Part shown: piece after piece, positions 1 to 64,000 of the stretch
How the letters are laid out: every line of letters begins with the position of its first letter
How positions within the stretch are numbered: position 1 is the stretch's first letter
IMG/VR virus record: IMGVR_UViG_3300042923_000281
Coordinates: 124,001-188,000 of that record
Strand: one strand, 5' to 3'
Length of the DNA stretch: 64,000 nt
Notes under the pieces: generated by a model
Database searches by the model: none
What the model saw: only the letters and a program-made list of their open reading frames with translations
What the model was told of the DNA's origin: nothing
Translations under genes and position numbers: made by a program

Positions 1-592
1 TCCACGGATGCAGCGCAATCTGCTGACGGATCTCTTCAGCGCGGTGATTGCCGAAGGTGTCCGTGAACAGCAACAGACGACGAGAGGCGTCTTCCATCTC
101 CTCGGTCATGTTGTACGAGTCAGGCACGATGACGTGAGTCTTGCCGACCTTATCGAGATCACGCAACGAAGGAGGTAGGGAGTCGATCAGACAGAGGATC
201 GTCGGATCGTCGTTAGCAGCGTATCGCAGCTTGTCCAACCATTCTTCGGCGGTAGGGAAGGGCGGGTTGTTCTCGATCAGCTTCTCCGCCATATCCACCG
301 CAGCTTCGACTTCGATGCCGCCGGTGGTGTCCAACAGGTGCTCGTCCAGTGGATAGAGCATCATGCCGACCAGTACCTTGTTGTAGCGGACCAGTTGCTT
401 GGAGCCATTCCCGTCAGCGTGCATAAGGACTTCGACGTGGCGACGCTCTGGCAGCGTGCTCAGGTTCTCGCCTTTTTGGATGGTCTCCAACAGCGCCTGC
501 ATGGTGTTGGTTTCAAGTTTGATCGGGTCGCCAAAAGAGGCTTTGGTGTCACCCACCGAAACGGCAGGATAGAACAGGTTCTGTAACGACAT
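1..592 (-). CDS. hypothetical protein (partial, runs off left edge)
   Basis: Hand-translated open frame from ATG at 592 (MSLQNLFYPAVSVGDTKASFGDPIKLE...) with no stop to the window edge; not in the ORF track. Confidence 0.75.
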   Translation of the reverse strand, partial: MSLQNLFYPAVSVGDTKASFGDPIKLETNTMQALLETIQKGENLSTLPERRHVEVLMHADGNGSKQLVRYNKVLVGMMLYPLDEHLLDTTGGIEVEAAVDMAEKLIENNPPFPTAEEWLDKLRYAANDDPTILCLIDSLPPSLRDLDKVGKTHVIVPDSYNMTEEMEDASRRLLLFTDTFGNHRAEEIRQQIALHPW

Positions 593-646
593 GGTGAGAT
601 CTCACTGGTAGACATAGATGTTGAAGGGTTCGTTTCTTTTGACATG

Positions 647-676
647 CGGCATAAACGCCGCCCCGAAGGACGGCGT
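647..676 (-). terminator. GC hairpin (UUCG loop) followed by TTATGCCG
   Basis: Minus strand ACGCCGTCC-TTCG-GGGCGGCGT-TTATGCCG right after the stop of 681..1160. Confidence 0.7.
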
Positions 677-680
677 CGAA

Positions 681-1160
681 TCAGCGATAGGTATCGTAAC
701 TCGGGTGCGTAAACGGCACGCTCTTCCTCGAGAGATCACCCAGCAATTCAGTGCGCTCCTTGCGTTCCAGCAAGTTGATTGCGAAACGAGCAAGTTTCAG
801 CGGGGTGAGATCACCCTGCCGTTCAAAGATGTACCAGTTGTTGAGCTCGACCGCACGGAAGGCTCCTGGCAACGTGTTGTTGATGTACCCTTGCACGAGG
901 GTGGCTTCTCGTTGGGTGACACCTTCAAGTGTGGCATCAAGGATCTGAAGTTCCTTCACGCGGGTAGGACGGTTGCGTGGAGCACCAGTCTTTTCCCACA
1001 GACGTTCCAATGCCTTCTCGTCTTTAACGCAGAGCCCCCGCTCTACATCAAACCTGACGAGCGCCATCCCTTGCTTAGCCGGAACTTCTCCCTTGACTAG
1101 AAACAGCTCATTACCCGGTTGCCCCAAGATCACCGGTACTACATATTTGCCTTTCGACAT
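681..1160 (-). CDS. hypothetical protein
   Basis: 159 aa ORF between a promoter motif and a terminator. Confidence 0.75.
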   Translation of the reverse strand: MSKGKYVVPVILGQPGNELFLVKGEVPAKQGMALVRFDVERGLCVKDEKALERLWEKTGAPRNRPTRVKELQILDATLEGVTQREATLVQGYINNTLPGAFRAVELNNWYIFERQGDLTPLKLARFAINLLERKERTELLGDLSRKSVPFTHPSYDTYR

Positions 1161-1236
1161 GGAGAGTTATCCCTTAAAACTCAGCTCGACTCTTATTCTT
1201 CACGGTTATGTGTTGGCTTTATTGTCATGCTCGTGG

Positions 1237-1244
1237 ATAATGTA
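1237..1244 (-). promoter_or_regulatory. putative phage early promoter TACATTAT
   Basis: Recurrent intergenic motif resembling the phiKZ early consensus TATATTAC. Confidence 0.55.
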
Positions 1245-1290
1245 GGGTCATTTAATGATGGAGTGGAATACCCCAATCATACAATGATGC

Positions 1291-1316
1291 GAAATAAAGG
1301 GAGGGCCGAAGCCCTC
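1291..1316 (-). terminator. intrinsic terminator
   Basis: GAGGGC-TTCG-GCCCTC followed by CCTTTATTT. Confidence 0.75.
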
Positions 1317-1319
1317 ACC

Positions 1320-2486
1320 TTATAGAACGCCTGGACCACCGAGCACAAGCAGCGAGCCTTCAAAGTCCAAGTAGTAGGACCAGTAGGGTGCAACCGTGTT
1401 CTTGTAGAGACGCCCTGGGGTCATCACATCAGGGTTGGTGAACTTCCCTGCATTGACCCACGAGCTTGTGGTAGCGTTCCAACGCCACACCGTTTTATCA
1501 CGGCTGTCGATGATGTCACGCTTGGCCACCGGCACTTGCAGGTTCTTCCACGTAGCTGCTGGTTGAGACACAGCAATGTAACCAATCTGGCACGGAGACT
1601 GGAACATGACCGGGATGTCAACCGTGGCGAAGATAGGGTTCGGCCATGGAGTACCGTCTGCCTGTGTGGCAGTGATTTCCAATTGGTTAGTCTTCTTGCG
1701 AACGACCTTGACCTTGATGCCCGCTTGCAGAGGCCCAGCCGCTGCCCACGTTTGACGAGGAATACCCAACTCCTGAGACCACAACGGAACAGCGCCGTTA
1801 GCAGCGCCTTGGTTATAGTTCACACCGCACCAAATGACTGGTGTTTTGGTTTCGTCGTAGTTGCCCGCTGGGAGCATACCGCCGCCGCTGACCAAGACTG
1901 TCAAGGTGTACTCTCGACCATTGGCTCGCTTGAATGCCGCGCACATGCCGATGGTGTCGTCATCACCACCCGTTGACTTCATGATGGTTTCGAAGGTGTA
2001 TTCTTCGAAACGATCCAAGCCAATCAACCCGATCAGACTGCCTGAGTTGACAGTAGACGACGCACTGTCTGTGGCGCTGTCGTACGCCCAACTGTTCATC
2101 TCAGAGACGTTGTTAGGGAACTGCAAGTTGTTACCGTGACTGATCCGTTGCCACGTGTTGTACACGTCAGCGAATGAAACGGTTTCAGCCTTGAGTGCGT
2201 TGATCGCATCGTCGTTGTCGGCCATGCGGAACTTCAGAAGCACCTCGCCACTGACGAACGACATCGGAGTCCCTTCCTCTTTAAAGAAAGGAAGTTCACC
2301 ACGACGACCATTGACCGTGCCAAGACTCTCTTGAACCACAGCCGATTTAACTTCAGCTAATGTCTTGCCGCCAAGTTTGGCTGAGTCCGTAGCCTGGGCA
2401 GTGGCGTCAAGCTTACTGGAAATCTTTGTACGAATTGCTTTAAGGATGCCATCAAATTTGACAGCCAACTGCGATGGGGTAGCCAT
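1320..2486 (-). CDS. virion/tail-fibre-associated protein with beta-sandwich (lectin-like) C-terminal domain
   Basis: N-terminus (..ISSKLDATAQATDSAKLGG) resembles the N-terminus of fibre 25311..26225; W/G/T-rich beta domain with a GGDDDTIG motif; start chosen at MATPSQL. Confidence 0.6.
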   Translation of the reverse strand: MATPSQLAVKFDGILKAIRTKISSKLDATAQATDSAKLGGKTLAEVKSAVVQESLGTVNGRRGELPFFKEEGTPMSFVSGEVLLKFRMADNDDAINALKAETVSFADVYNTWQRISHGNNLQFPNNVSEMNSWAYDSATDSASSTVNSGSLIGLIGLDRFEEYTFETIMKSTGGDDDTIGMCAAFKRANGREYTLTVLVSGGGMLPAGNYDETKTPVIWCGVNYNQGAANGAVPLWSQELGIPRQTWAAAGPLQAGIKVKVVRKKTNQLEITATQADGTPWPNPIFATVDIPVMFQSPCQIGYIAVSQPAATWKNLQVPVAKRDIIDSRDKTVWRWNATTSSWVNAGKFTNPDVMTPGRLYKNTVAPYWSYYLDFEGSLLVLGGPGVL

Positions 2487-2524
2487 TTGTCTGTCCCTGT
2501 TGAAAGACGGAAATACATACAATT

Positions 2525-2557
2525 ACAAAAAATAAAAAAGGAGGGCCGAAGCCCTCC
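2525..2557 (-). terminator. intrinsic terminator
   Basis: GGAGGGC-TTCG-GCCCTCC plus a long T tract. Confidence 0.85.
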
Positions 2558-2562
2558 CGTTA

Positions 2563-2916
2563 TTATCTTGCACCGCTCCCCACCCTTTCAAGGCAGTTAC
2601 GTTCAATCACTTCTTCATACGGCGTGTTGGGATTGAAGTCGCTTTCGAAGTATTCGTACGCCATGTCCAGCGTGTACGGCAGGATGTCCAGATAGATCAC
2701 CCGCTCCATGCCAGACAACTTGGTGTACCCCTCAACCCGCTCACGCAAGTACTGAGGGTAATCGAGACCCGCAGTCTTGGCAGTGATCGCCATGTAAGCG
2801 TGTTGCTTCAACAGAGCGCAATGAGCTGCGGTCATGACGAATTGAGGTTTCTCTTTCTCTTCTTCAGCAGAGACGGAGAAGATGCACAACGACAACAATA
2901 CCAGTAGCCATTTCAT
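2563..2916 (-). CDS. secreted hypothetical protein
   Basis: Sec signal MKWLLVLLSLCIFSVSA; two Cys in the mature part. Confidence 0.75.
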   Translation of the reverse strand: MKWLLVLLSLCIFSVSAEEEKEKPQFVMTAAHCALLKQHAYMAITAKTAGLDYPQYLRERVEGYTKLSGMERVIYLDILPYTLDMAYEYFESDFNPNTPYEEVIERNCLERVGSGAR

Positions 2917-2923
2917 GATTGAG

Positions 2924-3442
2924 TTACCCTGGGTGTTTCTCGTAGGTGTTGAAGACCAGTCGGTTATCGACGTAAGAGGTCTCTACACACTTGTAACCAT
3001 TCCAGACAGGATCTTCATCCTCTGGTTTGAGTACACGTGCCAACTGGCCTTTGAGAGGATGGTTGAGGACCATGGTCCGATAGATGGTGTCAGCTTTGCC
3101 GATCAGGTCGTTGATGATACCCGCTCCTCCGATGACAAAGATCTCTGTCATGTCGAGTTTACGGCATTCGTCGAGGACCAGCTCGATGCTGTTCAGAAAC
3201 TGTACGCTGTCCATACGGCCCAAACGCGGAAGACCTTTCCGGCGAGTCAGCACATAATGGAATCGACCCGGCAGCAGTCTTGGGAGGCTGTCGAAGGTGT
3301 CCATGCCCATGAGTAGCGGCTTGCCCTTCGTCAACTCCTTAAACCGTGCCAGGTCTTCGGGATGATGCCATGGAAGTGGATGGGGGCCGGCAAAGCCGAT
3401 CGCCCCATCTTCGTTCTGGGCATAGATCAGATTGATCTTCAT
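2924..3442 (-). CDS. folA: dihydrofolate reductase
   Basis: IG..LPWHHPEDLARFKELT.GK.LLMG..TFDSL...LPGR...VLTR and FVIGGA motifs. Confidence 0.95.
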   Translation of the reverse strand: MKINLIYAQNEDGAIGFAGPHPLPWHHPEDLARFKELTKGKPLLMGMDTFDSLPRLLPGRFHYVLTRRKGLPRLGRMDSVQFLNSIELVLDECRKLDMTEIFVIGGAGIINDLIGKADTIYRTMVLNHPLKGQLARVLKPEDEDPVWNGYKCVETSYVDNRLVFNTYEKHPG

Positions 3443-3457
3443 GCCTAACGGTGCTCC

Positions 3458-4066
3458 TTAAACGGTGGTTTCAACACCATCAGCAACGACCTTGACGTCA
3501 GCCGTCTTGACGTTGGCCTTCTCTTCAGCTTCCTTGCGCTCACGCAGAATGCGGATCAACTTCGAGGCATCGGGTTCGATGTAGAAGTTCAGAGAGGATT
3601 CGAAGATGGCGAACTCGTCGTCAGACTTGAACACCACGATCACTTCCAGGCCAATGCCTTTACCGGCTGCTTGCCACTGACGCACGAATGCATGAGTACG
3701 CTCGAACTTCTCGTACTCACCCAGCACTGCTTGCGCGACGTCGTTGGATTCCTTGAGGAACATGTCGGCGTCGATGTTGGCAGCACGCAGGATGGCAGTC
3801 AACTGCACTTGCGCTTTGCCCGGCAGTGAAGTCCACGGCGATTGCTGCGGTGCTGTCAGACCGGCCAGGTACTGAGCCACGATTTCGGAGTCAGCACCCA
3901 AGGCCGACAGGTCACCGCGGTACAGCACTTTGCTCAGCAAGTTGTCGCGCTTGTAGTGCACGCGGACGTTCTGGTTGCCATGGCCTTCTTTACCGGCGAG
4001 GGTCAGTTGGACGTCGTCGGTGGCCAGTGGTTTCAGGGCGGCTACGATGGAGTTGAAGATGCTCAT
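3458..4066 (-). CDS. hypothetical protein
   Basis: 202 aa ORF with phage-like codon usage; ATGA overlap with upstream gene. Confidence 0.8.
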   Translation of the reverse strand: MSIFNSIVAALKPLATDDVQLTLAGKEGHGNQNVRVHYKRDNLLSKVLYRGDLSALGADSEIVAQYLAGLTAPQQSPWTSLPGKAQVQLTAILRAANIDADMFLKESNDVAQAVLGEYEKFERTHAFVRQWQAAGKGIGLEVIVVFKSDDEFAIFESSLNFYIEPDASKLIRILRERKEAEEKANVKTADVKVVADGVETTV

Positions 4067-4521
4067 TGGTTGGTCTTCTTCGGCAGGATGTTGTTGACGT
4101 TGATGTGGTCACCGTATTCACGCAACTGCGTGTAAATGTAACCGACGGCTTTGTGGTCATCGTCGAGGACCAGGAGCATCAGGCCTTGTTCTTCTTCCGG
4201 CGTGAGTTCCTGGATGACGTGGACTTCGTGGTTGTCGAAGTGACCGATCAGGGATTCGACCTGATCAGTACGCTTGAAGTGATCCGGGTTGGTGATGGCG
4301 CCTTCAGGCAGGTCGTACAAGTACTGACCGATGCCCGCAGTCACACCCAGAGCATAGCGGAAATGCTCCGAGCGTGCAGCGGCCAGCAACACCATCGAGC
4401 GGACCGTGTCGACCACCATGGACTGGATACCCCAGCCCAATGCGTTGTTGTGGTCCGGGGCTTTAGCAACAGCCTCGGTCACAGTGAGTGGATGGTCGAA
4501 CATGATCATTTCATTGCTCAT
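4063..4521 (-). CDS. hypothetical protein
   Basis: Start re-chosen at MSNEMIMF with a GGAG RBS, overlapping the ligase end. Confidence 0.75.
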   Translation of the reverse strand: MSNEMIMFDHPLTVTEAVAKAPDHNNALGWGIQSMVVDTVRSMVLLAAARSEHFRYALGVTAGIGQYLYDLPEGAITNPDHFKRTDQVESLIGHFDNHEVHVIQELTPEEEQGLMLLVLDDDHKAVGYIYTQLREYGDHINVNNILPKKTNQ

Positions 4522-6550
4522 TGGTATCTCCAGTTGCGGTAGAAGTAAGTCCGTTGTCGGTGGACATAATGGTGGTGAGAGAGTTGGGGTTGGTGAACTT
4601 GATCCCATCTTCGATGAAACGCAGTTCCCTGGCCTTCCTGACTTTATCAGGACCGGCACCTACACCAGCAAAGAGGATGTCGGTGTTCTTGCTGACAGAT
4701 TTCGTCAACTTGCCACCTCGTGAAATCACGTCATCTTCCATGGCCCGGCGAGTTAGACCGTCAAAGTCCGATCCACTGACGACCACCGTCTTGCCAGCCA
4801 GGTCTTGAACCTCAGCTTTCGGGATCACAACGTCGGTGTACGTGAAGACGGTGTCCAGTGCATGCAGGTCAGCATCGTTAGCCACGTAGGTCAACATGAT
4901 ACTGGTGGCTACCGCAGGGCCCACGTCGTCCACTTCCTGCAACGTCTTGAAGCTGGCCTTACCCAGTTCACGGAACGAAGGGAATCGTGCTGCCAGAGCC
5001 CGTGCAGTGCTGTCACCGACATCTGGGATGCCCACAGCGCGCAGTGCTTTGTAGAACGGCAGCTTCTTGCAACGGTTCAGGCCGGCAATGATCTTATCAG
5101 TCATCGCTTCGCCAATACCCGCCGCGTAGAAATCCTGCTCACCCAGATAGAACAGCGAACTGAACGACCCCAACGACCCCACAGCAATCAAAGACTCAAC
5201 CGCAGCAGGTCCCAAGTTCTTGACATCGATGCCATCACGGCTCACGAAGTAGGCCATGCGGTTAATCAGCTGGGCTGGGCAGTTGATCAGGTTGGTGCAG
5301 AACAGCTTCACCCCCTCATCATCGCCTTCACCGCGCTTGGTCACCTTGGCACCGCAGCACGGACACTCAACCGGCGTGTGGATCAGCCCATGGTCATCGA
5401 CCCGAAGCGCCAGAATGACACTTTCGATCTTCGGAATCACGTCACCACGACGAGAGACCACCACGGTATCGCCAATGCGCAGGTCAAGACGCTCGATTTC
5501 CTCGAAGTTGTGCAACGTGACACTCGAGATGGTCACACCACACAGGCTCACAGGACGAATCTTCGCTACTGGCGTCAACACACCCGTCCGACCCACTTGC
5601 ACTTCCACACTTTCCAGCACGGTTGTGGCTGTTTGAGCCTCGAACTTGTACGCCACTGCCCAACGAGGGGAAGTAGAACGCTGTCCAAGGGTCGCTCGTT
5701 CGGCAGGATGGATCAGTTTCAGCACCAGACCGTCAATGTCATACCCCAATTCCTTACGGCGCTTGGTAATGTCATTGATTGCTTCGACAATCTTGTCTAA
5801 CTGCCCAGTCAAACCTTTCCAAACAGGCTCGGAGATGTAGAACTTGTCCTGAACCTCCGGTGCAAGGTACGACATCGGGATGGACAGCGGTCCTGCGTCG
5901 GTATGAAGCACCGCGTCATAAGCAATAAAGCGAATGCCCATGCCCTGAAGGCCTTCACCTTCCTTTTTACGAGCCAGTCCAGCGACCATGTTGCGTGGGT
6001 TGGCGTAAATCTTCTTGCCTTGAGCCACTCGCATCTGACACGCTCGGTGAAAGTGGTCGTGCGGGATGATTGCTTCACCCCGAATCTCCACTTTACCCTT
6101 GAAGTTCTCCAGTTGCTCAGGAATGCCTTCAAAGTGAATCGCGTTGTCTGTGATGTCATCGCCAATATCGCCGTCGCCACGAGTCGCAGCGTACTTCAAC
6201 TTGGATTTGTCATACAACAGATCGATGGCCAGCCCGTCCAGCTTCTTTTCCAGCTGAGCATGAGCCGAATAACCCAACGCAGTGACCCAATCGGTCAGCT
6301 CTTCCTCATTGTAGACGTTACCGAGGCTGAGCATGGGCGTCAGGTGCTTGACTTTCTCAAAGCCGCCATTAGAGACGGCCCCGACTTGGTTCAACGGCGA
6401 GAGGGGATCGTCAGTTTCCCCTTCCAGCTCCCGCAACTCTGCTTTGAGGGAGGTGTACACGTCGTCTTCGACGTCTGACTCCCCCTCGTTGTAGTAGAGG
6501 TGGTTCAGACGACTGATCTCTGCTCGCAGAGCTTCGATGCGGTTGTCCAT
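4511..6550 (-). CDS. ligA: NAD-dependent DNA ligase
   Basis: KLDG adenylation motif, EIRGE, PRWAVAYKF, VGRTG, CPCC..C..C Zn finger, HhH repeats, C-terminal BRCT. Confidence 0.97.
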   Translation of the reverse strand: MDNRIEALRAEISRLNHLYYNEGESDVEDDVYTSLKAELRELEGETDDPLSPLNQVGAVSNGGFEKVKHLTPMLSLGNVYNEEELTDWVTALGYSAHAQLEKKLDGLAIDLLYDKSKLKYAATRGDGDIGDDITDNAIHFEGIPEQLENFKGKVEIRGEAIIPHDHFHRACQMRVAQGKKIYANPRNMVAGLARKKEGEGLQGMGIRFIAYDAVLHTDAGPLSIPMSYLAPEVQDKFYISEPVWKGLTGQLDKIVEAINDITKRRKELGYDIDGLVLKLIHPAERATLGQRSTSPRWAVAYKFEAQTATTVLESVEVQVGRTGVLTPVAKIRPVSLCGVTISSVTLHNFEEIERLDLRIGDTVVVSRRGDVIPKIESVILALRVDDHGLIHTPVECPCCGAKVTKRGEGDDEGVKLFCTNLINCPAQLINRMAYFVSRDGIDVKNLGPAAVESLIAVGSLGSFSSLFYLGEQDFYAAGIGEAMTDKIIAGLNRCKKLPFYKALRAVGIPDVGDSTARALAARFPSFRELGKASFKTLQEVDDVGPAVATSIMLTYVANDADLHALDTVFTYTDVVIPKAEVQDLAGKTVVVSGSDFDGLTRRAMEDDVISRGGKLTKSVSKNTDILFAGVGAGPDKVRKARELRFIEDGIKFTNPNSLTTIMSTDNGLTSTATGDTNEQ

Positions 6551-6560
6551 GATGCGACTC

Positions 6561-7019
6561 CTAACTCACTTTCAGGTTTACCATCAGGCGATCGAGTCGG
6601 ATAGCTCGACGCCCTTGGGTAGGATCGCCTCGAACAATGTCGACACTTTGAATAATGGGGTAGGGTGAGGTCAATTGACTGTTATCCAGTCGGTCTCCGC
6701 CATTCCAGAGGACCTTCCCATGTAATACCCACTTTTCATTTTCTTTCACCAGCGCCGATACCTCGAACAGACCGATCTGGCGAGGCTTGAGCTTGCGGTA
6801 GAACTCACCGATGGGTTCATCACCCCAGTCGCGCTTCGGCCAGTTCATGTAGATCGGCATAAAGTCAACCGGCACCAACTCACCAGCGCTTTCGTCGCAG
6901 ATCCCCATGCCATCTGGGAGGCCGATGCTGACGTTACGGTTGTGAGCAGGAGCATTTGCGAATACATCGGCTGCATCGAAGATCGTGATCTCCCTGAACA
7001 GCTGTATTTGTCCCGTCAT
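6561..7019 (-). CDS. hypothetical protein
   Basis: 152 aa ORF in operon. Confidence 0.75.
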   Translation of the reverse strand: MTGQIQLFREITIFDAADVFANAPAHNRNVSIGLPDGMGICDESAGELVPVDFMPIYMNWPKRDWGDEPIGEFYRKLKPRQIGLFEVSALVKENEKWVLHGKVLWNGGDRLDNSQLTSPYPIIQSVDIVRGDPTQGRRAIRLDRLMVNLKVS

Positions 7020-7366
7020 TTGATGTCTCTAGGGTTGAGGCACAAGTAGTCCGTCTCGCAAGTCTCCTTGATCTCTTTCAGGAGCGCCGTACGGGCCTTC
7101 TTAGCTTTAAGAGGGTACTCGAACAACCGGATCTCAGCATCCTTGGAGTAAAGCCCGTTAAGGAGCTTACAGGGATGCTTACCGATGGCGAGTAGGGAAA
7201 GTTGTTTGTCTACTTCAGATGAAACGGTCTCGCTTTGGCCCAGATAGAAACGCCCAGTCGCTACATGCTCTAACATGTAGCAACCTTGGTTAGTGGTATC
7301 GCTTCGTTTACTGCGGCCCGAGGAGGAGTGTAGCCATTTGACAACATTCACCAGGGCGTCAGTCAT
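7016..7366 (-). CDS. GIY-YIG-like protein (degenerate)
   Basis: GCYMLEHVATGRFYLGQS...GKH motif; usual catalytic Arg not apparent. Confidence 0.6.
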   Translation of the reverse strand: MTDALVNVVKWLHSSSGRSKRSDTTNQGCYMLEHVATGRFYLGQSETVSSEVDKQLSLLAIGKHPCKLLNGLYSKDAEIRLFEYPLKAKKARTALLKEIKETCETDYLCLNPRDIK

Positions 7367-7367
7367 T

Positions 7368-7736
7368 TCAGGTCTCGGTTTTCATGAGGACGAAGGTCAG
7401 TCGAGCTTGACCTTCCAAGGATTCGGTAATGAAGTCCACACTGCCATCAGGCTGAGTGAAATTTTCACAACCAACTGCCGTACGATAGGCGCCGTCCATG
7501 CTGAAGAATGTACGGAGGAAGCTCATCGCCACGTGATAGCAGTCAAAATCAGGACCAGGACCCATCCAGCCTACATGAGAGCGGAACAGTTTGGCCTCGT
7601 TGACATCGGTGGTGTATTCTACCATCGGTTTGTTGTCTTTACTGTCACCGAAGGTCTTCAGATACTTCTTCTCTTCGCCTTTGGCTTGGAAGCACACGCG
7701 GGAGTTGTAGCAAGCAGGCAGATTGTTCTGTGTCAT
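7368..7736 (-). CDS. hypothetical protein
   Basis: 122 aa ORF with AGGAG RBS. Confidence 0.75.
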   Translation of the reverse strand: MTQNNLPACYNSRVCFQAKGEEKKYLKTFGDSKDNKPMVEYTTDVNEAKLFRSHVGWMGPGPDFDCYHVAMSFLRTFFSMDGAYRTAVGCENFTQPDGSVDFITESLEGQARLTFVLMKTET

Positions 7737-7746
7737 GGTGATACTC

Positions 7747-7956
7747 CTAAGCCCACTTATCGGTGACGGCTTTCAACTTGGCGCCCTTCATCACTTCCTT
7801 GTAAGTGTCGATCTGCTTCAACTGATCGAACCCCTTGCGACACTCTTGGAGTGCCAGTACTTCGTCCCTGGACAGAACTTCCCCATTATTGACGCGCGCC
7901 AGCAGATTGGCTAAGCCGTGCTGGATGTTAGCGATGTTTGCGTCGATGTCTGCCAT
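7747..7956 (-). CDS. small coiled-coil hypothetical protein
   Basis: 69 aa ORF in operon. Confidence 0.7.
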   Translation of the reverse strand: MADIDANIANIQHGLANLLARVNNGEVLSRDEVLALQECRKGFDQLKQIDTYKEVMKGAKLKAVTDKWA

Positions 7957-8027
7957 GATAATCTCGATGATGGTGTACAGGTAGTTGTGCGGGAGACACC
8001 TTGTCTCCCTGTTCTTGGTGTATTTGC

Positions 8028-8744
8028 TTAGCGGCAGAACTGGTCGTAACCTACCACTGGGGCTTTCTTCTTGGTGGCAAAGACGTACTGGTCTGCTTGA
8101 GGCAAGATCATGACGCCACGTTCACCCATGTCGGCGAACTTGTTCCACCAGCTACCATCTTTGTTGATGCCCACCACGGTGATCGGATCACCCTTGATGT
8201 CGATGATGGTCTTCTGCTCGATGTCCTTGTCCAGACGGAAGTGAACCCCGAACAGTGAACGCTCCAGATAGGAGAACTCACGCTTGCCAGTGATCTCAAC
8301 ACCCAGCTTCTCGTCAACGAAAGAGCAGGTGCGGAAGTCCACCATACGTTTACCCGGCTTGGTAAATTCGTAATAGCCGTAACCCGCAGCCCCCGCCACG
8401 AGTAGTACGACTGCGGTGATGATCAGGATGTAAGTCCGGACCACAGCGCGCTTTACCTTCTGCCCACGGGTGAGCACTTTCTCACGGGCCTTGGCCCCTG
8501 GATCAATGCCTTGAGAACGCAGTACCAGATAATCCTGGAGCTTCATATCGCCCTCAGGATGGTGCACGACACTCTCGCCTTGATCATCGCTGGTAACGCG
8601 AAGACGTTCTTCCCCCTTCCCTTGCTCGTTAACCACCAGTACTTTCTCGGTGGGGTTGTGATGAGCAATCTTTTCTGCTGCCGTCGGGCTGGCTGCTTCT
8701 GGAAGTTCTTCACCTGCTACGGTATCGTGGAGTGTGTTACGCAT
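8028..8744 (-). CDS. single-pass membrane protein
   Basis: TM segment YILIITAVVLLVAGAAGYGYY; downstream of a promoter motif. Confidence 0.8.
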   Translation of the reverse strand: MRNTLHDTVAGEELPEAASPTAAEKIAHHNPTEKVLVVNEQGKGEERLRVTSDDQGESVVHHPEGDMKLQDYLVLRSQGIDPGAKAREKVLTRGQKVKRAVVRTYILIITAVVLLVAGAAGYGYYEFTKPGKRMVDFRTCSFVDEKLGVEITGKREFSYLERSLFGVHFRLDKDIEQKTIIDIKGDPITVVGINKDGSWWNKFADMGERGVMILPQADQYVFATKKKAPVVGYDQFCR

Positions 8745-8788
8745 TACAGATTCCCCTTACTTTCGGTTATGGTTGTAGTTCCACGATT

Positions 8789-8796
8789 ATAATGTA
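8789..8796 (-). promoter_or_regulatory. putative early promoter TACATTAT
   Basis: Recurrent motif with AT-rich upstream sequence. Confidence 0.6.
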
Positions 8797-8829
8797 TTGC
8801 CTTATAATTTTTAATTACAATCGGTGAAA

Positions 8830-8856
8830 CGGCATAAAGGCGGGACTAGCCCGCCT
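8830..8856 (-). terminator. hairpin plus TTATGCCG
   Basis: AGGCGGG-CTAGT-CCCGCCT-TTATGCCG. Confidence 0.7.
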
Positions 8857-8860
8857 ATGC

Positions 8861-9271
8861 TCAACGACGATAGCCAAGATCGGCGTGTGGATCATCTTTC
8901 TCTGCCAAGCCTTCAAACGCATTGCTGAAGCCTACTGGCATGGAGGACTTCAATACCCGGACCACGTCGTGACTGGGCTTAGGGCGTGACATCAGCTTCT
9001 TCATCCAGTCCACATTGAAACCGATGAATTCACGTTTGCCTTTGACAGACAACACACCACGACGGACATTGAACCGGTTGGCGTAGCTCTTCATGTTTTC
9101 AACAGGACCGTTCAGAATGGCGATGAAGACCTCGTTCTCCAAGTCCGGCATGAGCAGGTGAGGGAGGGCTTCGATCAGGTGAGTCTCGGTGATCCCTAAG
9201 CCAGCAGCAATCGTTAACGCCTCGTCCTCAGAGTCGGCAATGATGATACTGATACCGTTTTCATTACGCAT
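8861..9271 (-). CDS. hypothetical protein
   Basis: Start at MRNENGISII with AGGAG RBS. Confidence 0.75.
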   Translation of the reverse strand: MRNENGISIIIADSEDEALTIAAGLGITETHLIEALPHLLMPDLENEVFIAILNGPVENMKSYANRFNVRRGVLSVKGKREFIGFNVDWMKKLMSRPKPSHDVVRVLKSSMPVGFSNAFEGLAEKDDPHADLGYRR

Positions 9272-9297
9272 TTGGATGTCTCCTGAGAAATGTCTAT

Positions 9298-9337
9298 CGG
9301 CATAAATGGGCAGCATGAGTTTGAGCCCATGCTGCCC
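9298..9337 (-). terminator. hairpin plus TTTATGCCG
   Basis: GGGCAGCATGGG..CTCATGCTGCCC-ATTTATGCCG. Confidence 0.7.
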
Positions 9338-9482
9338 GGTACAGGCGCCGTTGAAACGTATGCTACTGGCTCCCGCCGTTGCTAAACCGTTTCGGGTTAA
9401 GCGTGTGCTGGATCACCCCCTCACTAGACAGTATCTACTGCCTGTACATACAATAGGATCACCTCGATTAGTTTTTAGCTAC
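9300..9482 (-). ncRNA. candidate small structured RNA with 16S rRNA 3'-end-complementary tracts
   Basis: Lies between the TACATTAC motif (9487-9494) and a terminator; only very short minus-strand ORFs seen; closing stem GTACAGGC/GCCTGTAC; tracts TGAGGGGGTGATCCAGC and GAGGTGATCC. Confidence 0.45.
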
Positions 9483-9486
9483 GAGG

Positions 9487-9494
9487 GTAATGTA
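9487..9494 (-). promoter_or_regulatory. putative early promoter TACATTAC
   Basis: One mismatch to the phiKZ early consensus TATATTAC. Confidence 0.6.
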
Positions 9495-9526
9495 TCGTTT
9501 GAGTAAAATCAAATCCACTATAAACA

Positions 9527-9553
9527 GGGGATACAGGCCACGGCCTGTATCCC
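9527..9553. terminator. strong hairpin in the divergent intergenic region
   Basis: GGGATACAGGCC-AC-GGCCTGTATCCC followed by T-rich sequence on the + strand. Confidence 0.55.
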
Positions 9554-9688
9554 TTCCTTATTTGCTTTATATCTTTTATAGGTACTTACCGTATCAGGGC
9601 ACGCCAAATGATGTGTAGCTGCTCTCTTTAATTCATCTCGATTTATCGAGTGTCAGCCGCTCTTTAAATCCACTTCGGGTATCAAGAC

Positions 9689-10204
9689 ATGTCTGACATT
9701 TCCCTGCTTTCCAAGGACCAAGTACTTGCCTTGGTCAACGAGCAAAACCCGGGCCTGAACCTTACGCACGAGAAAGTCACTTTCGGTGATCCTGTCGCAG
9801 CGTCTGGTGAAAACCCGGAACGTAACACTGAACTGGTCATGACCGGTATCCCGGGCAAGGGCTTCAAGAACACTGCCACCATCCTTTACAACCGGATCGA
9901 CTTGGCAGACTTCGAAGTTCAGATCCCATCGCAGATCCAAGTAGAAGGCGATGTGACCATCCAATCCATTCTGGATGGTTTCAACCTGTTCTACGGGGCG
10001 AACCTGCAACTGAACGACGTGCGTAGCGACCTCACGCTGCCCGGCGATCTGACCAGCACTCCGGAAGACTTCACCCTGATCGCCGCTGCGGGCTCCTACG
10101 CCTACCGTGGTCAGGTGGTCATCAGTATCCAGATGGCTGACCAAGACCTGAACGCTGCCGTCACCAAGAAAGTCCTGGATGGCTTGACGCTCTCCCTGAG
10201 CTAA
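9689..10204 (+). CDS. virion structural paralog (Ig-like tail/baseplate family, DUF7941-like)
   Basis: Family motif RNT.l...g..g.gf.....i.YNRiDL...A..GS.aY.G. Confidence 0.75.
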   Translation: MSDISLLSKDQVLALVNEQNPGLNLTHEKVTFGDPVAASGENPERNTELVMTGIPGKGFKNTATILYNRIDLADFEVQIPSQIQVEGDVTIQSILDGFNLFYGANLQLNDVRSDLTLPGDLTSTPEDFTLIAAAGSYAYRGQVVISIQMADQDLNAAVTKKVLDGLTLSLS

Positions 10205-10282
10205 TGGTGCTGGTAGTTGACCAGAACGCGCACTGGGGCCTTCGGGTCTCAGTGGCATTAGTCTCTTAACCGGGAAAGAATC

Positions 10283-11122
10283 ATGTCAATCTACAGTCAG
10301 TCGCCCGACCAGATGGTGCGCGAACTGATCAACAATGCCAACACCCCTCTCGTTCCCTTCGCTCCAGAGAACTTGACCTTCGGTACGCCCCAAGTTGTAA
10401 CGGGCAATCCTTCTGTCAACGCCACAGTGAAGGTGCGAGGTATCCAGGGTGAGGTCTACGCTGGTCAGGTTGCTATTTCGTACAATCGCTTGGACCTTGG
10501 TGTCCTGTACCGCGGTAACTACCGCCCAGAATTCACGGCGTTGGGTCAATCGACCCTCTATCGTCTATTGCCTGAGATCAACAAGGCCCTCGGCCTGAAC
10601 TTGACGAAGAACGACTTGATTGACGTCGACCTCAAGTTGTTGGAAGAAGGCGATCAGGTCAACCTTGAACTGCGTGCTAAGCCTGGCTCGTTGGCTTACA
10701 CCGGTCTGGCCACGATCTTGTTCAACCGTCGGCAGTTGATGCTCACGGACGTCTTGCCAGTGGAAGCGTTCGAAGAGTTCAAACACGCTGACCCAGTCCT
10801 TGAAGGTTATCAGAGCGCTGGTTTGCTTACTTGGGGGCAGGATTTCACGATCATTGCGCAGTACCTCAAGGTCAACCGTTACGGTAACAACTACAAGGGT
10901 AGCTGGATCGACGAAGCCGGGCTCAGAGCAGGCCTGGCTCAGTATTTCGGCATCGAGAATTGGCCGAGGATTGACACGAGTGCCAACTCCAAGATGACGA
11001 TCAGGGATTACGCCACGAAAGATCACCCGGATGCCAACCGTAACTACCAGCGGGTGGTGGTGCAAACCAGCCTGCGCAGCGACGGGTACTCCGGTACTGC
11101 TTTCTTCCACTATAACGCCTGA
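10283..11122 (+). CDS. virion structural paralog (N-domain plus C-terminal ..HYN domain)
   Basis: YNRLDL and GSLAYTG motifs; C-terminus PDAN..Y.RVVV...G..FFHYN. Confidence 0.75.
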   Translation: MSIYSQSPDQMVRELINNANTPLVPFAPENLTFGTPQVVTGNPSVNATVKVRGIQGEVYAGQVAISYNRLDLGVLYRGNYRPEFTALGQSTLYRLLPEINKALGLNLTKNDLIDVDLKLLEEGDQVNLELRAKPGSLAYTGLATILFNRRQLMLTDVLPVEAFEEFKHADPVLEGYQSAGLLTWGQDFTIIAQYLKVNRYGNNYKGSWIDEAGLRAGLAQYFGIENWPRIDTSANSKMTIRDYATKDHPDANRNYQRVVVQTSLRSDGYSGTAFFHYNA

Positions 11123-11135
11123 TCGGAGATGACTC

Positions 11136-11984
11136 ATGTCTCTTTATAAGAACCCCGTCACGACGCTTTTGAACGTCGTCGGGAGTTACAACGGGATCAC
11201 GCTCGATCCGGCTGACTTCGACTTCATCGATCCTCGGCCGAACACCAGCGGCAAGCATCCTGAGCAAAACTCCATCGTCACCATCAAGGCCAACAACGCC
11301 TTTGCCCCGTATCAGGGCGAGACCGTGGTGTACTACAACCGTCTGGACTTGGCTGACTTGGCGAAACTCGTCACGTTAACCATGAAGGCCCCAAGCGTCA
11401 CCAACTCCCACGACCTCCTGCCGTTCCTGAATGACCGTTTCGGTCTGAACCTGGAAGAGTCGGATCTGGAACTGGTTGATGCTGAAGACATGACCGATTA
11501 CAAGACCGTGCAACTGACGGCTGTACCGGGCAGTCTGGGTTGGATCGGCACTGTGTCCATTTCGGTGGCACAAGGTGACATCCCGCTGACCAACTACCTG
11601 ACGACCACTGCACTCAACGGTCTGAACTACCCAACGCCGTACGCTACCCTGCCGTTTGCGCAGATGTACAGCTACTGGCGTGACTTCTCGGCTCACGTGA
11701 ATTACCTGAAGACCATCACGGCTGGTCAGGCGATCCCACAAGAGCTGGCTGACATCCTCTCCAGCATCACTGGCGACGCATGGTTCCGTACTGGCTACCA
11801 TGAGTTCAGTCTGGGCGGTGCTCAGGTTGTGTGGGCTGGTAAAGCGGCTGACAACGGTCTGATGAACCCGTCGTACGACTACGGCATTCAGGTCCGTCTG
11901 AACCACGATGATGCGTTCGGTATCACTGGCGACTTGATCATTCACTTCAGCGATCCGGTTGACCCGTTCGCTCAGCCAGCGTGA
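11136..11984 (+). CDS. virion structural paralog
   Basis: YNRLDL, GSLGWIG, LNGLNYP motifs. Confidence 0.75.
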   Translation: MSLYKNPVTTLLNVVGSYNGITLDPADFDFIDPRPNTSGKHPEQNSIVTIKANNAFAPYQGETVVYYNRLDLADLAKLVTLTMKAPSVTNSHDLLPFLNDRFGLNLEESDLELVDAEDMTDYKTVQLTAVPGSLGWIGTVSISVAQGDIPLTNYLTTTALNGLNYPTPYATLPFAQMYSYWRDFSAHVNYLKTITAGQAIPQELADILSSITGDAWFRTGYHEFSLGGAQVVWAGKAADNGLMNPSYDYGIQVRLNHDDAFGITGDLIIHFSDPVDPFAQPA

Positions 11985-11992
11985 GGTGAGTC

Positions 11993-12796
11993 ATGGACGG
12001 ACGTGATCTGATTATCCAGATGGTCAACGAGCAGAACACTCTGTATCGGCCGATCACGCTGGACAACGTGGCGATGTCGCTGCCTGTAAAGAAAGGACAG
12101 AACGATCCGCGTAACACCGGGGTGACCCTCAGTGGCGTACACGGTAAGGGCTACAAAGGTCAGACGGAGATCTTCTACAACCGTCACGACTTGCCTGAGC
12201 TGTTTGGTGAAGCGGGCATCACGCCTAACCTTCGTCACAACGCTGAGATCACTCCAGCCTGGATCATCGACAAGTTGAACACCAAGTACGGCCTGTACCT
12301 TGAGGCCACGGACTTGAACAACATCGATGTCCCTATCTTCGACCAATTGGAAACTACCAAGCCCATCGAGATCGTCGTCAAAGACAACTCGTGGAACTGG
12401 GTCGGGACCATTACCCTCGAAATGACCTACGGCAACCCATTACTGGAAACCGTGGTCTTGGTACAGCTCCTGCCGATCCTGGAACACCCCACGGATCACA
12501 AAGAGCTTCGAGGTCGGAAGTCCGGGTACATGTGCACGTACAACTTCGACTTCACAGCCTATAAAGCTGACCTGCAACGTGACCCGAAGACTGGCCGTTG
12601 GGCTAACTTCGACTTGGTCATGGCCGCAGGCGCCAAAGCAGGTTTGCCCGCATGGGGTAATGCAGGCGGGATCGTCGACCTCCCAACCAGCGCAATGCCT
12701 GAAGCCAACCCGAAGTTTCAACGGGTGATGGTGCAGAGCTACGCGACCGGTGGTGTGGTAGGTCCGATCTTATTCCACTACGACCTGGACTGGTGA
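11993..12796 (+). CDS. virion structural paralog
   Basis: RNTGV..GKGYKG..YNRHDL; PEANPKFQRV..FHYD. Confidence 0.75.
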   Translation: MDGRDLIIQMVNEQNTLYRPITLDNVAMSLPVKKGQNDPRNTGVTLSGVHGKGYKGQTEIFYNRHDLPELFGEAGITPNLRHNAEITPAWIIDKLNTKYGLYLEATDLNNIDVPIFDQLETTKPIEIVVKDNSWNWVGTITLEMTYGNPLLETVVLVQLLPILEHPTDHKELRGRKSGYMCTYNFDFTAYKADLQRDPKTGRWANFDLVMAAGAKAGLPAWGNAGGIVDLPTSAMPEANPKFQRVMVQSYATGGVVGPILFHYDLDW

Positions 12797-12826
12797 TTCC
12801 TGTCCTTTCTTGAGAAGGTTTAGCTC

Positions 12827-13831
12827 ATGGCTATCTATAGCAAAACGACCAAGCAGATGATGGTCGATCTGATTAACGCAGGGAATCCGCAACTGCCATT
12901 CCCGATCAACGAGACGGACTTCGAGTTCGGTCTGCCGGAAGTCATCGCTGACCCAGGCAATGGCCACAACACTCGCATCCGGATCACTGCGAAACCGAAC
13001 ACCAACTACGTCGGCAACGTACAGCTTACCTATCGTCGTCTGGACGTGGGCCGTATCTTCCGCAACATGACGCTGGAAGTGTCTCGCTGGGTTGCCAACA
13101 CCGGCGCCAACGGTAGCCCTCTGATTCTGCTGAGTTCGCTGTACCCGCTTTATAGCGAGAAGTACGGTTTCAACTTCGCAGTGGGTGAATGGGGCGACGG
13201 TAACTTGAGTGGCCTCAATGGTATCCGCGGTGACGTGTTTAACATCGCGCCGATTGCCAACAACTTGGCTTTCGTGGGTAACGTGCAGGGCAAGTGGACC
13301 ATCGGTGAACGTACGCTGGAATCGCTACTGTCTGTAGACGTTGTTGCAGGTCGTCGCTACCCAGGCGGTAATGACTTCGTGACTCCGGGCCACAAGTACT
13401 GGGTCACCCCAGACGGCTTCGACATGGACTTCTCGGCATTCAAGGACACGCTGGAATCGGGTGTTGTGGCCACAGGCTACGCTGGCGGTATCCGTGCTAA
13501 CGTGTACGTGGGCGACAACTACGCTGACGGTAGCCAACCAATTCGTCAGATCATCGAGAACAACATTCTCAAGACGCTGAAGAACCGCAATGGCGATTTC
13601 TACACCATTGTAACGGCTGGCGGTCCTGCGGCTGTCACCGAAGCCATGACCACGCCATTCCGGTTGAACGGTGCGTACTTCCGTCGCTATGCCCTCCCGC
13701 ATGCTGACGTGCCAGAAGCCAACTCCGAGTTCTACAACCGTTGCTTGGTCATCAGTGTGAATGACGCCTTCGGTGGTCTGGGCCAGCGTGACTGGGGCAC
13801 TGGTCGCATCCTTCTCCACTACAACGTCTAA
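12827..13831 (+). CDS. virion structural paralog
   Basis: YRRLDV; LP..VPEAN..YNR.LVI...GRILLHYNV. Confidence 0.75.
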   Translation: MAIYSKTTKQMMVDLINAGNPQLPFPINETDFEFGLPEVIADPGNGHNTRIRITAKPNTNYVGNVQLTYRRLDVGRIFRNMTLEVSRWVANTGANGSPLILLSSLYPLYSEKYGFNFAVGEWGDGNLSGLNGIRGDVFNIAPIANNLAFVGNVQGKWTIGERTLESLLSVDVVAGRRYPGGNDFVTPGHKYWVTPDGFDMDFSAFKDTLESGVVATGYAGGIRANVYVGDNYADGSQPIRQIIENNILKTLKNRNGDFYTIVTAGGPAAVTEAMTTPFRLNGAYFRRYALPHADVPEANSEFYNRCLVISVNDAFGGLGQRDWGTGRILLHYNV

Positions 13832-13842
13832 GGGCAGGTGCC

Positions 13843-14721
13843 ATGACTATTCATTTCAACTCCAAGCAGAGTTTGGTGAACTACATCAACGCTGCTAACA
13901 GTTCACCACTGACCGTGGATGAGCTGGACTTTGGTACACCGCAGCCCACAGCAGGGACGTGGCGTGAAGGGTTGGTCAATGCCAACACCGCTATCAAGAT
14001 CACTGCTAAAGAAGCCTCGGTGTTCCAAGGTTCTCGCGTGATCTGCTACGACCGCCTGAACCTGCCGGATCTTTCGACCCTGGCCAACGGGCTGTCGGTC
14101 AAGTGCTACCAGCCTGCGACCAACTTCGACGTGCTGCCTGCGTTGTTCCGCCGTTACGGGATTGTGCTGAGTAAGGAAGACTTCATCGAAGAGCCTTTCG
14201 CTCACGATGGTGCTAACCCCACTCCGTGCGTGTTCAAAGCCAAGCCAGGTGCTATCGGCTGGACAGGTCAACTGACCGTCATGTCCCAGTCGGGCTCTGC
14301 GGTACTGGGCCAGCACTTGACTCAAGCAGCTCTGCCGGGGCTGAACTACCCAGTGACCGGTGACGGTTCTCAAGGTTCGGCACTGACTTACCTCTACGGG
14401 TATGATTTCACAGCGTACAAGTCGACGCTGGAGAACTACCAAGTGGGCACCAAGTTGGGTGCGGCTGATACAGCGCTTCTGGCTGCGATCAAGGCGATTG
14501 ACACCAACGCCGGTAAGTCGCTGTGGAACTTGGACCCGGCAAGCACTGCGTGGTCTCTGGAGGGCGCTGAGGTTGTCTACAGCGGTATCAACTCCAATGT
14601 CCTGCCAACTAACCAGTCGTACAAGTACGCACTCGGTCTGTTGCTCAAGGCGACCAACATCACGCCTCCGGGCGTGTGCTACCTCCACTACGACGATCCG
14701 TTCGATCCGAACGAGGTGTGA
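13843..14721 (+). CDS. virion structural paralog
   Basis: YDRLNL, GAIGWTG, LPGLNYP; C-terminus YLHYDDPFDP similar to 11136..11984. Confidence 0.75.
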   Translation: MTIHFNSKQSLVNYINAANSSPLTVDELDFGTPQPTAGTWREGLVNANTAIKITAKEASVFQGSRVICYDRLNLPDLSTLANGLSVKCYQPATNFDVLPALFRRYGIVLSKEDFIEEPFAHDGANPTPCVFKAKPGAIGWTGQLTVMSQSGSAVLGQHLTQAALPGLNYPVTGDGSQGSALTYLYGYDFTAYKSTLENYQVGTKLGAADTALLAAIKAIDTNAGKSLWNLDPASTAWSLEGAEVVYSGINSNVLPTNQSYKYALGLLLKATNITPPGVCYLHYDDPFDPNEV

Positions 14722-14767
14722 GTAAACGGCCCTAGGTAACTGGGGCCATCACAAAGGAAGACTGAAG

Positions 14768-15631
14768 ATGTCGTCTTACTACTCAAAACCTCAGGTCGAA
14801 CTGTTACTGAAGCTGATCAACGAGTCCAACCCAGGGCTGTTAGAGCTTCGTGACTTGGTGAACACTCGCCTCGGTGTGCCATTTGTACGCACGCCTGCTG
14901 CCGGTGAGATCCAGAACACGTCGTTGGAACTGTACGCACAACCCGGGTCATTCTACATCGGCAAGAAGATCGTTCACTATCGGCGAATCGATCTGAGCAA
15001 GCTGTTTGCCAACATGACGTTGGACATCGAGTACTGGGCTCCGGGCAACTTGCCTAAAGCCACGTGGATCGATTTGATCAACAAGAAGTACGGTCTGGCC
15101 TTGGTCGATGCTGACATGGCAGGCTACGGGGACATGGGCGAAACGACGTACGTCTTGAACCTGGCGGGTACTTCGCTGGGCTACAATGGTACGTTGCGGG
15201 TTCGTTGGACACGTGGCAAACGGGCCATGGACCAGATCTTGACAGTGGATCGGTACGCCGGTCTGTATTGGGATAGTTCCTATGTGCAAGGGAAGCCACT
15301 CATGACACCAGTGAACTTCAGTCTGGACTACAGTCGGTTCTTCAACATCGACACCATCACAAACGGGATCACGCTGAACAACGCAGGTGCGTACTACAGT
15401 GAGATCAAAACGATTGTGGACTGGTTCAACAAGTGCGCCGGTCTGGCCTTGGATCTGGGGGTCGATCACACGTTGCCAAATGGGCTCAAGGGCTTGACCA
15501 TGTCTCGCTTCACATTGCCCAACGTCAACGTGCCTGAAGCCAACGCTGCCAAGTTCAACCGTGTCTTGGTGATCTCCAGTCGGACCACCAGTTGGTTCGG
15601 TGGCAAGATCCTGCTGCACTACAACGTCTAA
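14768..15631 (+). CDS. virion structural paralog
   Basis: YRRIDL; VPEANAAKFNRVLVI..GKILLHYNV, closest to 12827..13831. Confidence 0.75.
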   Translation: MSSYYSKPQVELLLKLINESNPGLLELRDLVNTRLGVPFVRTPAAGEIQNTSLELYAQPGSFYIGKKIVHYRRIDLSKLFANMTLDIEYWAPGNLPKATWIDLINKKYGLALVDADMAGYGDMGETTYVLNLAGTSLGYNGTLRVRWTRGKRAMDQILTVDRYAGLYWDSSYVQGKPLMTPVNFSLDYSRFFNIDTITNGITLNNAGAYYSEIKTIVDWFNKCAGLALDLGVDHTLPNGLKGLTMSRFTLPNVNVPEANAAKFNRVLVISSRTTSWFGGKILLHYNV

Positions 15632-15642
15632 CGAGGACGCCC

Positions 15643-16128
15643 ATGGCTCTTATTCAAGGTTCGAAAGTTGACCTCGTGTCAGCATTGAACCGGGAGACGC
15701 CAGTCGCATTGGACTACGCTGGGTTGGTTTTCAGCCCAGTCGTACCGCTCCAGTCTGATCCGTCCGGCAAGTTGGTGAAGGTGCGCTTGTCGACACTTCC
15801 CACCTACACGTACAAGGGCAACGATGTCCTTGAATACAGCCGGCGTAATCTGGCCGATCTACCCGGTATCTTTCCGGTACTTCCACGCTGCGTCCCCGGT
15901 GCTACGCTGTACGCCATGCTGACGGCCTTGGCCGATGGGACCAGCATCCTGTTCACAACTGACGATCTCGAAGATGCACCGGTGGTCACCCGTCAAGACG
16001 GTAACTATCAAGTGCAGTTGACGGCGAAGGCAGGCTCGTATGCTTGGTACGGTACCGGCTTGTTGGTATTCCGCAACCTTCCTCACATTTCGTTGGCCAT
16101 CGTGGACAACAACCTCTCCTGGAGTTAA
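15643..16128 (+). CDS. virion structural paralog, N-domain only
   Basis: Start MALIQG with GAGGA RBS; YSRRNL and AKAGSYAWYG motifs. Confidence 0.75.
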   Translation: MALIQGSKVDLVSALNRETPVALDYAGLVFSPVVPLQSDPSGKLVKVRLSTLPTYTYKGNDVLEYSRRNLADLPGIFPVLPRCVPGATLYAMLTALADGTSILFTTDDLEDAPVVTRQDGNYQVQLTAKAGSYAWYGTGLLVFRNLPHISLAIVDNNLSWS

Positions 16129-16131
16129 GTG

Positions 16132-16476
16132 ATGACCATTAACTGGATCAACTACTTCTTTCACACGGACTTCAGTGAGCACGCTGAGACGCTGTCTCAG
16201 ATCCCCGTCACTGAAGAACTGGAACACGACCAGCGACTGGCTTTGGCCAGTATCCTGACCAGCACTGACAAAGGTGTGGGCAAGGACCTGTGGATCGTTG
16301 ACGGTTCGGGCAAAGAGTGGAACCTGAGCTTGGCCTCCGTGTTCTACAACGACCGCAACAGCACCCGGTTTGCCACGAACTCCAAGTACAGCCACGTGCT
16401 GATCTTGGCATTCAGTTCTGAGTCGGAAGGTCCGACTGGCAAGCTCTACCTTCAATACAACCGCGAGGTGGTGTAA
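16132..16476 (+). CDS. virion structural paralog, C-domain only
   Basis: YFFHTDFS...WNLS...N.KY..L...GKLYLQYN matches the C-domains of 11136 and 13843; own GGAG RBS. Confidence 0.7.
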   Translation: MTINWINYFFHTDFSEHAETLSQIPVTEELEHDQRLALASILTSTDKGVGKDLWIVDGSGKEWNLSLASVFYNDRNSTRFATNSKYSHVLILAFSSESEGPTGKLYLQYNREVV

Positions 16477-16478
16477 TC

Positions 16479-18101
16479 ATGTCCGTACCCTTGATGTTCG
16501 GATTTGACACCCTGCCGCTTCGCACAGGGTTGTACGCAGCACACATGAAGGCCGAAGGGTTCGATCAACTCGATCTCATCTCGACCAACGCTGCTTGGCA
16601 GACCACCAAGATCAATGGTCGGACGTGGCTGACTGCTCAACAGACCTACTACGCTCCCAATGGCTCGCTGGTAAGCCGATCGTTCTGGCTGATGACTCGT
16701 ACGTTAGGCGAACTCTTTGGTAACCCGACACCGCTGACAAAGGGTGTCCTTGGTCTGCGTATCTGGGTCGATCAAAACCTCATTGATCGGTTAGCCGCAG
16801 GATCAGTAGGTACTTATCTGCTGGGTATTAACGGTGCGCCTATCGATGGACCGCTCCTGAGTAAGCTCACAGTGGGTGAACACTTTGTTGAGTACGAAAT
16901 CGACTTCGTAGCCAATACGGTCAAAACCTACTACGACGCTAGCTTGGTCAACACGTACCAGGCTGCTGGACAGCTGCTATTCACACACGCGATGACGTTG
17001 GGCTTCAGCGGGACCGGGTATCAGAATTTGCCCACAGTAAACATGCTGAGCTTTAACGACATCTACACCACTTACGATCTTCAGGATGGAGACATTTCTG
17101 GGAGGTTGGGTCCGGTGAAGGTGTTGCCGATGGTAGTGGACAAGTCTACCCGTCCGGCCAACTGGTCGTACGCTGACACAGACGCCATGTACAACTACTT
17201 CGATTGGGATCAAGATGCCACGGCGGGGTTGTTCACCGGCCATTGCTTGATCCCACGGTTCACCAGTGAAATCGACGTAGCTGGACAGTTCAAATGGGAC
17301 ACTGCACCGCTCAGTACCTCCCCCACGATCTTCCAGCGTTTCAACCCACCGACGGGTGCCGGTGATTCGTGGGCTGCCCCAGCTGCCGCCACGAAGATCA
17401 TTGCCAACATTACCTTTGAACGGGCGAAGAAGGCAGTAGGTTACAGCCTGAATGGCTACAGCAACGGTTACGGGGCGTTCGACGACTGGACCTTTGAGGG
17501 CAGTAACGATGGCCAAGCCTGGACTGTTCTTGACACACGGGTAGGTTGTGCTACAAAGATCCAATTGGGCACCAAGACGTACGCCTTCAAGATCGACCCG
17601 GTCAAGGTGGGCAGTTATCGCTACTTCCGTTGGAATGTGTCGAAGGTACTCGTTGCCCCTCAACAAGCCGGTCGCGTGTACATGGGTCACTTCCAAATCT
17701 TGGGTGATCCGGCAGATGCTGCTTTGAACGGGATTTACGACGGTCTGACCCGCAGTCCGAACACGTCACAAGGCGACATGGACTATCCAGTGGTCCGTAC
17801 CGGCATTGACGGCAGCGAAGGGTCGTTCGGGTTCAAGGTTCCAGACACCGGCACCAGTCAGATCTTGGCCGTGCGCATGGGTGTGACGGGTCGTCGTGAT
17901 CAGGCCAGTTCTGAACACATGCGTGCACGCTTGAAAGTCGGTGAAGCCGTTACTCCTGAACGCGTCATTGAACTCAAGCCTCACGTTGAGCGCCATGAAC
18001 TGTTCCCGACCGTGACCAAAGCGCCGGACGGGACTGCTTGGACCAAAGCGAGCCTGGAAAGTCTTCAGGTTGTCATTAAATCGAAAAGTGGAGCCAAGTA
18101 A
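16479..18101 (+). CDS. tail fibre/receptor-binding-type protein with lectin-like N-domain and inserted F5/8 (discoidin) domain
   Basis: WTFEGSNDGQAWTVLD...YRYFRW discoidin signature; RLGP linker and C-domain shared with the next gene. Confidence 0.7.
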   Translation: MSVPLMFGFDTLPLRTGLYAAHMKAEGFDQLDLISTNAAWQTTKINGRTWLTAQQTYYAPNGSLVSRSFWLMTRTLGELFGNPTPLTKGVLGLRIWVDQNLIDRLAAGSVGTYLLGINGAPIDGPLLSKLTVGEHFVEYEIDFVANTVKTYYDASLVNTYQAAGQLLFTHAMTLGFSGTGYQNLPTVNMLSFNDIYTTYDLQDGDISGRLGPVKVLPMVVDKSTRPANWSYADTDAMYNYFDWDQDATAGLFTGHCLIPRFTSEIDVAGQFKWDTAPLSTSPTIFQRFNPPTGAGDSWAAPAAATKIIANITFERAKKAVGYSLNGYSNGYGAFDDWTFEGSNDGQAWTVLDTRVGCATKIQLGTKTYAFKIDPVKVGSYRYFRWNVSKVLVAPQQAGRVYMGHFQILGDPADAALNGIYDGLTRSPNTSQGDMDYPVVRTGIDGSEGSFGFKVPDTGTSQILAVRMGVTGRRDQASSEHMRARLKVGEAVTPERVIELKPHVERHELFPTVTKAPDGTAWTKASLESLQVVIKSKSGAK

Positions 18102-18103
18102 TC

Positions 18104-19165
18104 ATGGCGATCAAAGAAATCCTGGGTACTGACGATCTTCCTATCGCTGCCCGATGGCCCACACTGAACCTGTTGTGCAAAGGTGTCATGCCTCAGGTTA
18201 ACCAAGGGCTCACTTCAGCCAACACTGGTGCGGTCGTCAACAACGGCCGTAACTGGATCAAGGTCACCGGCAACGCCAACCAGAGCCTCACAACACTCTT
18301 GTCGACGATGAAATACAGTGTCGCTGAGATGCGTGCCAAAAAGATCTGGATTGGCTTCCGGTATCAGATTGGCAGTAACGCAGCAGCACTGTCGGCGAAC
18401 GCGATCCTGAACATAAACACTGTAGGCTCTGCTGGTTCTTTCAACCCGGTACTTGAGTCAGACCTTCAGCGCGCTACCGATGAGGTGTTCATCGAATGTC
18501 TGATTGACTTGGTCGCTCAGAAGATCGACGGTTATCTGGACGGTAACTTGGTGCGTTCGGTGTCGACTTCTGCATTGGTTCCAGCCAACCTGACGGACAT
18601 CCGTATCAACTACGGCCAGACTTCCGGTGCAGTGGTGGCCGAAGTCCACATGTACACCGACTTCTACTGGTTGGTGGACTCGAGCGATGTGGATCAGTTG
18701 CCATCGAACCGTCTGGGTCCGATCAAGATCAAGACGGCCAAGGTTGCAGGTTCTGTATTGCCAAGCGACTGGACCGTTCCAGAAGGTCAGACAGCAGACG
18801 GCATTCTTGATGCGAGTACCATGGCTCCGACGACTGAACTCACTCCGGTGATTCGTACGTCGCCTGCCGAATCGGTGGCTTCGATTGGTTTCGCCAAGCC
18901 CGCTGCTGAGCTGGCGATCAAGGCTGTGTCGATCGAGGTGTTCGGTTATCGCGACACCGGTACGGCTCCAACCCTGCAAGCGCAATTGAAGCAGGGTGCC
19001 AAGACCGATACCAAGAAGACCTTCAGCACGCCAACGTTGGATTACAACCGCGGTGCGGCCAGTGACCGTCTGGGGTGCTTCAACGTGGATCTCAATGGCG
19101 CTGCTTGGAACAACGACAGCATCGACTCCCTTGAAGTTCTCATCAACTCCAAAACCGGGGCGTAA
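18104..19165 (+). CDS. tail-associated protein, paralog of 16479..18101 without the discoidin insert
   Basis: Shared D.Y....D...RLGP.K and G.AW....L.V.I.SK.GA motifs. Confidence 0.7.
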   Translation: MAIKEILGTDDLPIAARWPTLNLLCKGVMPQVNQGLTSANTGAVVNNGRNWIKVTGNANQSLTTLLSTMKYSVAEMRAKKIWIGFRYQIGSNAAALSANAILNINTVGSAGSFNPVLESDLQRATDEVFIECLIDLVAQKIDGYLDGNLVRSVSTSALVPANLTDIRINYGQTSGAVVAEVHMYTDFYWLVDSSDVDQLPSNRLGPIKIKTAKVAGSVLPSDWTVPEGQTADGILDASTMAPTTELTPVIRTSPAESVASIGFAKPAAELAIKAVSIEVFGYRDTGTAPTLQAQLKQGAKTDTKKTFSTPTLDYNRGAASDRLGCFNVDLNGAAWNNDSIDSLEVLINSKTGA

Positions 19166-19170
19166 CTATC

Positions 19171-20688
19171 ATGAGCGAAGCGGCTAATCTGAGGACGGTG
19201 CGCGTTCAATACCTTGTCCTCGATGACTCGCCGACTAAGTTCAGGGACACTCGGCTTCAATATACTGGCGATGGGGATAACCCCGCCAGTATCCGCCGCA
19301 TCAACGGCCAAGCTCTTATCATTGATCGCAACCCTCTGAACGTGCGTAGTGCACGGATGCAGTTCTCAGAGGACATCCAAAACCCGGCGAGTATTCGTCG
19401 GGTGACGGGTCAGGTCTTGATCATCGACAAGAGTCCAGTCAGCGTACGCGATGTACGGATGCAGTATTCGAGTGACCAGAGCAGTCCGGCCAGTTTGCGA
19501 CGGTTGAATGGCTTCGTCATGACCCGCACGGTTGATGGACAACCTGTAAAGGCATTGCGTCTCCAGTATCTGGAAGTGGTCAACGATCCACCGCGGTTTG
19601 GCATTGACCCATGGGTCCGCCTGATCACGGCTATCAACGGTAACAACAACACCCGTTTTATCCCGGCACACTTCACGCACGGTAATCCCGAGCCAAGCAC
19701 AGTGCCGAACAAATGGAACACCCAGATGGAGATCACGGCGCTGCCTGCCTCCGGATTCTCTGGGTCCATGAAGATTCACTTCCAGCGTTATGCGGTGGGC
19801 AAGATCTTCGATGGAAAGACTGCCGTGCTGGATCTGAATGGTAAGGTTGGTACTCATGACCTGATCCCTCAGATCAACGCAGCCTTCGGCACGACCTTTG
19901 TTCCGAACGATCTGGATGACGTCCCGATTGATCACGCTCGCAACCAATTCACGCTGCGCATTGCCAGCAACAGTTGGTTCTTCATCCCCGGCAGTGAAAC
20001 CGTCTACCAGAACGTGGCAGACCTCTCGCTGTTGTACAAGACTGTTGACTTGCCAGGGTTCGTCAAGAACACCGGTCCGTTGTCGGTTGTGGGGGCGAAG
20101 GAGAAAGTCAACGGCATTTACCCAGTCCGGGCAGATGACGGTACGACGTTCAATGCGTACGTGGACATGACCACCGATGGCGGTTACTGGGTACTGTTGG
20201 CAGACTGGACAGGGAACATGGGAACCACACTGTCGTACAACGAGACTATTGTACGCGGTGGGGCGTTGAGAGGCTGGTCGCGCGATGCGGTCAACCGCCC
20301 AGCAATTCCAGCCGGGAAGATCCTGAACAACCAAGCGTCGAGCTGGATGTTCCAATCTGACAACGCTACTTGGAAGACCTTATTCGGCGCTTACCAGAAG
20401 GCAGCTCCGATCGACCCTGTACCGCTCACATCGGCAGGTCTTGTGGTCGATACGCCAGAAGGTCGTCGTCAAGTGTTCGGTATCCGTTCGGGTTGGTCAG
20501 CAGACACTACATTGAACCTTGCCTTCGGTTTCTGGAGTGCGTGGGCCAACGTGGGTGGTTGTGGTGGTGCCAACGTCTTCGGTACAACCCGTGAATGCCC
20601 TGTGGCAGACGCTGGTGCGTACGCAGGACATGGGGACTACGTCTCGAACAAGCGCTTGTTTGTTCGTGCTGCGTCTTACAACCTGTAA
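19171..20688 (+). CDS. tail protein: N-terminal repeats, paralog domain and fibrinogen-like C-domain
   Basis: ~17-aa R..R.QY / SIRR..G repeats; WNT...LPASGFSG..FQRY; NGIY...AYVDMTTDGGYW. Confidence 0.7.
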   Translation: MSEAANLRTVRVQYLVLDDSPTKFRDTRLQYTGDGDNPASIRRINGQALIIDRNPLNVRSARMQFSEDIQNPASIRRVTGQVLIIDKSPVSVRDVRMQYSSDQSSPASLRRLNGFVMTRTVDGQPVKALRLQYLEVVNDPPRFGIDPWVRLITAINGNNNTRFIPAHFTHGNPEPSTVPNKWNTQMEITALPASGFSGSMKIHFQRYAVGKIFDGKTAVLDLNGKVGTHDLIPQINAAFGTTFVPNDLDDVPIDHARNQFTLRIASNSWFFIPGSETVYQNVADLSLLYKTVDLPGFVKNTGPLSVVGAKEKVNGIYPVRADDGTTFNAYVDMTTDGGYWVLLADWTGNMGTTLSYNETIVRGGALRGWSRDAVNRPAIPAGKILNNQASSWMFQSDNATWKTLFGAYQKAAPIDPVPLTSAGLVVDTPEGRRQVFGIRSGWSADTTLNLAFGFWSAWANVGGCGGANVFGTTRECPVADAGAYAGHGDYVSNKRLFVRAASYNL

Positions 20689-20694
20689 GCAAAT

Positions 20695-20731
20695 CGGCAT
20701 ATTCGGGAGGGCTTCGGCCCTCCCTTATTTT
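20695..20731 (+). terminator. intrinsic terminator with CGGCATA on its 5' flank
   Basis: GGGAGGGC-TTCG-GCCCTCCC-TTATTTT. Confidence 0.85.
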
Positions 20732-20817
20732 GCTGGACCCATCGTGTAATTTTTTACGACCTATCCTATGAGGTCAGGAATTCTTGATCTTTTCGTAAAC
20801 CTGCATCGGAGATCGCC

Positions 20818-21354
20818 ATGCAAATTGACATCCTCAAAAGTGGCCAAGAGAACTTCTTGCTGTTGGCTAACACTGCTAACAGCCAGACTCTGACTGCTGC
20901 TCAAATGACCATCGGCGCGCCTCAGGTGTTCGATGATCCTGAAGACACCAACCAGCGCAACACCCAGGTCACCATCTCGGCTCTGCCGGGCTCGACCGAG
21001 TTCAAGGGCGCGCAGACCCTGCGTTACACCCGTCTGGACGTGGCTGCACTTGTTGGCGCAAGCTACGAGTTCCAGACCACCGAAGAAAGCACCATCGCCG
21101 ACGTACTGGCCGCTGTTGCTGCTGCCAAAGGCCTGATCGCTGCCGATCTCGAAATCACCGAGACCGAAATGCCGACTTGGGACGACGGTACTGTGGACGG
21201 CGAAACCGCTCCACTGACCCTGAAGGCCAAGGCTGGTTCGTACGCCTACATCGGTACCGTGACCATCAACGTGATCGAGCCAGTTGATGGCCGTGAGCGC
21301 TTCGCTGACCTGTACGCCGTACAGGACCTGGACGGTTTCGAAGCTCAGGCTTAA
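20818..21354 (+). CDS. virion structural paralog (N-domain only)
   Basis: RNTQV..LPGS..FKG..YTRLDV; AKAGSYAYIG; ends LDGF. Confidence 0.8.
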   Translation: MQIDILKSGQENFLLLANTANSQTLTAAQMTIGAPQVFDDPEDTNQRNTQVTISALPGSTEFKGAQTLRYTRLDVAALVGASYEFQTTEESTIADVLAAVAAAKGLIAADLEITETEMPTWDDGTVDGETAPLTLKAKAGSYAYIGTVTINVIEPVDGRERFADLYAVQDLDGFEAQA

Positions 21355-21371
21355 TCCCGTACTTGCAGCAC

Positions 21372-21406
21372 AGAGCGAGGGCCATCGGCCCTCGCTCTTT
21401 ATGCCG
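21372..21406 (+). terminator. hairpin plus TTATGCCG between convergent genes
   Basis: AGAGCGAGGGCC-ATC-GGCCCTCGCTCT-TTATGCCG. Confidence 0.8.
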
Positions 21407-21613
21407 TTAGCCCAGAAGATTGAGGATGAGACCATCCAGCGTCTTATTGGTCATGGCAGTGCTCAGATCAACGTCACCGTTGTCATTAGGCATCTCCCAC
21501 GGAACCCACTTGCCGTCAATCTTGTTGTAGCCTTGCAGTACGTTTCGGTAAGTACCCTCGACCCTGACAGCAACACCAGTGGATTCGGGGTACGTTCCTT
21601 GTTTAATCCGCAT
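21407..21613 (-). CDS. small tail-fibre-associated protein
   Basis: V.V.G.Y...Y.KIDGKW beta motif; C-terminal LSTAMTNKTLDGL shared with the paralog array. Confidence 0.65.
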   Translation of the reverse strand: MRIKQGTYPESTGVAVRVEGTYRNVLQGYNKIDGKWVPWEMPNDNGDVDLSTAMTNKTLDGLILNLLG

Positions 21614-21625
21614 GACGCACCTCGC

Positions 21626-21877
21626 TTATTGCTGAGGCGGCTGAATGGTCAGCCAGATGTCACCATCGTTGCCAACAGCGTTGTCAGGTTGTTGGGTGCT
21701 GACATGCAGGTCACGCATGGCCATGGACTTGACACCAGCGAGCTTGTCTTTCTCTTCGGTGGTGTAATCTTCAGTAGAGAGTTGTTTACCCTCAACCTTG
21801 TCGACCTTGCCGCCCAGTGCTTGCAGGACTAGACCCGCATAGCGACTGATGGACGCTTTGATAGCAGTGATGTTCAT
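21626..21877 (-). CDS. small tail-fibre-like protein
   Basis: KVDKVEGKQLSTEDYTTEEKDKLAG and GNDGDIW motifs typical of phage fibre modules. Confidence 0.7.
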   Translation of the reverse strand: MNITAIKASISRYAGLVLQALGGKVDKVEGKQLSTEDYTTEEKDKLAGVKSMAMRDLHVSTQQPDNAVGNDGDIWLTIQPPQQ

Positions 21878-21935
21878 TGAGAGATACCTTCAGGCGCTGA
21901 ATAGAAGAAGCCACATAAAATACCCAATCCCTTGG

Positions 21936-21970
21936 AAAACAAAAAAAAGAAAAGGGGATGGCCCTTTTCT
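21936..21970 (-). terminator. intrinsic terminator
   Basis: AGAAAAGGG..CCCTTTTCT plus poly-T. Confidence 0.65.
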
Positions 21971-21971
21971 G

Positions 21972-22181
21972 TTAAGCGGTGAACTTGAAGACGCATGTCT
22001 TCTCGGAATGCTCAGCGGTGTCGTAGAACTCTACGTGTACGCCAACGTCGCTGATGGCGACTTCCAGAATGACACGGGAGGCCATCTTGCGAGCGATCAG
22101 ACGAGCGTGCAATTTCGACAGACCGGCTTTAACCAGTTCTACATAGTTGTCGATCATGCGGATGTGTTTAAGAGTGTACAT
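21972..22181 (-). CDS. small hypothetical protein (early-type insertion within the tail block)
   Basis: AGGAG RBS; own promoter-like motif and terminator. Confidence 0.7.
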   Translation of the reverse strand: MYTLKHIRMIDNYVELVKAGLSKLHARLIARKMASRVILEVAISDVGVHVEFYDTAEHSEKTCVFKFTA

Positions 22182-22231
22182 AGTGAATCTCCTACAATGG
22201 TTAATGAATAAGGGACTCCTTACTCATTGCT

Positions 22232-22239
22232 ACAATGTA
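22232..22239 (-). promoter_or_regulatory. putative early promoter variant TACATTGT
   Basis: Variant of the recurrent motif, with the same ACCC context as the 1237 site. Confidence 0.45.
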
Positions 22240-22260
22240 GGGTTGAAATAAATTCGAATC

Positions 22261-22288
22261 GAAATAGAGAGGGGACCGAAGTCCCCTC
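22261..22288 (-). terminator. intrinsic terminator
   Basis: GAGGGGAC-TTCG-GTCCCCTC-TCTATTTC. Confidence 0.75.
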
Positions 22289-22291
22289 CCC

Positions 22292-22738
22292 TTATGCCGA
22301 TTCGAAGTGACTGGCAGCGAACCACCGGACACCGTAGAAGAACATCCCTGCACGCCAACGGGCAATGCCTTCACCACGAAGAGCACGGTAGAAGATCTCG
22401 TCAGCTTGTTGGCGAGTCACCTTGACCTGTTCACCATTGACGGTAATGGTACCGCCACTGTATAGCCAGTCATGGATCGTTGCCGCCATGTCCCCGTAAT
22501 CAGCCAGCAAGGCGTACACAGGGAATAACACAATATTACGCAAGGCATCCAGCGATGCGTAGTTGGTCTTGAATCCCTTCGGCACCGTGATGGTTCCGTA
22601 GACTTCATCATCGAAGCTGAAGTCCGCGAGCATCAGGTACTCACGCTTACCCACCTGACGCGTGTCGAAGTTGGAGAAGCGTTTGAAGTATTTCACTTCA
22701 GCCGGGGTGTCTGTAAATTGGGGAAGTGGAATATCCAT
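22292..22738 (-). CDS. DUF1353-family protein
   Basis: ITVPKGFKTNYAS, AATIHDWLY, R.QAD.IF..AL...W....Y.GVR motifs. Confidence 0.8.
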   Translation of the reverse strand: MDIPLPQFTDTPAEVKYFKRFSNFDTRQVGKREYLMLADFSFDDEVYGTITVPKGFKTNYASLDALRNIVLFPVYALLADYGDMAATIHDWLYSGGTITVNGEQVKVTRQQADEIFYRALRGEGIARWRAGMFFYGVRWFAASHFESA

Positions 22739-22747
22739 AGCCGTTCC

Positions 22748-25300
22748 TTAGGAGGCGCTGTACTCTTGTGTTTTCCACACGCCTGGCGTAGGACGCAGGA
22801 CAACTTCACCGGTAGCGAGGTTGACCACGGCACACGTCCAGTAGGATGGAGTGTTGGCTGGGGTGTTGATGTTCGACACCTTTAACGCGTAGAACTTGCT
22901 TTCAGCGACTGTGAAGTCTTGAGTGAACTGACCGCCACCGTACGCTTTCTGCACACCGTCCATGGAGAAGTCAAAGACGTCATCCGCCTGTGCAAACACC
23001 CGGTAGTTACCTGCCGGGATAAACACGTTGGCGTAGTAGTCCAGTTTGAAGTTGGCAGGAACCAGCTCACTTCCGTAGACCGGAGAGAAAGCAAAGTAGC
23101 CAAAATCAATAGGTGCGCCTGTAACGGGGTTAGGCGGTGCCCAAAGAGCATACCCACCCGTAGCCGCCCATGGGCGAGAACCTGCCGTGTACGTCTTCAT
23201 AGCCGCGTTAGGCAGCACAATGGACGCCAAGCCTTGATCCTTGAAGTAGTCCCTCATCAGCTTCAGGTTGATCGGCATGTTCAAGACCAACTTGATCCCC
23301 AACCACGGAACCGTAGAAGCGATCTCGTCGATGATGGTCTTCATGGCCTTGATCGGAGTCAGCGTCGGTTTGTACGCACGGATGATCCGCATCACATCGC
23401 CCAATGACCGATGAGGGGTGAGATCTGGCTGGAACCGGTTGATTGTCATGGCACTGGTGTAACTGATAGGTGAAGCAATCACGACACTGAACGCATCGTT
23501 GTTCTTCACAGCCACAGGTCCCACACCACCATTGTCCCACGCTTGCGACAACACACCGGCAGCAGTCAATCCGATACTGCCCACCTTGACACCGTTCTTC
23601 AATACGTTGCCCGTAGCCGCTACCCCAGGGTTACCACTGAGGACGACATTGATGGTCGACTGGTTCTTTGCCCCGACGTTCAAGCGTTGGCCATTGTCAA
23701 CCGTCAGAACACCGTCCGAAAAGGACAGTTTGAAGTTCACAACGTTGTACTCGATCTTGAACGGGATGATCTCACCCGAATTCAGAATCGCTGCCACTCG
23801 GATGATGGTCTTGCCATTCCCGATATTGAAGGGTTGAACCTGACCGGGCGTCACGGACGCGAATGTGGCCACCTGCACCCGACTTTCAGAACCGCCAGCG
23901 CTGATACTTTCATCATTGGTCATCCCCGCATACAACGGATGGTCCCCGTACGTCGAACGCAAGAACCCCACGTTAACGGGTGTACGGTTGTAATCGCCGC
24001 TGAAGTACGCACCAAACTGCGTGATGAGTTTGTTCGCTGTCCAGAAGAACGCACCACCGAGAGCAGAGTTGTTGGCTTGACTGATATCGCTGATAACCGG
24101 TCCGTGGTCCGTGACGATGATCAGACCGTTACCCGCTTCACGATACGCCACCATGTTTGCCACACATGCGTCGGAGATCGCAGCCGCACCTGTAGCAGAC
24201 GACATGAGCAAGACACACGCATACTGGTCAAGTTCAGTAGCAGTGCAGCCCAAGACGCCCCCGGTGTAATCGGAGACATCTTTGAAAGTTGGCGTAAAAC
24301 CTACCGCGGCACACAGTCGGGTGAAGCTTGTGTAGAACCCGTTAGCCGCAGTGCCCTTGACTGGGTACGACCCGGTGGATATGGCATCACCCAAGATCAG
24401 GATCTTCCGATTACCGGCCGTAACCTTCTTTGGGTTGGCCACCCACAAGATTGCGTTGTACAAGTACTTAAACGATGCAGTAAGCTGCCCACGAGGGTCG
24501 TAGAGCATCTTAACGAGGTTGGTGTAACCCGATGCCCCGACTTCTGTCGAAGAGTTGCCTGGGAGGTCGAGGACGTCCTTAAACAAGGTAGCCTTGATGT
24601 TCCCATTCCGATCGAGGATGTACACGTCTCGGAAGCGGGTGGCAAAGTTACCTGCCGTTTCACCTTCGTAAGCCAACGACCATTTGATGAACGTGTTACC
24701 GGCACACGGACTCAGGTCGAATTCACGGTGGTACCATTGGTTGACGGCTCGACTGCCCAAGTTGGTGGCAGGATGAATGCTCAGACCGTTCTGGTCCTTG
24801 ATCACCGACGAAGCCTGACCCCAGTCACGCAACGAGTACTGAGTACTGTTGGCAGGGTCTGCGTTGGTCACCGCATCCAAACCCACACGGGCATCGATGC
24901 TGTCCTGCGCCATGTCGTAGACCAACTTGTCACCGGTAGCAATGGTGACGTTCTTGTTGGTGAACGCATTGTAGTAGTACAGGTTGGTGCCTGCCGATGC
25001 ACCCTGACATGTAGCACGGAACTCCATGGAGATCGACGCGTTAATGCCTTGGATCGGTGCGACGTTGTTGTAGAACTTCGGGAAGCCCCCATCATAGACC
25101 ACGTTGCCGTTACCATCTTGCGTCACGGCAATGAACGGGTTCGGTGGAACAAGCTGGTCGTAGGCCACGTACTTGGAAATTGACGGAGGCGCACCGTTAA
25201 CGCTGAACTGCAAGCTCTGAACGTTACCGCTCAGGATCATCTTGGCAGTGAACGGGGAGAGGTAGTAACCCTCTGCCACGTCAAATGAAATATCGGCCAT
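22748..25300 (-). CDS. large multidomain tail/virion protein
   Basis: 850 aa; beta-sandwich insert, central alpha/beta domain, C-terminal PA14-like AGNYRVFAQADD motif. Confidence 0.7.
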   Translation of the reverse strand: MADISFDVAEGYYLSPFTAKMILSGNVQSLQFSVNGAPPSISKYVAYDQLVPPNPFIAVTQDGNGNVVYDGGFPKFYNNVAPIQGINASISMEFRATCQGASAGTNLYYYNAFTNKNVTIATGDKLVYDMAQDSIDARVGLDAVTNADPANSTQYSLRDWGQASSVIKDQNGLSIHPATNLGSRAVNQWYHREFDLSPCAGNTFIKWSLAYEGETAGNFATRFRDVYILDRNGNIKATLFKDVLDLPGNSSTEVGASGYTNLVKMLYDPRGQLTASFKYLYNAILWVANPKKVTAGNRKILILGDAISTGSYPVKGTAANGFYTSFTRLCAAVGFTPTFKDVSDYTGGVLGCTATELDQYACVLLMSSATGAAAISDACVANMVAYREAGNGLIIVTDHGPVISDISQANNSALGGAFFWTANKLITQFGAYFSGDYNRTPVNVGFLRSTYGDHPLYAGMTNDESISAGGSESRVQVATFASVTPGQVQPFNIGNGKTIIRVAAILNSGEIIPFKIEYNVVNFKLSFSDGVLTVDNGQRLNVGAKNQSTINVVLSGNPGVAATGNVLKNGVKVGSIGLTAAGVLSQAWDNGGVGPVAVKNNDAFSVVIASPISYTSAMTINRFQPDLTPHRSLGDVMRIIRAYKPTLTPIKAMKTIIDEIASTVPWLGIKLVLNMPINLKLMRDYFKDQGLASIVLPNAAMKTYTAGSRPWAATGGYALWAPPNPVTGAPIDFGYFAFSPVYGSELVPANFKLDYYANVFIPAGNYRVFAQADDVFDFSMDGVQKAYGGGQFTQDFTVAESKFYALKVSNINTPANTPSYWTCAVVNLATGEVVLRPTPGVWKTQEYSAS

Positions 25301-25310
25301 GACTCAGTCC

Positions 25311-26225
25311 TTAAATGGGGTGTACGAGGACTTTGACATAGAGGTCGACAGCCCCGCCGGATTGGTTAGCGATGATGACGTAACGTTCGTCCTTGATACC
25401 GTAGCTGATAAATGATTCAGCGTTGGCGTACGCATTGAGCAACGGCGAAGAACCGTTGGTGTCTTTGGCCCGGACGGAGATCTCAGCCGTCTTCTTGTCA
25501 AAGGCCGCATGACCTGCACCCAACAGGGTCTGCAAGTCGTATTGCTTCACGCCATCAACTGCGACAGTGACGTACTCGTTAACCACAATGGCAGTCTGAG
25601 CTTTGATGTCGATCAAGGTGACATCAGTGACACGCCCTTTCGCATCTACGGTCAACTTAGGGATCTGAGTTGCGCTACCGTAGGCCCCAGCAGCCACACC
25701 CGAAGCAGTCAGAGTGAAAGCAGCCGTGGCATTGGCGTTACCGTCGAAGTTGACAGTCCATGAACCATCGCCTGTGAGGCTGATAGACCGTGCGGTAGCC
25801 AAGCGGGCTGGCAAAGGGATGCGTGCAGCGTTGAACACGCCACTACCGACCTTAGACGCATCCAGGCTTGGGATACGAGCTGGGTCAAATGCACCGGTGG
25901 CAATCTTTCCAGCATCCAGTGCAGGAATGTCACCGGCGATCAGCAATTCACCACCGACCACTTGGCCTTTGGCGTTGATGGTGACCTTTGGGTAGGTCCC
26001 TGCGGAAGCAATGTTCGGCAGGGTGACCGCGATACTGACATTGGCCCCGCCATGGATACTGGCAGAACCTAGTGCATCAGCAGTCAGGGAGAGGGTAAAG
26101 GGTGAGGTCAGTCGAGCAGCACTTACGGAGGCAGCATTCTTATCAAGCTTGCTGTCCACCCGCAAAGCGATTGCAGTCAAGATCCCTGCGAGTTTCTGTT
26201 TCAGTATATCGAGGCTGGGCGGCAT
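25311..26225 (-). CDS. tail fibre protein
   Basis: GTYPKVTINAKGQV / GAYG..IPKLTVDAKGRV repeats and IP.LDA.K repeats. Confidence 0.8.
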   Translation of the reverse strand: MPPSLDILKQKLAGILTAIALRVDSKLDKNAASVSAARLTSPFTLSLTADALGSASIHGGANVSIAVTLPNIASAGTYPKVTINAKGQVVGGELLIAGDIPALDAGKIATGAFDPARIPSLDASKVGSGVFNAARIPLPARLATARSISLTGDGSWTVNFDGNANATAAFTLTASGVAAGAYGSATQIPKLTVDAKGRVTDVTLIDIKAQTAIVVNEYVTVAVDGVKQYDLQTLLGAGHAAFDKKTAEISVRAKDTNGSSPLLNAYANAESFISYGIKDERYVIIANQSGGAVDLYVKVLVHPI

Positions 26226-26308
26226 GATTTACTACCTTGGTTGAGGCTGGGTCGGCCGTTAAAAAGAATCTGTACATAGGGATACCTTGGAAAAAATAAA
26301 GGGTGAGA

Positions 26309-26338
26309 CGGCATAGAGGCGGGCCTAGGCCCGCCTCT
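26309..26338 (-). terminator. hairpin plus ATGCCG
   Basis: AGAGGCGGGC-CTAG-GCCCGCCTCT-ATGCCG. Confidence 0.75.
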
Positions 26339-26340
26339 TA

Positions 26341-27144
26341 TTATCGACGACGACTCTCTTCCCATCGGGTGAGAGATGTACGGTGCCAGTAAGGCGAACG
26401 ACCCTTGTAACGATCAGGGGCTGGGAACACTGGTGCGTCACCTGGAACACGCCCATCGCGGTAGCGAGTAAGCGTAGTGTCGGAGACATTCAAGCGATCA
26501 CAGACCTGACGGATACTCAGGAAGTCCTGCCATCCTTCGTTGAACGAACGCGAGTAGAAACGATCCACCGCATCCACTTCATCATTGATGGCTTCTGCCC
26601 ACTGGCGGTTCATTGCATCACGAGCTTGTTTAGGCAAGCTGTCAATGAAGTGCCGTGCTTTGCCCGTGACCATCTGCAAGATGCTCTTGAAGCGGGTGAC
26701 CGTCCCTTGACGCAGGATCGAACCATCCACTTGAACACCCGAGACCAGACAGTCAATGGCCAGCAACATCGCATCATTAACAATGCGCAGACCGACCTTC
26801 ATTCCGCCATTACCGTGGAAGATCACCAATTCATGCTGCGCACGAGGTCCGAAGATCTCATCGTTAGCGCCGTGATGCTCGACCACACGGTGGACGTCAC
26901 GGATCATGTTGGTGTAGACCTCCATCATGAACAGCTCTTTGCTCCAGATGTGCAGGTGCTCGTGCTGTCGGATGGAATCCAGTTTCTCCCCAGGGACCAA
27001 CGCCAAGGCATTCCCTGTTAAGAACTCTTCCAGTTGGTACATCGTTTCCTTACCGCGTTCAGTTGGAACCACCGTACGGATGATCTCCACACGGTTGCGT
27101 TCTTGGTTGAACTGGAGGATGCCCGGTGTTGTCTTTACATTCAT
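26341..27144 (-). CDS. protein with C-terminal AlpA/excisionase-like HTH
   Basis: FLSIRQVCDRLNVSDTTLTRY....FPAP....GRSPYW..SL..W. Confidence 0.75.
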   Translation of the reverse strand: MNVKTTPGILQFNQERNRVEIIRTVVPTERGKETMYQLEEFLTGNALALVPGEKLDSIRQHEHLHIWSKELFMMEVYTNMIRDVHRVVEHHGANDEIFGPRAQHELVIFHGNGGMKVGLRIVNDAMLLAIDCLVSGVQVDGSILRQGTVTRFKSILQMVTGKARHFIDSLPKQARDAMNRQWAEAINDEVDAVDRFYSRSFNEGWQDFLSIRQVCDRLNVSDTTLTRYRDGRVPGDAPVFPAPDRYKGRSPYWHRTSLTRWEESRRR

Positions 27145-27192
27145 GATGATTCTCACATGGTGAGGAAAGGAGGACATGGGCCCTCCTCCCTA

Positions 27193-27429
27193 TTACTTGG
27201 TGTACAACGGATACCGGCACTGACCTACAATCGAGTAGATTGAATCAGGGTCGACACCGTGGTCCTTCTGAGCATACGCCTTCAAGCGCTTGACAGCCCA
27301 TTCTTTATCAACGGTAGCTCGTGCTTTGAACCAGAAGCTGGCCTGGATCGACAGGACGTGCGTATCGCTACGCACGGTGTAGTCAGGACGAGCGTTGGCA
27401 AGTGGCACGACCAGTTTAAGATCGCCCAT
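27193..27429 (-). CDS. hypothetical protein
   Basis: 78 aa with GGAGG RBS. Confidence 0.75.
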   Translation of the reverse strand: MGDLKLVVPLANARPDYTVRSDTHVLSIQASFWFKARATVDKEWAVKRLKAYAQKDHGVDPDSIYSIVGQCRYPLYTK

Positions 27430-27437
27430 GATGCCTC

Positions 27438-27758
27438 CTAGAAGAATACTTCGCCGCCAAGATCATGGAGGTAGAAGTACGCTTCCCTGTAACTGGCACT
27501 GTCCACCACAAAGCCAAAGCCGGTCGGCAGTGCTGAGAGGGGATGGTACCCGATGGCGTTGATGAAGAAGGCTTGGTCAGGATCTTTCTTGATCCGATAG
27601 GCTTTGCCTGGCTTGAACTTGTCGATCTTGATCTGGCTCAGGTCTTTGACCTTCTTGAGCTGGACCTTGATCAGGGTGCCTTTGCCGAAGCTGGCTTGAC
27701 GCAGGTCAACAATGGCTTCGTCATCCGGTTCTTCAACAGTCGGGGTCAGATTAGTCAT
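27438..27758 (-). CDS. hypothetical protein
   Basis: Start re-chosen at MTNLTP to avoid a long overlap. Confidence 0.7.
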   Translation of the reverse strand: MTNLTPTVEEPDDEAIVDLRQASFGKGTLIKVQLKKVKDLSQIKIDKFKPGKAYRIKKDPDQAFFINAIGYHPLSALPTGFGFVVDSASYREAYFYLHDLGGEVFF

Positions 27759-28038
27759 CGTCGCCACCGTCGAGTTCCCGGTCGAGCTCGCGCTGCTCTT
27801 GCTCTTCCGTAGCACGGATAGAAGCCGCTGCATCAGCGTCGTCTTCTGCGTGGCAGGCTTCATCCAGATAGATGTCGCGGATTTGTTGAGGTGTCTTGTT
27901 GGCGAACTCGCCGGATGCAATACGGGCATCATAGTCCTCCATCGCGTCTACTTGGAAGTCTTCCCCAGCGTCGATGATCTTCTGGGAAAACGGTTTGTCT
28001 TGGTCTGGCATGTAATCTCCGTTAGCGGTGGAGGCCAC
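27751..28038 (-). CDS. highly acidic small protein
   Basis: 95 aa, very D/E-rich. Confidence 0.7.
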   Translation of the reverse strand: MASTANGDYMPDQDKPFSQKIIDAGEDFQVDAMEDYDARIASGEFANKTPQQIRDIYLDEACHAEDDADAAASIRATEEQEQRELDRELDGGDDD

Positions 28039-28285
28039 CGCGTGTTAGGTGAGGGATTCGCTGGCTGCGCGGAAGGCGCTTGGGTTCCAGCGTTGGGATG
28101 CGAAGGTAGACAGGGTTCGGCACTTCATACTGCACCGTGACCTTATCGCCCGGTTCAATTCCCGCTGGCATGTGTACATGCCCGTGTGCATCAGCACAGG
28201 CGTAGTAATGCTTCCCGTCATCCGGGACATGGTCAGCGTAGTGAAACTCTACAGGGTTAATGAGAAGCTGTTTGATCTGGTTCAC
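28022..28285 (-). CDS. hypothetical protein
   Basis: 87 aa; GTGA overlap with upstream gene. Confidence 0.65.
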   Translation of the reverse strand: MNQIKQLLINPVEFHYADHVPDDGKHYYACADAHGHVHMPAGIEPGDKVTVQYEVPNPVYLRIPTLEPKRLPRSQRIPHLTRGGLHR

Positions 28286-28650
28286 GCCATGTTCTCCAGC
28301 AGTTCAGCAAAACGGCTGTTGAGTTTGACGATGTCCTCCTTCTCAAAGATCAGGAACTGGACTTCATCCCCGTCGTAGCAACCGTCACGACCAGTGTAAT
28401 GGAAGTCAGTGGGTACCGACATAGTCGGATCACGTTCCATTTTGTGGATGTTGTCCCACAGCTCATCCGAACCACCGCACTCCATGGCACCGCAACCCGA
28501 GATGGCGTCGTAGTTCCAGTCGTTGTGGTTTTGACCTTCACAGTGCGGGTACTTGATGTTGATGCCTTCCTCAGGCGACCCCTTGTGGACCTTGGAGTAC
28601 AGGACTTGGCCAGGAAGGGCTAAGAACTCTGCACGGTTAACAATGCGCAT
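28282..28650 (-). CDS. conserved phage hypothetical protein
   Basis: MRIVNR..FL.LP...LYS.. and RDG..D...F.IFE..D pattern; GGAG RBS. Confidence 0.75.
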   Translation of the reverse strand: MRIVNRAEFLALPGQVLYSKVHKGSPEEGINIKYPHCEGQNHNDWNYDAISGCGAMECGGSDELWDNIHKMERDPTMSVPTDFHYTGRDGCYDGDEVQFLIFEKEDIVKLNSRFAELLENMA

Positions 28651-28967
28651 TTCAACTCCTTAACAAGTCGTTCTGCTTCAGCGTTCATCTCGTCTGTCAT
28701 GTCACAATCAACATAACTCGCGTAACCACGCCAAGACTGCTTGTCTTCATCGAAGTCATCCAGTCGACGTTCAATGGTTTCACGCAGCGGTTCATAGACA
28801 GCCAAGATAGGAGCGAACTGCTCCTTGGTCAGGCGAGGACGCTCAGGGATGTTCCCAAGCGCCTCCGCGAACCCTAGGCTGATGTTGTTCTCGGGAGCTT
28901 CATCGACAACGAGGTTCCATTGCCATGCGACGAAGTCCTCAAGGGTGTACCCAGGGATACTGCTCAT
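28620..28967 (-). CDS. hypothetical protein
   Basis: 115 aa ORF with RBS. Confidence 0.7.
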   Translation of the reverse strand: MSSIPGYTLEDFVAWQWNLVVDEAPENNISLGFAEALGNIPERPRLTKEQFAPILAVYEPLRETIERRLDDFDEDKQSWRGYASYVDCDMTDEMNAEAERLVKELKCALLTVQSS

Positions 28968-28976
28968 AACGATCCC

Positions 28977-29459
28977 TCAGTCCATTGGCTCTTCTTCGTC
29001 TACCGGACCACCATCTGGGTCAGGCATGTTGATGCCGTCCAGACGAGAACTGGCTGCAAAGTTACGCAGCTTGTTACGCTCGAAAGCGCCGGAGGTACCG
29101 GTGTTGCCCTGGTAGCCACCGCCATTACCAGTAGGACGATCTTGCACCGGGTCTGGGTTGATCAGCCACTGCGAGAACGCCTTACCGAAGTCCTGCGGTT
29201 GATCGTCTTCCTTCTTGTTCTCCAGCAGAACACCAGTCGGAGTGACGATGCTGTAACCTTCCTCACTCAGCTGACTGAGCATGCCTTGAACGCCCGCACC
29301 CACACCGAGGTTGTAGATGAACATGCCTTCTTCGGTGACCGGGAATTGTTCTTCACCACGGATGTCGCGAAAGATACCCGTGGTCTGATTACCGTCATGT
29401 GCAGCTTCGCACTCGGCACGATGCGCAGTGACGAACAAGTCTCGAAGTTCTTTGCTCAT
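28977..29459 (-). CDS. hypothetical protein
   Basis: Start MSKELRD via TAATG overlap. Confidence 0.75.
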   Translation of the reverse strand: MSKELRDLFVTAHRAECEAAHDGNQTTGIFRDIRGEEQFPVTEEGMFIYNLGVGAGVQGMLSQLSEEGYSIVTPTGVLLENKKEDDQPQDFGKAFSQWLINPDPVQDRPTGNGGGYQGNTGTSGAFERNKLRNFAASSRLDGINMPDPDGGPVDEEEPMD

Positions 29460-30391
29460 TACTTCAACTCCCAAAGCGGTTTGAGTTTCAGGTCCGTAAC
29501 GAACCCTTGGTTGTGGCGGACAGACATCAGATCCTCGTACGTGATCAAAACACCGCCGCAATACTTGATGATGTAATGATGGAAGTCGTTAGTCCGATCG
29601 AACTTCGGCTGATCTTTCAGACCCCATACACACCCTGCCGCATGACGACCATGGCGAGAACGCAGTTCTCTGAACACGTGATCACGCAACGGACCGCCCC
29701 ATGGAATCATGCCTTCCAGACGAGCTTTTTCGTGATAAGCAATGACGCCTTCACAATCGCCCTGATTGGTCCACCAGATGAACTCGCCAGCAGGATCAAG
29801 ATCTAAAGCATGTGCTGGATCTTTTAAGATTGACCGCGGTCCAGTCCACGCTTCGGCCAGTTGACTGAAGCGCTCCATGTCAACACTGCTGTTTACAACC
29901 GCATTGAAGACGCGGATCTGGTTGGAGTACCAGATGAACTCAGCTTGTTGTTGGTCACGGATCTCTTGAGGTCCTTCGAGCCACAGATGATGGAAGCGCC
30001 GATCAATGAGACGACGGACACCAAAGTCCAGACGACTCATCAGTACCATGGCATCACGGTTATCGACCAGCGTGAACTCATCGGAGTACTTGCGCTGAGC
30101 TTTCAAGAAGGCGAACATCTCATCAAGACGTTCTTCCGTGTCCTTGTCCATGATCTCTAAGGTTTCTAGAGTCCAGTTGGGCAGTTCTTCGAGAATGAAC
30201 GCATGCAAGTCATCCTGCTGCTTCTGCATCACCGCCACATTTTCAGAAGGGTCGGTGTTCAGTCCTTTGCAGTAGTCGGTGATGAACGTGATTACGTCAC
30301 CCCAGACATGTACCGCATTCTTCTTACGGCTGACAAACTCATGATGGAGTTCTTGCTTCTTCCAGTTCAACGCATAAATGGCGTACGACAT
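29459..30391 (-). CDS. hypothetical protein
   Basis: 310 aa; N-terminus MSYAIYAL similar to the next gene. Confidence 0.8.
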   Translation of the reverse strand: MSYAIYALNWKKQELHHEFVSRKKNAVHVWGDVITFITDYCKGLNTDPSENVAVMQKQQDDLHAFILEELPNWTLETLEIMDKDTEERLDEMFAFLKAQRKYSDEFTLVDNRDAMVLMSRLDFGVRRLIDRRFHHLWLEGPQEIRDQQQAEFIWYSNQIRVFNAVVNSSVDMERFSQLAEAWTGPRSILKDPAHALDLDPAGEFIWWTNQGDCEGVIAYHEKARLEGMIPWGGPLRDHVFRELRSRHGRHAAGCVWGLKDQPKFDRTNDFHHYIIKYCGGVLITYEDLMSVRHNQGFVTDLKLKPLWELK

Positions 30392-30392
30392 G

Positions 30393-31037
30393 TCAAGCTT
30401 CCTTTTGCGATGGGTGGGCCACGATGCGCATCGTGTTCAAGAAGTCCACGTACGCCGTGACGGCCGTTTGCAGTTCACGGATGGCATCCCCTTGAAAGCT
30501 CAGCATCGAGTAGGAGACACACTGCTTGGACTTGCGGTCCACCTCGTTGATCAGGTGATTGAGTTCCTGTACCCGGCCACGTGGGTTGCTCGCCATCGCC
30601 AAGGCGCGAGTGACTTCGGCATCACGCACGATCTCACGGGCTTCGTCGATCAAGTCGCACACCGATGGCGGCAACATGGCAACGCATTCCAACGCACACC
30701 CGGCGAACATGGTGTCCAGCTCACCGTGCTTGTGATCGAGATCGATCTCACGGAATGAACGGGCCACTTCCATGTCAGGATCGTGACCAGCGATGGGTTC
30801 CATTTCCGTGGTGTACATCAGTTCCAAGTCGTCAGGGACCCGACGATCCAGCTTCTCTTGAAGGCGATCAGCGAGGAACTTGAACAGGTCCACTTTGACT
30901 TCCAACGTGGTCTTGCCAAACGTAAAGAAGCGACTGTCATGGACACCCGACGACAGAAGACCGGTGTCAGTTGGGAAGGCATCCAGACCGAGTGCGGCAG
31001 GGTGGTGAGCTTTGAGTAGGTAGATACCGTACGACAT
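30393..31037 (-). CDS. hypothetical protein
   Basis: 214 aa; N-terminus MSYGIYLL. Confidence 0.8.
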   Translation of the reverse strand: MSYGIYLLKAHHPAALGLDAFPTDTGLLSSGVHDSRFFTFGKTTLEVKVDLFKFLADRLQEKLDRRVPDDLELMYTTEMEPIAGHDPDMEVARSFREIDLDHKHGELDTMFAGCALECVAMLPPSVCDLIDEAREIVRDAEVTRALAMASNPRGRVQELNHLINEVDRKSKQCVSYSMLSFQGDAIRELQTAVTAYVDFLNTMRIVAHPSQKEA

Positions 31038-31055
31038 GGTGAGGTTCCTAGGTGT

Positions 31056-31727
31056 TTATTCGGTGGGTTTCGGCTCAGGCCATTCAAGATCGAGGGGCTT
31101 GCCGTCACGACGGTTGTAGCGCTCGACAGTCTGCTTTAAGTAGTCCAGCAGTACAAAGCACTGCTCTGCATAAAACGTCACCACCATGCGCTCTGTGAGC
31201 GACTGGAGGATGATGGTGATGGTACTGCCATCGATCACCGAGCAGTTGTACTTAAAGCCCATGTCTTTCTGAGCAAAGAACATGATGCAATGAAACGGTA
31301 AGGCAGGGTTGTTTGCCCCATCTCCCAAGCTGTTGGTGAAGTTCTCCAGCAACGTTAGGCAGTCCACATCGGTTTTCTGCACGTCCCACAGACGGGTACT
31401 GACTTCGATCTTGCCAACCAAAGGGAACACATTGTCCTTCTTCGGGATGCGGCAATTATAGAAGTCGATCACCCACGATCCGGGCTCTTGAGGTGGATCA
31501 ACGGGAACTACAGCGGACAACCACCAGTCGGTGGTGTTTGGCATGTCAAGGTAACCTGCCCAGCCAGCGCAGATGCTCTGACCAGATAGCGGATACAGGA
31601 ACCCCGGGACGAACGTCATGTCCGCAACCTTCTTGGCATAGCCTTTCAGGTACGTCCGCTGCTTGGCTGAGGCTTCTTCAACCTTGCGACTGTTGAACGC
31701 CATGAAGTCAGTTACGTTGCTCATCAT
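31056..31727 (-). CDS. hypothetical protein
   Basis: 223 aa ORF in operon. Confidence 0.75.
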   Translation of the reverse strand: MMSNVTDFMAFNSRKVEEASAKQRTYLKGYAKKVADMTFVPGFLYPLSGQSICAGWAGYLDMPNTTDWWLSAVVPVDPPQEPGSWVIDFYNCRIPKKDNVFPLVGKIEVSTRLWDVQKTDVDCLTLLENFTNSLGDGANNPALPFHCIMFFAQKDMGFKYNCSVIDGSTITIILQSLTERMVVTFYAEQCFVLLDYLKQTVERYNRRDGKPLDLEWPEPKPTE

Positions 31728-32655
31728 CCACCTCTGGAGTCAGCTCCTGCACGTAGCCTGTGTCGTAACCTTCCTCGCCGGGCAAGATGTTGTTCTTGTC
31801 ACCGACGAAGACTTGCATGTAACGTTTCATGCCAGCATTCATCGCCCCCAGTAGGCGCGTGGTAGCCACAGGACCCATGACCTGCTCAGTAGCGACTGCT
31901 TTAAGAGGTTCGCCACCAGGACCGACTGTGTAGCCAGGGATCGTGAACGGGATGTTCTCAATGAAACCACCCGTTTCAATGGCCCACTTGGTGAGTTGTG
32001 CCAACATTGCACCGGAGTTCGGACCAGCGTTGACAATCAACACTTCGTAACCGAGTTTGCCTTGAGCGCCGTACGTGTAAGAGTACGACCTCCAAGTGTC
32101 CTTCGGGTCATTGGAAGTGACGTTCTGAACAGCGAAGCCTTGTTCCGCAGTCGCCATGTCCTGATTGCGCTTGAACCAGCTCTTGAACAAGGCCATCTTC
32201 TTCGTTTCGAAGCTACCGGCCTTGTGGTCGCCCATCCAGCGGAAGTAGGTCTGACGGTCGAAGTTCACATCGGTGATGAGCGGGGAACGGTAGCCTGTAG
32301 CGTACAGTTCACGCTCGTACACCGACATGGCATTGAACTGCTCATCGCCAATGGCCTGCTGCAATCGCCGCATGCAATCAGGAGTAGGCACCAATTCAGC
32401 CTTCGGGTCGGCTTTCATGAAGAACCAGTCGAAGTAGCGGTCGATGTTGTCCGGGATCACTTCGGCATCACTGACTTCATTGACCATGCCACTGGAGATC
32501 AAGGTTTCAAGGAAGATCTCCTTGCGCTCGTCCAAGGTTTCCTTACGAGCGATGCCGTGGCGCTGGAACGTTTCCCATTTCTCGTAGACATCGAGCGTGC
32601 CATCGACGACGAAGACGAGGAAACCCCAGATAGAGATGTAGGTGTTAGTTTCCAT
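31708..32655 (-). CDS. protein with C-terminal DUF4262-like domain
   Basis: YSYTYG....GYEVLIV ... QVFVGDKNNILPGEEGYD pattern. Confidence 0.55.
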   Translation of the reverse strand: METNTYISIWGFLVFVVDGTLDVYEKWETFQRHGIARKETLDERKEIFLETLISSGMVNEVSDAEVIPDNIDRYFDWFFMKADPKAELVPTPDCMRRLQQAIGDEQFNAMSVYERELYATGYRSPLITDVNFDRQTYFRWMGDHKAGSFETKKMALFKSWFKRNQDMATAEQGFAVQNVTSNDPKDTWRSYSYTYGAQGKLGYEVLIVNAGPNSGAMLAQLTKWAIETGGFIENIPFTIPGYTVGPGGEPLKAVATEQVMGPVATTRLLGAMNAGMKRYMQVFVGDKNNILPGEEGYDTGYVQELTPEVDDEQRN

Positions 32656-32663
32656 GATGGACC

Positions 32664-33443
32664 TCAGCGATAGGTGATGGAGTTTTTATCCAGACAGGTG
32701 ATCAAGTCACGGTAAGCTGCGTTGAAGTAGACCACCGAGTCATGGTCACTGAACATCGCTTTCATCGGACCATCGCGGAACTTCTCGAAGTAATCGACCG
32801 CGTCTTTGGCGTCGTACAGCTTGATCTCGTCCGGAATGATTCCAATGGCCGTTGGGTAGCGGTGATCACCCTGATACCCGGCGATGATTGCAGGGCCTTG
32901 CCAACCGCCCTCAATCCAACCTAGATCGGTGAACAACTTGATACACGGATGCAAGGTGTTGTTCGACTTGATGAACATCATGGGCTCTGGGGCCGTGATA
33001 AGTCGCGCGGTTGCACCGATTTTCTGTGTCAGGTCTTCCATGCGGCCGGCGAGGTTATGGCACTCGTCGATGTCTTCAATCCAATCGCCTGGTGTTTCGA
33101 TTTCATCCCAAGTTTGAGGAATGTATTCCGGTGGGACTGGAACGTAATCCAAGTGACGATGGAAGTCATCAGGCATGTGTGACAACACATAGGCGTTTAC
33201 GTAGTTGCCTTCCGGGTTCTGGTGATACAGCTTCCGAGCATCAACGTAGTTGAAGCACTTCCCGCGAAGGATGATGTATTCATTACGTTTGAGGTTTTTG
33301 ACAGCCGTAGCAATGGCGGCTAAGTCCATGACCGGTTCAGACTGAGGAACAGGTTCAGAAGGCATACGGGCAGGTGGAGTCACAATTACCTCGACGTCAG
33401 GGAGCATACCAAGTTTCTTGAGAACAACGGCGAACCAATTCAT
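32664..33443 (-). CDS. hypothetical protein
   Basis: 259 aa; first gene after a promoter motif. Confidence 0.8.
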   Translation of the reverse strand: MNWFAVVLKKLGMLPDVEVIVTPPARMPSEPVPQSEPVMDLAAIATAVKNLKRNEYIILRGKCFNYVDARKLYHQNPEGNYVNAYVLSHMPDDFHRHLDYVPVPPEYIPQTWDEIETPGDWIEDIDECHNLAGRMEDLTQKIGATARLITAPEPMMFIKSNNTLHPCIKLFTDLGWIEGGWQGPAIIAGYQGDHRYPTAIGIIPDEIKLYDAKDAVDYFEKFRDGPMKAMFSDHDSVVYFNAAYRDLITCLDKNSITYR

Positions 33444-33475
33444 TGTCTTTCCTAGAGGGTTAGGGATTCACCGCA

Positions 33476-33483
33476 ATAATGTA
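33476..33483 (-). promoter_or_regulatory. putative early promoter TACATTAT
   Basis: GGCAATACATTAT identical to the 8789 site. Confidence 0.6.
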
Positions 33484-33501
33484 TTGCCGTAATAAAGTTG
33501 A

Positions 33502-33780
33502 CTAGCGTCGCTCGTCATGGACTTTGTCAAGGGTGATGATATCGCTCACCCCGTACGTCTCAAACCGACGAAGCAGATGTAGGTAACGCTCAGTAATTTC
33601 CTTCTGTTGAGTGAAGCGTGTAAAGACAGGGTCGCCTTCGGTCGTTGGTTGAAGGATGGTCGTGTAGTACTTCAAGTCCTCTTCAAGGTCAAAAAAAGAT
33701 TGGCCCTTCAAGGGATGACGGAGCATCTCTTCGTGTTGTGCTGGGGTGAGAGGTCCGGATTCTTCGGGATCGTTGTTCAT
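33502..33780 (-). CDS. hypothetical protein
   Basis: 92 aa; ATGA overlap and GAGGA RBS. Confidence 0.7.
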   Translation of the reverse strand: MNNDPEESGPLTPAQHEEMLRHPLKGQSFFDLEEDLKYYTTILQPTTEGDPVFTRFTQQKEITERYLHLLRRFETYGVSDIITLDKVHDERR

Positions 33781-34238
33781 GGCTGGTTCCTCTGGAAAAT
33801 GTCATTGCGTGCTGCTTTGGCTAAGTCATCATCAAGTTCCTTACGGACGTCGAAAAACGTGTACGCCATTACGCCACATGCAAGCCATGGTCCTTCCATG
33901 CGCTCGATGGAGTACACACCTAGCCGGTGCATGGTTTCTTTAAAGATAGCCTGAAGTTCGTCTGTTCGCCCGGCAGGGAGGTCGTGTTCAAACTTGGCAC
34001 CTGGCGGAATAGCGTTCTCAAACACCAGTACCATGTTCGGTGAATCAACCAGCTCATCACGGATCTGAACATGGACAATTTGCACATCAGGGACTTCGGT
34101 CTTTACCTTGTAGAAATGTTGAGTGCCTTGTGTTGTCTTACCGACAAGTACTGGATCGAAACCACGATACTCGAGGATCAGCTCGTCGGATATATCGGGT
34201 TCCTTACCAAAGGCAACAATGCTCATGTTGAAAGCCAT
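33777..34238 (-). CDS. hypothetical protein
   Basis: Start re-chosen at MAFNMS with AGGAGG RBS. Confidence 0.75.
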   Translation of the reverse strand: MAFNMSIVAFGKEPDISDELILEYRGFDPVLVGKTTQGTQHFYKVKTEVPDVQIVHVQIRDELVDSPNMVLVFENAIPPGAKFEHDLPAGRTDELQAIFKETMHRLGVYSIERMEGPWLACGVMAYTFFDVRKELDDDLAKAARNDIFQRNQP

Positions 34239-34287
34239 ACAGCCTCCTATCGGGATATAAGCCCCGAGGCGAACCCCGGGGCATTGG

Positions 34288-34491
34288 TTACGGATTTGAA
34301 AATTGCTTGAGGAACACTGACTCAGCAATAACCCAGATCTCACCGATTGGACTATCGTGAGTAGGTTCCAGATTGGTGTAAACAACCATCGGCCATGAAC
34401 AGTCTTGTCCGTGTTTACCACGATGAAGCACCTTAAACCGAAGACCTGACGGAGAAAGGTATTCGTGATCCTTTTCAACTTCAGAAAGCAC
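34288..34491 (-). CDS. DUF1653-like small protein
   Basis: G.RFKVL..GKH....PMVVY.NL......IWV.....FL..F pattern. Confidence 0.55.
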   Translation of the reverse strand: MLSEVEKDHEYLSPSGLRFKVLHRGKHGQDCSWPMVVYTNLEPTHDSPIGEIWVIAESVFLKQFSNP

Positions 34492-34796
34492 TACGGGTAC
34501 GTCACGACAGTGTGGAAGAAACGCTCATCAAAGTCGTTTTGTTTAGCGGTAGCGAGTGCGTGTTTAATGTCGCGAGGCGTGACGACCCGATTGGTCTCGA
34601 TGCCCGCACACGCTTGCTCCTGAGTGGCCACGACATACTGACCATTCAACTGGTACGCTAACTCACCCAGAGTATCGAGTGGTTCAGGCGCAGTGGTGGC
34701 GATGAGGTCAGGGATGTTCGCAATAGCAGGACCTGCCACGAGAGCACCAGCGCCCAGACCTAACAGACCTAAGAATTCACGCCGATTGGGTTTCAT
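34491..34796 (-). CDS. small protein with twin-arginine (Tat) signal peptide
   Basis: MKPNRREFLGLLGLGAGALVAGPAIA. Confidence 0.7.
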   Translation of the reverse strand: MKPNRREFLGLLGLGAGALVAGPAIANIPDLIATTAPEPLDTLGELAYQLNGQYVVATQEQACAGIETNRVVTPRDIKHALATAKQNDFDERFFHTVVTYP

Positions 34797-35115
34797 CGAG
34801 TGGGGCCTCTTCATGGAAAGCTTCGTCTTCGGCAGTCGGAACATCAACTGTCTTGGACTCGTCTTGCTGCTTGCGCACTGCCTGTTCGGTGAAGTACACC
34901 GCAGCCTCATGCGAACCCAGCTTGGTCAGCAGGTTGCGCTCTTCGTCCTTCGGGTCTTTCTTGGCCAGGTTCAGGCTGATCAACTCGCGCATGCCGGGTT
35001 TATTCGGCAGGTCAGCTTTGGCCAATGGGCCTTTGTTGAACAACGCAGTGAACACGGCCAGAGCGTCATCGCTCATGGTGTACGCACGGACCTGATTGAC
35101 ATTCTTCTCAGACAT
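34777..35115 (-). CDS. hypothetical protein, possible winged helix
   Basis: Start MSEKNV; ALFNKGPL...LP.KPGMRELI..NLA. Confidence 0.65.
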   Translation of the reverse strand: MSEKNVNQVRAYTMSDDALAVFTALFNKGPLAKADLPNKPGMRELISLNLAKKDPKDEERNLLTKLGSHEAAVYFTEQAVRKQQDESKTVDVPTAEDEAFHEEAPLDETQSA

Positions 35116-35833
35116 CGGGTGTTCCTTTTTCTTTCGCGTATTCTTGAAGCCGTACAAGGTAACGGGGAGCGTAAATGTCCCAGATAGCACGACCGGTTAC
35201 TGTGAAGAGCTCTGCGGATTCCATGAACTTGGATTGTCCGACCAGCATCTCTTCATAGGTCACGTCACGTTTCGCCGCTACCTGTATCTCAGCACGGAGG
35301 TCTTCCATGACGAGGGTAGGATCAAGACTGACAGTCGCATAAAGGACATCGCAATCCCGCATGACCATCTCCAGCTTGTTGCGCGGAGGGATCACAAACG
35401 GAAACTCGGTGCACTCGATGGCGCTATCAATGACTTCAACGACGCGACTTGGCAAACTATAACCGTTGCGTGCAATTAACTCCGCGACGAACTCACGGGT
35501 ACTGAGGACGTTGTAGTGGTCGTTGTCCTTGCCAGCTGAATGACCGTAGTCGTGCAACAAGGTGACGAACATCAACGCCACGTACGCCCAATCACCGCCA
35601 AGGCCGAGGTCTTCACCTTCAGCCTCCCACATGACCTGAGCAATGCTCCAGACACCCTCCATGTGTGCGTTGTTGTGATAAGGTACATTGGCCGAAGGGT
35701 TGCCTTTCAGCACCTCGAGCAACTTACCTTCCAAACGAGACATGAAATGGTTCAGAGCAGGCATCTTGACGCACACCTGCTCATGTTGCCTCATGCTCGC
35801 AAGGATTGTTTCAAGAGGGAACGTGGCTTTCAT
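35108..35833 (-). CDS. HD-superfamily phosphohydrolase (PDEase-like)
   Basis: NVPYHNNAH ... LLHDYGH ... IECTEFP ... MRDCD metal-binding motifs. Confidence 0.8.
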   Translation of the reverse strand: MKATFPLETILASMRQHEQVCVKMPALNHFMSRLEGKLLEVLKGNPSANVPYHNNAHMEGVWSIAQVMWEAEGEDLGLGGDWAYVALMFVTLLHDYGHSAGKDNDHYNVLSTREFVAELIARNGYSLPSRVVEVIDSAIECTEFPFVIPPRNKLEMVMRDCDVLYATVSLDPTLVMEDLRAEIQVAAKRDVTYEEMLVGQSKFMESAELFTVTGRAIWDIYAPRYLVRLQEYAKEKGTPDV

Positions 35834-36051
35834 CAGAACCTCTTCATCTTTCCATCACGACCGCGTTGATAGAAAGGCTGCACACGAAGCTTTTTGTTCG
35901 TGCGTTCGCCTTGGTCATTGGGATGATCGCCATGGAAACGATCGTCACAGCACGGATCTGGACCTAAGTCCAACTCTCCGTAAAGTGCGAGGAGATCATC
36001 CGTGTTACGTGACTTCCCCCGGAAGTGACCGATATGAACATCGCTAAACAT
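35833..36051 (-). CDS. small protein starting with a metallophosphoesterase-like FSDVHIGH motif (possible remnant)
   Basis: AAGGAG RBS; DxH motif I only, 72 aa. Confidence 0.55.
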   Translation of the reverse strand: MFSDVHIGHFRGKSRNTDDLLALYGELDLGPDPCCDDRFHGDHPNDQGERTNKKLRVQPFYQRGRDGKMKRF

Positions 36052-36063
36052 GGTTCAGCTCCT

Positions 36064-36552
36064 TCAATGGTTGCTGTAGATGACGCGTTCTACCCCGACC
36101 GCCCTCAACTGCTCGAACCACATGCGGTAGGCAGGTTTGAGGTGCTCGGTCCATGTGACTTTCTCGTCACCGTAACCAGTGTTAACGAGTTCTTTATCGA
36201 AGTCGTACGCCAACATCTCGTCGAGCATGACCCAACTGATGCTGCTGCGGTACTCGTCCTCGAACAGTTCTTTGATCTCGTCGTCTGCATCTTCCGGAAG
36301 ACCGCGCTTGGCCCACGGAGCATACTCGTCAGGCTCACAGTACTCGCCCGGAGACTGAAAGTCTTGACGCTTGGCAGACAGGATACCCAGTCGCTCAAGG
36401 TTGATACCCATGGATTTGTCGATCTTGTCCATCTGATCCAGCTTACCGTAGTGATGCGGGAGTTCAGGGTCGTAACCCAATCCTTCAGGCAGGACGATGA
36501 ACCACTTGTCACCGATCTTGCGCTGACAGACGATCTGAGTGTACGTACCCAT
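36064..36552 (-). CDS. conserved phage hypothetical protein
   Basis: MGT.....RGLPED....S.SW..L.E...YD pattern. Confidence 0.75.
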   Translation of the reverse strand: MGTYTQIVCQRKIGDKWFIVLPEGLGYDPELPHHYGKLDQMDKIDKSMGINLERLGILSAKRQDFQSPGEYCEPDEYAPWAKRGLPEDADDEIKELFEDEYRSSISWVMLDEMLAYDFDKELVNTGYGDEKVTWTEHLKPAYRMWFEQLRAVGVERVIYSNH

Positions 36553-37061
36553 CAGACTGCTCCTTCAGGCGCCGGTGGCACGTAGAACGGATTGCGTTCA
36601 CGGCTTACAGCGCCGTCACGGGCGACCTGGATGTACGGGGCGTCTTCGATCTTCTCAGGAACTGGTTCACGGAACCAACCTTCTTTGAGAGCGGCCAGCA
36701 TCGCATCAATGCCTTTGACCTGCTGCGCATAGAGCGTACCGCGTTCACGACGCCAGAGCACAATGCTGAAGTGCTTGTCGAAGGTTTCGAGATCAACCTC
36801 GAACTCTTGGTAAACCAAGCGAGGGCCTTTGTAGTCTTTATATGGACCGTCCGGCACATGCAAGAAGATGTCTTGAAGGTGATTGTCGCGGTTGTAATCG
36901 GTGAAGAGGACGTGAGCCACGCCGTCTACGGTGACAGGAACCACAGCCCGATCTGCATCACCTACCTTTGACAGCTGAGGCGTGACGATCAAACGGAACC
37001 CTTCATGAAAACACATAAAACGATGGCGGTCTTCATCGAGTATCGAACGAAGTTTCAGCAT
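36552..37061 (-). CDS. hypothetical protein
   Basis: 169 aa ORF in operon. Confidence 0.75.
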   Translation of the reverse strand: MLKLRSILDEDRHRFMCFHEGFRLIVTPQLSKVGDADRAVVPVTVDGVAHVLFTDYNRDNHLQDIFLHVPDGPYKDYKGPRLVYQEFEVDLETFDKHFSIVLWRRERGTLYAQQVKGIDAMLAALKEGWFREPVPEKIEDAPYIQVARDGAVSRERNPFYVPPAPEGAV

Positions 37062-37062
37062 G

Positions 37063-37263
37063 TCACTTCTCCTCAGGAATGGGCTCTTCGCACTTCTTCA
37101 CGGTCAGTTCGTAGAGATCAGCAGCAGCATCAACGATCTCACGCCGACCACGGGTGCCGTCAGAACCGATGTCTTGTCCACGACCACTCAAACGAGCGTT
37201 CAGGATGTACTGCAACATGAAGTCGCGTTTGGTAGGATTGACCTGCGTGTTCGAAGTAGCCAT
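37063..37263 (-). CDS. small hypothetical protein
   Basis: 66 aa with AAGGA RBS. Confidence 0.7.
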   Translation of the reverse strand: MATSNTQVNPTKRDFMLQYILNARLSGRGQDIGSDGTRGRREIVDAAADLYELTVKKCEEPIPEEK

Positions 37264-37272
37264 GAATCTTCC

Positions 37273-37416
37273 TTAATGAAGCTTGCCAGCCCGCTTGAGC
37301 TGGATAGCGGTGATCTGGTCTTTAGCTTTTTCGATGTCAGGGAGGATAGACCGATTGCCCTCCCTCCACCGTGCCCACCGCTCTTCAGCAGTGGGCGGCT
37401 TCTTGGCAGACGCCAT
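37273..37416 (-). CDS. 47-aa basic microprotein
   Basis: Hand-translated MASAKKPPTAEERWARWREGNRSILPDIEKAKDQITAIQLKRAGKLH; TAATG-coupled and fills the gap exactly. Confidence 0.65.
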   Translation of the reverse strand: MASAKKPPTAEERWARWREGNRSILPDIEKAKDQITAIQLKRAGKLH

Positions 37417-38588
37417 TAGCCCTTCATGAACTTGTCACGACGAGGCAGGATGTCGTTCGACGGTTTGATGCCGGTAGGGTTCTCGGTGTAGCCTTCAAAC
37501 CAAGGACCGTTATTGGGCATGGACAGACGCACGAACTGACGCTTGGTGGTTTCTTCCACGGGCAACGATTCGTGGATGCACGCACCGTCAACCCAGTAGA
37601 CATCACCCGCCCCGAAGATAACGGAACCACAGGCACTGAGGTCCATCTGATCGGCTTCACCTTCACTGCCGATCTCGCCACGTGCGATCCCCAGCCAGGC
37701 TTTGCAGTGAGCGGTGCTGGACACAGTCAACATGCCGTTACCAACGCTGCCCCAACCACCGCCACCACCCCAGGCGCCACAGCGACCTTGGTAGTAGCCG
37801 TCTACGTGCAGGCCAGAACGACGCAGGGTCTCGCCTGGTTGCAGCTCTTGCTCATCGATGGTCAGATAACCGATGTCACCCATGAAGCGTGATTCAACCA
37901 TGCCGAACAGGTCGTAGACGAGGTCCATGTACTGGACAGGCACACCGTCAAGGCAACCGAGTTTGACCGGCATCATCATGACACGCAGGCCAGTGAAGTC
38001 CGGGAACGGCATTGGAGAGTGGTTCCACACCTTGCGGAACGTGGAGACTACTTGTGGTGCGGGTGTGTTCATTTCCACCTCTTTGGCATAGTCGCGATAC
38101 ATGCGGACGGATTCAGCCTCAAGGCCGAACTTGATACGCAGTTCACCCAGTGCAATCGTGCCTTCTGGCAACCCGGTTGGCGGAGCCACTACCAGACTGT
38201 ACATGGCCACGAACGAGAAGTCCTTCAATTTCATCACGACCACAGTACCTTGAAGGTCTTTGTGGTGGCTGACAGTCAGGACCTCAGGATGCACACTACT
38301 GAGGAGGAAGCGGTTAACCATCCCGGGAGACGAGAACACCACCGAGCGATCTTCCAGCTCCTGAAGTGTGTCCTCTGGCTCCACGATGTTGACCTGCACG
38401 TAGTGCTTGGCTGCTTCGCGCATGACCGCGTCAACGATCGCTCCATCGAGGACGATCTTGGCAGTGGTGCCGATCTGCTCAACCGCTTCGGTGAACGGAA
38501 TATCGACGATGCCTTTGAGAATCTTGATCTCACGGGTGAAATCAGGTTCTTCAACAAAGGGTACAGAGTAGAGACGTTCAAAGCACAT
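37416..38588 (-). CDS. fusion of an unknown N-domain and a 2OG-Fe(II) oxygenase-like domain
   Basis: RRSGLHVDG (HxD) ... CIHESLP ... RQFVRL. Confidence 0.7.
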   Translation of the reverse strand: MCFERLYSVPFVEEPDFTREIKILKGIVDIPFTEAVEQIGTTAKIVLDGAIVDAVMREAAKHYVQVNIVEPEDTLQELEDRSVVFSSPGMVNRFLLSSVHPEVLTVSHHKDLQGTVVVMKLKDFSFVAMYSLVVAPPTGLPEGTIALGELRIKFGLEAESVRMYRDYAKEVEMNTPAPQVVSTFRKVWNHSPMPFPDFTGLRVMMMPVKLGCLDGVPVQYMDLVYDLFGMVESRFMGDIGYLTIDEQELQPGETLRRSGLHVDGYYQGRCGAWGGGGGWGSVGNGMLTVSSTAHCKAWLGIARGEIGSEGEADQMDLSACGSVIFGAGDVYWVDGACIHESLPVEETTKRQFVRLSMPNNGPWFEGYTENPTGIKPSNDILPRRDKFMKG

Positions 38589-38597
38589 GACGATTCC

Positions 38598-38816
38598 TTA
38601 CGGGGCAGTGGAGATAGAGCAGTTATCGTGAGCACCTTTACCGTCAGTCACGAAGAAACGTATTCCGTGTTCAAACCCAGAATAGATCTTACAGCCTGGT
38701 GTTTCCCCCACGTAGCGCATGTTGGGAGACTTGGCATCATTACTGGAGCGTGCTTCTTGAGGACCGCAGCTCACTACTGCTAACAGCATGAGCAACAAAA
38801 TGGGTACATTCTTCAC
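38598..38816 (-). CDS. small lipoprotein
   Basis: Lipobox-like LLAVVS-C after a hydrophobic stretch. Confidence 0.7.
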   Translation of the reverse strand: MKNVPILLLMLLAVVSCGPQEARSSNDAKSPNMRYVGETPGCKIYSGFEHGIRFFVTDGKGAHDNCSISTAP

Positions 38817-38827
38817 GGTAATTCCCT

Positions 38828-39073
38828 TTAAGCGGTGTGAGCGATCTTCAGGCGCTGAGACTTGGACATCTGCAAGAGGATCTTGGCCAGCTCCTCACCT
38901 TCTTTATCACCCTCGTTGATGGCGTACTCGATGCACCACTCGACGTGATGGTTATCGACGTTGAAGTCCTCGAGGACGATGTGAAGCGAATGCCAGACTG
39001 GATGGTCCAGGTGGTAGGCTTTAAACCGATCAAGAACTTCAGGCACGGTAATCGTGGCAGATGGCGCAGTCAT
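38828..39073 (-). CDS. conserved phage hypothetical protein
   Basis: LHIVLED.N..D.H...C ... LL.MS..QR pattern. Confidence 0.75.
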   Translation of the reverse strand: MTAPSATITVPEVLDRFKAYHLDHPVWHSLHIVLEDFNVDNHHVEWCIEYAINEGDKEGEELAKILLQMSKSQRLKIAHTA

Positions 39074-39342
39074 AACTCACCTTGTTGAGCCAGCACGTCC
39101 TTGATAACGTTCAGGTGCGTACTGGCAATCTGTACATGGTCAATGCCGCAGGATCGTCCACTCATGATCGCGACAATGGCTGGATACTTCTTAGGCCGAC
39201 CGTAAACTTCCATCTCCTTCCAGTCGTCAAACTGTTGCTTGATGGCTTTACGCAGACCCGCCTGGGTACGCACGATATACATCGAGCCGCCCAGGTGAGT
39301 CATGTTCGGCTGCTTACCTTCTTGCAACCGAGGATTGGACAT
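39070..39342 (-). CDS. hypothetical protein
   Basis: 90 aa ORF with RBS. Confidence 0.7.
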   Translation of the reverse strand: MSNPRLQEGKQPNMTHLGGSMYIVRTQAGLRKAIKQQFDDWKEMEVYGRPKKYPAIVAIMSGRSCGIDHVQIASTHLNVIKDVLAQQGEL

Positions 39343-39352
39343 TTACTGCCCC

Positions 39353-40054
39353 TTACTGTTCCGAGTTGTTCTCGCCACCAGTGATGACCTGGATTTTGGT
39401 AGCGCCGGCGCGGGCAGTCATCACGTTCTCGCCAACGGTACGGATACCGGCAGCATCAAACACGCGGATTGCTGTAGCAGCGTCGATGGCCAGACGAGTC
39501 AGGTCGTCGTTCTCAATGACCAAAGCCAGGTCGCTAAGCACGATGCCTTTCTTCTCCAGTGTGTCTTTGGCTGTCTTCAGAATGGCGTCTTCGATTTCTG
39601 CCGGGTTGGCATCAACCACGTCCAGGTCACGGGTCAGCTCAGTCGTCACTTCACGCAGCATCTTGTCGATGATGATGTTCTCAGCCATCTCGTAACGGCT
39701 GCCGACGGTATCAGCAGAGAGTTCGAGAGAACCGCCCATCTTGCCAAGGTAACGCGCTTCGCTGATAAACCGGATCGGATCAGTGATCGTGTAGGTGTAC
39801 GACATCTTGGCCATACTCAAGACCTTCTTGGAGAATTGGGTCTTGAACTGAGTACCGCCAGCCATCGGCCAGTTCGGCAGTGCTACGTTGTAGCCGCACG
39901 GATTACCGGTGTGCTTGGGCACGGTGGAGGCCACCGCGAGCTTTTCCCAACTGGCGCCACAGTTGCTGGTCGACAGCACGTGGACGTTTGACGGGGTACG
40001 GCTGCAACCGGCAATGGCCAGCATGAGGAGTACAGCTACGACAACATTTTTCAT
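39353..40054 (-). CDS. lipoprotein with SPFH/band-7-like domain
   Basis: Start MKNVVVAVLLMLAIAGC (lipobox); YTYTITDP.RF ... L.KKGI.L.DL ... AID architecture. Confidence 0.6.
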   Translation of the reverse strand: MKNVVVAVLLMLAIAGCSRTPSNVHVLSTSNCGASWEKLAVASTVPKHTGNPCGYNVALPNWPMAGGTQFKTQFSKKVLSMAKMSYTYTITDPIRFISEARYLGKMGGSLELSADTVGSRYEMAENIIIDKMLREVTTELTRDLDVVDANPAEIEDAILKTAKDTLEKKGIVLSDLALVIENDDLTRLAIDAATAIRVFDAAGIRTVGENVMTARAGATKIQVITGGENNSEQ

Positions 40055-40260
40055 TTGAAGCTCCAGAGTTTGATGGTGTAAACGACACCGGCGTAAAGTA
40101 CAACGATTGTCACGACTGCATAGAACAGCCACGTGCCCCAACCCAGCGAGAAGCTATTGCCGGAGTTCTGAAACGCGGTGTATGCCAGTCCAAGGATGAC
40201 AACCCAAAAGACCACAACAGCAAACCGAGCTGCGTTGCGAGTATGGTTGATAGCTTTCAT
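40051..40260 (-). CDS. small two-TM membrane protein
   Basis: Two hydrophobic segments; ATGA-coupled to the lipoprotein. Confidence 0.7.
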   Translation of the reverse strand: MKAINHTRNAARFAVVVFWVVILGLAYTAFQNSGNSFSLGWGTWLFYAVVTIVVLYAGVVYTIKLWSFK

Positions 40261-40269
40261 TCCGTTTCC

Positions 40270-41895
40270 TTACACAGCTACCGGCATGTCCTTGGTAAGG
40301 GCCGGGTGGCTGTCGTAGTCGATGATCTCGAGGTCACTGATCTTGAAGCCGTCGATCGATTTGATCTCAGGGTTCAGTTTCAGACGAGGGATGCAGTCCT
40401 TCGATTCCAGTGTCAACTGGTGTTCGAGGGCTTGCACGTGGTTGGTGTACACGTGAGCGTCCACAGCAGCCCACACCAGCTCCAATGGAGCCATGTCGAC
40501 ACACTGGGCGATCATGTGGGTCAGCGTCGCGTACTGAGCCACGTTGAACGGTTGGCCGAGACCGAGATCGTTCGAGCGCAGCAACAGGAAGCAGTACAGA
40601 CCACGACGATGGATACCGGCTTCATCCAGACGACGGTGCATCTCTTCATCAGAGACCAACGTTTGAGCCTGATAATGAGTCCAGTCAGTCCAGGTGCGCA
40701 GTGCCATGTCCATCATGCCAGTCTGACGCTGTTTCTTCTCGAGGTCGTACTTGGCCAGCTCGACCTGATCCTGAGCGATCATGACACGCTGCTCCAGAGT
40801 CAACTCATGAGAGATGAACTGGAAGTACAGGTGGCACGGTGGCAGAGCCGCCTTCCATGTCAGCGCTGGGTTCCAGGCAGACACGATGATACGACGGCTG
40901 TTCGGATCGTGTTTCAGGAGCTGGATCGCATTGACCAGTTGGTCGATTTCACGGTGCACGATAAAGCGAGGCACATCAGCAATGACCGTGAAGATCTTGC
41001 GCAAGCCTTCATCGTTGTGATAACGCGCCCACAGCGTACCGCCATCGTTGTAGACGTCGTAGCCCTTATCGCCTACTTCGTCGAACGACACCTTCACGAC
41101 ATCAGTGCGTACGTAGCCTTTCTCACTGGCTACCTTGTCCAGTTCAGCCAGCAAGGCGGCTTCACCTTGTGGCAGACCCACTGGAGCGATCTCACCACGG
41201 TAGGTATAACCCTGTTGGTAGTACTCGTGCAGGCCAGTCTGGGACACGATTTGGGTGTCTTGCCAGTGACGCCACTGTGGACCATAGCCGCCTGGACCAA
41301 TGTCACCATCGACCAGTACCCGCAGAGCAATACCCAGTTCAACCGCGATGTAGTTGATGATCGCCTCGACACTGGCGAACTCGGCGGTACTGCCGTAGAC
41401 AGCCACCGTCTTCTTCAGGCTTTCCTTCAGCGTGATCTTGACGACGCACTTGCCGTAGGTGTTGATCCCCTTGCCTTCCTGGATCTTGGCCAGATTGTCA
41501 GGCGTGGTGATGTTGACCGTGCCTTCATCGCCATCGAACTTGCGAGTGATGAGGTGAACGAGTTCTTCAAGGTCACGGATGTGGTACCTGCCCGAACCCG
41601 GGATCAACCAGCTGTTCCAGATACCGATCTTCTGGTCACGCAGTTCCTTGATGCTGGAACTACCCCCACAGAACCAGAGCATCTCGCGCTCAGCGGTGTC
41701 CTGCATGCCTTTGGTAGTCAGGCGAGGAGAACGCTTGTTCAGGAGGCTGTAACGAGCCAGACGCCCGACCACGGCGTGAGTGCCTGTGCCAGTACGGTCA
41801 CCCTTGAAGTTACCGTTGTGCAGCACGTCTTCGATCAGGTTGTGGTACTGATCATCGGTGGGGGTCAGACGAGTGTTAACTACGAATGGACTCAT
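40270..41895 (-). CDS. thyA: thymidylate synthase with large insertions
   Basis: DRTGTGT, EMLWF, YGPQWR, SRRIIVSAWNP, ALPPCH, RSND..LG.PFN..QY, DAHVY.NH. Confidence 0.95.
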   Translation of the reverse strand: MSPFVVNTRLTPTDDQYHNLIEDVLHNGNFKGDRTGTGTHAVVGRLARYSLLNKRSPRLTTKGMQDTAEREMLWFCGGSSSIKELRDQKIGIWNSWLIPGSGRYHIRDLEELVHLITRKFDGDEGTVNITTPDNLAKIQEGKGINTYGKCVVKITLKESLKKTVAVYGSTAEFASVEAIINYIAVELGIALRVLVDGDIGPGGYGPQWRHWQDTQIVSQTGLHEYYQQGYTYRGEIAPVGLPQGEAALLAELDKVASEKGYVRTDVVKVSFDEVGDKGYDVYNDGGTLWARYHNDEGLRKIFTVIADVPRFIVHREIDQLVNAIQLLKHDPNSRRIIVSAWNPALTWKAALPPCHLYFQFISHELTLEQRVMIAQDQVELAKYDLEKKQRQTGMMDMALRTWTDWTHYQAQTLVSDEEMHRRLDEAGIHRRGLYCFLLLRSNDLGLGQPFNVAQYATLTHMIAQCVDMAPLELVWAAVDAHVYTNHVQALEHQLTLESKDCIPRLKLNPEIKSIDGFKISDLEIIDYDSHPALTKDMPVAV

Positions 41896-42061
41896 GAACA
41901 ACATCCTTGAGAACGGAGAGGATAGTGCTTTGATGGCGCTTCATCTTTGCACTGATGAATTTACGGTGGGCGACTTTACGCTTCATCGACCAGTTGTTGT
42001 TGACCTTGGGGTATTCCTTCTGGATCACCTCAGCCAAGTTGATGGTACGGGTCTCGATCAT
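41876..42061 (-). CDS. small basic hypothetical protein
   Basis: 61 aa; ATGA overlap. Confidence 0.6.
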   Translation of the reverse strand: MIETRTINLAEVIQKEYPKVNNNWSMKRKVAHRKFISAKMKRHQSTILSVLKDVVHESIRS

Positions 42062-42537
42062 GACGACTTACCCATCAGGGTGCGCATCAATGCTTCGATG
42101 GCTGGGGTGTCGTAGCTGATCTGCTTGGCCACCTCATTGACTACGGCACCGGCTGGAGCTTCGTCATGCACTTCGATTTCCAGTAGCACGAACTTGCCAC
42201 ACCAGCTTTCCAACTCAGCGATCAGGTCATGGCCGCCGACCTGAGCATCTTCAGTGGTGTACAGATAACCGGTGACTTCGGACCAGTGATGGATGCACTT
42301 GGCCGATACCGCACCAGCGCCCATGACCTGCTCGAGCGTCAGTTCGGTAGCGTGCTCCACAGAGGTCAGTTCACGATCATTGACCCAGTAGCGCATGGTG
42401 ACGTACTTGCCACTGAACTGGTTCATGTACTCGGCCAGTTCTTGGTCGTGCACGTGGAGACAGCAATGATCGGCGTACTGGTCTCGGAGCTTACCGCCAA
42501 GCAGGTAGACATTACCCGTCACGGATTCAATGCTCAC
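42058..42537 (-). CDS. conserved phage hypothetical protein
   Basis: SEVTGYL.T.E...VGGHDL..EL...GK...LEI; AAGGAGG RBS with GTG start. Confidence 0.8.
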   Translation of the reverse strand: MSIESVTGNVYLLGGKLRDQYADHCCLHVHDQELAEYMNQFSGKYVTMRYWVNDRELTSVEHATELTLEQVMGAGAVSAKCIHHWSEVTGYLYTTEDAQVGGHDLIAELESWCGKFVLLEIEVHDEAPAGAVVNEVAKQISYDTPAIEALMRTLMGKSS

Positions 42538-42647
42538 TTGACCTCCTTGTGGACCGTACAGCGGTTGTAAAGCGTCTCGTAGGGGAACAGGCCATCAATG
42601 ATGACAGCGATCCGGCTACAGAGACGACAGATGGCGACAGGCTTCAC
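42534..42647 (-). CDS. 37-aa CxxC...CxxH microprotein
   Basis: Hand-translated MKPVAICRLCSRIAVIIDGLFPYETLYNRCTVHKEVK; GAGGA RBS; GTGA-coupled. Confidence 0.55.
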   Translation of the reverse strand: MKPVAICRLCSRIAVIIDGLFPYETLYNRCTVHKEVK

Positions 42648-42649
42648 GA

Positions 42650-42871
42650 CTAGGTCCTCGGGATACGGATGATCAGTTCCACGTACTCTTCGTGATTAGG
42701 GTCAACGAACACCACGTTGTCACCGTTCTCAGTGAAGCGATGGACCGCGTCAGCCAGATCGTTAGGCAGACCTTCAGAGGCATGAAAGCCAGTGCCGTCA
42801 AAGATCGCTTCTTCAATCGCTTCGTAGTTGTCCAGCAGGATAGCGCCTACCGGCTCTTGGTTAATGCTCAT
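42650..42871 (-). CDS. small acidic hypothetical protein
   Basis: 73 aa; ATGA overlap. Confidence 0.7.
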   Translation of the reverse strand: MSINQEPVGAILLDNYEAIEEAIFDGTGFHASEGLPNDLADAVHRFTENGDNVVFVDPNHEEYVELIIRIPRT

Positions 42872-43197
42872 TCCACTTCCTCCGGGTTAGGTATATCCAT
42901 GATCATGCCGAGTGTGTACTCATGGACGTCTACATCGTAGCGCATGAAGTCCTGAGTGCTGATCGCCAGCCTGTAGTCTTTACGGAACTCTTCCAGCAGG
43001 GCGGGGCGCTCCTCAAGAGGCTTCTCTTGGATCTCACGCAGTTTGGCCCGGACGGCATAGCAGAACTTGAACAGCTCCGCTTTGGCTTCCGGGTCTTCCT
43101 TGGCGTACAGAGGCTCTTCTTTGAGATGCCTGACCTGCTTCTTGATAAGCTTGGATGACTTCCAGTTCTTCAACGCGAAATCGGTGTCGCTCTCCAT
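42868..43197 (-). CDS. hypothetical protein
   Basis: Start re-chosen at MESDTD with GGAGG RBS. Confidence 0.7.
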   Translation of the reverse strand: MESDTDFALKNWKSSKLIKKQVRHLKEEPLYAKEDPEAKAELFKFCYAVRAKLREIQEKPLEERPALLEEFRKDYRLAISTQDFMRYDVDVHEYTLGMIMDIPNPEEVE

Positions 43198-43198
43198 C

Positions 43199-43327
43199 TT
43201 ACCTCCCAGAGAACACAGCAAGGCCAATTGCTACTACAATGAGGAACGCCATACCCTTCAACACATTCAACTGACGCTGACGCATCTTGCGGGCTTCTTT
43301 CATCTTCTTACGGTGTTTAACAGTCAT
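43199..43327 (-). CDS. 42-aa basic single-TM microprotein
   Basis: Hand-translated MTVKHRKKMKEARKMRQRQLNVLKGMAFLIVVAIGLAVFSGR; ATGA-coupled. Confidence 0.65.
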   Translation of the reverse strand: MTVKHRKKMKEARKMRQRQLNVLKGMAFLIVVAIGLAVFSGR

Positions 43328-43728
43328 TTGAAGTCGTACCAAAAAGGATTCACTGCTACAACACCCGACTCCCTGAACAGTGGTTCGACGGTATTGATTC
43401 TGTAAACACAGAACCCAGCGCCGCGAATACCACCTTGACGGTTCATTGCGGATTCAAGCATGTAGATTGCATAATTGCCCACCCGGTGCCCTGGGTGATT
43501 GACAAGGTCTCGCCGTTGAATACCAACGAGCATCGGTGCAAAGACCAGATGGAGTGCGTTCGTTGCATGAAGGTCATGTACCGTCTCCGGCCACTCACCT
43601 ACCCAATCCGGAACAAAGTCGTTCAGGCAGCGTATCCAGAGCTCAAAGCGACTGACTTGCTTATAGCTCTGGACATCGTGTCGACATTGTTCCTTAAACG
43701 CATCCAGTGCTGCTTCAAACACACTCAT
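43324..43728 (-). CDS. hypothetical protein
   Basis: 134 aa ORF in operon. Confidence 0.7.
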   Translation of the reverse strand: MSVFEAALDAFKEQCRHDVQSYKQVSRFELWIRCLNDFVPDWVGEWPETVHDLHATNALHLVFAPMLVGIQRRDLVNHPGHRVGNYAIYMLESAMNRQGGIRGAGFCVYRINTVEPLFRESGVVAVNPFWYDFK

Positions 43729-44048
43729 TGCCTTCCCTCATGAAGAAGTAGTACCCGCGCCATGTCCATCAACTCACAGGAGTCGTTGGTCATGAAGTCA
43801 CGGGCAAATGCGATCGCGCCTTCGGTGTCACCTTGATACTGCTCGGTGTCAGGCCCTATCAAGAAGAGCTCAAACGGACGACCCTTCAGCACGACAGTGT
43901 GACGTTGCAGCGGGAAGACCCCAGGACGAGTCAACATGGCGATCTTGTCCGGGTCATCGGTGACCCACACTTGTGTCGGCCCTTCCTGCTTACTGATAAA
44001 TGTACGTTCCATAGCGGCATCCTCGTGGTTACCTATTTGATAGGTCAC
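43725..44048 (-). CDS. hypothetical protein
   Basis: 107 aa ORF; start may be the internal MERTF. Confidence 0.7.
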   Translation of the reverse strand: MTYQIGNHEDAAMERTFISKQEGPTQVWVTDDPDKIAMLTRPGVFPLQRHTVVLKGRPFELFLIGPDTEQYQGDTEGAIAFARDFMTNDSCELMDMARVLLLHEGRQ

Positions 44049-44072
44049 ATCTGTTCAAAAACACATGTCAGA

Positions 44073-44103
44073 CGGCATAAAGGCGAGAGCCGAAGCCCTC
44101 GCC
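44073..44103 (-). terminator. hairpin plus TTTATGCCG
   Basis: GGCGAGGGC-TTCG-GCTCTCGCC-TTTATGCCG. Confidence 0.75.
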
Positions 44104-44115
44104 CTCATGTCACCC

Positions 44116-44778
44116 TTAGGCAGCGCGTGTAACGATACCAGCACGCACGCCATGGAAGGATTCGCCCAACTTGAAGTTGGTGTAGAACGGCACGCCCTTG
44201 TACGAGTTCTCGACCGAGTCCACACAATGGATCGGACGGGTGAACCGTGCAAACTCGAACGCCGTCAGGTCGAACCGCTGTTGAGCAGTCAGGTCCTTGT
44301 AGGCAATCGGGGTCAGGACGGACGGCATGCTGCGCAATGCAATATCGACCGACTCGTCAGCTTCCTCTCCTAAGCTGAGCGTGTCGAGCCAATACATTTC
44401 GCGGCACGAGATCTGACTCACCGCACGATGACGGTTGAGCGCCGAAGAGATCTCATGGGCGGACAGAAGGGAAATGAACATCAGATCACCCGCCTTCATG
44501 TAGTTGATGGATTCACCCCGAATCTCATCGACTTCGCCCATCGCTTTGAACAAAGGATTCCATGTACCGGAAGTCCGGATGCGGAACGGTCTCGCTTTGC
44601 GCTCACTGAAGAGGGCTTGGACCGGTGTTGGCACTTTCCGCACATTGTCGCCAATCACGAAGAACTCTTTAACGTTCGGCATGCGCTGGATCAGGTTGGC
44701 AGCTTCCTCGTAGGAAGTCACAAACACGATGGCGTGGCCGAGCAGGGTCAACGGGTTGGCGTTATCTTGAGTTTTCAT
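44116..44778 (-). CDS. hypothetical protein
   Basis: 220 aa ORF with RBS. Confidence 0.8.
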   Translation of the reverse strand: MKTQDNANPLTLLGHAIVFVTSYEEAANLIQRMPNVKEFFVIGDNVRKVPTPVQALFSERKARPFRIRTSGTWNPLFKAMGEVDEIRGESINYMKAGDLMFISLLSAHEISSALNRHRAVSQISCREMYWLDTLSLGEEADESVDIALRSMPSVLTPIAYKDLTAQQRFDLTAFEFARFTRPIHCVDSVENSYKGVPFYTNFKLGESFHGVRAGIVTRAA

Positions 44779-44823
44779 GGCTATCCCTTCTACTACTTGG
44801 TGGTTATGTTGGTGCAGATGACT

Positions 44824-45129
44824 TTATTCGTCACCCAAAGAGACGGGGTCTAGAGAGCAGGACATGTGGATGTTGCGCATGAACTTGATGGCATTGTCTG
44901 CCTCCCAAGCACTGGCCCCAACGTCACGAATCTCGAGGCGAATGAGCAGCTGTGTGAGCCGTACATTCACTTCTTCGGTGACAACCGGGATGAAACGCAA
45001 CTGAATGGACTTCATGATCCGCCATAGCGGTTTCATCTCACTCAATGCCACATAGGACTTGACCTTCTCAAGCTCGTTGGTGAATTGCTCCAGCTTGGAA
45101 AAGGTGTCGTACCAGGTTTGTTCGATCAT
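44824..45129 (-). CDS. hypothetical helical protein
   Basis: 101 aa with GAGGA RBS. Confidence 0.7.
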   Translation of the reverse strand: MIEQTWYDTFSKLEQFTNELEKVKSYVALSEMKPLWRIMKSIQLRFIPVVTEEVNVRLTQLLIRLEIRDVGASAWEADNAIKFMRNIHMSCSLDPVSLGDE

Positions 45130-45136
45130 TGTGTCC

Positions 45137-45619
45137 TCATGACCTTCTTTTGGCTACGAGTTGCAGTTCATCCTGCCCAGGCTGGGCATGCATCTCGGCG
45201 TCGGCAGCCTTTTGGGCTCTCTCGGCCAACTCGTGCTCGTTGCGAAAGCGTGACGCAGGCGGGTAAATCACCGGCGGTATGCTAATAATGTTCATGTGCC
45301 CATCTTCAGTCAGCACCCCACCGCTGTTAGCAGCGATCACCGCCTTGATGGCGTTGTACGGAATGCTCATGACGTGAGCGAGGTTATCAAACTTGACAGC
45401 GATGATCAGTTCAGCCTCATCGAAGTCCAGTTGGGTGGTGAAGCCAGGAGCAACGCACACGATGAAGTCGCCGCCGTCCTGTTTCAATGACGCTAGGACT
45501 CCGTCCTTCAGAACGGTGTTGTCCACAATGAGGCAAGCCTGTACCGAACGCTCATTGAAGTAATCAATGGACGCTCGGATCAAGTGCTTACTCCAGAGTG
45601 ACACGGGAGTGCGATCCAT
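45137..45619 (-). CDS. sspB: SspB-like ClpXP adaptor
   Basis: HLIRA..DY......L.VD ... DG..I...AP....L ... KF......SIPY.AI.A..A..SG; C-terminal LQLV resembling the XB motif. Confidence 0.7.
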   Translation of the reverse strand: MDRTPVSLWSKHLIRASIDYFNERSVQACLIVDNTVLKDGVLASLKQDGGDFIVCVAPGFTTQLDFDEAELIIAVKFDNLAHVMSIPYNAIKAVIAANSGGVLTEDGHMNIISIPPVIYPPASRFRNEHELAERAQKAADAEMHAQPGQDELQLVAKRRS

Positions 45620-45675
45620 AGACAAATACCTAAGGTTGCTTTATTGGAGTATTGCCATAAGATCACACTCCTACA

Positions 45676-46413
45676 TCAGTCCTCGCTGACCACTGCCAGA
45701 AACAGATCCGTGCCTTTGGAACTGGTCGGCTCAGAGACGAAGTAGATGTCCTTGTGCGTCGGGCAGGTGTTCAAGAACGACAGCGCAGCCAGCTCGATCA
45801 GGTCGTGGAAACCCTTCTTCGGATAGTACGTGTAGTTCTGATGGTCCGTGATGGTGCCGTAGTGCTCACCTTCGATGAAGATCTGGTGCTTGCCGATGGC
45901 GAAGTCCAAGGACAGCTCAGCCATCTCGATGAAATCATCCGAGTACTGCGTGTTGAACAACATCGGGAAGATCACGGCTGCCAGAGGCCCCAGTAGCTTC
46001 GGCGTGGCCACGAACTGATTGAGGTCGATGTTCTCGAACGCCAAACACTTCTTCTCAGCCGAGCCCCACTGCATGAATCGGTCCCCACCGACTCGCGCTG
46101 TAGTCACCCCACGCACATGCACATCCGACCTGACCAACGCTAGATCATCGTTGAACAACATCAGCACTTCAAAGGTGATCCCAGGCGTGCCCTTGAGTTC
46201 AAAGAACTCACGGACTTCCATCAGGCCTTCCTTCATCTGCACGCCCACCACCGTCACCTCGTGTTTCACGAGGGTCTTGGCTGCGGCGAGTGTGGCAAAG
46301 TGGTCACGGGGAGTAGGAGCCTGATCCACCAAGATCTCAAGCTCTGTGCTCAGGTCAATGACCAAGATGTCCAGCAGGGCCGCAAAGCCCAAGGTGTTAG
46401 AACGGTTATACAT
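45676..46413 (-). CDS. hypothetical protein
   Basis: Start re-chosen at MYNRSN with GGAGG RBS. Confidence 0.75.
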   Translation of the reverse strand: MYNRSNTLGFAALLDILVIDLSTELEILVDQAPTPRDHFATLAAAKTLVKHEVTVVGVQMKEGLMEVREFFELKGTPGITFEVLMLFNDDLALVRSDVHVRGVTTARVGGDRFMQWGSAEKKCLAFENIDLNQFVATPKLLGPLAAVIFPMLFNTQYSDDFIEMAELSLDFAIGKHQIFIEGEHYGTITDHQNYTYYPKKGFHDLIELAALSFLNTCPTHKDIYFVSEPTSSKGTDLFLAVVSED

Positions 46414-46816
46414 CGGAACCTCCACGGCTTCCTTGATTGGTTTCGATGGTGGTGATAGCCCACTCACCCTTCATGTACACGTATTCGTGAGAACCGTGCT
46501 CGAAACTCTGTAAATGTCCAACCACATCGCCAGTCGCAAAGTTAGCCTTGACCGAGAAGACGTGGGTGTAGTCTGGTGTATGGATGGTCCGGCGGACAAT
46601 GCCATTCTTGATAGCCAATGCCGGACGGAGGATGAAGTCCACACCCTCGATCCGAACGAGGTCAACAACGTGGGTGACGTTGATCAACTTCCTGCGAGCC
46701 ATGGTTGGCTTCTCACGCGGGTCCCACTGAGACTTCACCGGTGCGGTGGAGACAAAGTAGTCGCCCTTCGTGGCATGTAGACTGGCAATGGCCAAGGCCA
46801 AAGGCTTAGCTCGCAT
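46406..46816 (-). CDS. hypothetical protein
   Basis: Start MRAKPL with GGAGG RBS (alternative start at 46702). Confidence 0.65.
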   Translation of the reverse strand: MRAKPLALAIASLHATKGDYFVSTAPVKSQWDPREKPTMARRKLINVTHVVDLVRIEGVDFILRPALAIKNGIVRRTIHTPDYTHVFSVKANFATGDVVGHLQSFEHGSHEYVYMKGEWAITTIETNQGSRGGSDV

Positions 46817-47225
46817 ACGGTTCCTCCGGGATGGTAGCCAGTACGTCGAAGTAACGGGCCAGTGCATCTTCGGTGGTGGTGTTCTCATCACCCCACTTGC
46901 GACTGGTCTGGTCACGCAGTGGCAGGATCTTCTTGCCATCCACGAACACAAACACATCTTCAGCCAAGAAGGTCGTCTGGGAAGGCATCTTGACGATGGT
47001 CTCCCCAGTGGTCTCAGCTTGAAGGAAGATCAAGCGAGCTTTGTTCTGGAAGTCGTCAGGGTTGGCGTGAAACTCTTCCCAACCAATCGGCTCCTCTTGG
47101 GAGATGCGATCACCCAGCACGACCTGAAGGGCCTTGACGTGGCGAAGCGAAGGAACGCAGACGATGATACGGCCAACAGTAGGAGGCAGAGGGATGAACT
47201 CGGACTTACGCATATTGTCGAACAT
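46806..47225 (-). CDS. hypothetical protein
   Basis: 139 aa ORF. Confidence 0.75.
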   Translation of the reverse strand: MFDNMRKSEFIPLPPTVGRIIVCVPSLRHVKALQVVLGDRISQEEPIGWEEFHANPDDFQNKARLIFLQAETTGETIVKMPSQTTFLAEDVFVFVDGKKILPLRDQTSRKWGDENTTTEDALARYFDVLATIPEEPYAS

Positions 47226-47316
47226 GGTTTAGCTTCCGGAATAAGGGGCCAGGAATGTGTTCCTGGCCCAGGGTGTTTGTCATAGAGGATGAAACTCTAG
47301 TTCTTTAAAACGAAGA

Positions 47317-47358
47317 CAAAAGAAATAGAAAGCCTAGTGCGGGGATACCGCACTAGGC
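47317..47358 (-). terminator. intrinsic terminator
   Basis: GCCTAGTGCGG-TATCC-CCGCACTAGGC plus TTTCTATTTCTTTT. Confidence 0.8.
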
Positions 47359-47365
47359 CTAGGGG

Positions 47366-47728
47366 TTATGCAGTCAACAACCAGTTGTAGCCCGTCCACG
47401 CGTAGACGAACAACGCAGGATACAGGAGGCCACAGTCGAGGATGTGGGTCCAGTAAGACTTGTACTCATAGCGCAGTTCTTTGCCTGTGCTGCTGAGGAA
47501 TTCTTCGATGTTCTTCACCAGCCACCAGTGATGGTAAAGGTTGATGAAGAAACGGCCTGCGTTGACGAAGGGAATCCGGCCTACCTTGTAATCCACCTGA
47601 TGAGGACCCAATGGAATGGTTCCACTGACCCTCGGGTAAATCAAGCCGTGTACAATGTACGCGACCAATAGAACGATGAAACCTGACATTGCAAACAGGT
47701 GGATAGAGAAGGCCAAGTGGGCGCCCAT
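47366..47728 (-). CDS. membrane protein
   Basis: N- and C-terminal hydrophobic helices. Confidence 0.75.
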   Translation of the reverse strand: MGAHLAFSIHLFAMSGFIVLLVAYIVHGLIYPRVSGTIPLGPHQVDYKVGRIPFVNAGRFFINLYHHWWLVKNIEEFLSSTGKELRYEYKSYWTHILDCGLLYPALFVYAWTGYNWLLTA

Positions 47729-47743
47729 GATGCAGCTTACTCC

Positions 47744-48340
47744 TTAAACGGTTAGGTCGGACTTTGGTGCTTTGAAGTTGATTGCTGCCAACGACAGAGC
47801 GTTGACTTCGATGTCCTTGTTGAGGACTTGAGCTTTGGTGATCCGTCCAAGGACAGTCCCCAGTTGGGCGACGAGTTCATCCACAGTGTGGTTGTCATCG
47901 CCTTGTACTTCCATCGCCCATATGAATTCCCCTTCAACGACCGACGGGTACATGAAGCGTTCCATGTCCAGTGCAATGTCGATGTGAGGGGCGTCCAAGG
48001 TGCGTACGACCTTACCGATGACCGTACGGTTCAAAGACATGTACGGATCGGTCTCAGAGGCCGCTACGAAGTCCTCTGGGCCGATTTGGAAGCTCACGTA
48101 CAGCGTAGGGGCGCCTAAGCTGTTAAACGCGTAGTAGACGTGCTCATCCTCGACCATGGTGTACGGCAGGATGTGCACCGCCACGGGACGGTAGCCGGCT
48201 GGACACTCTTCATCAATGTCCAGATGTTGTTGGATGAACGCATCCAGTTGATACAGGCCCTTGGGAGTCTGACGAAACGCCAGACGACCCATCTGCTTGG
48301 CTACCTTGGGGGTGTCACGGACAAAGAGGCGGTTTGCCAT
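47744..48340 (-). CDS. hypothetical protein
   Basis: 198 aa ORF with AAGGA RBS. Confidence 0.75.
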   Translation of the reverse strand: MANRLFVRDTPKVAKQMGRLAFRQTPKGLYQLDAFIQQHLDIDEECPAGYRPVAVHILPYTMVEDEHVYYAFNSLGAPTLYVSFQIGPEDFVAASETDPYMSLNRTVIGKVVRTLDAPHIDIALDMERFMYPSVVEGEFIWAMEVQGDDNHTVDELVAQLGTVLGRITKAQVLNKDIEVNALSLAAINFKAPKSDLTV

Positions 48341-48349
48341 GGTCTTTCC

Positions 48350-49027
48350 TTACCCTTCGTGGGTGAGATGGAACAGTTGACGAACAGCAGCAGACCCATT
48401 GCCTGCTTTCATTTGAGCTGCCATCTCTTCGTTCAAGACGCGCATGTCGTGCATGGCTTGCGGCTTGACGTAGTAGTTGGTGCCAGGGTACTTGACCATG
48501 CCTTCCACATCCCCACAGGCCATCTCGATGATACGTGGCTCACCGGAGAAACCGAATTTGGGGAAGAGGACGACCTTGCCGTAGAACCGACCTTTGTCAT
48601 GCTCTTTCATCCAGTTGTTCACGCAGTCGTGCTGGATGATCATTTCCTGCTCTTCGTCCCAACGCTTGCCTTCGGTCAACCAGCTTTCACGCGTGTTGAG
48701 TTGGATAGGCCAAACGTCAGTACCGTTCTTGCCGGTGAAGATCATGCCGTGGCAACCGTCAGCAATGAACTGCTCGATCAACATGGCACAGTCGCGGATC
48801 TTGTCGATGCACGAGCGCATGTACTTGACCGGGTCATCCGCACGGTAAATGTCACGGCAGACACGCTTCTGAATCTCCAGCGTACATTCGTTGTACAGTC
48901 GAGCAGCGAGCTTCTTGACCTTCTTGGCATTGGGGTTCTTCAAGGCCTCGAACTTGTCAAGGATGGCCGACTCCTGTTTCAGGGTGTCGTGCTCGATGTT
49001 GTCGATTGCGTTGGTGGTCTCGTCCAC
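48350..49027 (-). CDS. hypothetical protein
   Basis: 225 aa; AGGAG RBS and GTG start. Confidence 0.8.
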   Translation of the reverse strand: MDETTNAIDNIEHDTLKQESAILDKFEALKNPNAKKVKKLAARLYNECTLEIQKRVCRDIYRADDPVKYMRSCIDKIRDCAMLIEQFIADGCHGMIFTGKNGTDVWPIQLNTRESWLTEGKRWDEEQEMIIQHDCVNNWMKEHDKGRFYGKVVLFPKFGFSGEPRIIEMACGDVEGMVKYPGTNYYVKPQAMHDMRVLNEEMAAQMKAGNGSAAVRQLFHLTHEG

Positions 49028-49094
49028 GAGTGGTGCTCCTAGGTGTCTATGCGGTTAGTGTGCAGGGGCTGTGTGCCCCTGCCTTCATGTTGTA

Positions 49095-50504
49095 TCAGTC
49101 GGATGGGCTGCTGCTGGACGAATCGTTCGACGACGTATCCGATACAGGGCTCGGAGACGGGTCTGGACTGGAGAAACGGCTGGACGACTCTTGCGACCAA
49201 TCTTTACCAGTCTGTTCCATAGGCACGCCGCCGTACGTGTGCTCACCTTGCTGACTACTACGGGCCAATGAAACACCACGTAGATGGATGTCTTGCAAGT
49301 CAGCCGGGTCCAGTGGCTTTGCATCACGCTCGAAGCCGGTCTGGATCAGTTGACGGTTGATTGGCCGATGAGTATCGCGGTCAATGACATCCCGTCCACG
49401 GCTCAGTACGTCTTCGATTTCACCAGGTTCCGGCGCACGTGGCATGATCGTTGGGATCTCGCACTCAATGCGGATTGGATCAGGATGGTGGAACTTGTGG
49501 ATCGCCGGACATTCGATGTCATGGCCCGCCGCCAAGTGAGCACGGATGTTGTCTACTTGCAGTTCGAAATCAGCAGGCAGCTCTGGGCAATGGCCACTTG
49601 GCAACAGCTTAACGCCGAACCATGCGATGTAGAACTGCTGTGCTTCGGACAACTGCGAGTACGGACGCACTTCCGCTTGGAAGTTACGGAAGTCGTCCAG
49701 CGTAGGGGCCTGACGCGGCTTACGGAGAACTGGTGGAGATTGGAACTGGTACTCTGGCTTCATGGTTAGCTTGCGCAGATCACGATCAATGCTCGCAAGG
49801 TGTACTGGAACGATGTCTTCCAGCCCAGCCTGTGGCAGACCGCCGAAGAAACGGTGCAGAGATGCCTGGATCGACAGCTCCATTTCCTTGGTCAGGATCA
49901 TCGGCTTCTCAAGGAGAGGCAGGATGAATTCCATTGCAAAGACGTCACCGATCTCATTGTCTTTGTGCTTGGCCAGCAGGTCGATCAACGACTCAGCACG
50001 ATCCGGGTACACTTGGCACGGGATCGAGAAGCTACGCATGGTGATGCGAGTACCGCCAGCGTTAGCGCCGAACTGAGCCTTGTTACTGGTCATGGCCCAC
50101 TGCGTGTAGATGCCCTTGACTTTGTAGCCGTAGGACAGTGCACTGAGCAGGTCGAACAGTTCCAGGCAAGAGATGTCCACGCCACTCAGCGTTTCCAGAT
50201 CCACGTCGGCTTCGAAGGTGGTGCTGTGCGGCACGTAACCACGATCTGCCAGCAAGCGAGCAATGCAGCCCAGCATGAACAGCAGGTCTTCAGGATCACC
50301 GGCTGGGTTACCCAACGCGGCCACACTGACAGCCACGCGGCAGGCGTCTTCCACGGTCAACTGAGTACCTTCTTCAAGCACCAGGTCGTACGTGGTGTCG
50401 TCGATCTTCTCGAAGCCCAGATCCTTACACAGACCTTCAAGGTAGTCTGGTTTGGTAACGTCGGTGAAGAAGATGCGGTGATGCGTTGTAGTTGATGTGT
50501 GCAT
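49095..50504 (-). CDS. hypothetical protein with disordered Ser/Pro-rich tail
   Basis: 469 aa; ends SSRFSSPDPSPSPVSDTSSNDSSSSSPSD. Confidence 0.85.
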   Translation of the reverse strand: MHTSTTTHHRIFFTDVTKPDYLEGLCKDLGFEKIDDTTYDLVLEEGTQLTVEDACRVAVSVAALGNPAGDPEDLLFMLGCIARLLADRGYVPHSTTFEADVDLETLSGVDISCLELFDLLSALSYGYKVKGIYTQWAMTSNKAQFGANAGGTRITMRSFSIPCQVYPDRAESLIDLLAKHKDNEIGDVFAMEFILPLLEKPMILTKEMELSIQASLHRFFGGLPQAGLEDIVPVHLASIDRDLRKLTMKPEYQFQSPPVLRKPRQAPTLDDFRNFQAEVRPYSQLSEAQQFYIAWFGVKLLPSGHCPELPADFELQVDNIRAHLAAGHDIECPAIHKFHHPDPIRIECEIPTIMPRAPEPGEIEDVLSRGRDVIDRDTHRPINRQLIQTGFERDAKPLDPADLQDIHLRGVSLARSSQQGEHTYGGVPMEQTGKDWSQESSSRFSSPDPSPSPVSDTSSNDSSSSSPSD

Positions 50505-50514
50505 GGTGAGTTCC

Positions 50515-50958
50515 TTAGTTAATGGCTAAGCTTACGTGTTGACCGACGGTTTCGCGGACATGCTCCCAGTCATTGCTGACGTGAAAGAGCACAAGGCGAT
50601 CATCGCTCATGCCAATGAATTGGTGATCGTTGTCAACGAACTTCTTGACGCGGAAGTTTTCCCCCATGAGTTTAGTGAATTCTTCAAGGGCCATCAGGTT
50701 CTGCGTGTCGAACCTGATGGACTCAAATGCAGCGGCGACTTCATCCATCGTACTGTCGCAGTAACGAGCGTCGGGTTTGCCGCTATGGAAGACGCCATGC
50801 CAGTTATCCATGCGATGCTTTTCTTGAGTGACAGCAACCTCTAGAAAACCACCTTTTGGATTACTGATGTTCAGGAGGATCATCGAAGTGGTCTCTCCGG
50901 TATCCAGTCGTGCAATGGCTTCGTTAATGAGTACGTGATACTCTTCGCGGGTCTTCAT
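50515..50958 (-). CDS. hypothetical protein
   Basis: 147 aa with AGGAGG RBS. Confidence 0.8.
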   Translation of the reverse strand: MKTREEYHVLINEAIARLDTGETTSMILLNISNPKGGFLEVAVTQEKHRMDNWHGVFHSGKPDARYCDSTMDEVAAAFESIRFDTQNLMALEEFTKLMGENFRVKKFVDNDHQFIGMSDDRLVLFHVSNDWEHVRETVGQHVSLAIN

Positions 50959-50966
50959 GACGCCTC

Positions 50967-51362
50967 CTAGAACTTGTATTTAAGGTAAGCGTCAACCACA
51001 TCACGGGCATCGGAAAGGACAAACGCCGGACTGCTTGCAAACTCGATCAGAAGCTTGATAGCCTCCACCCGCCGGCCCGCATCTGCCAACTCTCGCCAGC
51101 CAGCTGGAGTATTGATGGATTCCTTTTCACGGATGTAAAGGACGTTGCCCAGTGTATCGAGCGAGTCTTTCATCCGTTTGACTAAGACGTTCATGATGGC
51201 GCCGGATTCGGCAAGGGTAGCCCCGCGGTTGTCACGGAACTGATCGACAAAGGCGAAGTCAGCATCCGTGAAGGCTTTAGCCACGAGGGCTTCGATAGTG
51301 TTGACGTTCTGCTCGATGCCGATGACAGCTTGAGCCAACTGTTCTGCGCTGGTGTTAGACAT
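50967..51362 (-). CDS. protein with C-terminal ribosomal bL12-CTD-like motif
   Basis: GRRVEAIKLL.......LSDARDVVD resembles K(I/V)xAIK..R....L.EAKD.V(E/D). Confidence 0.5.
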   Translation of the reverse strand: MSNTSAEQLAQAVIGIEQNVNTIEALVAKAFTDADFAFVDQFRDNRGATLAESGAIMNVLVKRMKDSLDTLGNVLYIREKESINTPAGWRELADAGRRVEAIKLLIEFASSPAFVLSDARDVVDAYLKYKF

Positions 51363-51389
51363 TATTGTCTCCTGGGTGCTTGTACGTTG

Positions 51390-51397
51390 GTAATGTA
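51390..51397 (-). promoter_or_regulatory. putative early promoter TACATTAC
   Basis: Recurrent motif directly upstream of 50967..51362. Confidence 0.55.
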
Positions 51398-51400
51398 GCG

Positions 51401-51718
51401 CTATTTCGCTTTTGAATCGTCCTCGAGCAAAGCCTCAGAACGCTCGTGTGCACGTTCGTAAGATTCATCGTTGACGTACGACAGCGTCCCGTAACCATCT
51501 ACGCTGTAGCCGATAAGCTGAGCGACCTGACGGTGCTCTGCCGGTGAGTAGTGCCCACAGGCGATCTCGTTGAGGCCATAGCCGCGAGGTTGAGCGAAGT
51601 CCAGTAGATCGCGGACAATGCGGTTCTCAAGGAAACGGTGTACGCCATGTGCATCAACACCCACGGGCTGCATGGGTTCTTCTTCACCAGCCAAGATGGT
51701 GGTCAATTCAATAGTCAT
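51401..51718 (-). CDS. conserved phage hypothetical protein
   Basis: PMQP...G..RF.EN.IV..LLD...LN ... Q.AQLIGYS..G...LSYV pattern. Confidence 0.8.
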   Translation of the reverse strand: MTIELTTILAGEEEPMQPVGVDAHGVHRFLENRIVRDLLDFAQPRGYGLNEIACGHYSPAEHRQVAQLIGYSVDGYGTLSYVNDESYERAHERSEALLEDDSKAK

Positions 51719-51732
51719 GATACCCTCCTACG

Positions 51733-51758
51733 GGCATAAAGCGGTGGGCGGACCCACC
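51733..51758 (-). terminator. hairpin plus TTTATGCC
   Basis: GGTGGG-TCCG-CCCACC-GC-TTTATGCC. Confidence 0.6.
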
Positions 51759-51770
51759 ACTCAGGGGAAG

Positions 51771-52451
51771 TTACGCAGGAACGCTCACCGGTCTTCTGCG
51801 CAAGTGTGCGTCGATCTGCATCAAGTACGGGATCAACTGAGCCTGCACTTGTTCGAACGCTTGTTCAGCGTCAATCACCGCGTAACGGTTCATGTCCAGG
51901 ATCGCGCACTCTTTGTAGACCTTGCGAGTGGCGTGGTGGAACTCGATCGGCTTGAGGTCGTAGAAGTTCAAGGCGTCATCGCCTCGACCTGCCATCCGCT
52001 CACGGAACACTTCAGGATTGCCATCAAGTAAGATGGTCAAGTCCGGTTTGAAGTTGTCGAACGCAACATCGTGCAGTACACGCAGCTTGCTGGTAGCGAC
52101 GCCTTCTTGAGTCTGGTAAGCAAACGTGCTGTCACAGAACCGATCAGTGATAACCAGCTCGCCATTGGCCAGACGAGGCTTGATGAGCATCTCAATGTGC
52201 TGCGCACGAGCCGCCATGAACTTGAAGGTCTGGGTCAGTGCGCAGACAGGTTCTTCATGGTCCTTACGCTTGCGCAGGATGTCCTCACGGATCATCTCAG
52301 CTTCTGGTGTGCCGCCTGGTTCACGGGTGAGCACGGCAGTGATGCCATGACCGTTGAACCATTCGTTTAACCACGTGCGGAGGGTGGACTTGCCTGCCCC
52401 ATCTGGTCCTTCGATACCGAGCAGAAAGCCCTTGTGATTCGGTAACAGCAT
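51771..52451 (-). CDS. tmk: thymidylate kinase
   Basis: IEGPDGAGKST P-loop, TREPGGT, DRF.DST.AYQ, PDLTILLD. Confidence 0.95.
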   Translation of the reverse strand: MLLPNHKGFLLGIEGPDGAGKSTLRTWLNEWFNGHGITAVLTREPGGTPEAEMIREDILRKRKDHEEPVCALTQTFKFMAARAQHIEMLIKPRLANGELVITDRFCDSTFAYQTQEGVATSKLRVLHDVAFDNFKPDLTILLDGNPEVFRERMAGRGDDALNFYDLKPIEFHHATRKVYKECAILDMNRYAVIDAEQAFEQVQAQLIPYLMQIDAHLRRRPVSVPA

Positions 52452-52460
52452 GCATTACTC

Positions 52461-52937
52461 CTAGAGATTCTTGGTGTAGCGTTTGTGTTGTTTTACAGCG
52501 TAGCGGAACGTGATTCGATCCGAGTCAGGGCGCGTCCAATAATACAGTCGGTCTTCATCGGCAAGAGGTGCAACATCATGTTTGGTCAACCGCTCAGGGG
52601 TTAACTCAATGACGATGCCCTTGAACTTGGTCTGCCATTCGCCAAAGACCAGCCCAGTCCATTCTACGTATTCTTCCAGCAGCTTCTTGGTGACCAACTG
52701 CTGATTGCCTTTGAACGTCCCCTTAGGGAACTCAATGACGTACCGACGACCATCACGTTCGTCGTGCAGGTTCCAGTAATCCTTGGCTTCAAGATCAATG
52801 GGATGTGCCAAGGACGAGAGCACGAGATCACTAGACCCACCTTCAAAGAACGTGAGGACAGATTGATGGTTACGAATCCCCACTTTGTTCATGTTGATGC
52901 AGGTGACGATTGTTTTGGTCTGTTTGACGGTAGCCAT
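52461..52937 (-). CDS. hypothetical protein
   Basis: 158 aa with RBS. Confidence 0.75.
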   Translation of the reverse strand: MATVKQTKTIVTCINMNKVGIRNHQSVLTFFEGGSSDLVLSSLAHPIDLEAKDYWNLHDERDGRRYVIEFPKGTFKGNQQLVTKKLLEEYVEWTGLVFGEWQTKFKGIVIELTPERLTKHDVAPLADEDRLYYWTRPDSDRITFRYAVKQHKRYTKNL

Positions 52938-52962
52938 GGTGAGTTCCTTGGTGATGCGACAT

Positions 52963-53607
52963 TTAAGCCGCTACTGGTAATTCTAAAGGAGGGATCTCAA
53001 GTCCCTGCTTGGTCATTTGTGCTTTGATCCATTCGATGAACTGAGTCCGCTGTTCCTCAACGTAGAGGTTCACAATCGGGATGTTGTTCATGATGGACAG
53101 TTGAACGGCTGTGTTCGTACCGCCGCGAACCAGACCCTTCTTCCCGACAGGTACAGCCCAAAAGACTGTAATCCACCGAGGCATATCGAGGCCCTCAGAG
53201 AGCACCTGGAATGCGTTGCGAGTATGCAGGGCTATCCCAGAGGGAAACAGCCCATTGAAGCTTCCACGCGCTTTGAAGGCCATTGCTTGGGCTTCATCGT
53301 ACGTACCGTACCACTCCGCTTCGTGATGTCCTTTCAAATGGTCTTGTTTCAAGTTGCGCATGTTCTTGAGCTTGGTGTAGTAGATCTGGGCAGGAGGCAT
53401 CATTGGCCCCTTACCCAGTTCGTACCCTTCCCAGAAGACCGTGTCAGACCCTGGCGCATCACCGGTGCACAACACCCCTCCAAGCATAGCCATGCACTGT
53501 CCAACCCAGCGCAGCAATGGCTCCCACTCTTCGGGTAAGTCGTTACGACTACCTACGCCGCACCAAGTGAATCGCCACTGCCATCCAATCGCCTTCCAGA
53601 AATCCAT
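52963..53607 (-). CDS. SLOG-superfamily (DprA/Smf-like Rossmann) protein
   Basis: GVGSR...P ... TGDA.G.D..F..G ... LH.RN..Q ... GGT.TA......IP..NL. Confidence 0.75.
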   Translation of the reverse strand: MDFWKAIGWQWRFTWCGVGSRNDLPEEWEPLLRWVGQCMAMLGGVLCTGDAPGSDTVFWEGYELGKGPMMPPAQIYYTKLKNMRNLKQDHLKGHHEAEWYGTYDEAQAMAFKARGSFNGLFPSGIALHTRNAFQVLSEGLDMPRWITVFWAVPVGKKGLVRGGTNTAVQLSIMNNIPIVNLYVEEQRTQFIEWIKAQMTKQGLEIPPLELPVAA

Positions 53608-53609
53608 CC

Positions 53610-53930
53610 CTACCCCCAATAGCTAAGGTACGCCGCTTTGATAAACACCCCAATGAACGTGAAGAAACACGCAATGAGGTACAGTGAGTAGACACCAGCG
53701 CAGAAGAACATCAGGTACCCACACCAGATGCCGAACTTCCGCCCCCGGTTCATCTTGTACTCACGGCCGTAACGCCAACCCTCGCGAAACTCCTCATCGT
53801 CCTTCATGGCCCACGGTAGACTACAGACCATGAGAATGGCGAACGGAAAGAACCCCATTCCAATGCCGCTACAGACATCGACGATGAGTTGGGTGTGCTC
53901 GCCCCAGACGTTGGTGAAGTTGATAGCCAT
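53610..53930 (-). CDS. two-TM membrane protein
   Basis: Start MAINFT; two hydrophobic helices. Confidence 0.7.
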   Translation of the reverse strand: MAINFTNVWGEHTQLIVDVCSGIGMGFFPFAILMVCSLPWAMKDDEEFREGWRYGREYKMNRGRKFGIWCGYLMFFCAGVYSLYLIACFFTFIGVFIKAAYLSYWG

Positions 53931-53938
53931 GGCGACCC

Positions 53939-54550
53939 TTAGCGTGGTTGGATCAGTGCGTTGTAACGCGCCATGCCGTCGTCGAAGAGGTGGAGGCAAC
54001 CGAGGTCTTCCTGGTGACGTGCACGTTGGAATTCCACGAGGGCTTCGTTCTGTTGGAACAGGGCCACTTCATGCGGGATGTTCGCTGTACCAGTGCAGAA
54101 CAACGGCACCAGTGCACGGTCGAAGTAAGCATTGTTGTCTTCTTCGTACTCGGCCAAGGCGCGCAACGCATTGTGCATCGCCATGTACGGAGCAATCGGG
54201 TCGACGTTGGACGTCGGGGCAAACATGGTGGGCACGTAGACCACAGCACGCTCATCATGCACCACCACTTCGGCAGCGCCGACTGGCATCATGCCCGCGT
54301 ACTTCTCGCGAATCATGCGCAGGACCTTGGTCTGGATCTCACGTCCAAACACGTCCACCACAGCCAGGTCGAAGCCACCGGTCATGTGACCGAAGCTGTT
54401 GCCGGGGGTGAACAGGACATCGTAACGACTTTTGATCTGGTCGCCGTTCTGTGCAGTGATGTTGGCGCGCAGCAAACCCGTCTCTACTGCTTGAGGGGCG
54501 TTGAGGGTGCGTTTGTGATCGGTGTTTACGAGGAAGTCGAGGTAGCGCAT
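53939..54550 (-). CDS. Macro-domain (ADP-ribose-binding/hydrolase) protein
   Basis: Start MRYLDF; PGNSFGHMTGGFD.A, PVG.A, PTM..P, P.FCTG motifs. Confidence 0.85.
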   Translation of the reverse strand: MRYLDFLVNTDHKRTLNAPQAVETGLLRANITAQNGDQIKSRYDVLFTPGNSFGHMTGGFDLAVVDVFGREIQTKVLRMIREKYAGMMPVGAAEVVVHDERAVVYVPTMFAPTSNVDPIAPYMAMHNALRALAEYEEDNNAYFDRALVPLFCTGTANIPHEVALFQQNEALVEFQRARHQEDLGCLHLFDDGMARYNALIQPR

Positions 54551-54894
54551 TATTTGATCGCCTTTAGGCCGAAGGTGGTGATGATGCCCGGGTACTGGCG
54601 CATCGTATTTAGGTGTACTTCTTCGAACGGGATACCGAACCAACCGTTAGAGAAGATCTGAGCCAAGTTGGCCTCTTCCTGCACGAAGTTCAAGTGATCC
54701 CGGTCGATGATGCTCAAGGTGACGGGAGGGTAGAGCTGACCACCGAAGTAGTGGCCTTCCGCTTGGCGCAACGCCATCTGGATGTGACCGGGTAACACAG
54801 GCGTGTTCACATTAGCCCGTTCAGCTTCCTCAAGCACCATGTCGGTTGCCATGAGGTGCCATTTGTCCAGCCACCAGATATAGACGTGGTCCAT
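54550..54894 (-). CDS. hypothetical protein
   Basis: 114 aa; TAATG-coupled to the Macro gene. Confidence 0.75.
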   Translation of the reverse strand: MDHVYIWWLDKWHLMATDMVLEEAERANVNTPVLPGHIQMALRQAEGHYFGGQLYPPVTLSIIDRDHLNFVQEEANLAQIFSNGWFGIPFEEVHLNTMRQYPGIITTFGLKAIK

Positions 54895-54896
54895 GC

Positions 54897-55076
54897 TTAC
54901 CTCTGCCCAGTGTTCATTTCGATAAAGCCTTTGCGGGTGACGCAGAGGCGGTACGTAGCTTGATTGTGCTTGACGTGATACGTTTGGCCACGATGAAGTT
55001 TACCTTCAAAGTAGGCCTTCTCAAGATCGTCTCGGGTGTCAAACTCCAAGTGTTCAGTGATAGGGACTTCTTTCAT
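54897..55076 (-). CDS. small hypothetical protein
   Basis: Start MKEVPI with AGGAG RBS. Confidence 0.65.
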   Translation of the reverse strand: MKEVPITEHLEFDTRDDLEKAYFEGKLHRGQTYHVKHNQATYRLCVTRKGFIEMNTGQR

Positions 55077-55135
55077 TTTACATGCTCCTGACATACAAAC
55101 AATCTATCGGGTTTGTATGTTTTAACTTGTCCAAG

Positions 55136-55165
55136 CGGCATAATGGGAGGACCGAAGTCCTCCCA
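55136..55165 (-). terminator. hairpin plus TTATGCCG
   Basis: TGGGAGGAC-TTCG-GTCCTCCCA-TTATGCCG. Confidence 0.75.
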
Positions 55166-55170
55166 GTGAA

Positions 55171-55494
55171 TCACACCGCGGTGTAGAACTTCATGAACTT
55201 TGCCAGCGACAAGCTTTGGGTGTGCTTGTCTTCTTCCTTGTCCTTGAACAGGGCGACATCCTTGCGGACTTCGACCAGGAAGATCTTCGAGGTGACGCCA
55301 TTGCGCGTGGTCTTGTACCATGCGTTGTTGGCACCTTCGAACTTCAGCGGTTCAGGCTGTACTTGAGGTTTACGCTCAGGTTGAGCAATCTCACGCAAAG
55401 CCCCCAAGCTGCTCATGGTGTTACCGACCGGTTTCGGACGACGATCAACACTGGCAGATGGACGAGTATCTTTCCACGAGGTTCTTTGGTTCAT
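55171..55494 (-). CDS. basic hypothetical protein
   Basis: 107 aa ORF. Confidence 0.75.
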   Translation of the reverse strand: MNQRTSWKDTRPSASVDRRPKPVGNTMSSLGALREIAQPERKPQVQPEPLKFEGANNAWYKTTRNGVTSKIFLVEVRKDVALFKDKEEDKHTQSLSLAKFMKFYTAV

Positions 55495-55505
55495 TACGGG
55501 TACCT

Positions 55506-56216
55506 TTAAGTAGTTTTCTCTGATGAGGAATGACGGAGGGGTGCTACGTGCTTCTTAAATACATTTTGACCAAAGTCAGGGTTGGATGTCACTGTGACTC
55601 GTTCCACCATGACGCTGATCTCTTCAACGTTGAGGGTTATGTCTGCTTGAAGTGCCAGACGGATTCGTTCGATGTCGTCGTCGCTGATAAAGGAATGTCG
55701 TTGATCTGGCAGGATGGACAACCGAAGGTGCCCGAGATACTCTCCTTGCATGTCCACGATGGCTGCGTGTGCAGTGAATGGCGCGTCTACGCCCTGCATC
55801 ACAGTCAAGCAGTGGTGTTGGTGGTTAAAGACCGTGAACGAGCCGGTCGTGTAACGTTTGACCAGCTTGTCCTCCCAATACGACTCAGGATTGATCCGGA
55901 ACCGGTACTCGTTCATCAGGCGTGCAGCAGGACGACCCCGGTCGCCAAAGTGCACGCTGATCTCTTTACCGACGTGTATCAACTGTTTCTCTGATAAGGA
56001 CTGGAGGAACTCTGGAAGAGCGTTCTCTGTATAGATGTCCTTACCCGACCGGTCGGTCTCCGCACAGAACAAGGCCATTTCTCGACTGAGGTCGATGTCA
56101 ACAATGGCCACGACTGTGAGGTGACGTTTATGTCCAGAGACAGCTTCGTCGAATGTTAAGGTGAGTATTTCTCCTGCCCTGACGAACAACCTCCCCAGCG
56201 TATGATTATCATGCAT
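55506..56216 (-). CDS. hypothetical protein
   Basis: 236 aa; first gene after a promoter motif. Confidence 0.8.
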   Translation of the reverse strand: MHDNHTLGRLFVRAGEILTLTFDEAVSGHKRHLTVVAIVDIDLSREMALFCAETDRSGKDIYTENALPEFLQSLSEKQLIHVGKEISVHFGDRGRPAARLMNEYRFRINPESYWEDKLVKRYTTGSFTVFNHQHHCLTVMQGVDAPFTAHAAIVDMQGEYLGHLRLSILPDQRHSFISDDDIERIRLALQADITLNVEEISVMVERVTVTSNPDFGQNVFKKHVAPLRHSSSEKTT

Positions 56217-56250
56217 AGCTGTGGACCTCAGGTTGAGTTACTTCGCTTGA

Positions 56251-56258
56251 ATAATGTA
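56251..56258 (-). promoter_or_regulatory. putative early promoter TACATTAT
   Basis: Recurrent motif. Confidence 0.55.
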
Positions 56259-56261
56259 GTG

Positions 56262-57644
56262 CTACGATTGCGTTGAATCGCTTGCTTCATCCAAGTACTT
56301 TTTGTACGCCGGGTTCTGACGATCTACCATCACCACCACTTCCGTAGTGATCTGATGAATCTTCTGATGCATCCCGGTTCCGGAGACTGCCGAGTAAGCG
56401 TGAGCGTGAACCACGACCGCTTTGACAAACTCAGGGTTGCCGTCGACCAAGAAGCCCACTTCACATTGCAGTCCAGGACTGATGGCATCTGGGTTACTGT
56501 TCTCCCAGTTCATCGTCAGGAATGCTCCATTGCGCACAGCGATCTTGCTCGCTTCGTTGAATGCGTTGGATGTGCCTATGTCTCCGCTCACACGGGACAT
56601 GTTGTTGGCTTTTCGGCTGACTGCCTCGTACTCATTTGCGTTGTTGGTTCTTTTTGCCACGGCTTTGTTGCCACTGACTTCAAAGAATCCTTCCATCATC
56701 GCGTCGGTATTGGCAAACCGCGTGCCGTTACCTTCGTTCAACAACAGGATCTCAGACGGGTCCATCCGCTGCACACCACCGGTCACAAACACGGTCAAGT
56801 GCTTGTCAACAATCCGCCATGTCCGTTCCACCCCACGGTACTGCTGAGAGGGCGCTAGGATGAACAACGCCGTGTACTCGGCCTCGTCATAGCGGTTGAA
56901 GTTATAAGGCGGCCAGACGTGCCAGAAGCCCTTCTGGAGGTAACATCCGACACCAGCGGTGTAGATCCCACCGAACTCTGCCTGCAACTTGTCTGCCACG
57001 GATACCAGAGGTGTCCCATGTGGGATAATCGTGGTGCCACGCTTGTTCAAGTTGTTCGGCGGAATGCTGTTGATCCCCAAGATGGATTGCTCCACCTCAA
57101 GCTCCATGCCTTTGATCGATTGATCGAGCAAGGCGATCAGGACATCGAACGGCGTGCTGTCTCGAAACACCCCACCCACCAATTCAGAGCGGGTGAGGGA
57201 AAACGCTTCTTCTTGCAACTGCACCGTCACCGTCTTCATACCCGAGAGGTCTGCCGAATACTCGGTGGCCGTCTCGGGGCTGTCTGCCATGGTGGAGGTT
57301 TCACCCTCAGTTGGCAGGTAGACGTTGAAGGTCTGAACCACGATGGCGTCAGCGGTGCGTTCCCCTTGATTACCCACCCGAGATCGGGTCACGGTCATCT
57401 TGAGGTTCTCCTTGAACGGGAGGACGCGGTTCAGGTACTGGCCCCAAGGCAAGACGACTTTGATCAGGACTTCATCCGTGGCCGCATTGCGGTAATCACG
57501 GATGGTGTCGGTGCTGACCACCATCATCGCGGGGATTTCTTCTTTCTCCGTGACGAAGGTGCAATCGAAGCTGTAATAGGACTCTTGCCCATCACGTCTG
57601 ATCAGGTCGTACTCTGCCATGAGGGTCGACTGGGAGAATTCCAT
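56262..57644 (-). CDS. virion structural protein (baseplate-hub-like; phiKZ-family core gene)
   Basis: 460 aa; IIP.GT.L......LQ...GIY..G...Y, WENS.P..I.PG; position downstream of internal-head genes as recalled for phiKZ-like phages. Confidence 0.6.
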   Translation of the reverse strand: MEFSQSTLMAEYDLIRRDGQESYYSFDCTFVTEKEEIPAMMVVSTDTIRDYRNAATDEVLIKVVLPWGQYLNRVLPFKENLKMTVTRSRVGNQGERTADAIVVQTFNVYLPTEGETSTMADSPETATEYSADLSGMKTVTVQLQEEAFSLTRSELVGGVFRDSTPFDVLIALLDQSIKGMELEVEQSILGINSIPPNNLNKRGTTIIPHGTPLVSVADKLQAEFGGIYTAGVGCYLQKGFWHVWPPYNFNRYDEAEYTALFILAPSQQYRGVERTWRIVDKHLTVFVTGGVQRMDPSEILLLNEGNGTRFANTDAMMEGFFEVSGNKAVAKRTNNANEYEAVSRKANNMSRVSGDIGTSNAFNEASKIAVRNGAFLTMNWENSNPDAISPGLQCEVGFLVDGNPEFVKAVVVHAHAYSAVSGTGMHQKIHQITTEVVVMVDRQNPAYKKYLDEASDSTQS

Positions 57645-57659
57645 GAGGACCCCTTACGG

Positions 57660-58256
57660 TTACTTGCGTGCCTGGTTACGTTCGGCCAGCAGTGCTTCGA
57701 TACGACCCATGATCGGGGCGGTCTCTTGAACTGTGGTGCCCACGCCAGTTGGGTTGAACAGTTCTTCTGCACCGGCAATGCCACCAAACAACGAGGACAT
57801 GCGCTTGAGGTGAGGAACGTCGTCGACCTTAGGCTTAAAGCCCATGACCTGTGCCTGAATGGTCTTGCAGTAGTCGGACATCAAGTACAACGACTGAAGG
57901 GGTGCATCCTTGACGTTCGGGTCATGGTTGACGTGGCGTTGCCAGAAGCCCAAGTGAGCCACCAAGACTTCGTAGATGGTCACCAAGTCCTCACGGTGTT
58001 GCATCAGGACGTCAGCACCCTTCTCGTACAGCTTGAGGATGTCAACAATGCTGCCACCGACGTTCACGTACTCGTTCATGGCATCGGCATCGCCTTTCTT
58101 CGACCCGGTGCTCAGATGACCGACCTTCTCGTTGTACTCCCGCGAGTAGCGGTAGTAGCCCGGGATGGCGTAGAGGTACGTGGCGTTGAAGATGTGCTTG
58201 CGGACCGAATCAATGTTGGTCAGGTCCAGACCCGGGAACATGGTCTTGTTGGTCAC
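57660..58256 (-). CDS. conserved phiKZ-family hypothetical protein
   Basis: GTG start with AGGAG RBS; coupled to the upstream gene. Confidence 0.75.
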   Translation of the reverse strand: MTNKTMFPGLDLTNIDSVRKHIFNATYLYAIPGYYRYSREYNEKVGHLSTGSKKGDADAMNEYVNVGGSIVDILKLYEKGADVLMQHREDLVTIYEVLVAHLGFWQRHVNHDPNVKDAPLQSLYLMSDYCKTIQAQVMGFKPKVDDVPHLKRMSSLFGGIAGAEELFNPTGVGTTVQETAPIMGRIEALLAERNQARK

Positions 58257-59677
58257 TTGAATCTCCTTTTGAACACGCGCAGCAGCGTGAACAGAATAGG
58301 GAAGTAATAGAAGCGTTCCAGGTTGTCCCAATGGATGGCGTGTGTGCAGAGGTAGTCAAGCGTGGTGATGTCGATGGCATCGCCTTTCATGGCGGCCATG
58401 GTCAATGCTTCCAGCTTGCTCAACTTCGTGTCTGGCTTGTGCAGATAGAAGTCTTTACTCAGCACGTAATAGTTGTCGACCGTGACACGCTTGATCTGTG
58501 GGGTACGCTCTGGCGAGTTAACCTCATAGATTTCCAGCGTCGGGTCTACATTTAACGTATCCTTGAGCAGACGGTTCAGATCCCGGAACCGGGCAGCACC
58601 ACGCACCAGCCGTTCGAGGTCTGGATCACCGATGTACGGGCCATAACCGCTGTCTGCGTCAGTACGGGACATGTCAGGGTAGATGACGGCTTCAACACCC
58701 GAGTAGTACACGCTGTTCAACGTAGGACGACGGTTGAAGAACTGGTCCACGTCCACCACACCTGCCTCGTGAACACTCATGGCCAGCATGGCATGGTCCA
58801 TGGTCTCCAGACAGTTCCAGAACGTGAACTCGTACATCGTCTGGTCGCCCTGGACGTTGAACTCGGTCAGGCTGCGCATGGCCGGATGATCCTGAGTGGT
58901 CAGGATGGTCTTCAGGTAACGCACGAGGAACGGGTCGTAGGTGATCCGTGGACGTTGGGCTTCACGCTGGTTCGGCACCAGCAACGAGTTCAGGTTACGG
59001 GAGAAGTGATCGTGGAAGTACAAGGCGATCAGACGCTCGTAGTGTTCCTTGAGGCGGTTGACCAGTTCGGTCTGCCCCTCGGAGATCATTGGATCGTTGC
59101 CGGTGTCCAAGAACTCCTTGTGGAAGACCGTGGTCTCTTGGGCACTGAAGTTGTACAGCTTGTCATGCAGCTCTTGATCGACAGGGCTGATGAGGCTGTA
59201 CTCGATCTCGTGAACGGTCGAGGTGTAGTGCGTCAGTCGATTGGTCGACGTCACACCAAACATGCCTTCACGGCCATCGCCCATGTCACCCAGGAAGATG
59301 TCGCCTTCCTTCGGTGGAAGCACCCCGTAGACGTTTGCAGCGCCTTTGAGCGTCATGTCCTTGGTGTCGCCCACCTGAGACGGCGTCAACGGCTGCGTGA
59401 CCTTCAGTTCAAAGCCCTTGATGAGCTTGTACTGTTGGAAGATCGGGTGCGTGTCCCGTTCTTGCAAGCGGTTGTCATCGTCCCGACCACGGATCAACCA
59501 GAAGTAGTCGATGGTCCACGACTGGCCTGCAATGTAGCTGGTCAACTGGTCGAAGTGGGTTTCACTTGTGTCGACCGTATTACCGATGTAGGCCTTCGGT
59601 TGGACCTTGACAGGTTCATTGACCGGCTTGCCGACAACGGTGTCGATGTTAGGCATCGTTGGAACTGGCATCTTCAT
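58253..59677 (-). CDS. virion structural protein
   Basis: 474 aa; L..YI.G..W..DY, P.EGD.F..D.GDGR.G.F.V, YDPF. Confidence 0.65.
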   Translation of the reverse strand: MKMPVPTMPNIDTVVGKPVNEPVKVQPKAYIGNTVDTSETHFDQLTSYIAGQSWTIDYFWLIRGRDDDNRLQERDTHPIFQQYKLIKGFELKVTQPLTPSQVGDTKDMTLKGAANVYGVLPPKEGDIFLGDMGDGREGMFGVTSTNRLTHYTSTVHEIEYSLISPVDQELHDKLYNFSAQETTVFHKEFLDTGNDPMISEGQTELVNRLKEHYERLIALYFHDHFSRNLNSLLVPNQREAQRPRITYDPFLVRYLKTILTTQDHPAMRSLTEFNVQGDQTMYEFTFWNCLETMDHAMLAMSVHEAGVVDVDQFFNRRPTLNSVYYSGVEAVIYPDMSRTDADSGYGPYIGDPDLERLVRGAARFRDLNRLLKDTLNVDPTLEIYEVNSPERTPQIKRVTVDNYYVLSKDFYLHKPDTKLSKLEALTMAAMKGDAIDITTLDYLCTHAIHWDNLERFYYFPILFTLLRVFKRRFK

Positions 59678-61310
59678 TCACCCTGTTACGGTTACCAGCA
59701 ATGACCGTCAAGTACATCACGTACGGAATGTCAAGACGGAAGCCGAAGTTGTCATCATTGTCATACCAGCTTTCGCTAGGGTGACGGTTGTTATTGTTGC
59801 TGCCATCAGGCCCTGGACCGTTGTTCTCAGACCCGACACGCTGATCCTGCAAGAAGCCAAAGAAGCGCTTGATGTAGGAGATGCTGAGTTTGCCGTCTTC
59901 CGTCATGTGGTTCTGTTGAGCGTCCACGACGTCCAAACGGTTGACCACAGTCTGGAACAGGTGCAGGGTGTTGTACCCTTCCTCATGCATGCCCATCAGA
60001 GCCGCTTCGGTGTACTTGGCCAGCTCGGTGCAGAACGCCATACGCACGTGGTACGTTTGACGCAAGTCGGCTGGGGTCTTGCAGCGGATCTCGAACGCTT
60101 TGTCCGTGACGGTCACTTCCATGTCGCCATCGTCGATGAACTGATCACCGCGGAACAAACTGAAGTGAATCGGACTACGGCCCAACGTGGCCATCTTGTT
60201 GCCCTGACGCTGCATCCACGCGATGAACTCAGGCTTGAAGCCCACATCAAGGATATCCTTCTCCGAGAGCACCAGCGTCAAGTCAGCCGGTTCAATCACC
60301 GTCATCCAGTTGATGAACGAGGTGGTGTACGGCATGACGGACTTGGGAATCCACTCATCGAAGTCAGGGATCATGATCCCGCCGATTGGCTTCTTCGGAA
60401 TGCGAGCCAAGTAGTCGAAGTGATCCAGCGCAAAGCGGTAGTCGCTCTTGTAGCTGGGCAGCATCATCGGGTCTTCGGTCTTCGCCTTGATGACGAGGAA
60501 GTCAGGTTTGATGAGCTGGTTGTGCACGATCTGCGGGTAGTACACGTTCAGCTCTACAGGCTTCAGGTAACTGAACTTGTAGTTGAACTGCACGATGTAA
60601 CTTGGACCGTCTTCCTGCTTCTCTTCTTCCACAGGCAGGTCGAAGTCGAACCATCCTTGGATACCGATCTGGGTTTCACCGATGACCAACAGCGTAACGT
60701 TTTCATTACCGGCTTGGTTGGTCAGGACTTTGGCCCGCTTGGTGTAATAACGACGCAAGTATTCGCCAAGGTTCTCACCGTAACCGGCTACGTTCTCACG
60801 CAGCTCATGCATGTGGATCAACAGACCTGCACAGAAGTCTGGCACAGCAAAGAAGTACTCGGCTTGGTGCAAGTGCGATTGACGGTTGTCTGCCATGCGC
60901 ACTTTGATGTCGTCACGCCACACAGCCGCTTCCTGTTTGGACTTGGCACGGTAGGTGAAGTTCAGCTCCATCTCGGTGTTGCTGTAGATGGGTTTGATGT
61001 GCACGCCAATCTGAGGATCAGCAAAAATAGGTTGGGCATACGGGTGACGGACTTCGCTGTTGATCACCTCGGTGTCCACGTAAGTTTCACGCAGCGAGAC
61101 AATTACACGCCCGTCATGTTGCCAGCGGTTAATCAGTTTGGTGTCGCCCAGTTCAGTACCGGGCTGTGCGGCTACACCCGAATCGCCCCTGATCTCAATA
61201 CGAGTGTCGGGAATGCGGGAGATGCGCACGACGTTGTCAATCACCGACTTGGCCACACGGCGTGTGACGGTATCGTAAGTGTTCGGCAACGGGATAAGAA
61301 GGTTAGGCAT
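59649..61310 (-). CDS. virion structural protein
   Basis: 553 aa core-block ORF between internal-head and baseplate-type genes. Confidence 0.65.
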   Translation of the reverse strand: MPNLLIPLPNTYDTVTRRVAKSVIDNVVRISRIPDTRIEIRGDSGVAAQPGTELGDTKLINRWQHDGRVIVSLRETYVDTEVINSEVRHPYAQPIFADPQIGVHIKPIYSNTEMELNFTYRAKSKQEAAVWRDDIKVRMADNRQSHLHQAEYFFAVPDFCAGLLIHMHELRENVAGYGENLGEYLRRYYTKRAKVLTNQAGNENVTLLVIGETQIGIQGWFDFDLPVEEEKQEDGPSYIVQFNYKFSYLKPVELNVYYPQIVHNQLIKPDFLVIKAKTEDPMMLPSYKSDYRFALDHFDYLARIPKKPIGGIMIPDFDEWIPKSVMPYTTSFINWMTVIEPADLTLVLSEKDILDVGFKPEFIAWMQRQGNKMATLGRSPIHFSLFRGDQFIDDGDMEVTVTDKAFEIRCKTPADLRQTYHVRMAFCTELAKYTEAALMGMHEEGYNTLHLFQTVVNRLDVVDAQQNHMTEDGKLSISYIKRFFGFLQDQRVGSENNGPGPDGSNNNNRHPSESWYDNDDNFGFRLDIPYVMYLTVIAGNRNRVNEDASSNDA

Positions 61311-61356
61311 GGGGGCTCCCCCGGATGGATGATCTCTGACATAAAATCAGTCGATT

Positions 61357-61387
61357 CGGCATAGGAGGAGGACCGAAGTCCTCCTCC
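61357..61387 (-). terminator. hairpin plus TATGCCG
   Basis: GGAGGAGGAC-TTCG-GTCCTCCTCC-TATGCCG. Confidence 0.8.
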
Positions 61388-61392
61388 GTTGA

Positions 61393-62817
61393 TCAGCGGT
61401 TGACAGCCACGTAAGCTTTCATCTGCTCTTCCAGCACGTACAGCAGGCCATCGGCGTAGCGGTACATTGGGGAGCGCAGGGTCAGCGTGTGGTAGTACGC
61501 CTTGTCGAGGAACATGAACATCGCGGTGCAACCCACGTCCAGAGCACGCCACAGCTCGTTGTTCATGTGCGGGAATTCCATCGACACGATCATGGTGTAC
61601 AGGCGGTTGTACACTTTGTTCGCTTGAGCCCAGGCACTGGCCAGTTCGTCGTAGTAGGTCATGTCGGTCAGACCGGCATCGTCCAGGATGGTGCCCACGG
61701 CGTCCAGCACAGTGTGGAGGACTGGCATGTCGTAGACAGTGCTTGGCACCGAACCCACTTGACGATACTTCACGAACGCTTGGTTCATGTCGACCAGACG
61801 CACCAGTTCCATGATCCATTCAGCATCACGGTAGTTGGTACGATACTGCTTGGACGGGTCCATGAAGGTCATACCGCCGACCACTTCACGTTCACGGATG
61901 TTCGCCGAAGCGAAGTACGTGTCGATTGGCAGTGGCTGAGTGACGGTCTTGAAGATCGCACGCATCTTCTCTTCAGCAGCGATTTCGTCACGGGCAACCA
62001 GCACGTCAGCAATCACATCGCCGATAGCATCGGAACGGGTGATGGCGTCTTTGTACAGGTTCTCGTTGGCGAACTTCATCAGGTCAGACGCTTCTTTGAT
62101 CGCGGCCGACATGGTGGTTTGTTCGAACGGCACGAAGGCCCCGTCACGGTACATAGCGAACAACGCTTTCGGGTTGTAACGCATTTGCTTGACCGGGATG
62201 CCGTAGTCTTCGCCAATGGACGACATGCGCTTCTGAACGGCTTCAGCACGCTCGAGCAACGACTGACGGTTCACGGACACACGACGCTGGTTGATCGCCA
62301 TGTTCTGGAACTTCTCGACGATCCACTTCTTGATCGACAGCAGGGCTTTCTTCACCCAGTCAACCAGACCTTCCATCGAGGCAGTGGTGATCACGTTGTC
62401 AGCAGACACCAATACCGGCGCTTCTTCACCAATCCCGTACTGGGAGTTGATGTTGCCGATGGCAGTGTTCGCTGCTACCAGAGCGGTGTCGTCAATGCTT
62501 TCCATCGAAGCGATGGTAGCCAGCATTTCCATGGACGCCATGGTACCGCCGACCATTTCCTTGATGTCGTTGATCGAGCCACGCAGTTCAGCGTGTTCCA
62601 TCTCGTTCTGCTCAAGGAAGTCACGGCAGGATTCAGACAGGAAGTCCGCGTCCTTGTAACGTTCGTCTTTCATGTGCTCAGTCACGTCAGCAGCGATCTG
62701 CTCGGAGGTGATGAGGGACAGGCCTTCGACAGGACCTTGGTCATCGGTGTTGGTGGCGACTGGTTGAGTCACACCCGACAACGAATTGGCGAGCAGGGAT
62801 TCCAAACTGGCTTTCAT
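61393..62817 (-). CDS. internal head (ejection) protein, phiKZ gp93/gp97-type paralog family
   Basis: Acidic propeptide with repeated ASLE/ASME sites, then ..EGL.DW.KK....IKKWI..KF helix. Confidence 0.75.
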   Translation of the reverse strand: MKASLESLLANSLSGVTQPVATNTDDQGPVEGLSLITSEQIAADVTEHMKDERYKDADFLSESCRDFLEQNEMEHAELRGSINDIKEMVGGTMASMEMLATIASMESIDDTALVAANTAIGNINSQYGIGEEAPVLVSADNVITTASMEGLVDWVKKALLSIKKWIVEKFQNMAINQRRVSVNRQSLLERAEAVQKRMSSIGEDYGIPVKQMRYNPKALFAMYRDGAFVPFEQTTMSAAIKEASDLMKFANENLYKDAITRSDAIGDVIADVLVARDEIAAEEKMRAIFKTVTQPLPIDTYFASANIREREVVGGMTFMDPSKQYRTNYRDAEWIMELVRLVDMNQAFVKYRQVGSVPSTVYDMPVLHTVLDAVGTILDDAGLTDMTYYDELASAWAQANKVYNRLYTMIVSMEFPHMNNELWRALDVGCTAMFMFLDKAYYHTLTLRSPMYRYADGLLYVLEEQMKAYVAVNR

Positions 62818-62826
62818 GTCAGTTCC

Positions 62827-64000
62827 TTATTGAGCAGCGAGAGACTTGCGACCGTAGGTCAGCAGGTTGCGGGAAACAGTCAACAGGTTGGTGGTCATCT
62901 GATCCACCGGGCCAATGGCCCACCCTGCGTAGTTGCGTACAAAACGAAGCACGCTTTCATCAGCCCCAGTGCCGTCCGAAGAGGCCGTGGCTTGGAAGCG
63001 TTCACCGGCACGCAAGACATTCTTGATCTGAGCTTCGACTTTGTTGAAACCAATCGAGCGCTCTTGAGCATCAATCACGTCCAGGATCTCGACCACGCGC
63101 TTGGCAATGATCTCGACCTGCATCCCACTGGCTGCTTTCACAGACCCGGAGATGATGCTGGCGGAGTTGACACTGGTCAGGGCAAACTTCACCCCAGTGG
63201 TTCGCACAGCTTGTGCAAAGCCCAGAGGGTTAGCGGCAGCAAGGCCGCGTTGCTCAGGTTCCAGCGTCAGGAAGAACAGCGACCACCCACCGATGATCGG
63301 AGGAGCAGTCAGGGTCAGGCGACGACCAAAGCGAGGGTCACGGTACACCATGGCCTTCATCTTCGACGCAATCTGATCCACAGGCATGGTGGAGAACAGG
63401 TTGGACACCTCGTTCAACTTGGAGGTACCTGCGTTACCATCAGTGAGCATGCGTTCAAACTGCTTACCGATTTCCAACATGCCAGGACCGTACGCGTCAG
63501 TGAAGATCTTGTACTGGTCCAGCGCTGCACTGACCGACCGGATGATGGCATCTGGATCAGACAATACGTTGCTACCGGCGATCAAGGACTTGATCTCAAG
63601 ACCTAGGTCGATGTTCGGTTTACGCACGGTGCCGTAACGGCGCACAGCAGCTTGTTTGGCGAGGTGTTGAGCCGAGATGCGCAGACGGCCACGGTACGTG
63701 GAGATCTTGCCCCAGAAGCCTTTGAGGGACTTCAGGAGAGACAGGATCGCACCAACCAACCGCTTCCACAGTTCCTTGAGGCGATCCTTCAAAGATTCCG
63801 TGGAGACAGTACCGTTCTCGTGACCTTCCAGCTCAGGGATGATGTCAGCGACTGTCAGTCCGATGTTACCGATGAGGTTTTCGAAGCTGACAGTAATGGA
63901 GGCCTTGTGGCCCGGAGTAACAACTTCATGGCTGCCCAGATGGTTGATCAGGGCTTCCAGTGAGTCGGTGGCATTGAGCAGTGATTCGAGTTGGGCTTTC
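62827..64000 (-). CDS. internal head protein paralog (partial, 5' end outside window)
   Basis: Frame open to the edge; SLE/SFE/VSTE-SLKDRLKELWKRL pattern. Confidence 0.75.
   Translation of the reverse strand, partial: KAQLESLLNATDSLEALINHLGSHEVVTPGHKASITVSFENLIGNIGLTVADIIPELEGHENGTVSTESLKDRLKELWKRLVGAILSLLKSLKGFWGKISTYRGRLRISAQHLAKQAAVRRYGTVRKPNIDLGLEIKSLIAGSNVLSDPDAIIRSVSAALDQYKIFTDAYGPGMLEIGKQFERMLTDGNAGTSKLNEVSNLFSTMPVDQIASKMKAMVYRDPRFGRRLTLTAPPIIGGWSLFFLTLEPEQRGLAAANPLGFAQAVRTTGVKFALTSVNSASIISGSVKAASGMQVEIIAKRVVEILDVIDAQERSIGFNKVEAQIKNVLRAGERFQATASSDGTGADESVLRFVRNYAGWAIGPVDQMTTNLLTVSRNLLTYGRKSLAAQ

What the first reader, a model, noticed from the sequence alone, without database searches (positions are those of the whole stretch)
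647..61387. Conserved TATGCC(G) box beside GC hairpins: a second termination or re-initiation signal
Eleven intergenic hairpins have TATGCC(G) within a few nt of one arm. It lies 3' of the hairpin on the transcribed strand at 647, 8830, 9298, 21399, 26309, 44073, 51733, 55136 and 61357. At 20695 and 22292 it lies on the opposite side, where a normal U-tract serves the sense gene. Stems differ while the box is nearly invariant, and it replaces the long U-tract. Established: phiKZ-like phages use their own virion and non-virion RNAPs, and TATG is the phiKZ late promoter core. Inference: a sequence-specific terminator for a phage RNAP, a processing site, or a late promoter opened by hairpin extrusion.
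Basis: partly seen in the sequence, partly recalled or inferred. Interest (0 to 1): 0.6.

Follow-up and report, generated by a model that had tools for sequence, protein, structure and literature searches.

The report
Jumbo-phage terminators: hairpin plus TATGCCG tail
The TATGCCG box after GC hairpins is real and strongly non-random, and it is this phage's version of the conserved transcription terminator already mapped in phiKZ and 201phi2-1, so it is a stop signal and not a promoter.

Summary
In the window, 10 of 12 TATGCCG copies plus one TATGCCC sit 0-4 nt 3' of a GC hairpin, against 0.44 expected (P about 3e-13). Across the 277-kb genome the figure is 31 of 50, against 2 expected.

The window belongs to a phiKZ-like jumbo phage. 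It has homologues of chimallin, all five nvRNAP subunits and a vRNAP subunit.

The box fits the published phiKZ terminator motif (hairpin + YTTATKYYGT; Putzeys 2024, ONT-cappable-seq). Reanalysing their tables, mapped RNA 3' ends fall within 4 nt of the TATG G at 28 of 74 phiKZ hairpin-TATG sites. Mapped starts fall within 3 nt at 0 of 47.

In this genome the box follows same-strand stop codons by about 13-90 nt. Of 50 such sites, 26 face a convergent gene, and these junctions usually carry TATG on both strands. Orthologous sites in three relatives keep TATGCCG while the stems are replaced.

The two "opposite-side" sites have the T-rich variant (TATTTTG, TATTTCG) on the sense side.

Verdict: this is a new member of a known terminator kind. 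The hairpin-extrusion promoter reading is not supported. An open question is why the TATG core matches the late-promoter core bound by nvRNAP gp123.

The parts
647..677 (-). Terminator: hairpin 654-677 and box TATGCCG 647-653. It lies after gene 681-1160(-) and 55 nt before the start of the next gene at 592.
   Evidence: fold -19.2 kcal/mol. The DT01 ortholog keeps TTTATGCCGCATGTCAAA with compensatory stem changes.
1290..1321 (-). Terminator, T-variant: hairpin 1297-1321 and TATTTCG 1290-1296, after gene 1320-2486(-).
8830..8856 (-). Terminator: hairpin 8838-8856 and box 8830-8836, after gene 8861-9271(-). An early-promoter-like motif ending in AATACAT at about 8798 follows it.
9298..9337 (-). 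Terminator: hairpin 9308-9337 and box 9298-9304. It ends a roughly 180-nt ORF-less transcript and sits about 27 nt (box end to ATG) before the start codon of gene 8861-9271(-). This is a premature or attenuator-type terminator.
20695..20732 (.). Two-sided terminator: hairpin 20705-20724. The sense (+) flank is TATTTTG 20726-20732, after gene 19171-20688(+). The antisense (-) flank is TATGCCG 20695-20701.
21372..21406 (+). Terminator: hairpin 21372-21398 and box 21400-21406. It closes the + strand block of tail and virion genes (9731-21354).
22260..22299 (.). Two-sided terminator: hairpin 22267-22290. The sense (-) flank is TATTTCG 22260-22266, after gene 22292-22738(-). The opposite (+) flank is TATGCCG 22293-22299 and overlaps that gene's stop codon.
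26309..26337 (-). Terminator: hairpin 26316-26337 and box 26309-26315, after gene 26341-27177(-). A conserved TATGTA at 26275-26278 follows it.
44073..44105 (-). Terminator: hairpin 44080-44105 and box 44073-44079, after gene 44116-44778(-).
47237..47269 (-). Terminator, T-variant: hairpin 47246-47269 and TATTCCG 47237-47243, after gene 47366-47728(-).
51732..51762 (-). Terminator: hairpin 51739-51762 and box TATGCCC 51732-51738, after gene 51771-52451(-). The next start codon is only about 14 nt past the box.
   Evidence: In the DT01 ortholog the flank reads TTTGCCC (TATG not kept).
55136..55165 (-). Terminator: hairpin 55144-55165 and box 55136-55142, after gene 55171-55494(-).
61357..61387 (-). 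Terminator: hairpin 61364-61387 and box 61357-61363, after gene 61393-62817(-), which gives a weak phiKZ internal-head-protein match.

Best explanation
Each hairpin plus (Y)(T)TATGCCG unit is an intrinsic, hairpin-dependent transcription terminator of a phiKZ-like jumbo phage. It is this clade's version of the conserved terminator mapped in phiKZ and 201phi2-1.

Shown or supported by homology:
- The RNA hairpin forms and the transcript ends about 6-8 nt past the stem, inside the box. In phiKZ the mapped tails read UUAUG(Y)(Y).
- The fixed tail therefore stands where a bacterial terminator has its U-run.
- In tandem gene arrays the unit faces one way. At convergent gene ends the same hairpin usually carries TATG on both strands and stops both directions.
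- A T-rich variant (TATTYYG) and a long-T class also occur.

Inferred, not shown:
- UUAU supplies a short weak RNA:DNA hybrid.
- The two pyrimidine-then-G steps (UAU|G and CC|G) act as pause points that hold the polymerase at the right distance from the hairpin.
- Both phage RNAPs (virion and non-virion) use the signal, because it appears to close both early-promoter-type and structural (late-type) gene blocks. Gene timing was not measured here.
For: 1. Non-random association. 10 of 12 TATGCCG in the window and 31 of 50 in the genome are hairpin-adjacent (P = 3e-13 and 5e-31). TATG is the top enriched 4-mer on hairpin 3' flanks.

2. Gene context.
- Of 70 intergenic hairpin-TATG sites, 50 have a same-strand gene ending within 90 nt upstream.
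- 26 of those 50 face a convergent gene whose stop codon lies a few nt (mostly 4-15) beyond the TATG.
- Those junctions usually carry TATG on both strands.
- On strands where a gene ends upstream, 43 of 84 hairpin flanks are TATG-type, against 15 of 76 on the other strands.

3. Match to a mapped motif.
- phiKZ terminators share hairpin + YTTATKYYGT (PMC10914365).
- Their Table S4 sequences show (A)CATAA-hairpin-TTATGYYG.
- Against their coordinates, 28 of 74 strict phiKZ hairpin-TATG sites have a TTS within 4 nt of the G, mostly at offsets -1, +1 and +2. 0 of 47 have a TSS within 3 nt.

4. Selection.
- In 99 site-ortholog pairs (two IMG/VR relatives and pPa_SNUABM_DT01), the CCG positions are 90-92% identical.
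- The hairpin region is 62% identical and the downstream 10 nt are 71% identical.
- In 56 pairs the box is identical while the hairpin differs at 3 or more positions.

5. The phage is phiKZ-like. It has homologues of gp54, nvRNAP gp55, gp68, gp71, gp74 and gp123, vRNAP gp80, and the capsid protein gp120.

6. The layout matches phiKZ. Early-type promoter motifs or a second TATG lie 15-45 nt after the box.
Against: - There are no RNA data for this phage or its close relatives. Only DNA metagenome contigs hold it, so no 3' end is mapped here.
- The literal 30-nt phiKZ consensus, stems included, finds nothing in the window. The match rests on the architecture and the 3' flank.
- ONT-cappable-seq 3' ends carry about 2 nt of uncertainty and cannot separate termination from 3' processing.
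- Three window sites have no protein gene ending upstream on the box strand (9298, 20695, 22293). They are explained by an ORF-less transcript and by two-sided hairpins, but this is not proven.
- The pause and weak-hybrid mechanism is inference only.
Confidence: 0.85

Rival explanations
1. The box is a late promoter for the non-virion RNAP, starting at the G of TATG. The adjacent hairpin helps to open the DNA, or lets the polymerase re-initiate just after terminating.
For: - TATG with +1 = G is the phiKZ late-promoter core (PMC4666361).
- It is bound on the non-template strand by gp123 (PMC12809450).
- This phage has a gp123 homologue that keeps 9 of 16 pocket residues.
- At tandem sites the box lies about 14-90 nt before the next start codon.
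Against: - 26 of 50 sense sites fire into the 3' end of a convergent gene.
- Promoter-like intergenic TATGs, including two upstream of the capsid gene, have no hairpin and no CCG preference.
- In phiKZ, 0 of 47 hairpin-TATG sites carry a mapped TSS, while 19 of the 47 carry a TTS.
- At two orthologous DT01 sites the flank no longer reads TATG (TTTGCC instead) while the hairpin is kept.
- Many tandem sites have a separate promoter-like motif further downstream.
Confidence: 0.06
2. The box marks an RNA processing or stabilising site. Read-through transcripts are cut or trimmed back to the hairpin, and the conserved tail is a nuclease or protein recognition site rather than a termination signal.
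For: - Mapped 3' ends in phiKZ cannot separate termination from processing.
- The G of the CCG, which lies at or just beyond the mapped 3' ends, is conserved, so something other than the released RNA tail may be read.
- Some genes start too close after the box for a promoter of their own (51732), so read-through must occur.
Against: - A fixed 6-8 nt distance between stem and 3' end is the signature of intrinsic termination.
- Eight 201phi2-1 terminators stop transcription in uninfected P. chlororaphis in a terminator trap (PMC11512511).
- Use on both strands at convergent junctions fits termination of both genes.
Confidence: 0.07
3. The units are copies of a mobile palindromic element (REP- or MITE-like), or binding sites for a dimeric DNA-binding protein, with no role in transcription.
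For: - Some units are long perfect palindromes with CGGCATA on one side and TATGCCG on the other (for example genome 88201-88245).
Against: - The stems differ from site to site, and differ between orthologous sites that have stayed in place.
- The placement is tied to stop codons and to gene orientation.
- Most units carry the full box on one side only.
Confidence: 0.02

Closest known systems
Conserved intrinsic terminator motif of phiKZ (Putzeys et al. 2024, microLife, PMC10914365) and 'motif A' of 201phi2-1 (PMC11512511)
   Same: - A GC-rich stem-loop is followed at once by (Y)TTAT-K-Y-Y-G(T).
- A partner CATA(A/G) often lies 5' of the stem.
- It lies after stop codons and is two-sided at convergent genes.
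- Early promoters lie about 35-47 nt downstream.
- TATG is enriched on hairpin flanks 9-fold in phiKZ, 11-fold in 201phi2-1 and 37-fold here.
   Different: - In this 54% GC clade the tail is sharpened to TATGCCG (31 of 70 intergenic sites), against TATGTCG, TATGTTG and TATGCTG in phiKZ.
- The stem sequences are not those of the phiKZ consensus.
- No RNA ends are mapped for this phage.
phiKZ late promoter (5'-TATG-3', +1 at G; recognised by nvRNAP gp123)
   Same: The same four bases, in a phage that encodes a gp123 homologue with most pocket residues kept.
   Different: - The placement is after genes rather than before them.
- It is tied to a hairpin and to a CCG extension that promoter-like TATGs lack.
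- Half of the sites face convergent genes.
- No mapped TSS coincides with such sites in phiKZ.
Canonical bacterial intrinsic terminator (GC hairpin plus U-tract)
   Same: - A GC hairpin with the RNA end 6-8 nt past the stem.
- Two-sided use at convergent genes.
- 201phi2-1 terminators of this family work with host RNAP, according to the paper (PMC11512511).
   Different: - The tail has only UUAU, followed by a conserved G-C-C-G in place of a U-run.
- The sequence of the tail is itself conserved across orthologues and across genera.
Hairpin promoters of the phage N4 virion RNAP (from my own knowledge, not tested here)
   Same: A DNA hairpin next to a fixed short sequence in a phage that carries its own RNAP.
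   Different: N4 uses a single-subunit RNAP and short hairpins with conserved sequence that lie upstream of early genes. Here the hairpins vary in sequence and lie downstream of genes.

Membership tests
phiKZ-type conserved intrinsic terminator (Putzeys 2024 motif; 201phi2-1 motif A) | A GC-rich stem-loop immediately upstream of the conserved flank. | tested here: met
   All 11 window sites have folds of -14.6 to -24.9 kcal/mol that end 0-4 nt before the box.
phiKZ-type conserved intrinsic terminator (Putzeys 2024 motif; 201phi2-1 motif A) | A 3' flank that fits (Y)TTAT-K-Y-Y-G(T). | tested here: met
   - Genome-wide, 58 of 148 TATKYYG copies are hairpin-adjacent against 5.9 expected.
- The position matrix gives C 56%, C 53%, G 60% and T 39% after TATG.
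- The same flank words are seen in phiKZ and 201phi2-1.
phiKZ-type conserved intrinsic terminator (Putzeys 2024 motif; 201phi2-1 motif A) | The literal 30-nt consensus, including the CCYCCCC...GGGRRGG stem. | tested here: not met
   There are 0 matches in the window at up to 3 mismatches. Stems vary within phiKZ too, so I treat the stem sequence as a lineage habit and not as a defining feature.
phiKZ-type conserved intrinsic terminator (Putzeys 2024 motif; 201phi2-1 motif A) | It lies downstream of genes in the sense orientation and is two-sided at convergent pairs. | tested here: met
   50 of 70 intergenic sites have a same-strand gene ending within 90 nt upstream, and 26 of those are convergent. 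TATG-type flanks are 43 of 84 on sense strands and 15 of 76 on non-sense strands.
phiKZ-type conserved intrinsic terminator (Putzeys 2024 motif; 201phi2-1 motif A) | The host phage is phiKZ-like, with its own multisubunit RNAPs. | tested here: met
   There are blastp homologues of gp55, gp68, gp71, gp74, gp123, gp80, gp54 and gp120, and Pfam RNAP beta and beta' hits.
phiKZ-type conserved intrinsic terminator (Putzeys 2024 motif; 201phi2-1 motif A) | RNA 3' ends map 6-8 nt past the stem. | not testable with these tools
   No RNA run holds this phage. The feature is shown only for phiKZ.
phiKZ late promoter (TATG, +1 = G) | A TATG positioned upstream of the gene that it drives. | tested here: not met
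   26 of 50 sense sites point into a convergent gene's 3' end.
phiKZ late promoter (TATG, +1 = G) | Primary 5' ends at the G. | not testable with these tools
   There are no RNA data here. In phiKZ, 0 of 47 hairpin-TATG sites have a TSS within 3 nt.
Canonical bacterial intrinsic terminator | A U-tract of about 5 or more U directly after the hairpin. | tested here: not met
   The tail reads (U)UUAUGCCG. Only 12 of 84 sense flanks in the genome are T-tracts.

The most novel reading that the evidence does not exclude

In this reading, when an elongating polymerase has the U of UAU at its 3' end, TATG sits at -3 to +1 exactly as in the open promoter complex. The pocket captures it and the enzyme pauses 5-8 nt past the hairpin, which then releases the RNA. 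One four-base word would then mark both starts and stops, with the hairpin and the CCG deciding which.

Observations that fit:
- The mapped phiKZ 3' ends lie at offsets -1 to +2 from the G.
- The G of the CCG, at or just beyond those ends, is conserved.
- The motif is strong in lineages whose gp123 keeps His185 and Lys190 (this clade, phiKZ, 201phi2-1) and weak or absent in EL and SPN3US, which have lost them. That is only five related lineages, so the correlation is weak.
Probability: 0.15. Interest if true: 0.65.

Novelty: new member of a known kind. Interest (0 to 1): 0.3.

Why it matters
- The motif gives a ready rule for annotating transcription units in an uncultured clade of GC-rich phiKZ-like Pseudomonas phages (this genome, two IMG/VR relatives and pPa_SNUABM_DT01). 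Hairpin plus TATGCCG marks an operon end. A plain TATG or an AT-rich ...AATACAT motif marks a likely start.
- It extends the published phiKZ and 201phi2-1 terminator motif to a third, distant lineage with about 25-40% protein identity.
- It shows that the tail, and not only the hairpin, is under selection.
- It shows that the motif is not universal among phages with phiKZ-type RNAPs. It is not enriched in SPN3US or AR9 and only weakly in EL.
- The sharper consensus here (TATGCCG) makes a clean template for testing how non-canonical phage RNAPs terminate without a U-run.

Tried and rejected
1. RNA evidence. The one run search found only DNA metagenome contigs, plus one peat metatranscriptome holding 7% of the words as contigs. 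Contigs cannot show RNA ends.
2. Rfam scan of the window at gathering thresholds: no hits.
3. The literal 30-nt phiKZ terminator consensus: no match in the window.
4. The degenerate TATKYYG alone is not enriched in the window (30 against 35.6 expected). Only its association with hairpins is.
5. TATG depletion as a sign of function. It is depleted under a Markov model (0.61) and under synonymous shuffling (0.45 sense, 0.34 antisense). The controls TATC and GATA are also depleted (0.64 and 0.53), so most of this is general TA avoidance. I treat it as inconclusive.
6. The search for related loci with the 474-aa neighbour protein reached only three close relatives.
7. The supplements of the two published transcriptome papers are not held. 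Only the bioRxiv supplement of the phiKZ paper was readable. I used TTS T001-T076 and TSS P008-P066, not the full tables.
8. Chance, a mobile palindrome and a hairpin-extrusion promoter were considered and rejected, as set out under the rival explanations.

No alternative genetic code was used.


Full report
**What the window is**

The window is bases 124001-188000 of a 276,978-bp virus record with direct terminal repeats and 54% GC. Its nearest named relative is Pseudomonas phage pPa_SNUABM_DT01, at about 74% nucleotide identity. Two 276-kb IMG/VR genomes are closer, at 91% and 80% amino-acid identity for one marker protein.

The genome encodes split RNAP beta and beta' pieces. By blastp, 77 of 331 predicted proteins match phiKZ at 25-40% identity. 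The matches include chimallin gp54, the five nvRNAP subunits gp55, gp68, gp71, gp74 and gp123, the vRNAP subunit gp80 and the capsid protein gp120.

- All eleven sites are present.
- TATGCCG occurs 12 times in the window against 4.3 in shuffles.
- Ten of these, plus TATGCCC at 51732, lie 0-4 nt 3' of a stable GC hairpin. Only 0.44 are expected from the background rate of such hairpins (P = 2.7e-13).
- Genome-wide, 31 of 50 TATGCCG and 89 of 536 TATG copies are hairpin-adjacent.
- In an unbiased scan of 4-mers on the 3' flanks of perfect hairpins with stems of 7 bp or more, TATG ranks first, at 52 observed against 1.4 expected.

**Where the units sit**

I built a simple self-trained gene map with 93% coding density. 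It gives 70 intergenic hairpin-TATG sites.

- Fifty have a same-strand gene ending within 90 nt upstream (mostly 23-60 nt).
- Of those fifty, 24 are followed by another gene on the same strand.
- The other 26 face a convergent gene whose stop codon lies a few nt (mostly 4-15) beyond the TATG.
- At such convergent junctions the one hairpin usually carries TATG on both strands, for example genome 25006/25034, 37513/37539, 88213/88239 and 100883/100911.
- On strands where a gene ends upstream of a perfect intergenic hairpin, 43 of 84 flanks are TATG-type, 12 are T-tracts and 29 are neither. On the other strands only 15 of 76 are TATG-type.

A signal that follows genes, and that appears on both strands exactly where two genes converge, behaves as a terminator. 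A promoter at these sites would fire antisense into a gene's 3' end.

**The three window exceptions**

- At 20695(-) and 22293(+) the genes run on the other strand. The sense-side flanks there read TTATTTTG and CTATTTCG, which is the T-rich form of the same TATKYYG word.
- At 9298(-) no ORF lies upstream. An early-promoter-like motif at about 9490-9520(-) would start a roughly 180-nt ORF-less transcript that ends at this hairpin.
- The core of that transcript is 89-97% identical across four phages, well above the roughly 74% seen in the large coding segments compared with DT01. It also folds with z = -2.6.
- Such 5'-UTR-derived small RNAs made by premature termination are reported for 201phi2-1 (PMC11512511).

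**The match to a known motif**

Putzeys et al. (PMC10914365) mapped phiKZ 3' ends by ONT-cappable-seq. They reported that 61 intrinsic terminators share a stem-loop followed by a TTAT region, with the consensus ...GGGRRGGBYTTATKYYGT. TTATGCCGT is one instance of TTATKYYGT.

The sequences in their Table S4 (bioRxiv supplement) read (A)CATAA-hairpin-(C)TTATG(Y)(Y)G, with two-sided pairs at convergent genes, exactly as here.

- 28 of 74 strict sites in 1-168.5 kb have a TTS within 4 nt of the G. The offsets are -1 (8 sites), +1 (8) and +2 (9).
- The released RNA therefore ends ...stem-UUAUG(Y)(Y), 6-8 nt past the stem.
- In the stretch for which I also had TSS data, 19 of 47 sites carry a TTS and none carries a TSS within 3 nt.
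- Most unmapped sites are the non-sense sides of two-sided hairpins.

As in this genome, phiKZ early promoters lie about 40-47 nt after such terminators (for example T011 to P012). Here an AT-rich motif, GATTCGAATTywTTTCAAC-AATACAT, follows many terminators.

**Selection on the tail**

At orthologous positions in G001, G002 and DT01 a hairpin with a TATG-type tail (usually TATGCCG) is retained, while the stems carry compensatory changes or are replaced outright. An example is genome 276520, with four different stems that are each followed by TATGCCGT.

- Over 99 site-ortholog pairs, the three positions that were not used for anchoring (C, C, G) are 90-92% identical.
- The hairpin region is 62% identical and the next 10 nt are 71% identical.
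- The conserved G of the CCG lies at or just past the mapped 3' ends in phiKZ. At least part of the signal may therefore be read on DNA or in the active site rather than in the released RNA. This is inference.

**Promoter-like TATGs form a separate class**

Forty-seven intergenic TATGs without a hairpin lie 16-144 nt upstream of same-strand genes. They include two before the capsid gene and several before large structural genes, and many are conserved as exact 12-mers in the relatives. After the TATG they show A or T, with no CCG preference.

In the window, four tandem terminators are followed 15-40 nt later by a second TATG, reading TATGTC at three sites and TATGTA at one (616, 26278, 55095, 61343). 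The layout is therefore terminator, then promoter, then gene. The box itself need not be the promoter.

**How it most likely works**

Shown here or by homology: this is a hairpin-dependent terminator whose 7-8-nt tail has a fixed sequence in place of a U-run.

Inferred: UUAU gives a short weak hybrid. The pyrimidine-then-G steps UAU|G and CC|G resemble the Y(-1)G(+1) part of the elemental pause signal of multisubunit RNAPs (my own knowledge). They would hold the enzyme at the distance where the hairpin can act. The mapped phiKZ offsets -1 and +2 fall on exactly these two steps (17 of 28).

Because the units appear to close both early-promoter-type and structural (late-type) gene blocks, for example 8798 to 647 and 9731 to 21406, both phage RNAPs probably respond. 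This too is inference.

Eight 201phi2-1 terminators also work with host RNAP in a terminator trap (PMC11512511). Strict specificity for the phage polymerases is therefore not established.

**How far the motif reaches**

Enrichment of TATG on hairpin flanks:

| Genome | Enrichment |
|---|---|
| This genome | 37x |
| G001 | 32x |
| G002 | 24x |
| DT01 | 21x |
| 201phi2-1 | 11x |
| phiKZ | 9x |
| EL | 3.8x |
| SPN3US | 1.4x |
| AR9 | 1.1x |
| PA5oct (unrelated jumbo phage) | 1.3x |

The motif is therefore lineage-restricted among phages with phiKZ-type RNAPs.

The structure paper PMC12809450 lists the gp123 residues that hold T-3, A-2, T-1 and G+1 of the late promoter. In an alignment of gp123 homologues, this clade keeps 9 of 16 of them at 29% overall identity. 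The kept residues include Phe151, His185, Asn186, Lys190 and His331. EL and SPN3US have lost His185 and Lys190.

This is compatible with a shared reader for promoter and terminator TATG. It rests on only five related lineages, and that paper discusses neither pausing nor termination.

**Verdict**

The finding is real and functional, and it belongs to a kind already described in 2024 for phiKZ and 201phi2-1. The terminator reading is supported. The promoter, hairpin-extrusion and re-initiation reading is not. What is new:
- a third, GC-rich lineage with a sharper consensus;
- evidence of selection on the tail;
- the restricted distribution;
- the unexplained identity of the terminator core with the late-promoter core.

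Noticed in passing
window 9305-9490 (-), core 9339-9457: A candidate small RNA or 5'-UTR attenuator. It is an ORF-less stretch of about 180 nt between an early-promoter-like motif (about 9490-9520) and the box terminator at 9298-9337. The core is 89-97% identical in G001, G002 and DT01, well above the ~74% seen in the large coding segments compared with DT01. The fold gives z = -2.6, two base pairs show compensatory changes, and there is no Rfam hit.
   Followed up: partly
window about 8768-8804 (-), 9490-9520 (-), 22200-22235 (-); ten or more further sites genome-wide: An AT-rich motif, GATTCGAATTywTTTCAAC-AATACAT, followed about 10 nt later by GTGA. It usually lies 30-35 nt after a terminator and resembles the layout of phiKZ early (vRNAP) promoters. 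It is conserved in DT01 at 8798.
   Followed up: partly
window 616, 26278, 55095, 61343 (-); genome 85986 and 86032 (-) upstream of the capsid gene: A second TATG without a hairpin or CCG lies 15-40 nt after four box terminators, reading TATGTC (TATGTA at 26278), and two more lie upstream of the capsid gene. Some are conserved in relatives. These are candidate nvRNAP (late) promoters.
   Followed up: partly
G000 59780-59803, 107119-107144, 111549-111576, 219744-219771, 259892-259907 and others (outside the window): A near-identical long T-run, CTTTCTTTTTTCTTTG(T), flanks one side of several hairpins, often opposite a TATGCCG or TATTCCG on the other strand. This is a second, stereotyped terminator tail class in the same genome.
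   Followed up: no
window 40270-41895 (-): The thymidylate synthase is 541 aa. The Pfam domain is split into two stretches, and about 190 extra residues sit inside the N-terminal half. No Pfam family explains the insert.
   Followed up: no
whole genomes of EL, SPN3US, AR9 and PA5oct (loci L096-L146): TATG enrichment on hairpin flanks is weak in EL (3.8x, with GTAT enriched instead). It is absent in SPN3US, AR9 and the unrelated jumbo phage PA5oct, which use T-rich tails. The terminator tail is therefore specific to certain lineages.
   Followed up: partly
G000 80672-82324 (-), the homologue of phiKZ gp123: Nine of the 16 residues reported to hold the late-promoter TATG in phiKZ gp123 are identical in this clade, at 29% overall identity. 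His185 and Lys190 are replaced in EL and SPN3US.
   Followed up: partly
window 21401-21970: The gene orientation is ambiguous. My caller picked a + ORF that starts at the ATG inside the box at 21400. Two small - strand ORFs (21407-21613 and 21626-21877) would instead end right at the box, as at the convergent junctions elsewhere.
   Followed up: no

Follow-up and report, generated by a model that had tools for sequence, protein, structure and literature searches.

A small structured RNA family whose near-invariant 14-nt tract is complementary to the 3' tail of 16S rRNA is encoded by phiKZ-related jumbo phages of Pseudomonas, and pairing of this tract with the anti-SD of host 30S subunits is inferred to be its most likely mode of action (probability about 0.55). 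The member studied here lies at 9299-9450 on the minus strand of a 64,000-nt stretch of IMG/VR record IMGVR_UViG_3300042923_000281 (positions 124,001 to 188,000), referred to in full as the window, where it forms a stand-alone gene for a predicted non-coding RNA of about 147 nt. An earlier note, made from the sequence alone, had proposed a minus-strand unit of about 180 nt with two tracts matching the 16S tail, the octamer TACATTAC upstream, and a role as an early RNA that binds or invades 30S subunits. The observation itself held, as every sequence statement was confirmed, while the interpretation was only partly supported. The features of the locus are as follows.

9487-9494, minus strand: TACATTAC, an early-promoter-like octamer 40 nt upstream of the TATG, at most an optional second promoter
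9456-9465, minus strand: second tract, GAGGUGAUCC, upstream of the predicted +1 and probably not part of the RNA
9447-9450, minus strand: promoter core TATG, with the G at 9447 as predicted +1 and first base of stem P1
9339-9447, minus strand: structured core of the RNA (109 nt), in which P1 encloses P2, the single-stranded tract, and P3 with P4 nested inside it
9440-9447, minus strand: P1 5' strand, GUACAGGC, pairing with 9339-9346 (GCCUGUAC)
9430-9439, minus strand: P2 hairpin, stacked directly on P1
9408-9421, minus strand: near-invariant tract, AGGGGGUGAUCCAG; with its flanks (9407-9423) it gives 17 contiguous pairs to the 16S 3' end
9388-9393, minus strand: P3 5' strand, GAAACG, pairing with 9353-9358 (CGUUUC)
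9362-9382, minus strand: P4 hairpin, capped by the GNRA tetraloop GGGA (9371-9374)
9299-9337, minus strand: terminator, a 10-bp GC-rich hairpin (9308-9337) followed by AUUUAUGCC

The plus strand at 9407-9423 reads GCTGGATCACCCCCTCA, a 15/17 match to GCTGGATCACCTCCTTA in which both differences are T>C, such that the minus-strand transcript UGAGGGGGUGAUCCAGC can pair with all 17 terminal bases of a GCUGGAUCACCUCCUUA tail, two of them as G.U. A match with 2 or fewer mismatches is expected 0.01 times in the window and occurs once, while the expectation with 3 or fewer mismatches is 0.11. By comparison, the longest SD-like runs upstream of 66 non-overlapping ORFs in the window are 3-8 nt, with a mode of 5. 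The 8-bp stem, the hairpin followed by TTTATGCCG (9298-9306, minus strand), TACATTAC, and the second tract, GAGGTGATCC, are all present as the note had described, and no minus-strand ORF of 20 aa or more lies inside 9331-9494. ARAGORN found no tRNA or tmRNA gene in the window, and Rfam 15 gave no match in the window at gathering thresholds, only chance-level hits in 9200-9700 at E up to 10, and nothing at the RNA in five homologous loci.

To determine if the element is conserved, window positions 8800-9700 were compared by BLAST with 50,697 phage records, and only one similar stretch was found. Bases 9339-9457 (119 nt) are 89% identical to an intergenic piece of Pseudomonas phage pPa_SNUABM_DT01, although the flanks do not align and the neighboring proteins are unrelated. 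A weak hit in PhiPA3 turned out to be a true homolog, and its use as a query revealed copies in phiKZ (NC_004629.1, 212855-212970, plus strand), 201phi2-1 (NC_010821.1, 229023-229138, plus strand), PA1C, and some 60 records of their relatives, always in unannotated gaps. Pattern scans added IMG/VR and metagenome jumbo-phage contigs, and a covariance model then found more distant copies in Noxifer and Psa21, just upstream of their gp203-type helicase. In all, 25 distinct homologs were collected, all in phiKZ-related jumbo phages of Pseudomonas (phiKZ, PhiPA3, 201phi2-1, Psa21, Noxifer, DT01-like), and the isolated hosts are P. aeruginosa, P. chlororaphis, P. syringae, and P. fluorescens. The window phage is DT01-like, with one virion protein 75% identical to DT01 and about 29% identical to phiKZ and to phiKZ-like phages of other hosts. 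Its relatedness to phiKZ rests on this virion protein; no phiKZ nvRNAP or helicase genes were found in the 64-kb window.

Other searches yielded no further members. Scans of metagenome and genome contigs with the pattern AGGCNCCGT...CTGGATCACCCC returned 90 and 72 loci, respectively, but about 30 or more are expected by chance, and nhmmer kept only jumbo-phage contigs and no bacterial genome, indicating that most metagenome hits and all bacterial-genome hits were chance. Among the collected loci, those labeled L040, L186, and L007:8618-8771 are likewise chance hits. A search of IMG/VR for an enterobacterial-type tract (AGGRGGTGATCCAAC) gave only chance hits among the first 100 of at least 108 loci. 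No homolog was seen in the neighborhoods of the gp203-type helicase in Xanthomonas RTH11, Ralstonia RP12, Erwinia Desertfox, E. coli Goslar, or Pseudomonas EL and OBP, and in the first four no long anti-SD complement was present; whole genomes were not scanned, so absence is not proven. As all known hosts are Pseudomonas, co-variation of the tract with a different 16S tail was not assessed. The earlier note had proposed that the tracts and the closing stem be examined in related jumbo phages, and had listed absence of the tracts from close relatives as evidence against its reading. When this was done, the 17-nt tract proved to contain the most conserved feature of the family and the closing stem was found to covary, whereas the second tract is not conserved, as close relatives read GGGCGATCC, TCGAAATCC, or AGACAATCC at this position and DT01 has nothing similar.

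Plain MAFFT alignment followed by RNAalifold recovered only P1, because the variable helices were misaligned. A covariance model was therefore built from seven close copies with a hand-drawn structure, and all 25 copies were realigned to it. Of 594 cells, 92.9% are standard pairs, and 22 of 24 pairs show compensatory changes on both sides. None of 500 shuffles reached any of these measures, and sliding the 3' partners lowered pairing to 25-45% (a 23-sequence version was also counted). While the alignment was fitted to the model, and the percentages therefore lean toward it, the variety of pair types is large. In P1, 6 of 8 pairs change on both sides and 99% of cells are paired. All 3 modeled pairs of P2 covary, and relatives have UUCG or GUAA loops and longer stems here. 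All 6 pairs of P3 covary, reading GAAACG/CGUUUC, GGAACG/CGUUCC, GGGACG/CGUCCC, GAUAC/GUAUC, GGGGU/ACCCC, GACUGC/GCAGUC, and others. All 7 stem pairs of P4 covary, and its loop is GGGA, GAGA, GUGA, or GCGA in nearly all homologs (phiKZ reads AGGA, and some have an extra A). The minimum-energy fold of the whole 149 nt reproduces P1, P3, P4, and the terminator. The strand is indicated by 25 G.U as opposed to 7 A.C cells, and by loops that read as GNRA and UUCG tetraloops on the minus strand only. A 1-nt indel relative to DT01 breaks every reading frame and rules out a conserved one.

Immediately 5' of P1 the window reads TATG, and phiKZ late promoters are 5'-TATG-3' with the G as +1, a motif necessary for the non-virion polymerase in vitro (PMC4666361). 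All DT01/window-type copies keep (T/A)TATG, as TTGTATG, TTATATG, or TCTTATG, while the phiKZ-type copies have TATAG. PhiPA3 and PA1C also match the middle-promoter motif AAanTTACc, expected at about -24 (PMC4666361), with AAACTTAC and AAGATTAC, respectively, at -26 to -19. These are sequence matches only, without expression data, and by promoter type the RNA does not fit the note's designation as an early transcript. Nor is TACATTAC the conserved promoter, since it is present in the window and in the loci labeled L005 and L008 but replaced in L010 and L025, and the phiKZ-type TCTATATTAC motifs lie elsewhere, downstream of the RNA's terminator. In phiKZ (locus L012, about 2290-2350, minus strand) and Psa21 (locus L189, about 7690-7730, minus strand), this early-promoter-like motif separates the terminator from the next gene, so that gene has its own promoter. 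In six loci (L006, L007, L009, L017, L021, and L027), a conserved small hairpin, CCCUACAUUGUAGRGG, followed by a purine-rich SD-like run (GAGGUGA or GAGGAGA) lies about 30 nt upstream of the TATG, with no role assigned.

Downstream, each copy has a GC-rich hairpin of different sequence followed by (U)UUAUGCC or a close variant, and the window copy ends in a hairpin plus UUUAUGCC. In the window, TTTATGCC occurs 7 times as compared to 0.82 expected, at 648-655(-), 8831-8838(-), 9299-9306(-), 21398-21405(+), 44074-44081(-), and 51733-51740(-), and also at 6856-6863(-). Six of the seven directly follow a strong GC-rich hairpin, so this looks like a phage-specific terminator tail, and relatives carry it too. 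Neighboring genes, both upstream and downstream, share no similarity between lineages, and the orientation relative to the gp203-type helicase differs between PhiPA3 and PA1C. The conserved unit is therefore independent, and is not the leader of a particular gene. A 13-bp perfect hairpin at 9526-9555, which scores as a terminator on both strands, lies between the RNA gene and the divergent plus-strand gene cluster.

The tract, AGG(G/A)GGUGAUCCAG, is complementary to the last 14 nt of 16S rRNA (16-21 nt with its flanks) and is fixed at 13 of 14 positions. It is identical in 23 of 25 homologs, although the rest of the RNA is about 60% identical between the window type and the phiKZ type; the other two, Noxifer and Psa21, which are the two most divergent copies, have AGGAGGUGAUCCAG, with the perfect SD core GGAGG. 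Tracts were compared with the 16S end UGCGGCUGGAUCACCUCCUUA, which is the complement of the universal reverse primer AAGGAGGTGATCCAGCCGCA used on P. aeruginosa plus the terminal A read directly in E. coli rrsH. The phiKZ-type tract UUAAGGGGGUGAUCCAGUCG is nearly the RNA version of this primer, but here it is a natural, phage-encoded sequence embedded in a folded RNA. Every copy gives 16-21 contiguous pairs, and for the 23 copies folded the predicted duplex energy is -33 to -38 kcal/mol. Among 16 distinct variants of tract plus flanks, positions inside the block change only between G and A opposite U (two positions) and between C and U opposite G, with exceptions at the two 5'-most pairs, where C faces A1542 in three copies and U1541 in one. 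Immediately outside the block A, C, and U all occur, including transversions. This is the pattern expected when the partner is fixed, and target complementarity has thus been maintained through evolution. The invariant UGAUCCAG and variable bases follow the tract, with no AUG, GUG, or UUG 4-12 nt after it in any of the 25 copies.

The best-supported reading is that of an mRNA mimic, in which the RNA, probably transcribed by the phage's own RNA polymerase from a late-type promoter (middle-type in the PhiPA3/PA1C copies), displays an orphan "super Shine-Dalgarno" between P2 and P3 and pairs in trans with the anti-SD tail of host 30S subunits, which would occupy, tether, or re-programme ribosomes in the middle-to-late phase of infection. 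While the gene anatomy, fold, strand, conservation, and complementarity are demonstrated by the sequence comparisons, transcription, binding to 30S subunits, and the consequence of binding are inferences, and neither expression nor binding was measured here. Existence of the non-coding RNA family is considered nearly certain, and the probability given above applies to 16S pairing as the function of the tract. Several points argue against a simple sponge. A G.U wobble in the middle of the SD core is kept in 23 of 25 copies instead of the perfect A, which a pure affinity model does not explain. In unconstrained folds the GGG(U) part of the tract often pairs with the conserved ACC(C) just 5' of P3 (9393-9397 with 9415-9418, minus strand), giving a mean unpaired probability of 0.3-0.6, and this could be self-masking of the tract. 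Pairs beyond about 13 nt involve the 3' strand of helix 45, which is not free in mature 30S subunits and would have to open, and the "invasion" suggested by the note was not examined. A sponge for the anti-SD would also hit the phage's own SD-led mRNAs, so the benefit to the phage is unclear. The outcome of pairing, which the present data do not distinguish, could be sequestration, a shift in which mRNAs initiate, protection of the tail, or tethering of subunits through the P1-P4 body. A more far-reaching version, somewhat less likely than not, is a dedicated "ribosome-docking" RNA that clamps the anti-SD tail in mid-to-late infection, with the folded body blocking, tethering (for example near the phage nucleus), or re-programming those ribosomes. 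This would be a counterpart, for translation, of what 6S RNA does to RNA polymerase, and the first phage RNA known to target rRNA directly.

The main alternative, possible but unlikely, is that the invariant tract of a structured phage RNA serves another partner, such as a phage or host protein, another RNA, or the RNA's own tertiary core, with the 16S complementarity being incidental. Partial pairing of the tract with ACC(C) in predicted folds, the conserved wobble, and a multi-helix fold with a GNRA loop that resembles protein- or ligand-binding RNAs are consistent with this view. However, a 13/14 or 14/14 complement to the functional single-stranded tail of 16S is expected only about 0.01 times per window, and the substitutions within and next to the tract are those that keep 16S pairing (apart from the exceptions at the two 5'-most pairs), including G to A at the center, which would break a G-C pair with ACCC. 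A cis-acting 5' leader or attenuator of the downstream gene (8861-9271 in the window), controlled by ribosome loading or premature termination at the hairpin, is improbable. In most genomes a co-oriented gene follows, in the window no separate promoter is visible between the terminator and the SD at about 9280, and many phiKZ ncRNA candidates are 5'UTR-derived by premature termination (PMC10914365). Yet the downstream genes are unrelated between lineages, the next gene is convergent in PA1C, and the early-promoter-like motif intervenes in phiKZ and Psa21.

The remaining readings are very unlikely. Transcription of the plus strand would yield a mimic of the 16S tail that binds the SD sequences of mRNAs, and this strand carries the 16S-like sequence itself and a sigma-70-like TAGACA-18-TACAAT, but the G.U bias and the tetraloops favor the minus strand. 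The tract is a very strong SD-like sequence, and short ORFs (MYRQ, MYVQAVDTV) start near the 5' end in the window; translation of these micro-peptides had been named in the note as a reading that would overturn its own, but the ORFs lie upstream of the tract, are not conserved, and lack the ATG in the phiKZ-type copies. A DNA-level element, such as a promoter cluster, an origin, or a mobile repeat, would fit conservation between genomes whose flanks differ, but there is a single copy in the window, and compensatory changes that preserve RNA helices, strand-specific G.U pairs, and tetraloops are not expected of a DNA site. Derivation from a captured 16S fragment was also rejected, as the resemblance beyond the tail (CAAGG, GCCGUAG) lies in P1 and in variable positions and is not conserved.

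The family shares features with several known systems. Shine-Dalgarno/anti-Shine-Dalgarno pairing in translation initiation regions uses the same partner and the same core (GGAGG or GGGGG followed by UGAUCC), but the pairing here spans 16-21 nt rather than 3-8 nt, lacks a following start codon, and sits in a conserved folded RNA that ends at its own terminator. 6S RNA, an abundant structured RNA, follows the same logic by mimicking an open promoter and sequestering RNA polymerase, but the proposed target here is the ribosome, and there is no sequence or fold relationship. Ribosome-associated non-coding RNAs, such as tRNA fragments that bind small subunits and compete with mRNA in archaea and yeast, also act directly on the small subunit in trans, but are processing fragments with no extended rRNA complementarity, whereas this is a dedicated phage gene with a covarying fold and an anti-SD complement. 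ncRNA candidates reported for phiKZ and 201phi2-1 by ONT-cappable-seq (PMC10914365; PMC11512511) come from the same phages and have the same gene style of phage promoter, short transcript, and terminator, conserved between genera. However, the conserved sRNA described there (sRNA005) lies at a different locus, upstream of the tail gene gp182/gp277. Literature searches gave no description of the family, and the main texts of the phiKZ and 201phi2-1 transcriptome, Grad-seq, and antisense papers mention neither the gp203/gp204 locus nor any 16S complementarity, although the transcript may still be listed among unnamed 5'UTR candidates in the supplementary TSS and ncRNA tables, which this comparison did not cover.

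If the RNA docks on the anti-SD, it represents a new way for a virus to take hold of the bacterial translation machinery, as an RNA rather than a protein, acting on rRNA rather than on mRNA. It would bear on how translation of exported phage mRNAs is organized or prioritized in nucleus-forming jumbo phages, and on how host translation is handled when the phage does not use the host RNA polymerase. The family is compact (about 110 nt), with a near-invariant 14-nt handle and well-studied model members (phiKZ, PhiPA3, 201phi2-1) for which transcriptomes, antisense knock-down, and genetics already exist, so the hypothesis can be tested directly. Even if the ribosome link fails, this is a previously uncatalogued, strongly covarying ncRNA family present in all the Pseudomonas phiKZ-like lineages where a copy was found.

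Elsewhere in the window, seven tandem paralogous ORFs of 171-334 aa, 23-33% identical pairwise and whose function was not examined, occupy 9689-15631 on the plus strand. An NAD-dependent DNA ligase (PHROG 3869, E = 3e-169) is encoded at 4511-6550 on the minus strand, and Psa21 and RP12 also carry a ligase within about 8 kb of their gp203-type helicase.

What the first reader, a model, noticed from the sequence alone, without database searches (positions are those of the whole stretch)
9689..21613. Array of about 11 paralogous virion proteins sharing a short LxGL 'plug' strand: a modular fibre system
Ten genes share an N-domain (NT..a.pg..y.G...YxRxdL...A..GS..y.G), and 16132 carries only a C-domain. 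In most copies the N-domain is followed by a short motif: LNAAVTKKVLDGL, LTNYLTTTALNGL, LGQHLTQAALPGL, LSLLYKTVDLPGF, FADLYAVQDLDGF. The same motif ends the otherwise unrelated 68-aa opposite-strand gene 21407..21613 (LSTAMTNKTLDGL). C-domains fall into subfamilies (..HYNV; ..DPF; none; fibrinogen-like). Inference: subunits link by strand donation into branched or chained fibres with interchangeable tips.
Basis: partly seen in the sequence, partly recalled or inferred. Interest (0 to 1): 0.6.

Follow-up and report, generated by a model that had tools for sequence, protein, structure and literature searches.

The report
Jumbo-phage DUF7941 fibre proteins plus adaptor
The array is this uncultured nucleus-forming jumbo phage's set of DUF7941 virion proteins, a family already proposed in 2026 to chain head-to-tail into host-finding filaments. 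The one new point is that a small unrelated 68-residue protein carries the same docking tail and is predicted to plug into the family's receiving domain.

Summary
Ten genes between 9689 and 21354 carry the N-domain of Pfam DUF7941 (PF25613), and 16132 encodes a free C-domain. The genome is a 277-kb phage with a chimallin homologue and holds 16 such genes.

The family is known:
- It is SPN3US "paralog family B" (mass spectrometry, 2016-17).
- It includes phiKZ gp126 and gp127; the gp127 N-domain is modelled in the outer baseplate (PDB 9xqd).
- It includes Goslar gp22 and gp23.

The linker of one subunit docks on the N-domain of the next, giving filaments decorated with sugar-binding tips.

New here:
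- The 68-aa minus-strand protein shares the 20-residue tail of the 171-aa short form (60% identity, E 8e-5). A complex model docks that tail on the family's YxRxDL strand (score 0.76; best control 0.03).
- The N/C split is a conserved two-gene arrangement.
- The copy number is fixed across relatives, and the lectin-like members diverge fastest.

Verdict: a new instance of a known system with one plausible new component, of moderate interest. All docking evidence is computational.

The parts
9689..10204 (+). Short-form DUF7941 protein of 171 aa: N-domain (residues 1-150) plus a 20-residue docking tail. It has the same architecture as Goslar gp23 and SPN3US gp160.
   Evidence: Pfam E 1.5e-29. 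There are 28 orthologues of about 170 aa. Tail residues D151, D153, A157, G165, L166 and L168 are invariant among them. AF2 monomer model: N-domain pLDDT 85-91, tail falling from 78 to 49.
9851..9913 (+). Predicted acceptor site on the 171-aa protein (residues 55-75). It covers the family hallmark G..Y.G...I.YxRxDL.
   Evidence: The complex model puts tail contacts on residues 51-53, 55-71 and 74-75, among others. R69 is invariant, and Y67 and G61 are nearly invariant, across the paralogues.
10139..10201 (+). Donor tail of the 171-aa protein (residues 151-171).
   Evidence: Reciprocal best hit with the tail of the 68-aa protein, E 8e-5.
10283..11122 (+). Two-domain DUF7941 protein (279 aa) with a degenerate linker motif.
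   Evidence: Pfam E 4.3e-45, profile positions 1-276.
11136..11984 (+). Two-domain DUF7941 protein (282 aa) with an L-x-G-L linker and a DPxDP C-terminal extension.
   Evidence: Pfam E 1.1e-52. Profile match to phiKZ gp127, PDB 9xqd, E 8e-9.
11993..12796 (+). Two-domain DUF7941 protein (267 aa).
   Evidence: Pfam E 3.6e-42.
12827..13831 (+). Two-domain DUF7941 protein (334 aa) with insertions.
   Evidence: Pfam E 1.2e-30.
13843..14721 (+). Two-domain DUF7941 protein (292 aa) with an L-x-G-L linker.
   Evidence: Pfam E 4.5e-51.
14768..15631 (+). Two-domain DUF7941 protein (287 aa).
   Evidence: Pfam E 4.6e-31.
15643..16128 (+). N-half of a split DUF7941 gene (161 aa). It ends exactly at a variant tail motif, L-x-W-[SN].
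   Evidence: Pfam profile positions 8-167. The variant ending is conserved in orthologues.
16132..16476 (+). C-half of the split gene: a free-standing DUF7941 C-domain (114 aa) with its own ribosome-binding site (GGAG) and ATG.
   Evidence: Pfam profile positions 186-275. The junction in three phages is stop plus 2-3 nt plus ATG. It uses TAA or TGA and is out of frame in one phage. The gene is split in all five related genomes.
16479..18101 (+). 540-aa non-DUF7941 protein with a discoidin-like (F5/8 type C) insert. It is the fastest-diverging gene of the block and a candidate receptor binder.
   Evidence: phrog_17517 'tail protein' E 1.5e-12. F5_F8_type_C E 0.006, below threshold. 38% identity to its orthologue where conserved genes are 72-85%.
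18104..19165 (+). 353-aa paralogue of the 540-aa protein, without the insert.
   Evidence: BLASTP E 2e-10 and 1e-7 over two blocks.
19171..20688 (+). 505-aa protein in four parts: 34-residue N-terminal repeats, a DUF7941 N-domain (residues 151-301), an L-x-G-F linker, and a probable fibrinogen-related or intelectin-like lectin domain.
   Evidence: Pfam DUF7941 E 3.4e-16. PDB phmmer hits XEEL and intelectin-1, E 0.0018. Atlas look-alike clusters carrying Fibrinogen_C score 0.95-0.96. Pfam Fibrinogen_C E 0.086, below threshold.
20705..20724 (+). Terminator-like GC hairpin followed by a T-run, after the 505-aa gene.
   Evidence: Consensus scan.
20818..21354 (+). Short-form DUF7941 protein (178 aa) with an L-D-G-F tail.
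   Evidence: Pfam E 3.1e-21. The tail is conserved in orthologues.
21372..21398 (.). 12-bp GC-rich hairpin between the converging gene sets. It is probably a two-way terminator.
   Evidence: Read from the sequence. The scan did not flag it, because it has no T-run.
21407..21613 (-). 68-aa protein. Residues 1-43 form a KV-x-G-x-W hairpin-repeat module. Residues 47-68 (21410-21475) are a DUF7941-type donor tail.
   Evidence: It has the ribosome-binding site GAGGTG. Homologues in 50%-identity clusters keep the tail in 4 of 5. The tail docks on the N-domain in the complex model. It always lies next to the 83-aa gene and near DUF7941 genes.
21626..21877 (-). 83-aa protein carrying the widespread tail-fibre repeat motif. 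It is the conserved upstream partner of the 68-aa gene.
   Evidence: phrog_18608 E 1.3e-12, plus tail-fibre PHROGs. tblastn hits to annotated tail-fibre proteins of unrelated phages.

Best explanation
The block is the main gene cluster for the DUF7941 filament system of an uncultured chimallivirus (a nucleus-forming jumbo phage).

How it works. Each member has a self-folding N-domain whose conserved G..Y.G...YxRxDL surface is an acceptor. Most members follow it with a donor peptide of about 20 residues, D-x-D-L...L-x-G-[LF]. The donor of one subunit lies along the acceptor of the next, so subunits chain head to tail.

Roles within the set.
- Short forms (171 and 178 aa) and two-domain forms are chain links.
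- Members without a tail can only end a chain. These are the 147-aa gene at genome 74.2 kb and the second half of the tandem protein.
- The intelectin-like 505-aa protein is a likely sugar-binding tip. The neighbouring discoidin-like 540-aa protein, which is not a family member, is another candidate receptor binder of the block.
- The 68-aa protein is not a family member but carries the donor peptide of the 171-aa link. It most likely plugs into a free acceptor as an adaptor. Its hairpin-repeat head would then root a chain on another virion part, possibly together with the 83-aa fibre-like partner.

Shown: family membership, motif statistics, conservation, and synteny.
Shown by model only: trans docking of the tail.
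Inferred: chain formation in this phage, the tip roles, and adaptor rather than cap.
For: Family and fold. Pfam and PHROG matches. There are 16 matches in the 277-kb genome. A profile of the paralogues hits phiKZ gp127, PDB 9xqd, at E 8e-9. The model of the tandem member has gp127's N-domain as its only significant PDB fold match (E 8e-7, TM 0.71). A chimallin homologue is present (E 4.7e-20).

Published mechanism for the family. Goslar AF3 head-to-tail models, gp22 filaments, and a gp126-gp127 pair fitted into the phiKZ baseplate map. gp127 lies in the phiKZ outer baseplate.

- The two tails match at E 8e-5.
- All six invariant tail residues of the 171-aa orthologues are shared by the 68-aa protein.
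- The shared consensus holds in both proteins across all five genomes compared.
- The DNA of the two tails is 38/60 identical, with 9/20 at third positions, so this is not a recent copy.
- Complex model: score 0.76 in three runs, best of three controls 0.03, partner pLDDT at least 64, and at least 95% contact agreement. The interface is partner residues 44-67 on the conserved strand. The tool states that 58 of 80 solved complexes and 2 of 110 mismatched pairs reached this mark. Those counts hold only roughly here, because my own alignments were used.
- The monomer tail has low confidence, whereas the fusion-protein linker has pLDDT 93-95.

Tip candidates diverge fastest: 38-43% identity against 72-85% for the conserved genes.
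Against: - No experiment exists for this phage. The docking is a model's confidence, not a measurement.
- Only one pair could be tested, and no DUF7941-DUF7941 pair from this phage was.
- The acceptor actually used by the 68-aa tail is unknown among 16 N-domains.
- The generic linker profile finds the 68-aa protein only at E 0.48.
- One distant homologue (P0067) lacks the tail.
- No homologue of the 68-aa protein occurs in cultured phages.
- Location is contested. In SPN3US this family was still found in particles of a tailless mutant and was therefore called 'head'.
- Coordinates of the models could not be inspected, so cis docking of the linker in the fusion protein is inferred from pLDDT alone.
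Confidence: 0.7

Rival explanations
1. The 68-aa protein docks as predicted, but it works as an assembly cap or chaperone. It would block the acceptor of the abundant 171-aa link in the cytoplasm, so that chains do not form too early or grow too long. It would be absent from, or scarce in, the virion.
For: The docking result is the same one. A tail-only protein can fill an acceptor but cannot extend a chain. The gene lies downstream of a DUF1353 / phrog_1158 'tail assembly chaperone' gene.
Against: Two terminator-like hairpins separate it from the DUF1353 gene. Its conserved partner is a fibre-like 83-aa protein. Its N-terminal hairpin repeats recur in longer proteins of unknown role in the protein library, which suggests an attachment module rather than a free cap.
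Confidence: 0.2
2. The motif is only an intramolecular linker that packs on its own chain. The 68-aa similarity would then be a relic of an old gene-fragment transfer without function, and the proteins would not polymerise.
For: In two-domain members the motif sits between two domains of one chain. The monomer model gives the first half of the free tail a moderate pLDDT of 78.
Against: Tail residues are at least as conserved as the folded domain: 6 invariant of 18 against 30 of 150. The tail is kept at protein level in both proteins across five genomes while third codon positions have randomised. Short forms end with the tail and have nothing to link. Trans docking scores 0.76 against 0.03. 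Goslar gp22 forms filaments.
Confidence: 0.07
3. The family is a head-associated or ejected protein set, not baseplate filaments for host finding.
For: SPN3US paralog family B (gps 83, 138-154, 161, 237) was detected in a tailless mutant and assigned to the head. gp141 and gp160 were estimated at more than 300 copies and annotated 'Head ejection?'. The hits of this window's proteins fall in SPN3US genes 0140 and 0144 of that array, and Pfam finds 17 matches there. PHROG files the family under 'head and packaging'.
Against: phiKZ gp127 is modelled in the outer baseplate. Members here and in Goslar are fused to lectin-type domains, which make no sense inside a capsid. Self-assembled filaments could co-purify with tailless heads.
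Confidence: 0.15

Closest known systems
Goslar DUF7941 'fiber cloud' (gp22, gp23 and eight paralogues; bioRxiv 10.64898/2026.04.21.720040)
   Same: Same Pfam family and same architectures: N-domain plus linker; N-domain plus linker plus C-domain; N-domain plus linker plus sugar-binding domain. Both are chimallivirus genomes. The proposed linker-on-N-domain head-to-tail contact is the same.
   Different: There are 16 genes here against 10 in Goslar. This phage also has a non-family protein with the donor tail, a conserved split N/C gene pair, a tandem N-domain fusion, and an intelectin-like tip. None of these is mentioned in the passages of the preprint that I searched.
phiKZ gp126, gp127 and gp143 (PDB 9xqd; Nat Commun 2026, PMC13250141)
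   Same: The N-domain fold matches. gp127 is N-domain-linker-C-domain. gp126 is an N-domain with no tail, like the 147-aa gene here. The gp143 C-terminal repeats resemble those of the gene at genome 101.0 kb. The gp128-like gene followed by DUF7941 genes is a synteny kept here, at genome 70.9-75.7 kb.
   Different: phiKZ has three members against 16 here. Its linker has no G in the L-x-G-[LF] position. No tail-only protein is known there.
SPN3US 'paralog family B' (Thomas et al. 2016 and 2017; PMC5105663, PMC5694885)
   Same: It is the same family. It also forms a long tandem array, with an abundant short form of 18.5 kDa and an abundant two-domain form of 32.6 kDa. The L-[DNST]-G-[LF] tails are conserved.
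   Different: It was assigned to the head from a tailless mutant, and no mechanism was proposed. It has up to 20 members, so 16 is not exceptional.
Chaperone-usher pilus donor-strand exchange
   Same: It works alike in outline. A short terminal peptide of one subunit occupies a site on the next, giving polar chains. A non-polymerising protein can also occupy the site.
   Different: This system is not a member. The N-domain is not an Ig fold lacking a strand, and it folds confidently alone. Its only PDB fold match is phiKZ gp127. No usher or periplasmic chaperone is involved.

Membership tests
Pfam DUF7941 (PF25613) / SPN3US paralog family B | Match to the family profile above the gathering score | tested here: met
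   Eleven genes in the window score 31.8-179.6 bits against a cut-off of 27. The genome has 16 matches.
Pfam DUF7941 (PF25613) / SPN3US paralog family B | N-domain fold as in phiKZ gp127 (PDB 9xqd) | tested here: met
   The tandem member model (pLDDT 90) matches 9xqd_0 at E 8e-7 and TM 0.71, with no other significant match. Only this member's fold was searched.
Chimallivirus DUF7941 filament system | Encoded by a chimallivirus | tested here: met
   A 645-aa ORF at genome 243041-244837 is 24% identical to phiKZ gp54 over 600 residues, E 4.7e-20. An RNA polymerase beta-type fragment is also present.
Chimallivirus DUF7941 filament system | The linker or tail of one chain docks on the N-domain of another | tested here: inconclusive
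   A model supports it for the 68-aa tail on the 171-aa N-domain (0.76 against 0.03). No DUF7941-DUF7941 pair of this phage could be run, because the cap is one job.
Chimallivirus DUF7941 filament system | Filament formation by purified protein | not testable with these tools
   Shown only for Goslar gp22.
Chimallivirus DUF7941 filament system | Presence in the virion | not testable with these tools
   Homologues were found by mass spectrometry in SPN3US and Goslar and are modelled in phiKZ. There are no data for this uncultured phage.
Fibrinogen-related domain / intelectin (C-end of the 505-aa protein) | Match to Fibrinogen_C or to solved FReD lectins | tested here: inconclusive
   Pfam E 0.086, below the cut-off. 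PDB XEEL E 0.0018 over 34 residues. Atlas look-alikes score 0.95-0.96, with Fibrinogen_C in 12-42% of members.
Chaperone-usher donor-strand system | Acceptor is an incomplete Ig-like fold that needs the donated strand | tested here: not met
   The N-domain has pLDDT 85-91 without the tail. The fold search gave no Ig-type match.

The most novel reading that the evidence does not exclude
The 20-residue donor tail is a portable plug that proteins outside the family can carry. The 68-aa protein would be a dedicated adaptor that roots a DUF7941 chain on another virion part, or caps the chain. Such heterologous donors could then be how these filament clouds are anchored in general. A weak second example fits this. 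SPN3US gp82 is the homologue of the phiKZ baseplate wedge protein gp128. It ends in a tail like that of its neighbour gp83.
Probability: 0.4. Interest if true: 0.6.

Novelty: new variant of a known kind. Interest (0 to 1): 0.42.

Why it matters
The DUF7941 filament cloud is a months-old proposal. How its chains are started, ended and fixed to the virion is open, and even its location (baseplate or head) is disputed. A small, easily expressed protein that carries only the donor peptide gives a direct handle on this. It defines the minimal docking peptide and the acceptor surface, and it offers a test of whether outside proteins can join or block the chains. The fixed one-to-one gene set in relatives suggests a defined architecture rather than a pool of interchangeable parts, with only the lectin-like members evolving fast.

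Tried and rejected
- Megablast of the block against GenBank phages gave no match. tblastn of the 68-aa protein there also gave none.
- The 540-aa and 353-aa proteins are not detectable homologues of the phiKZ spoke protein gp139 (E 0.2). They have no phiKZ match at all.
- Stop-codon read-through or a sequencing error as the cause of the N/C split is rejected. The stop is TAA here and TGA in relatives. An ATG with a Shine-Dalgarno sequence follows. In one lineage the halves are out of frame.
- A recent DNA duplication as the source of the shared tail is rejected, because third-position identity is 9/20.
- The gp128-like protein of this phage (genome 70916-73264) has no convincing tail.
- No tRNA genes and no notable tandem DNA repeats were found.
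- Co-variation between the tails and the acceptor was not attempted, because there are too few paired genomes.

Full report
WHAT THE WINDOW IS. The window is bases 124001-188000 of a 276,978-bp IMG/VR virus record with direct terminal repeats. The genome encodes a homologue of the phiKZ nuclear-shell protein chimallin (645-aa ORF, 24% identity over 600 residues, E 4.7e-20). It also has an RNA polymerase beta-type fragment. It is therefore an uncultured chimallivirus. No near-identical DNA exists among GenBank phages. The nearest cultured relatives at protein level are Burkholderia phage FLC9 (40%) and the Erwinia and Salmonella SPN3US-like jumbo phages (about 33%).

On the plus strand between 9689 and 21354 lie eleven genes that match Pfam DUF7941 (PF25613) above its cut-off. 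They also match PHROG phrog_1037 'virion structural protein'.
- Seven cover the whole 276-position profile, meaning N-domain, linker and C-domain.
- Two are short forms with an N-domain plus about 20 residues (171 and 178 aa).
- One (505 aa) has the N-domain in its middle.
- One (16132-16476) is a C-domain alone.
- Two genes inside the span, of 540 and 353 aa, are not members. They are paralogues of each other, and the longer one carries a discoidin-like insert.
- Five more member genes lie outside the window, at genome 73.2-75.7 kb, 99.0 kb and 101.0 kb. The genome total is 16 genes.

THE MOTIF. It corresponds to profile positions of roughly 150-175.

THE 68-AA GENE. I made a six-frame set of 2014 ORFs from the phage. 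Within it, the last 20 residues of the 171-aa protein and of the 68-aa protein (21407-21613, minus strand) are reciprocal best hits. They are 60% identical without gaps, both lie at the very C-terminus, and E is 8e-5. The next-best hits have E of 0.6-1. A generic HMM of ten paralogue linkers also ranks the 68-aa protein first among non-members, but only at E 0.48. The likeness is thus specifically to the short form.
- Twenty orthologues of the 171-aa protein, down to 46% identity, keep six tail residues invariant. All six are present in the 68-aa protein.
- In the five genomes compared, both proteins keep the consensus D-x-[DE]-[LI]-x2-A-[VIM]-x2-[KP]-x-L-[DN]-G-L-x-L.
- The DNA behind the two tails is 38/60 identical, with only 9/20 matches at third positions. 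The peptide is therefore maintained by selection and is not a recent copy.
- The gene has a good ribosome-binding site and is followed by a 12-bp hairpin.
- A profile search of 1.8 billion representatives found a small family. Four of the five small members keep an L-x-G-L tail and one lacks it.
- The N-terminal 40 residues resemble a KV-x-G-x-W hairpin repeat that recurs in many longer proteins.
- The gene always follows an 82-83-aa gene that carries the common tail-fibre repeat motif. The pair lies next to or near DUF7941 genes in every contig examined.

WHAT IS ALREADY KNOWN. The family is not new.
- A profile of the paralogues hits one solved chain, phiKZ gp127 (PDB 9xqd, E 8e-9). gp127 sits at the end of the gp139 band in the outer peripheral baseplate (PMC13250141).
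- The Goslar virion preprint (10.64898/2026.04.21.720040) names the DUF7941 family and lists ten Goslar paralogues, some fused to carbohydrate-binding, hydrolase or LRR domains.
- The preprint estimates about 2140 copies of gp23 and about 580 of gp22 per virion. It shows AlphaFold 3 head-to-tail dimers, in which the 'disordered linker' of one protomer docks on the N-domain of the next.
- It also shows filaments of purified gp22 and proposes a 'fiber cloud' for host recognition.
- The family is also SPN3US 'paralog family B', with up to 20 members found by mass spectrometry (PMC5105663 and PMC5694885).
- I confirmed this by mapping the hits to SPN3US_0140 and 0144 within the 0138-0154 array. 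Pfam finds 17 matches in that genome. Sixteen copies is therefore ordinary.
- The SPN3US authors placed the family in the head, because it persisted in a tailless mutant. The location remains in dispute.

TESTS OF THE MECHANISM.
1. Complex prediction. I modelled residues 1-150 of the 171-aa protein with the whole 68-aa protein, using my own alignments. The score was 0.76 (runs 0.75-0.77), and the best of three controls was 0.03. Partner pLDDT was at least 64, and the runs shared at least 95% of their contacts. The tool states that 58 of 80 solved complexes and 2 of 110 mismatched pairs reach this mark. Those counts hold only roughly with user alignments. The model supports binding; it does not show it. 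No like complex is solved, since 9xqd holds only the gp127 N-domain, so recall from memory is unlikely.
2. The interface. On the partner it is the tail only (residues 44, 46-51, 53-67). On the N-domain it centres on residues 55-71, 74-75 and 78-79. That is the family hallmark G..Y.G...YxRxDL, whose R69 is invariant among the paralogues. The register runs in parallel (60 with 49, 66 with 58, 70 with 64).
3. The monomer. Alone, the 171-aa protein folds with N-domain pLDDT of 85-91, while the tail falls from 78 to 65 to 49. The acceptor domain therefore does not need the peptide to fold, and the free tail is not confidently packed in cis.
4. A natural fusion. The protein at genome 73245-74225 is N-domain, L-x-G-F linker, N-domain. 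It was modelled with 25 homologues and gave pLDDT 90.2 and pTM 0.72, with the linker at 93-95. This is what one expects if the linker sits on the neighbouring N-domain. I could not inspect the coordinates, so that last step is an inference. Its only significant PDB fold match is gp127 (E 8e-7, TM 0.71).

THE PARTS LIST. Reading tails and N-domains across the 16 genes gives four classes:
- links with both acceptor and donor;
- acceptors without a donor, which can only end a chain. These are the 147-aa gene, the second half of the tandem protein, and phiKZ gp126;
- a donor without an acceptor, the 68-aa protein;
- a member whose linker is followed by a probable lectin.

In phiKZ the subunit nearest the baseplate (gp127) presents its N-domain to the baseplate and its linker outward to gp126. 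A tail-only protein would then sit at the root of a chain. I therefore favour an adaptor or anchor role, with a cap or chaperone as the main alternative.

THE SPLIT GENE. The frame 15643-16476 is interrupted by one TAA, followed by GTG and ATG and preceded by GGAG. Related phages have TGA-CAG-ATG in frame, or TGA-GC-ATG out of frame. All five related genomes are split at the same place. The N-half ends exactly at a conserved variant tail, L-x-W-[SN]. This is an old, maintained two-gene arrangement that yields a link and a free C-domain.

STABILITY AND DIVERGENCE. Four complete or nearly complete relatives have 16-17 matches each, and the array is collinear gene for gene. Identities to one relative's orthologues are as follows (the 171-aa value is):
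- links and neighbouring genes: 171-aa protein 85%, 282-aa protein 78%, 68-aa protein 76%, 850-aa neighbour 72%;
- tip candidates: 178-aa short form 48%, 505-aa lectin-like protein 43%, 540-aa discoidin-like protein 38%.

Tips therefore vary by sequence drift, not by swapping genes.

VERDICT. The additions are the heterologous tail donor with its predicted docking site, the conserved split, the tandem fusion and the intelectin-like tip. Everything about binding is computational.

Noticed in passing
window 15643-16476: One DUF7941 reading frame is split by a single stop into an N-domain-plus-tail gene and a free C-domain gene. The second has its own Shine-Dalgarno sequence and ATG. The split is conserved in all five related genomes, with different stop codons and, in one lineage, a different frame.
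   Followed up: yes
L003:48-1025 (genome 73245-74225, outside the window): This is a natural fusion of two DUF7941 N-domains joined by an L-x-G-F linker. The second N-domain has no tail. The model is confident (pLDDT 90) and the linker is ordered. The next gene (147 aa) is an N-domain with no tail, like phiKZ gp126.
   Followed up: partly
window 19171-19600: The 505-aa protein starts with four to five 34-residue repeats of the form R-x-Q-[YF]...P-A-S-[IL]-R-R-x-x-G. One orthologue has one repeat fewer (471 aa). No family match was found.
   Followed up: partly
window 20068-20688: The C-terminal domain of the 505-aa protein carries the fibrinogen-related / intelectin signature. Intelectins bind microbial sugars, so this is a plausible receptor-binding tip. 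All matches are below formal thresholds.
   Followed up: partly
window 16479-19165: Two paralogous non-DUF7941 proteins (540 and 353 aa) interrupt the array. The longer has a discoidin-like insert of about 180 residues and is the fastest-diverging gene of the block. Neither has a detectable phiKZ counterpart.
   Followed up: partly
L044:4728-6911 (SPN3US gp82, JN641803 80727-82910): SPN3US gp82 is homologous to the phiKZ baseplate wedge protein gp128 (29% over 640 residues). It ends in an L-x3-V-x4-M-x-G-F tail resembling that of the adjacent DUF7941 protein gp83 (blastp-short E 0.28). This is a weak hint of a second non-family tail donor. The gp128 homologue in this phage has no such tail.
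   Followed up: partly
genome 100918-101481 (minus strand, outside the window) and L017:21694-22227: One DUF7941 short form ends in repeats of the type R-I-T-D-E-G-x-[LI]-R instead of the L-x-G-L tail. phiKZ gp143 ends in similar Y-L-E-N-G repeats. This looks like a separate, conserved kind of C-terminal module.
   Followed up: no
window 22748-25300 (minus strand): The 850-aa virion protein is a homologue of phiKZ gp201 (E 1.4e-24). The searched text of the phiKZ structural atlas does not mention gp201. A DUF1353 'tail assembly chaperone'-like gene follows at 22292-22738.
   Followed up: partly
window 9526-9555 and 21372-21398: Strong GC-rich hairpins bound the block on both sides. One lies upstream of the first gene and one between the converging gene sets.
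   Followed up: no
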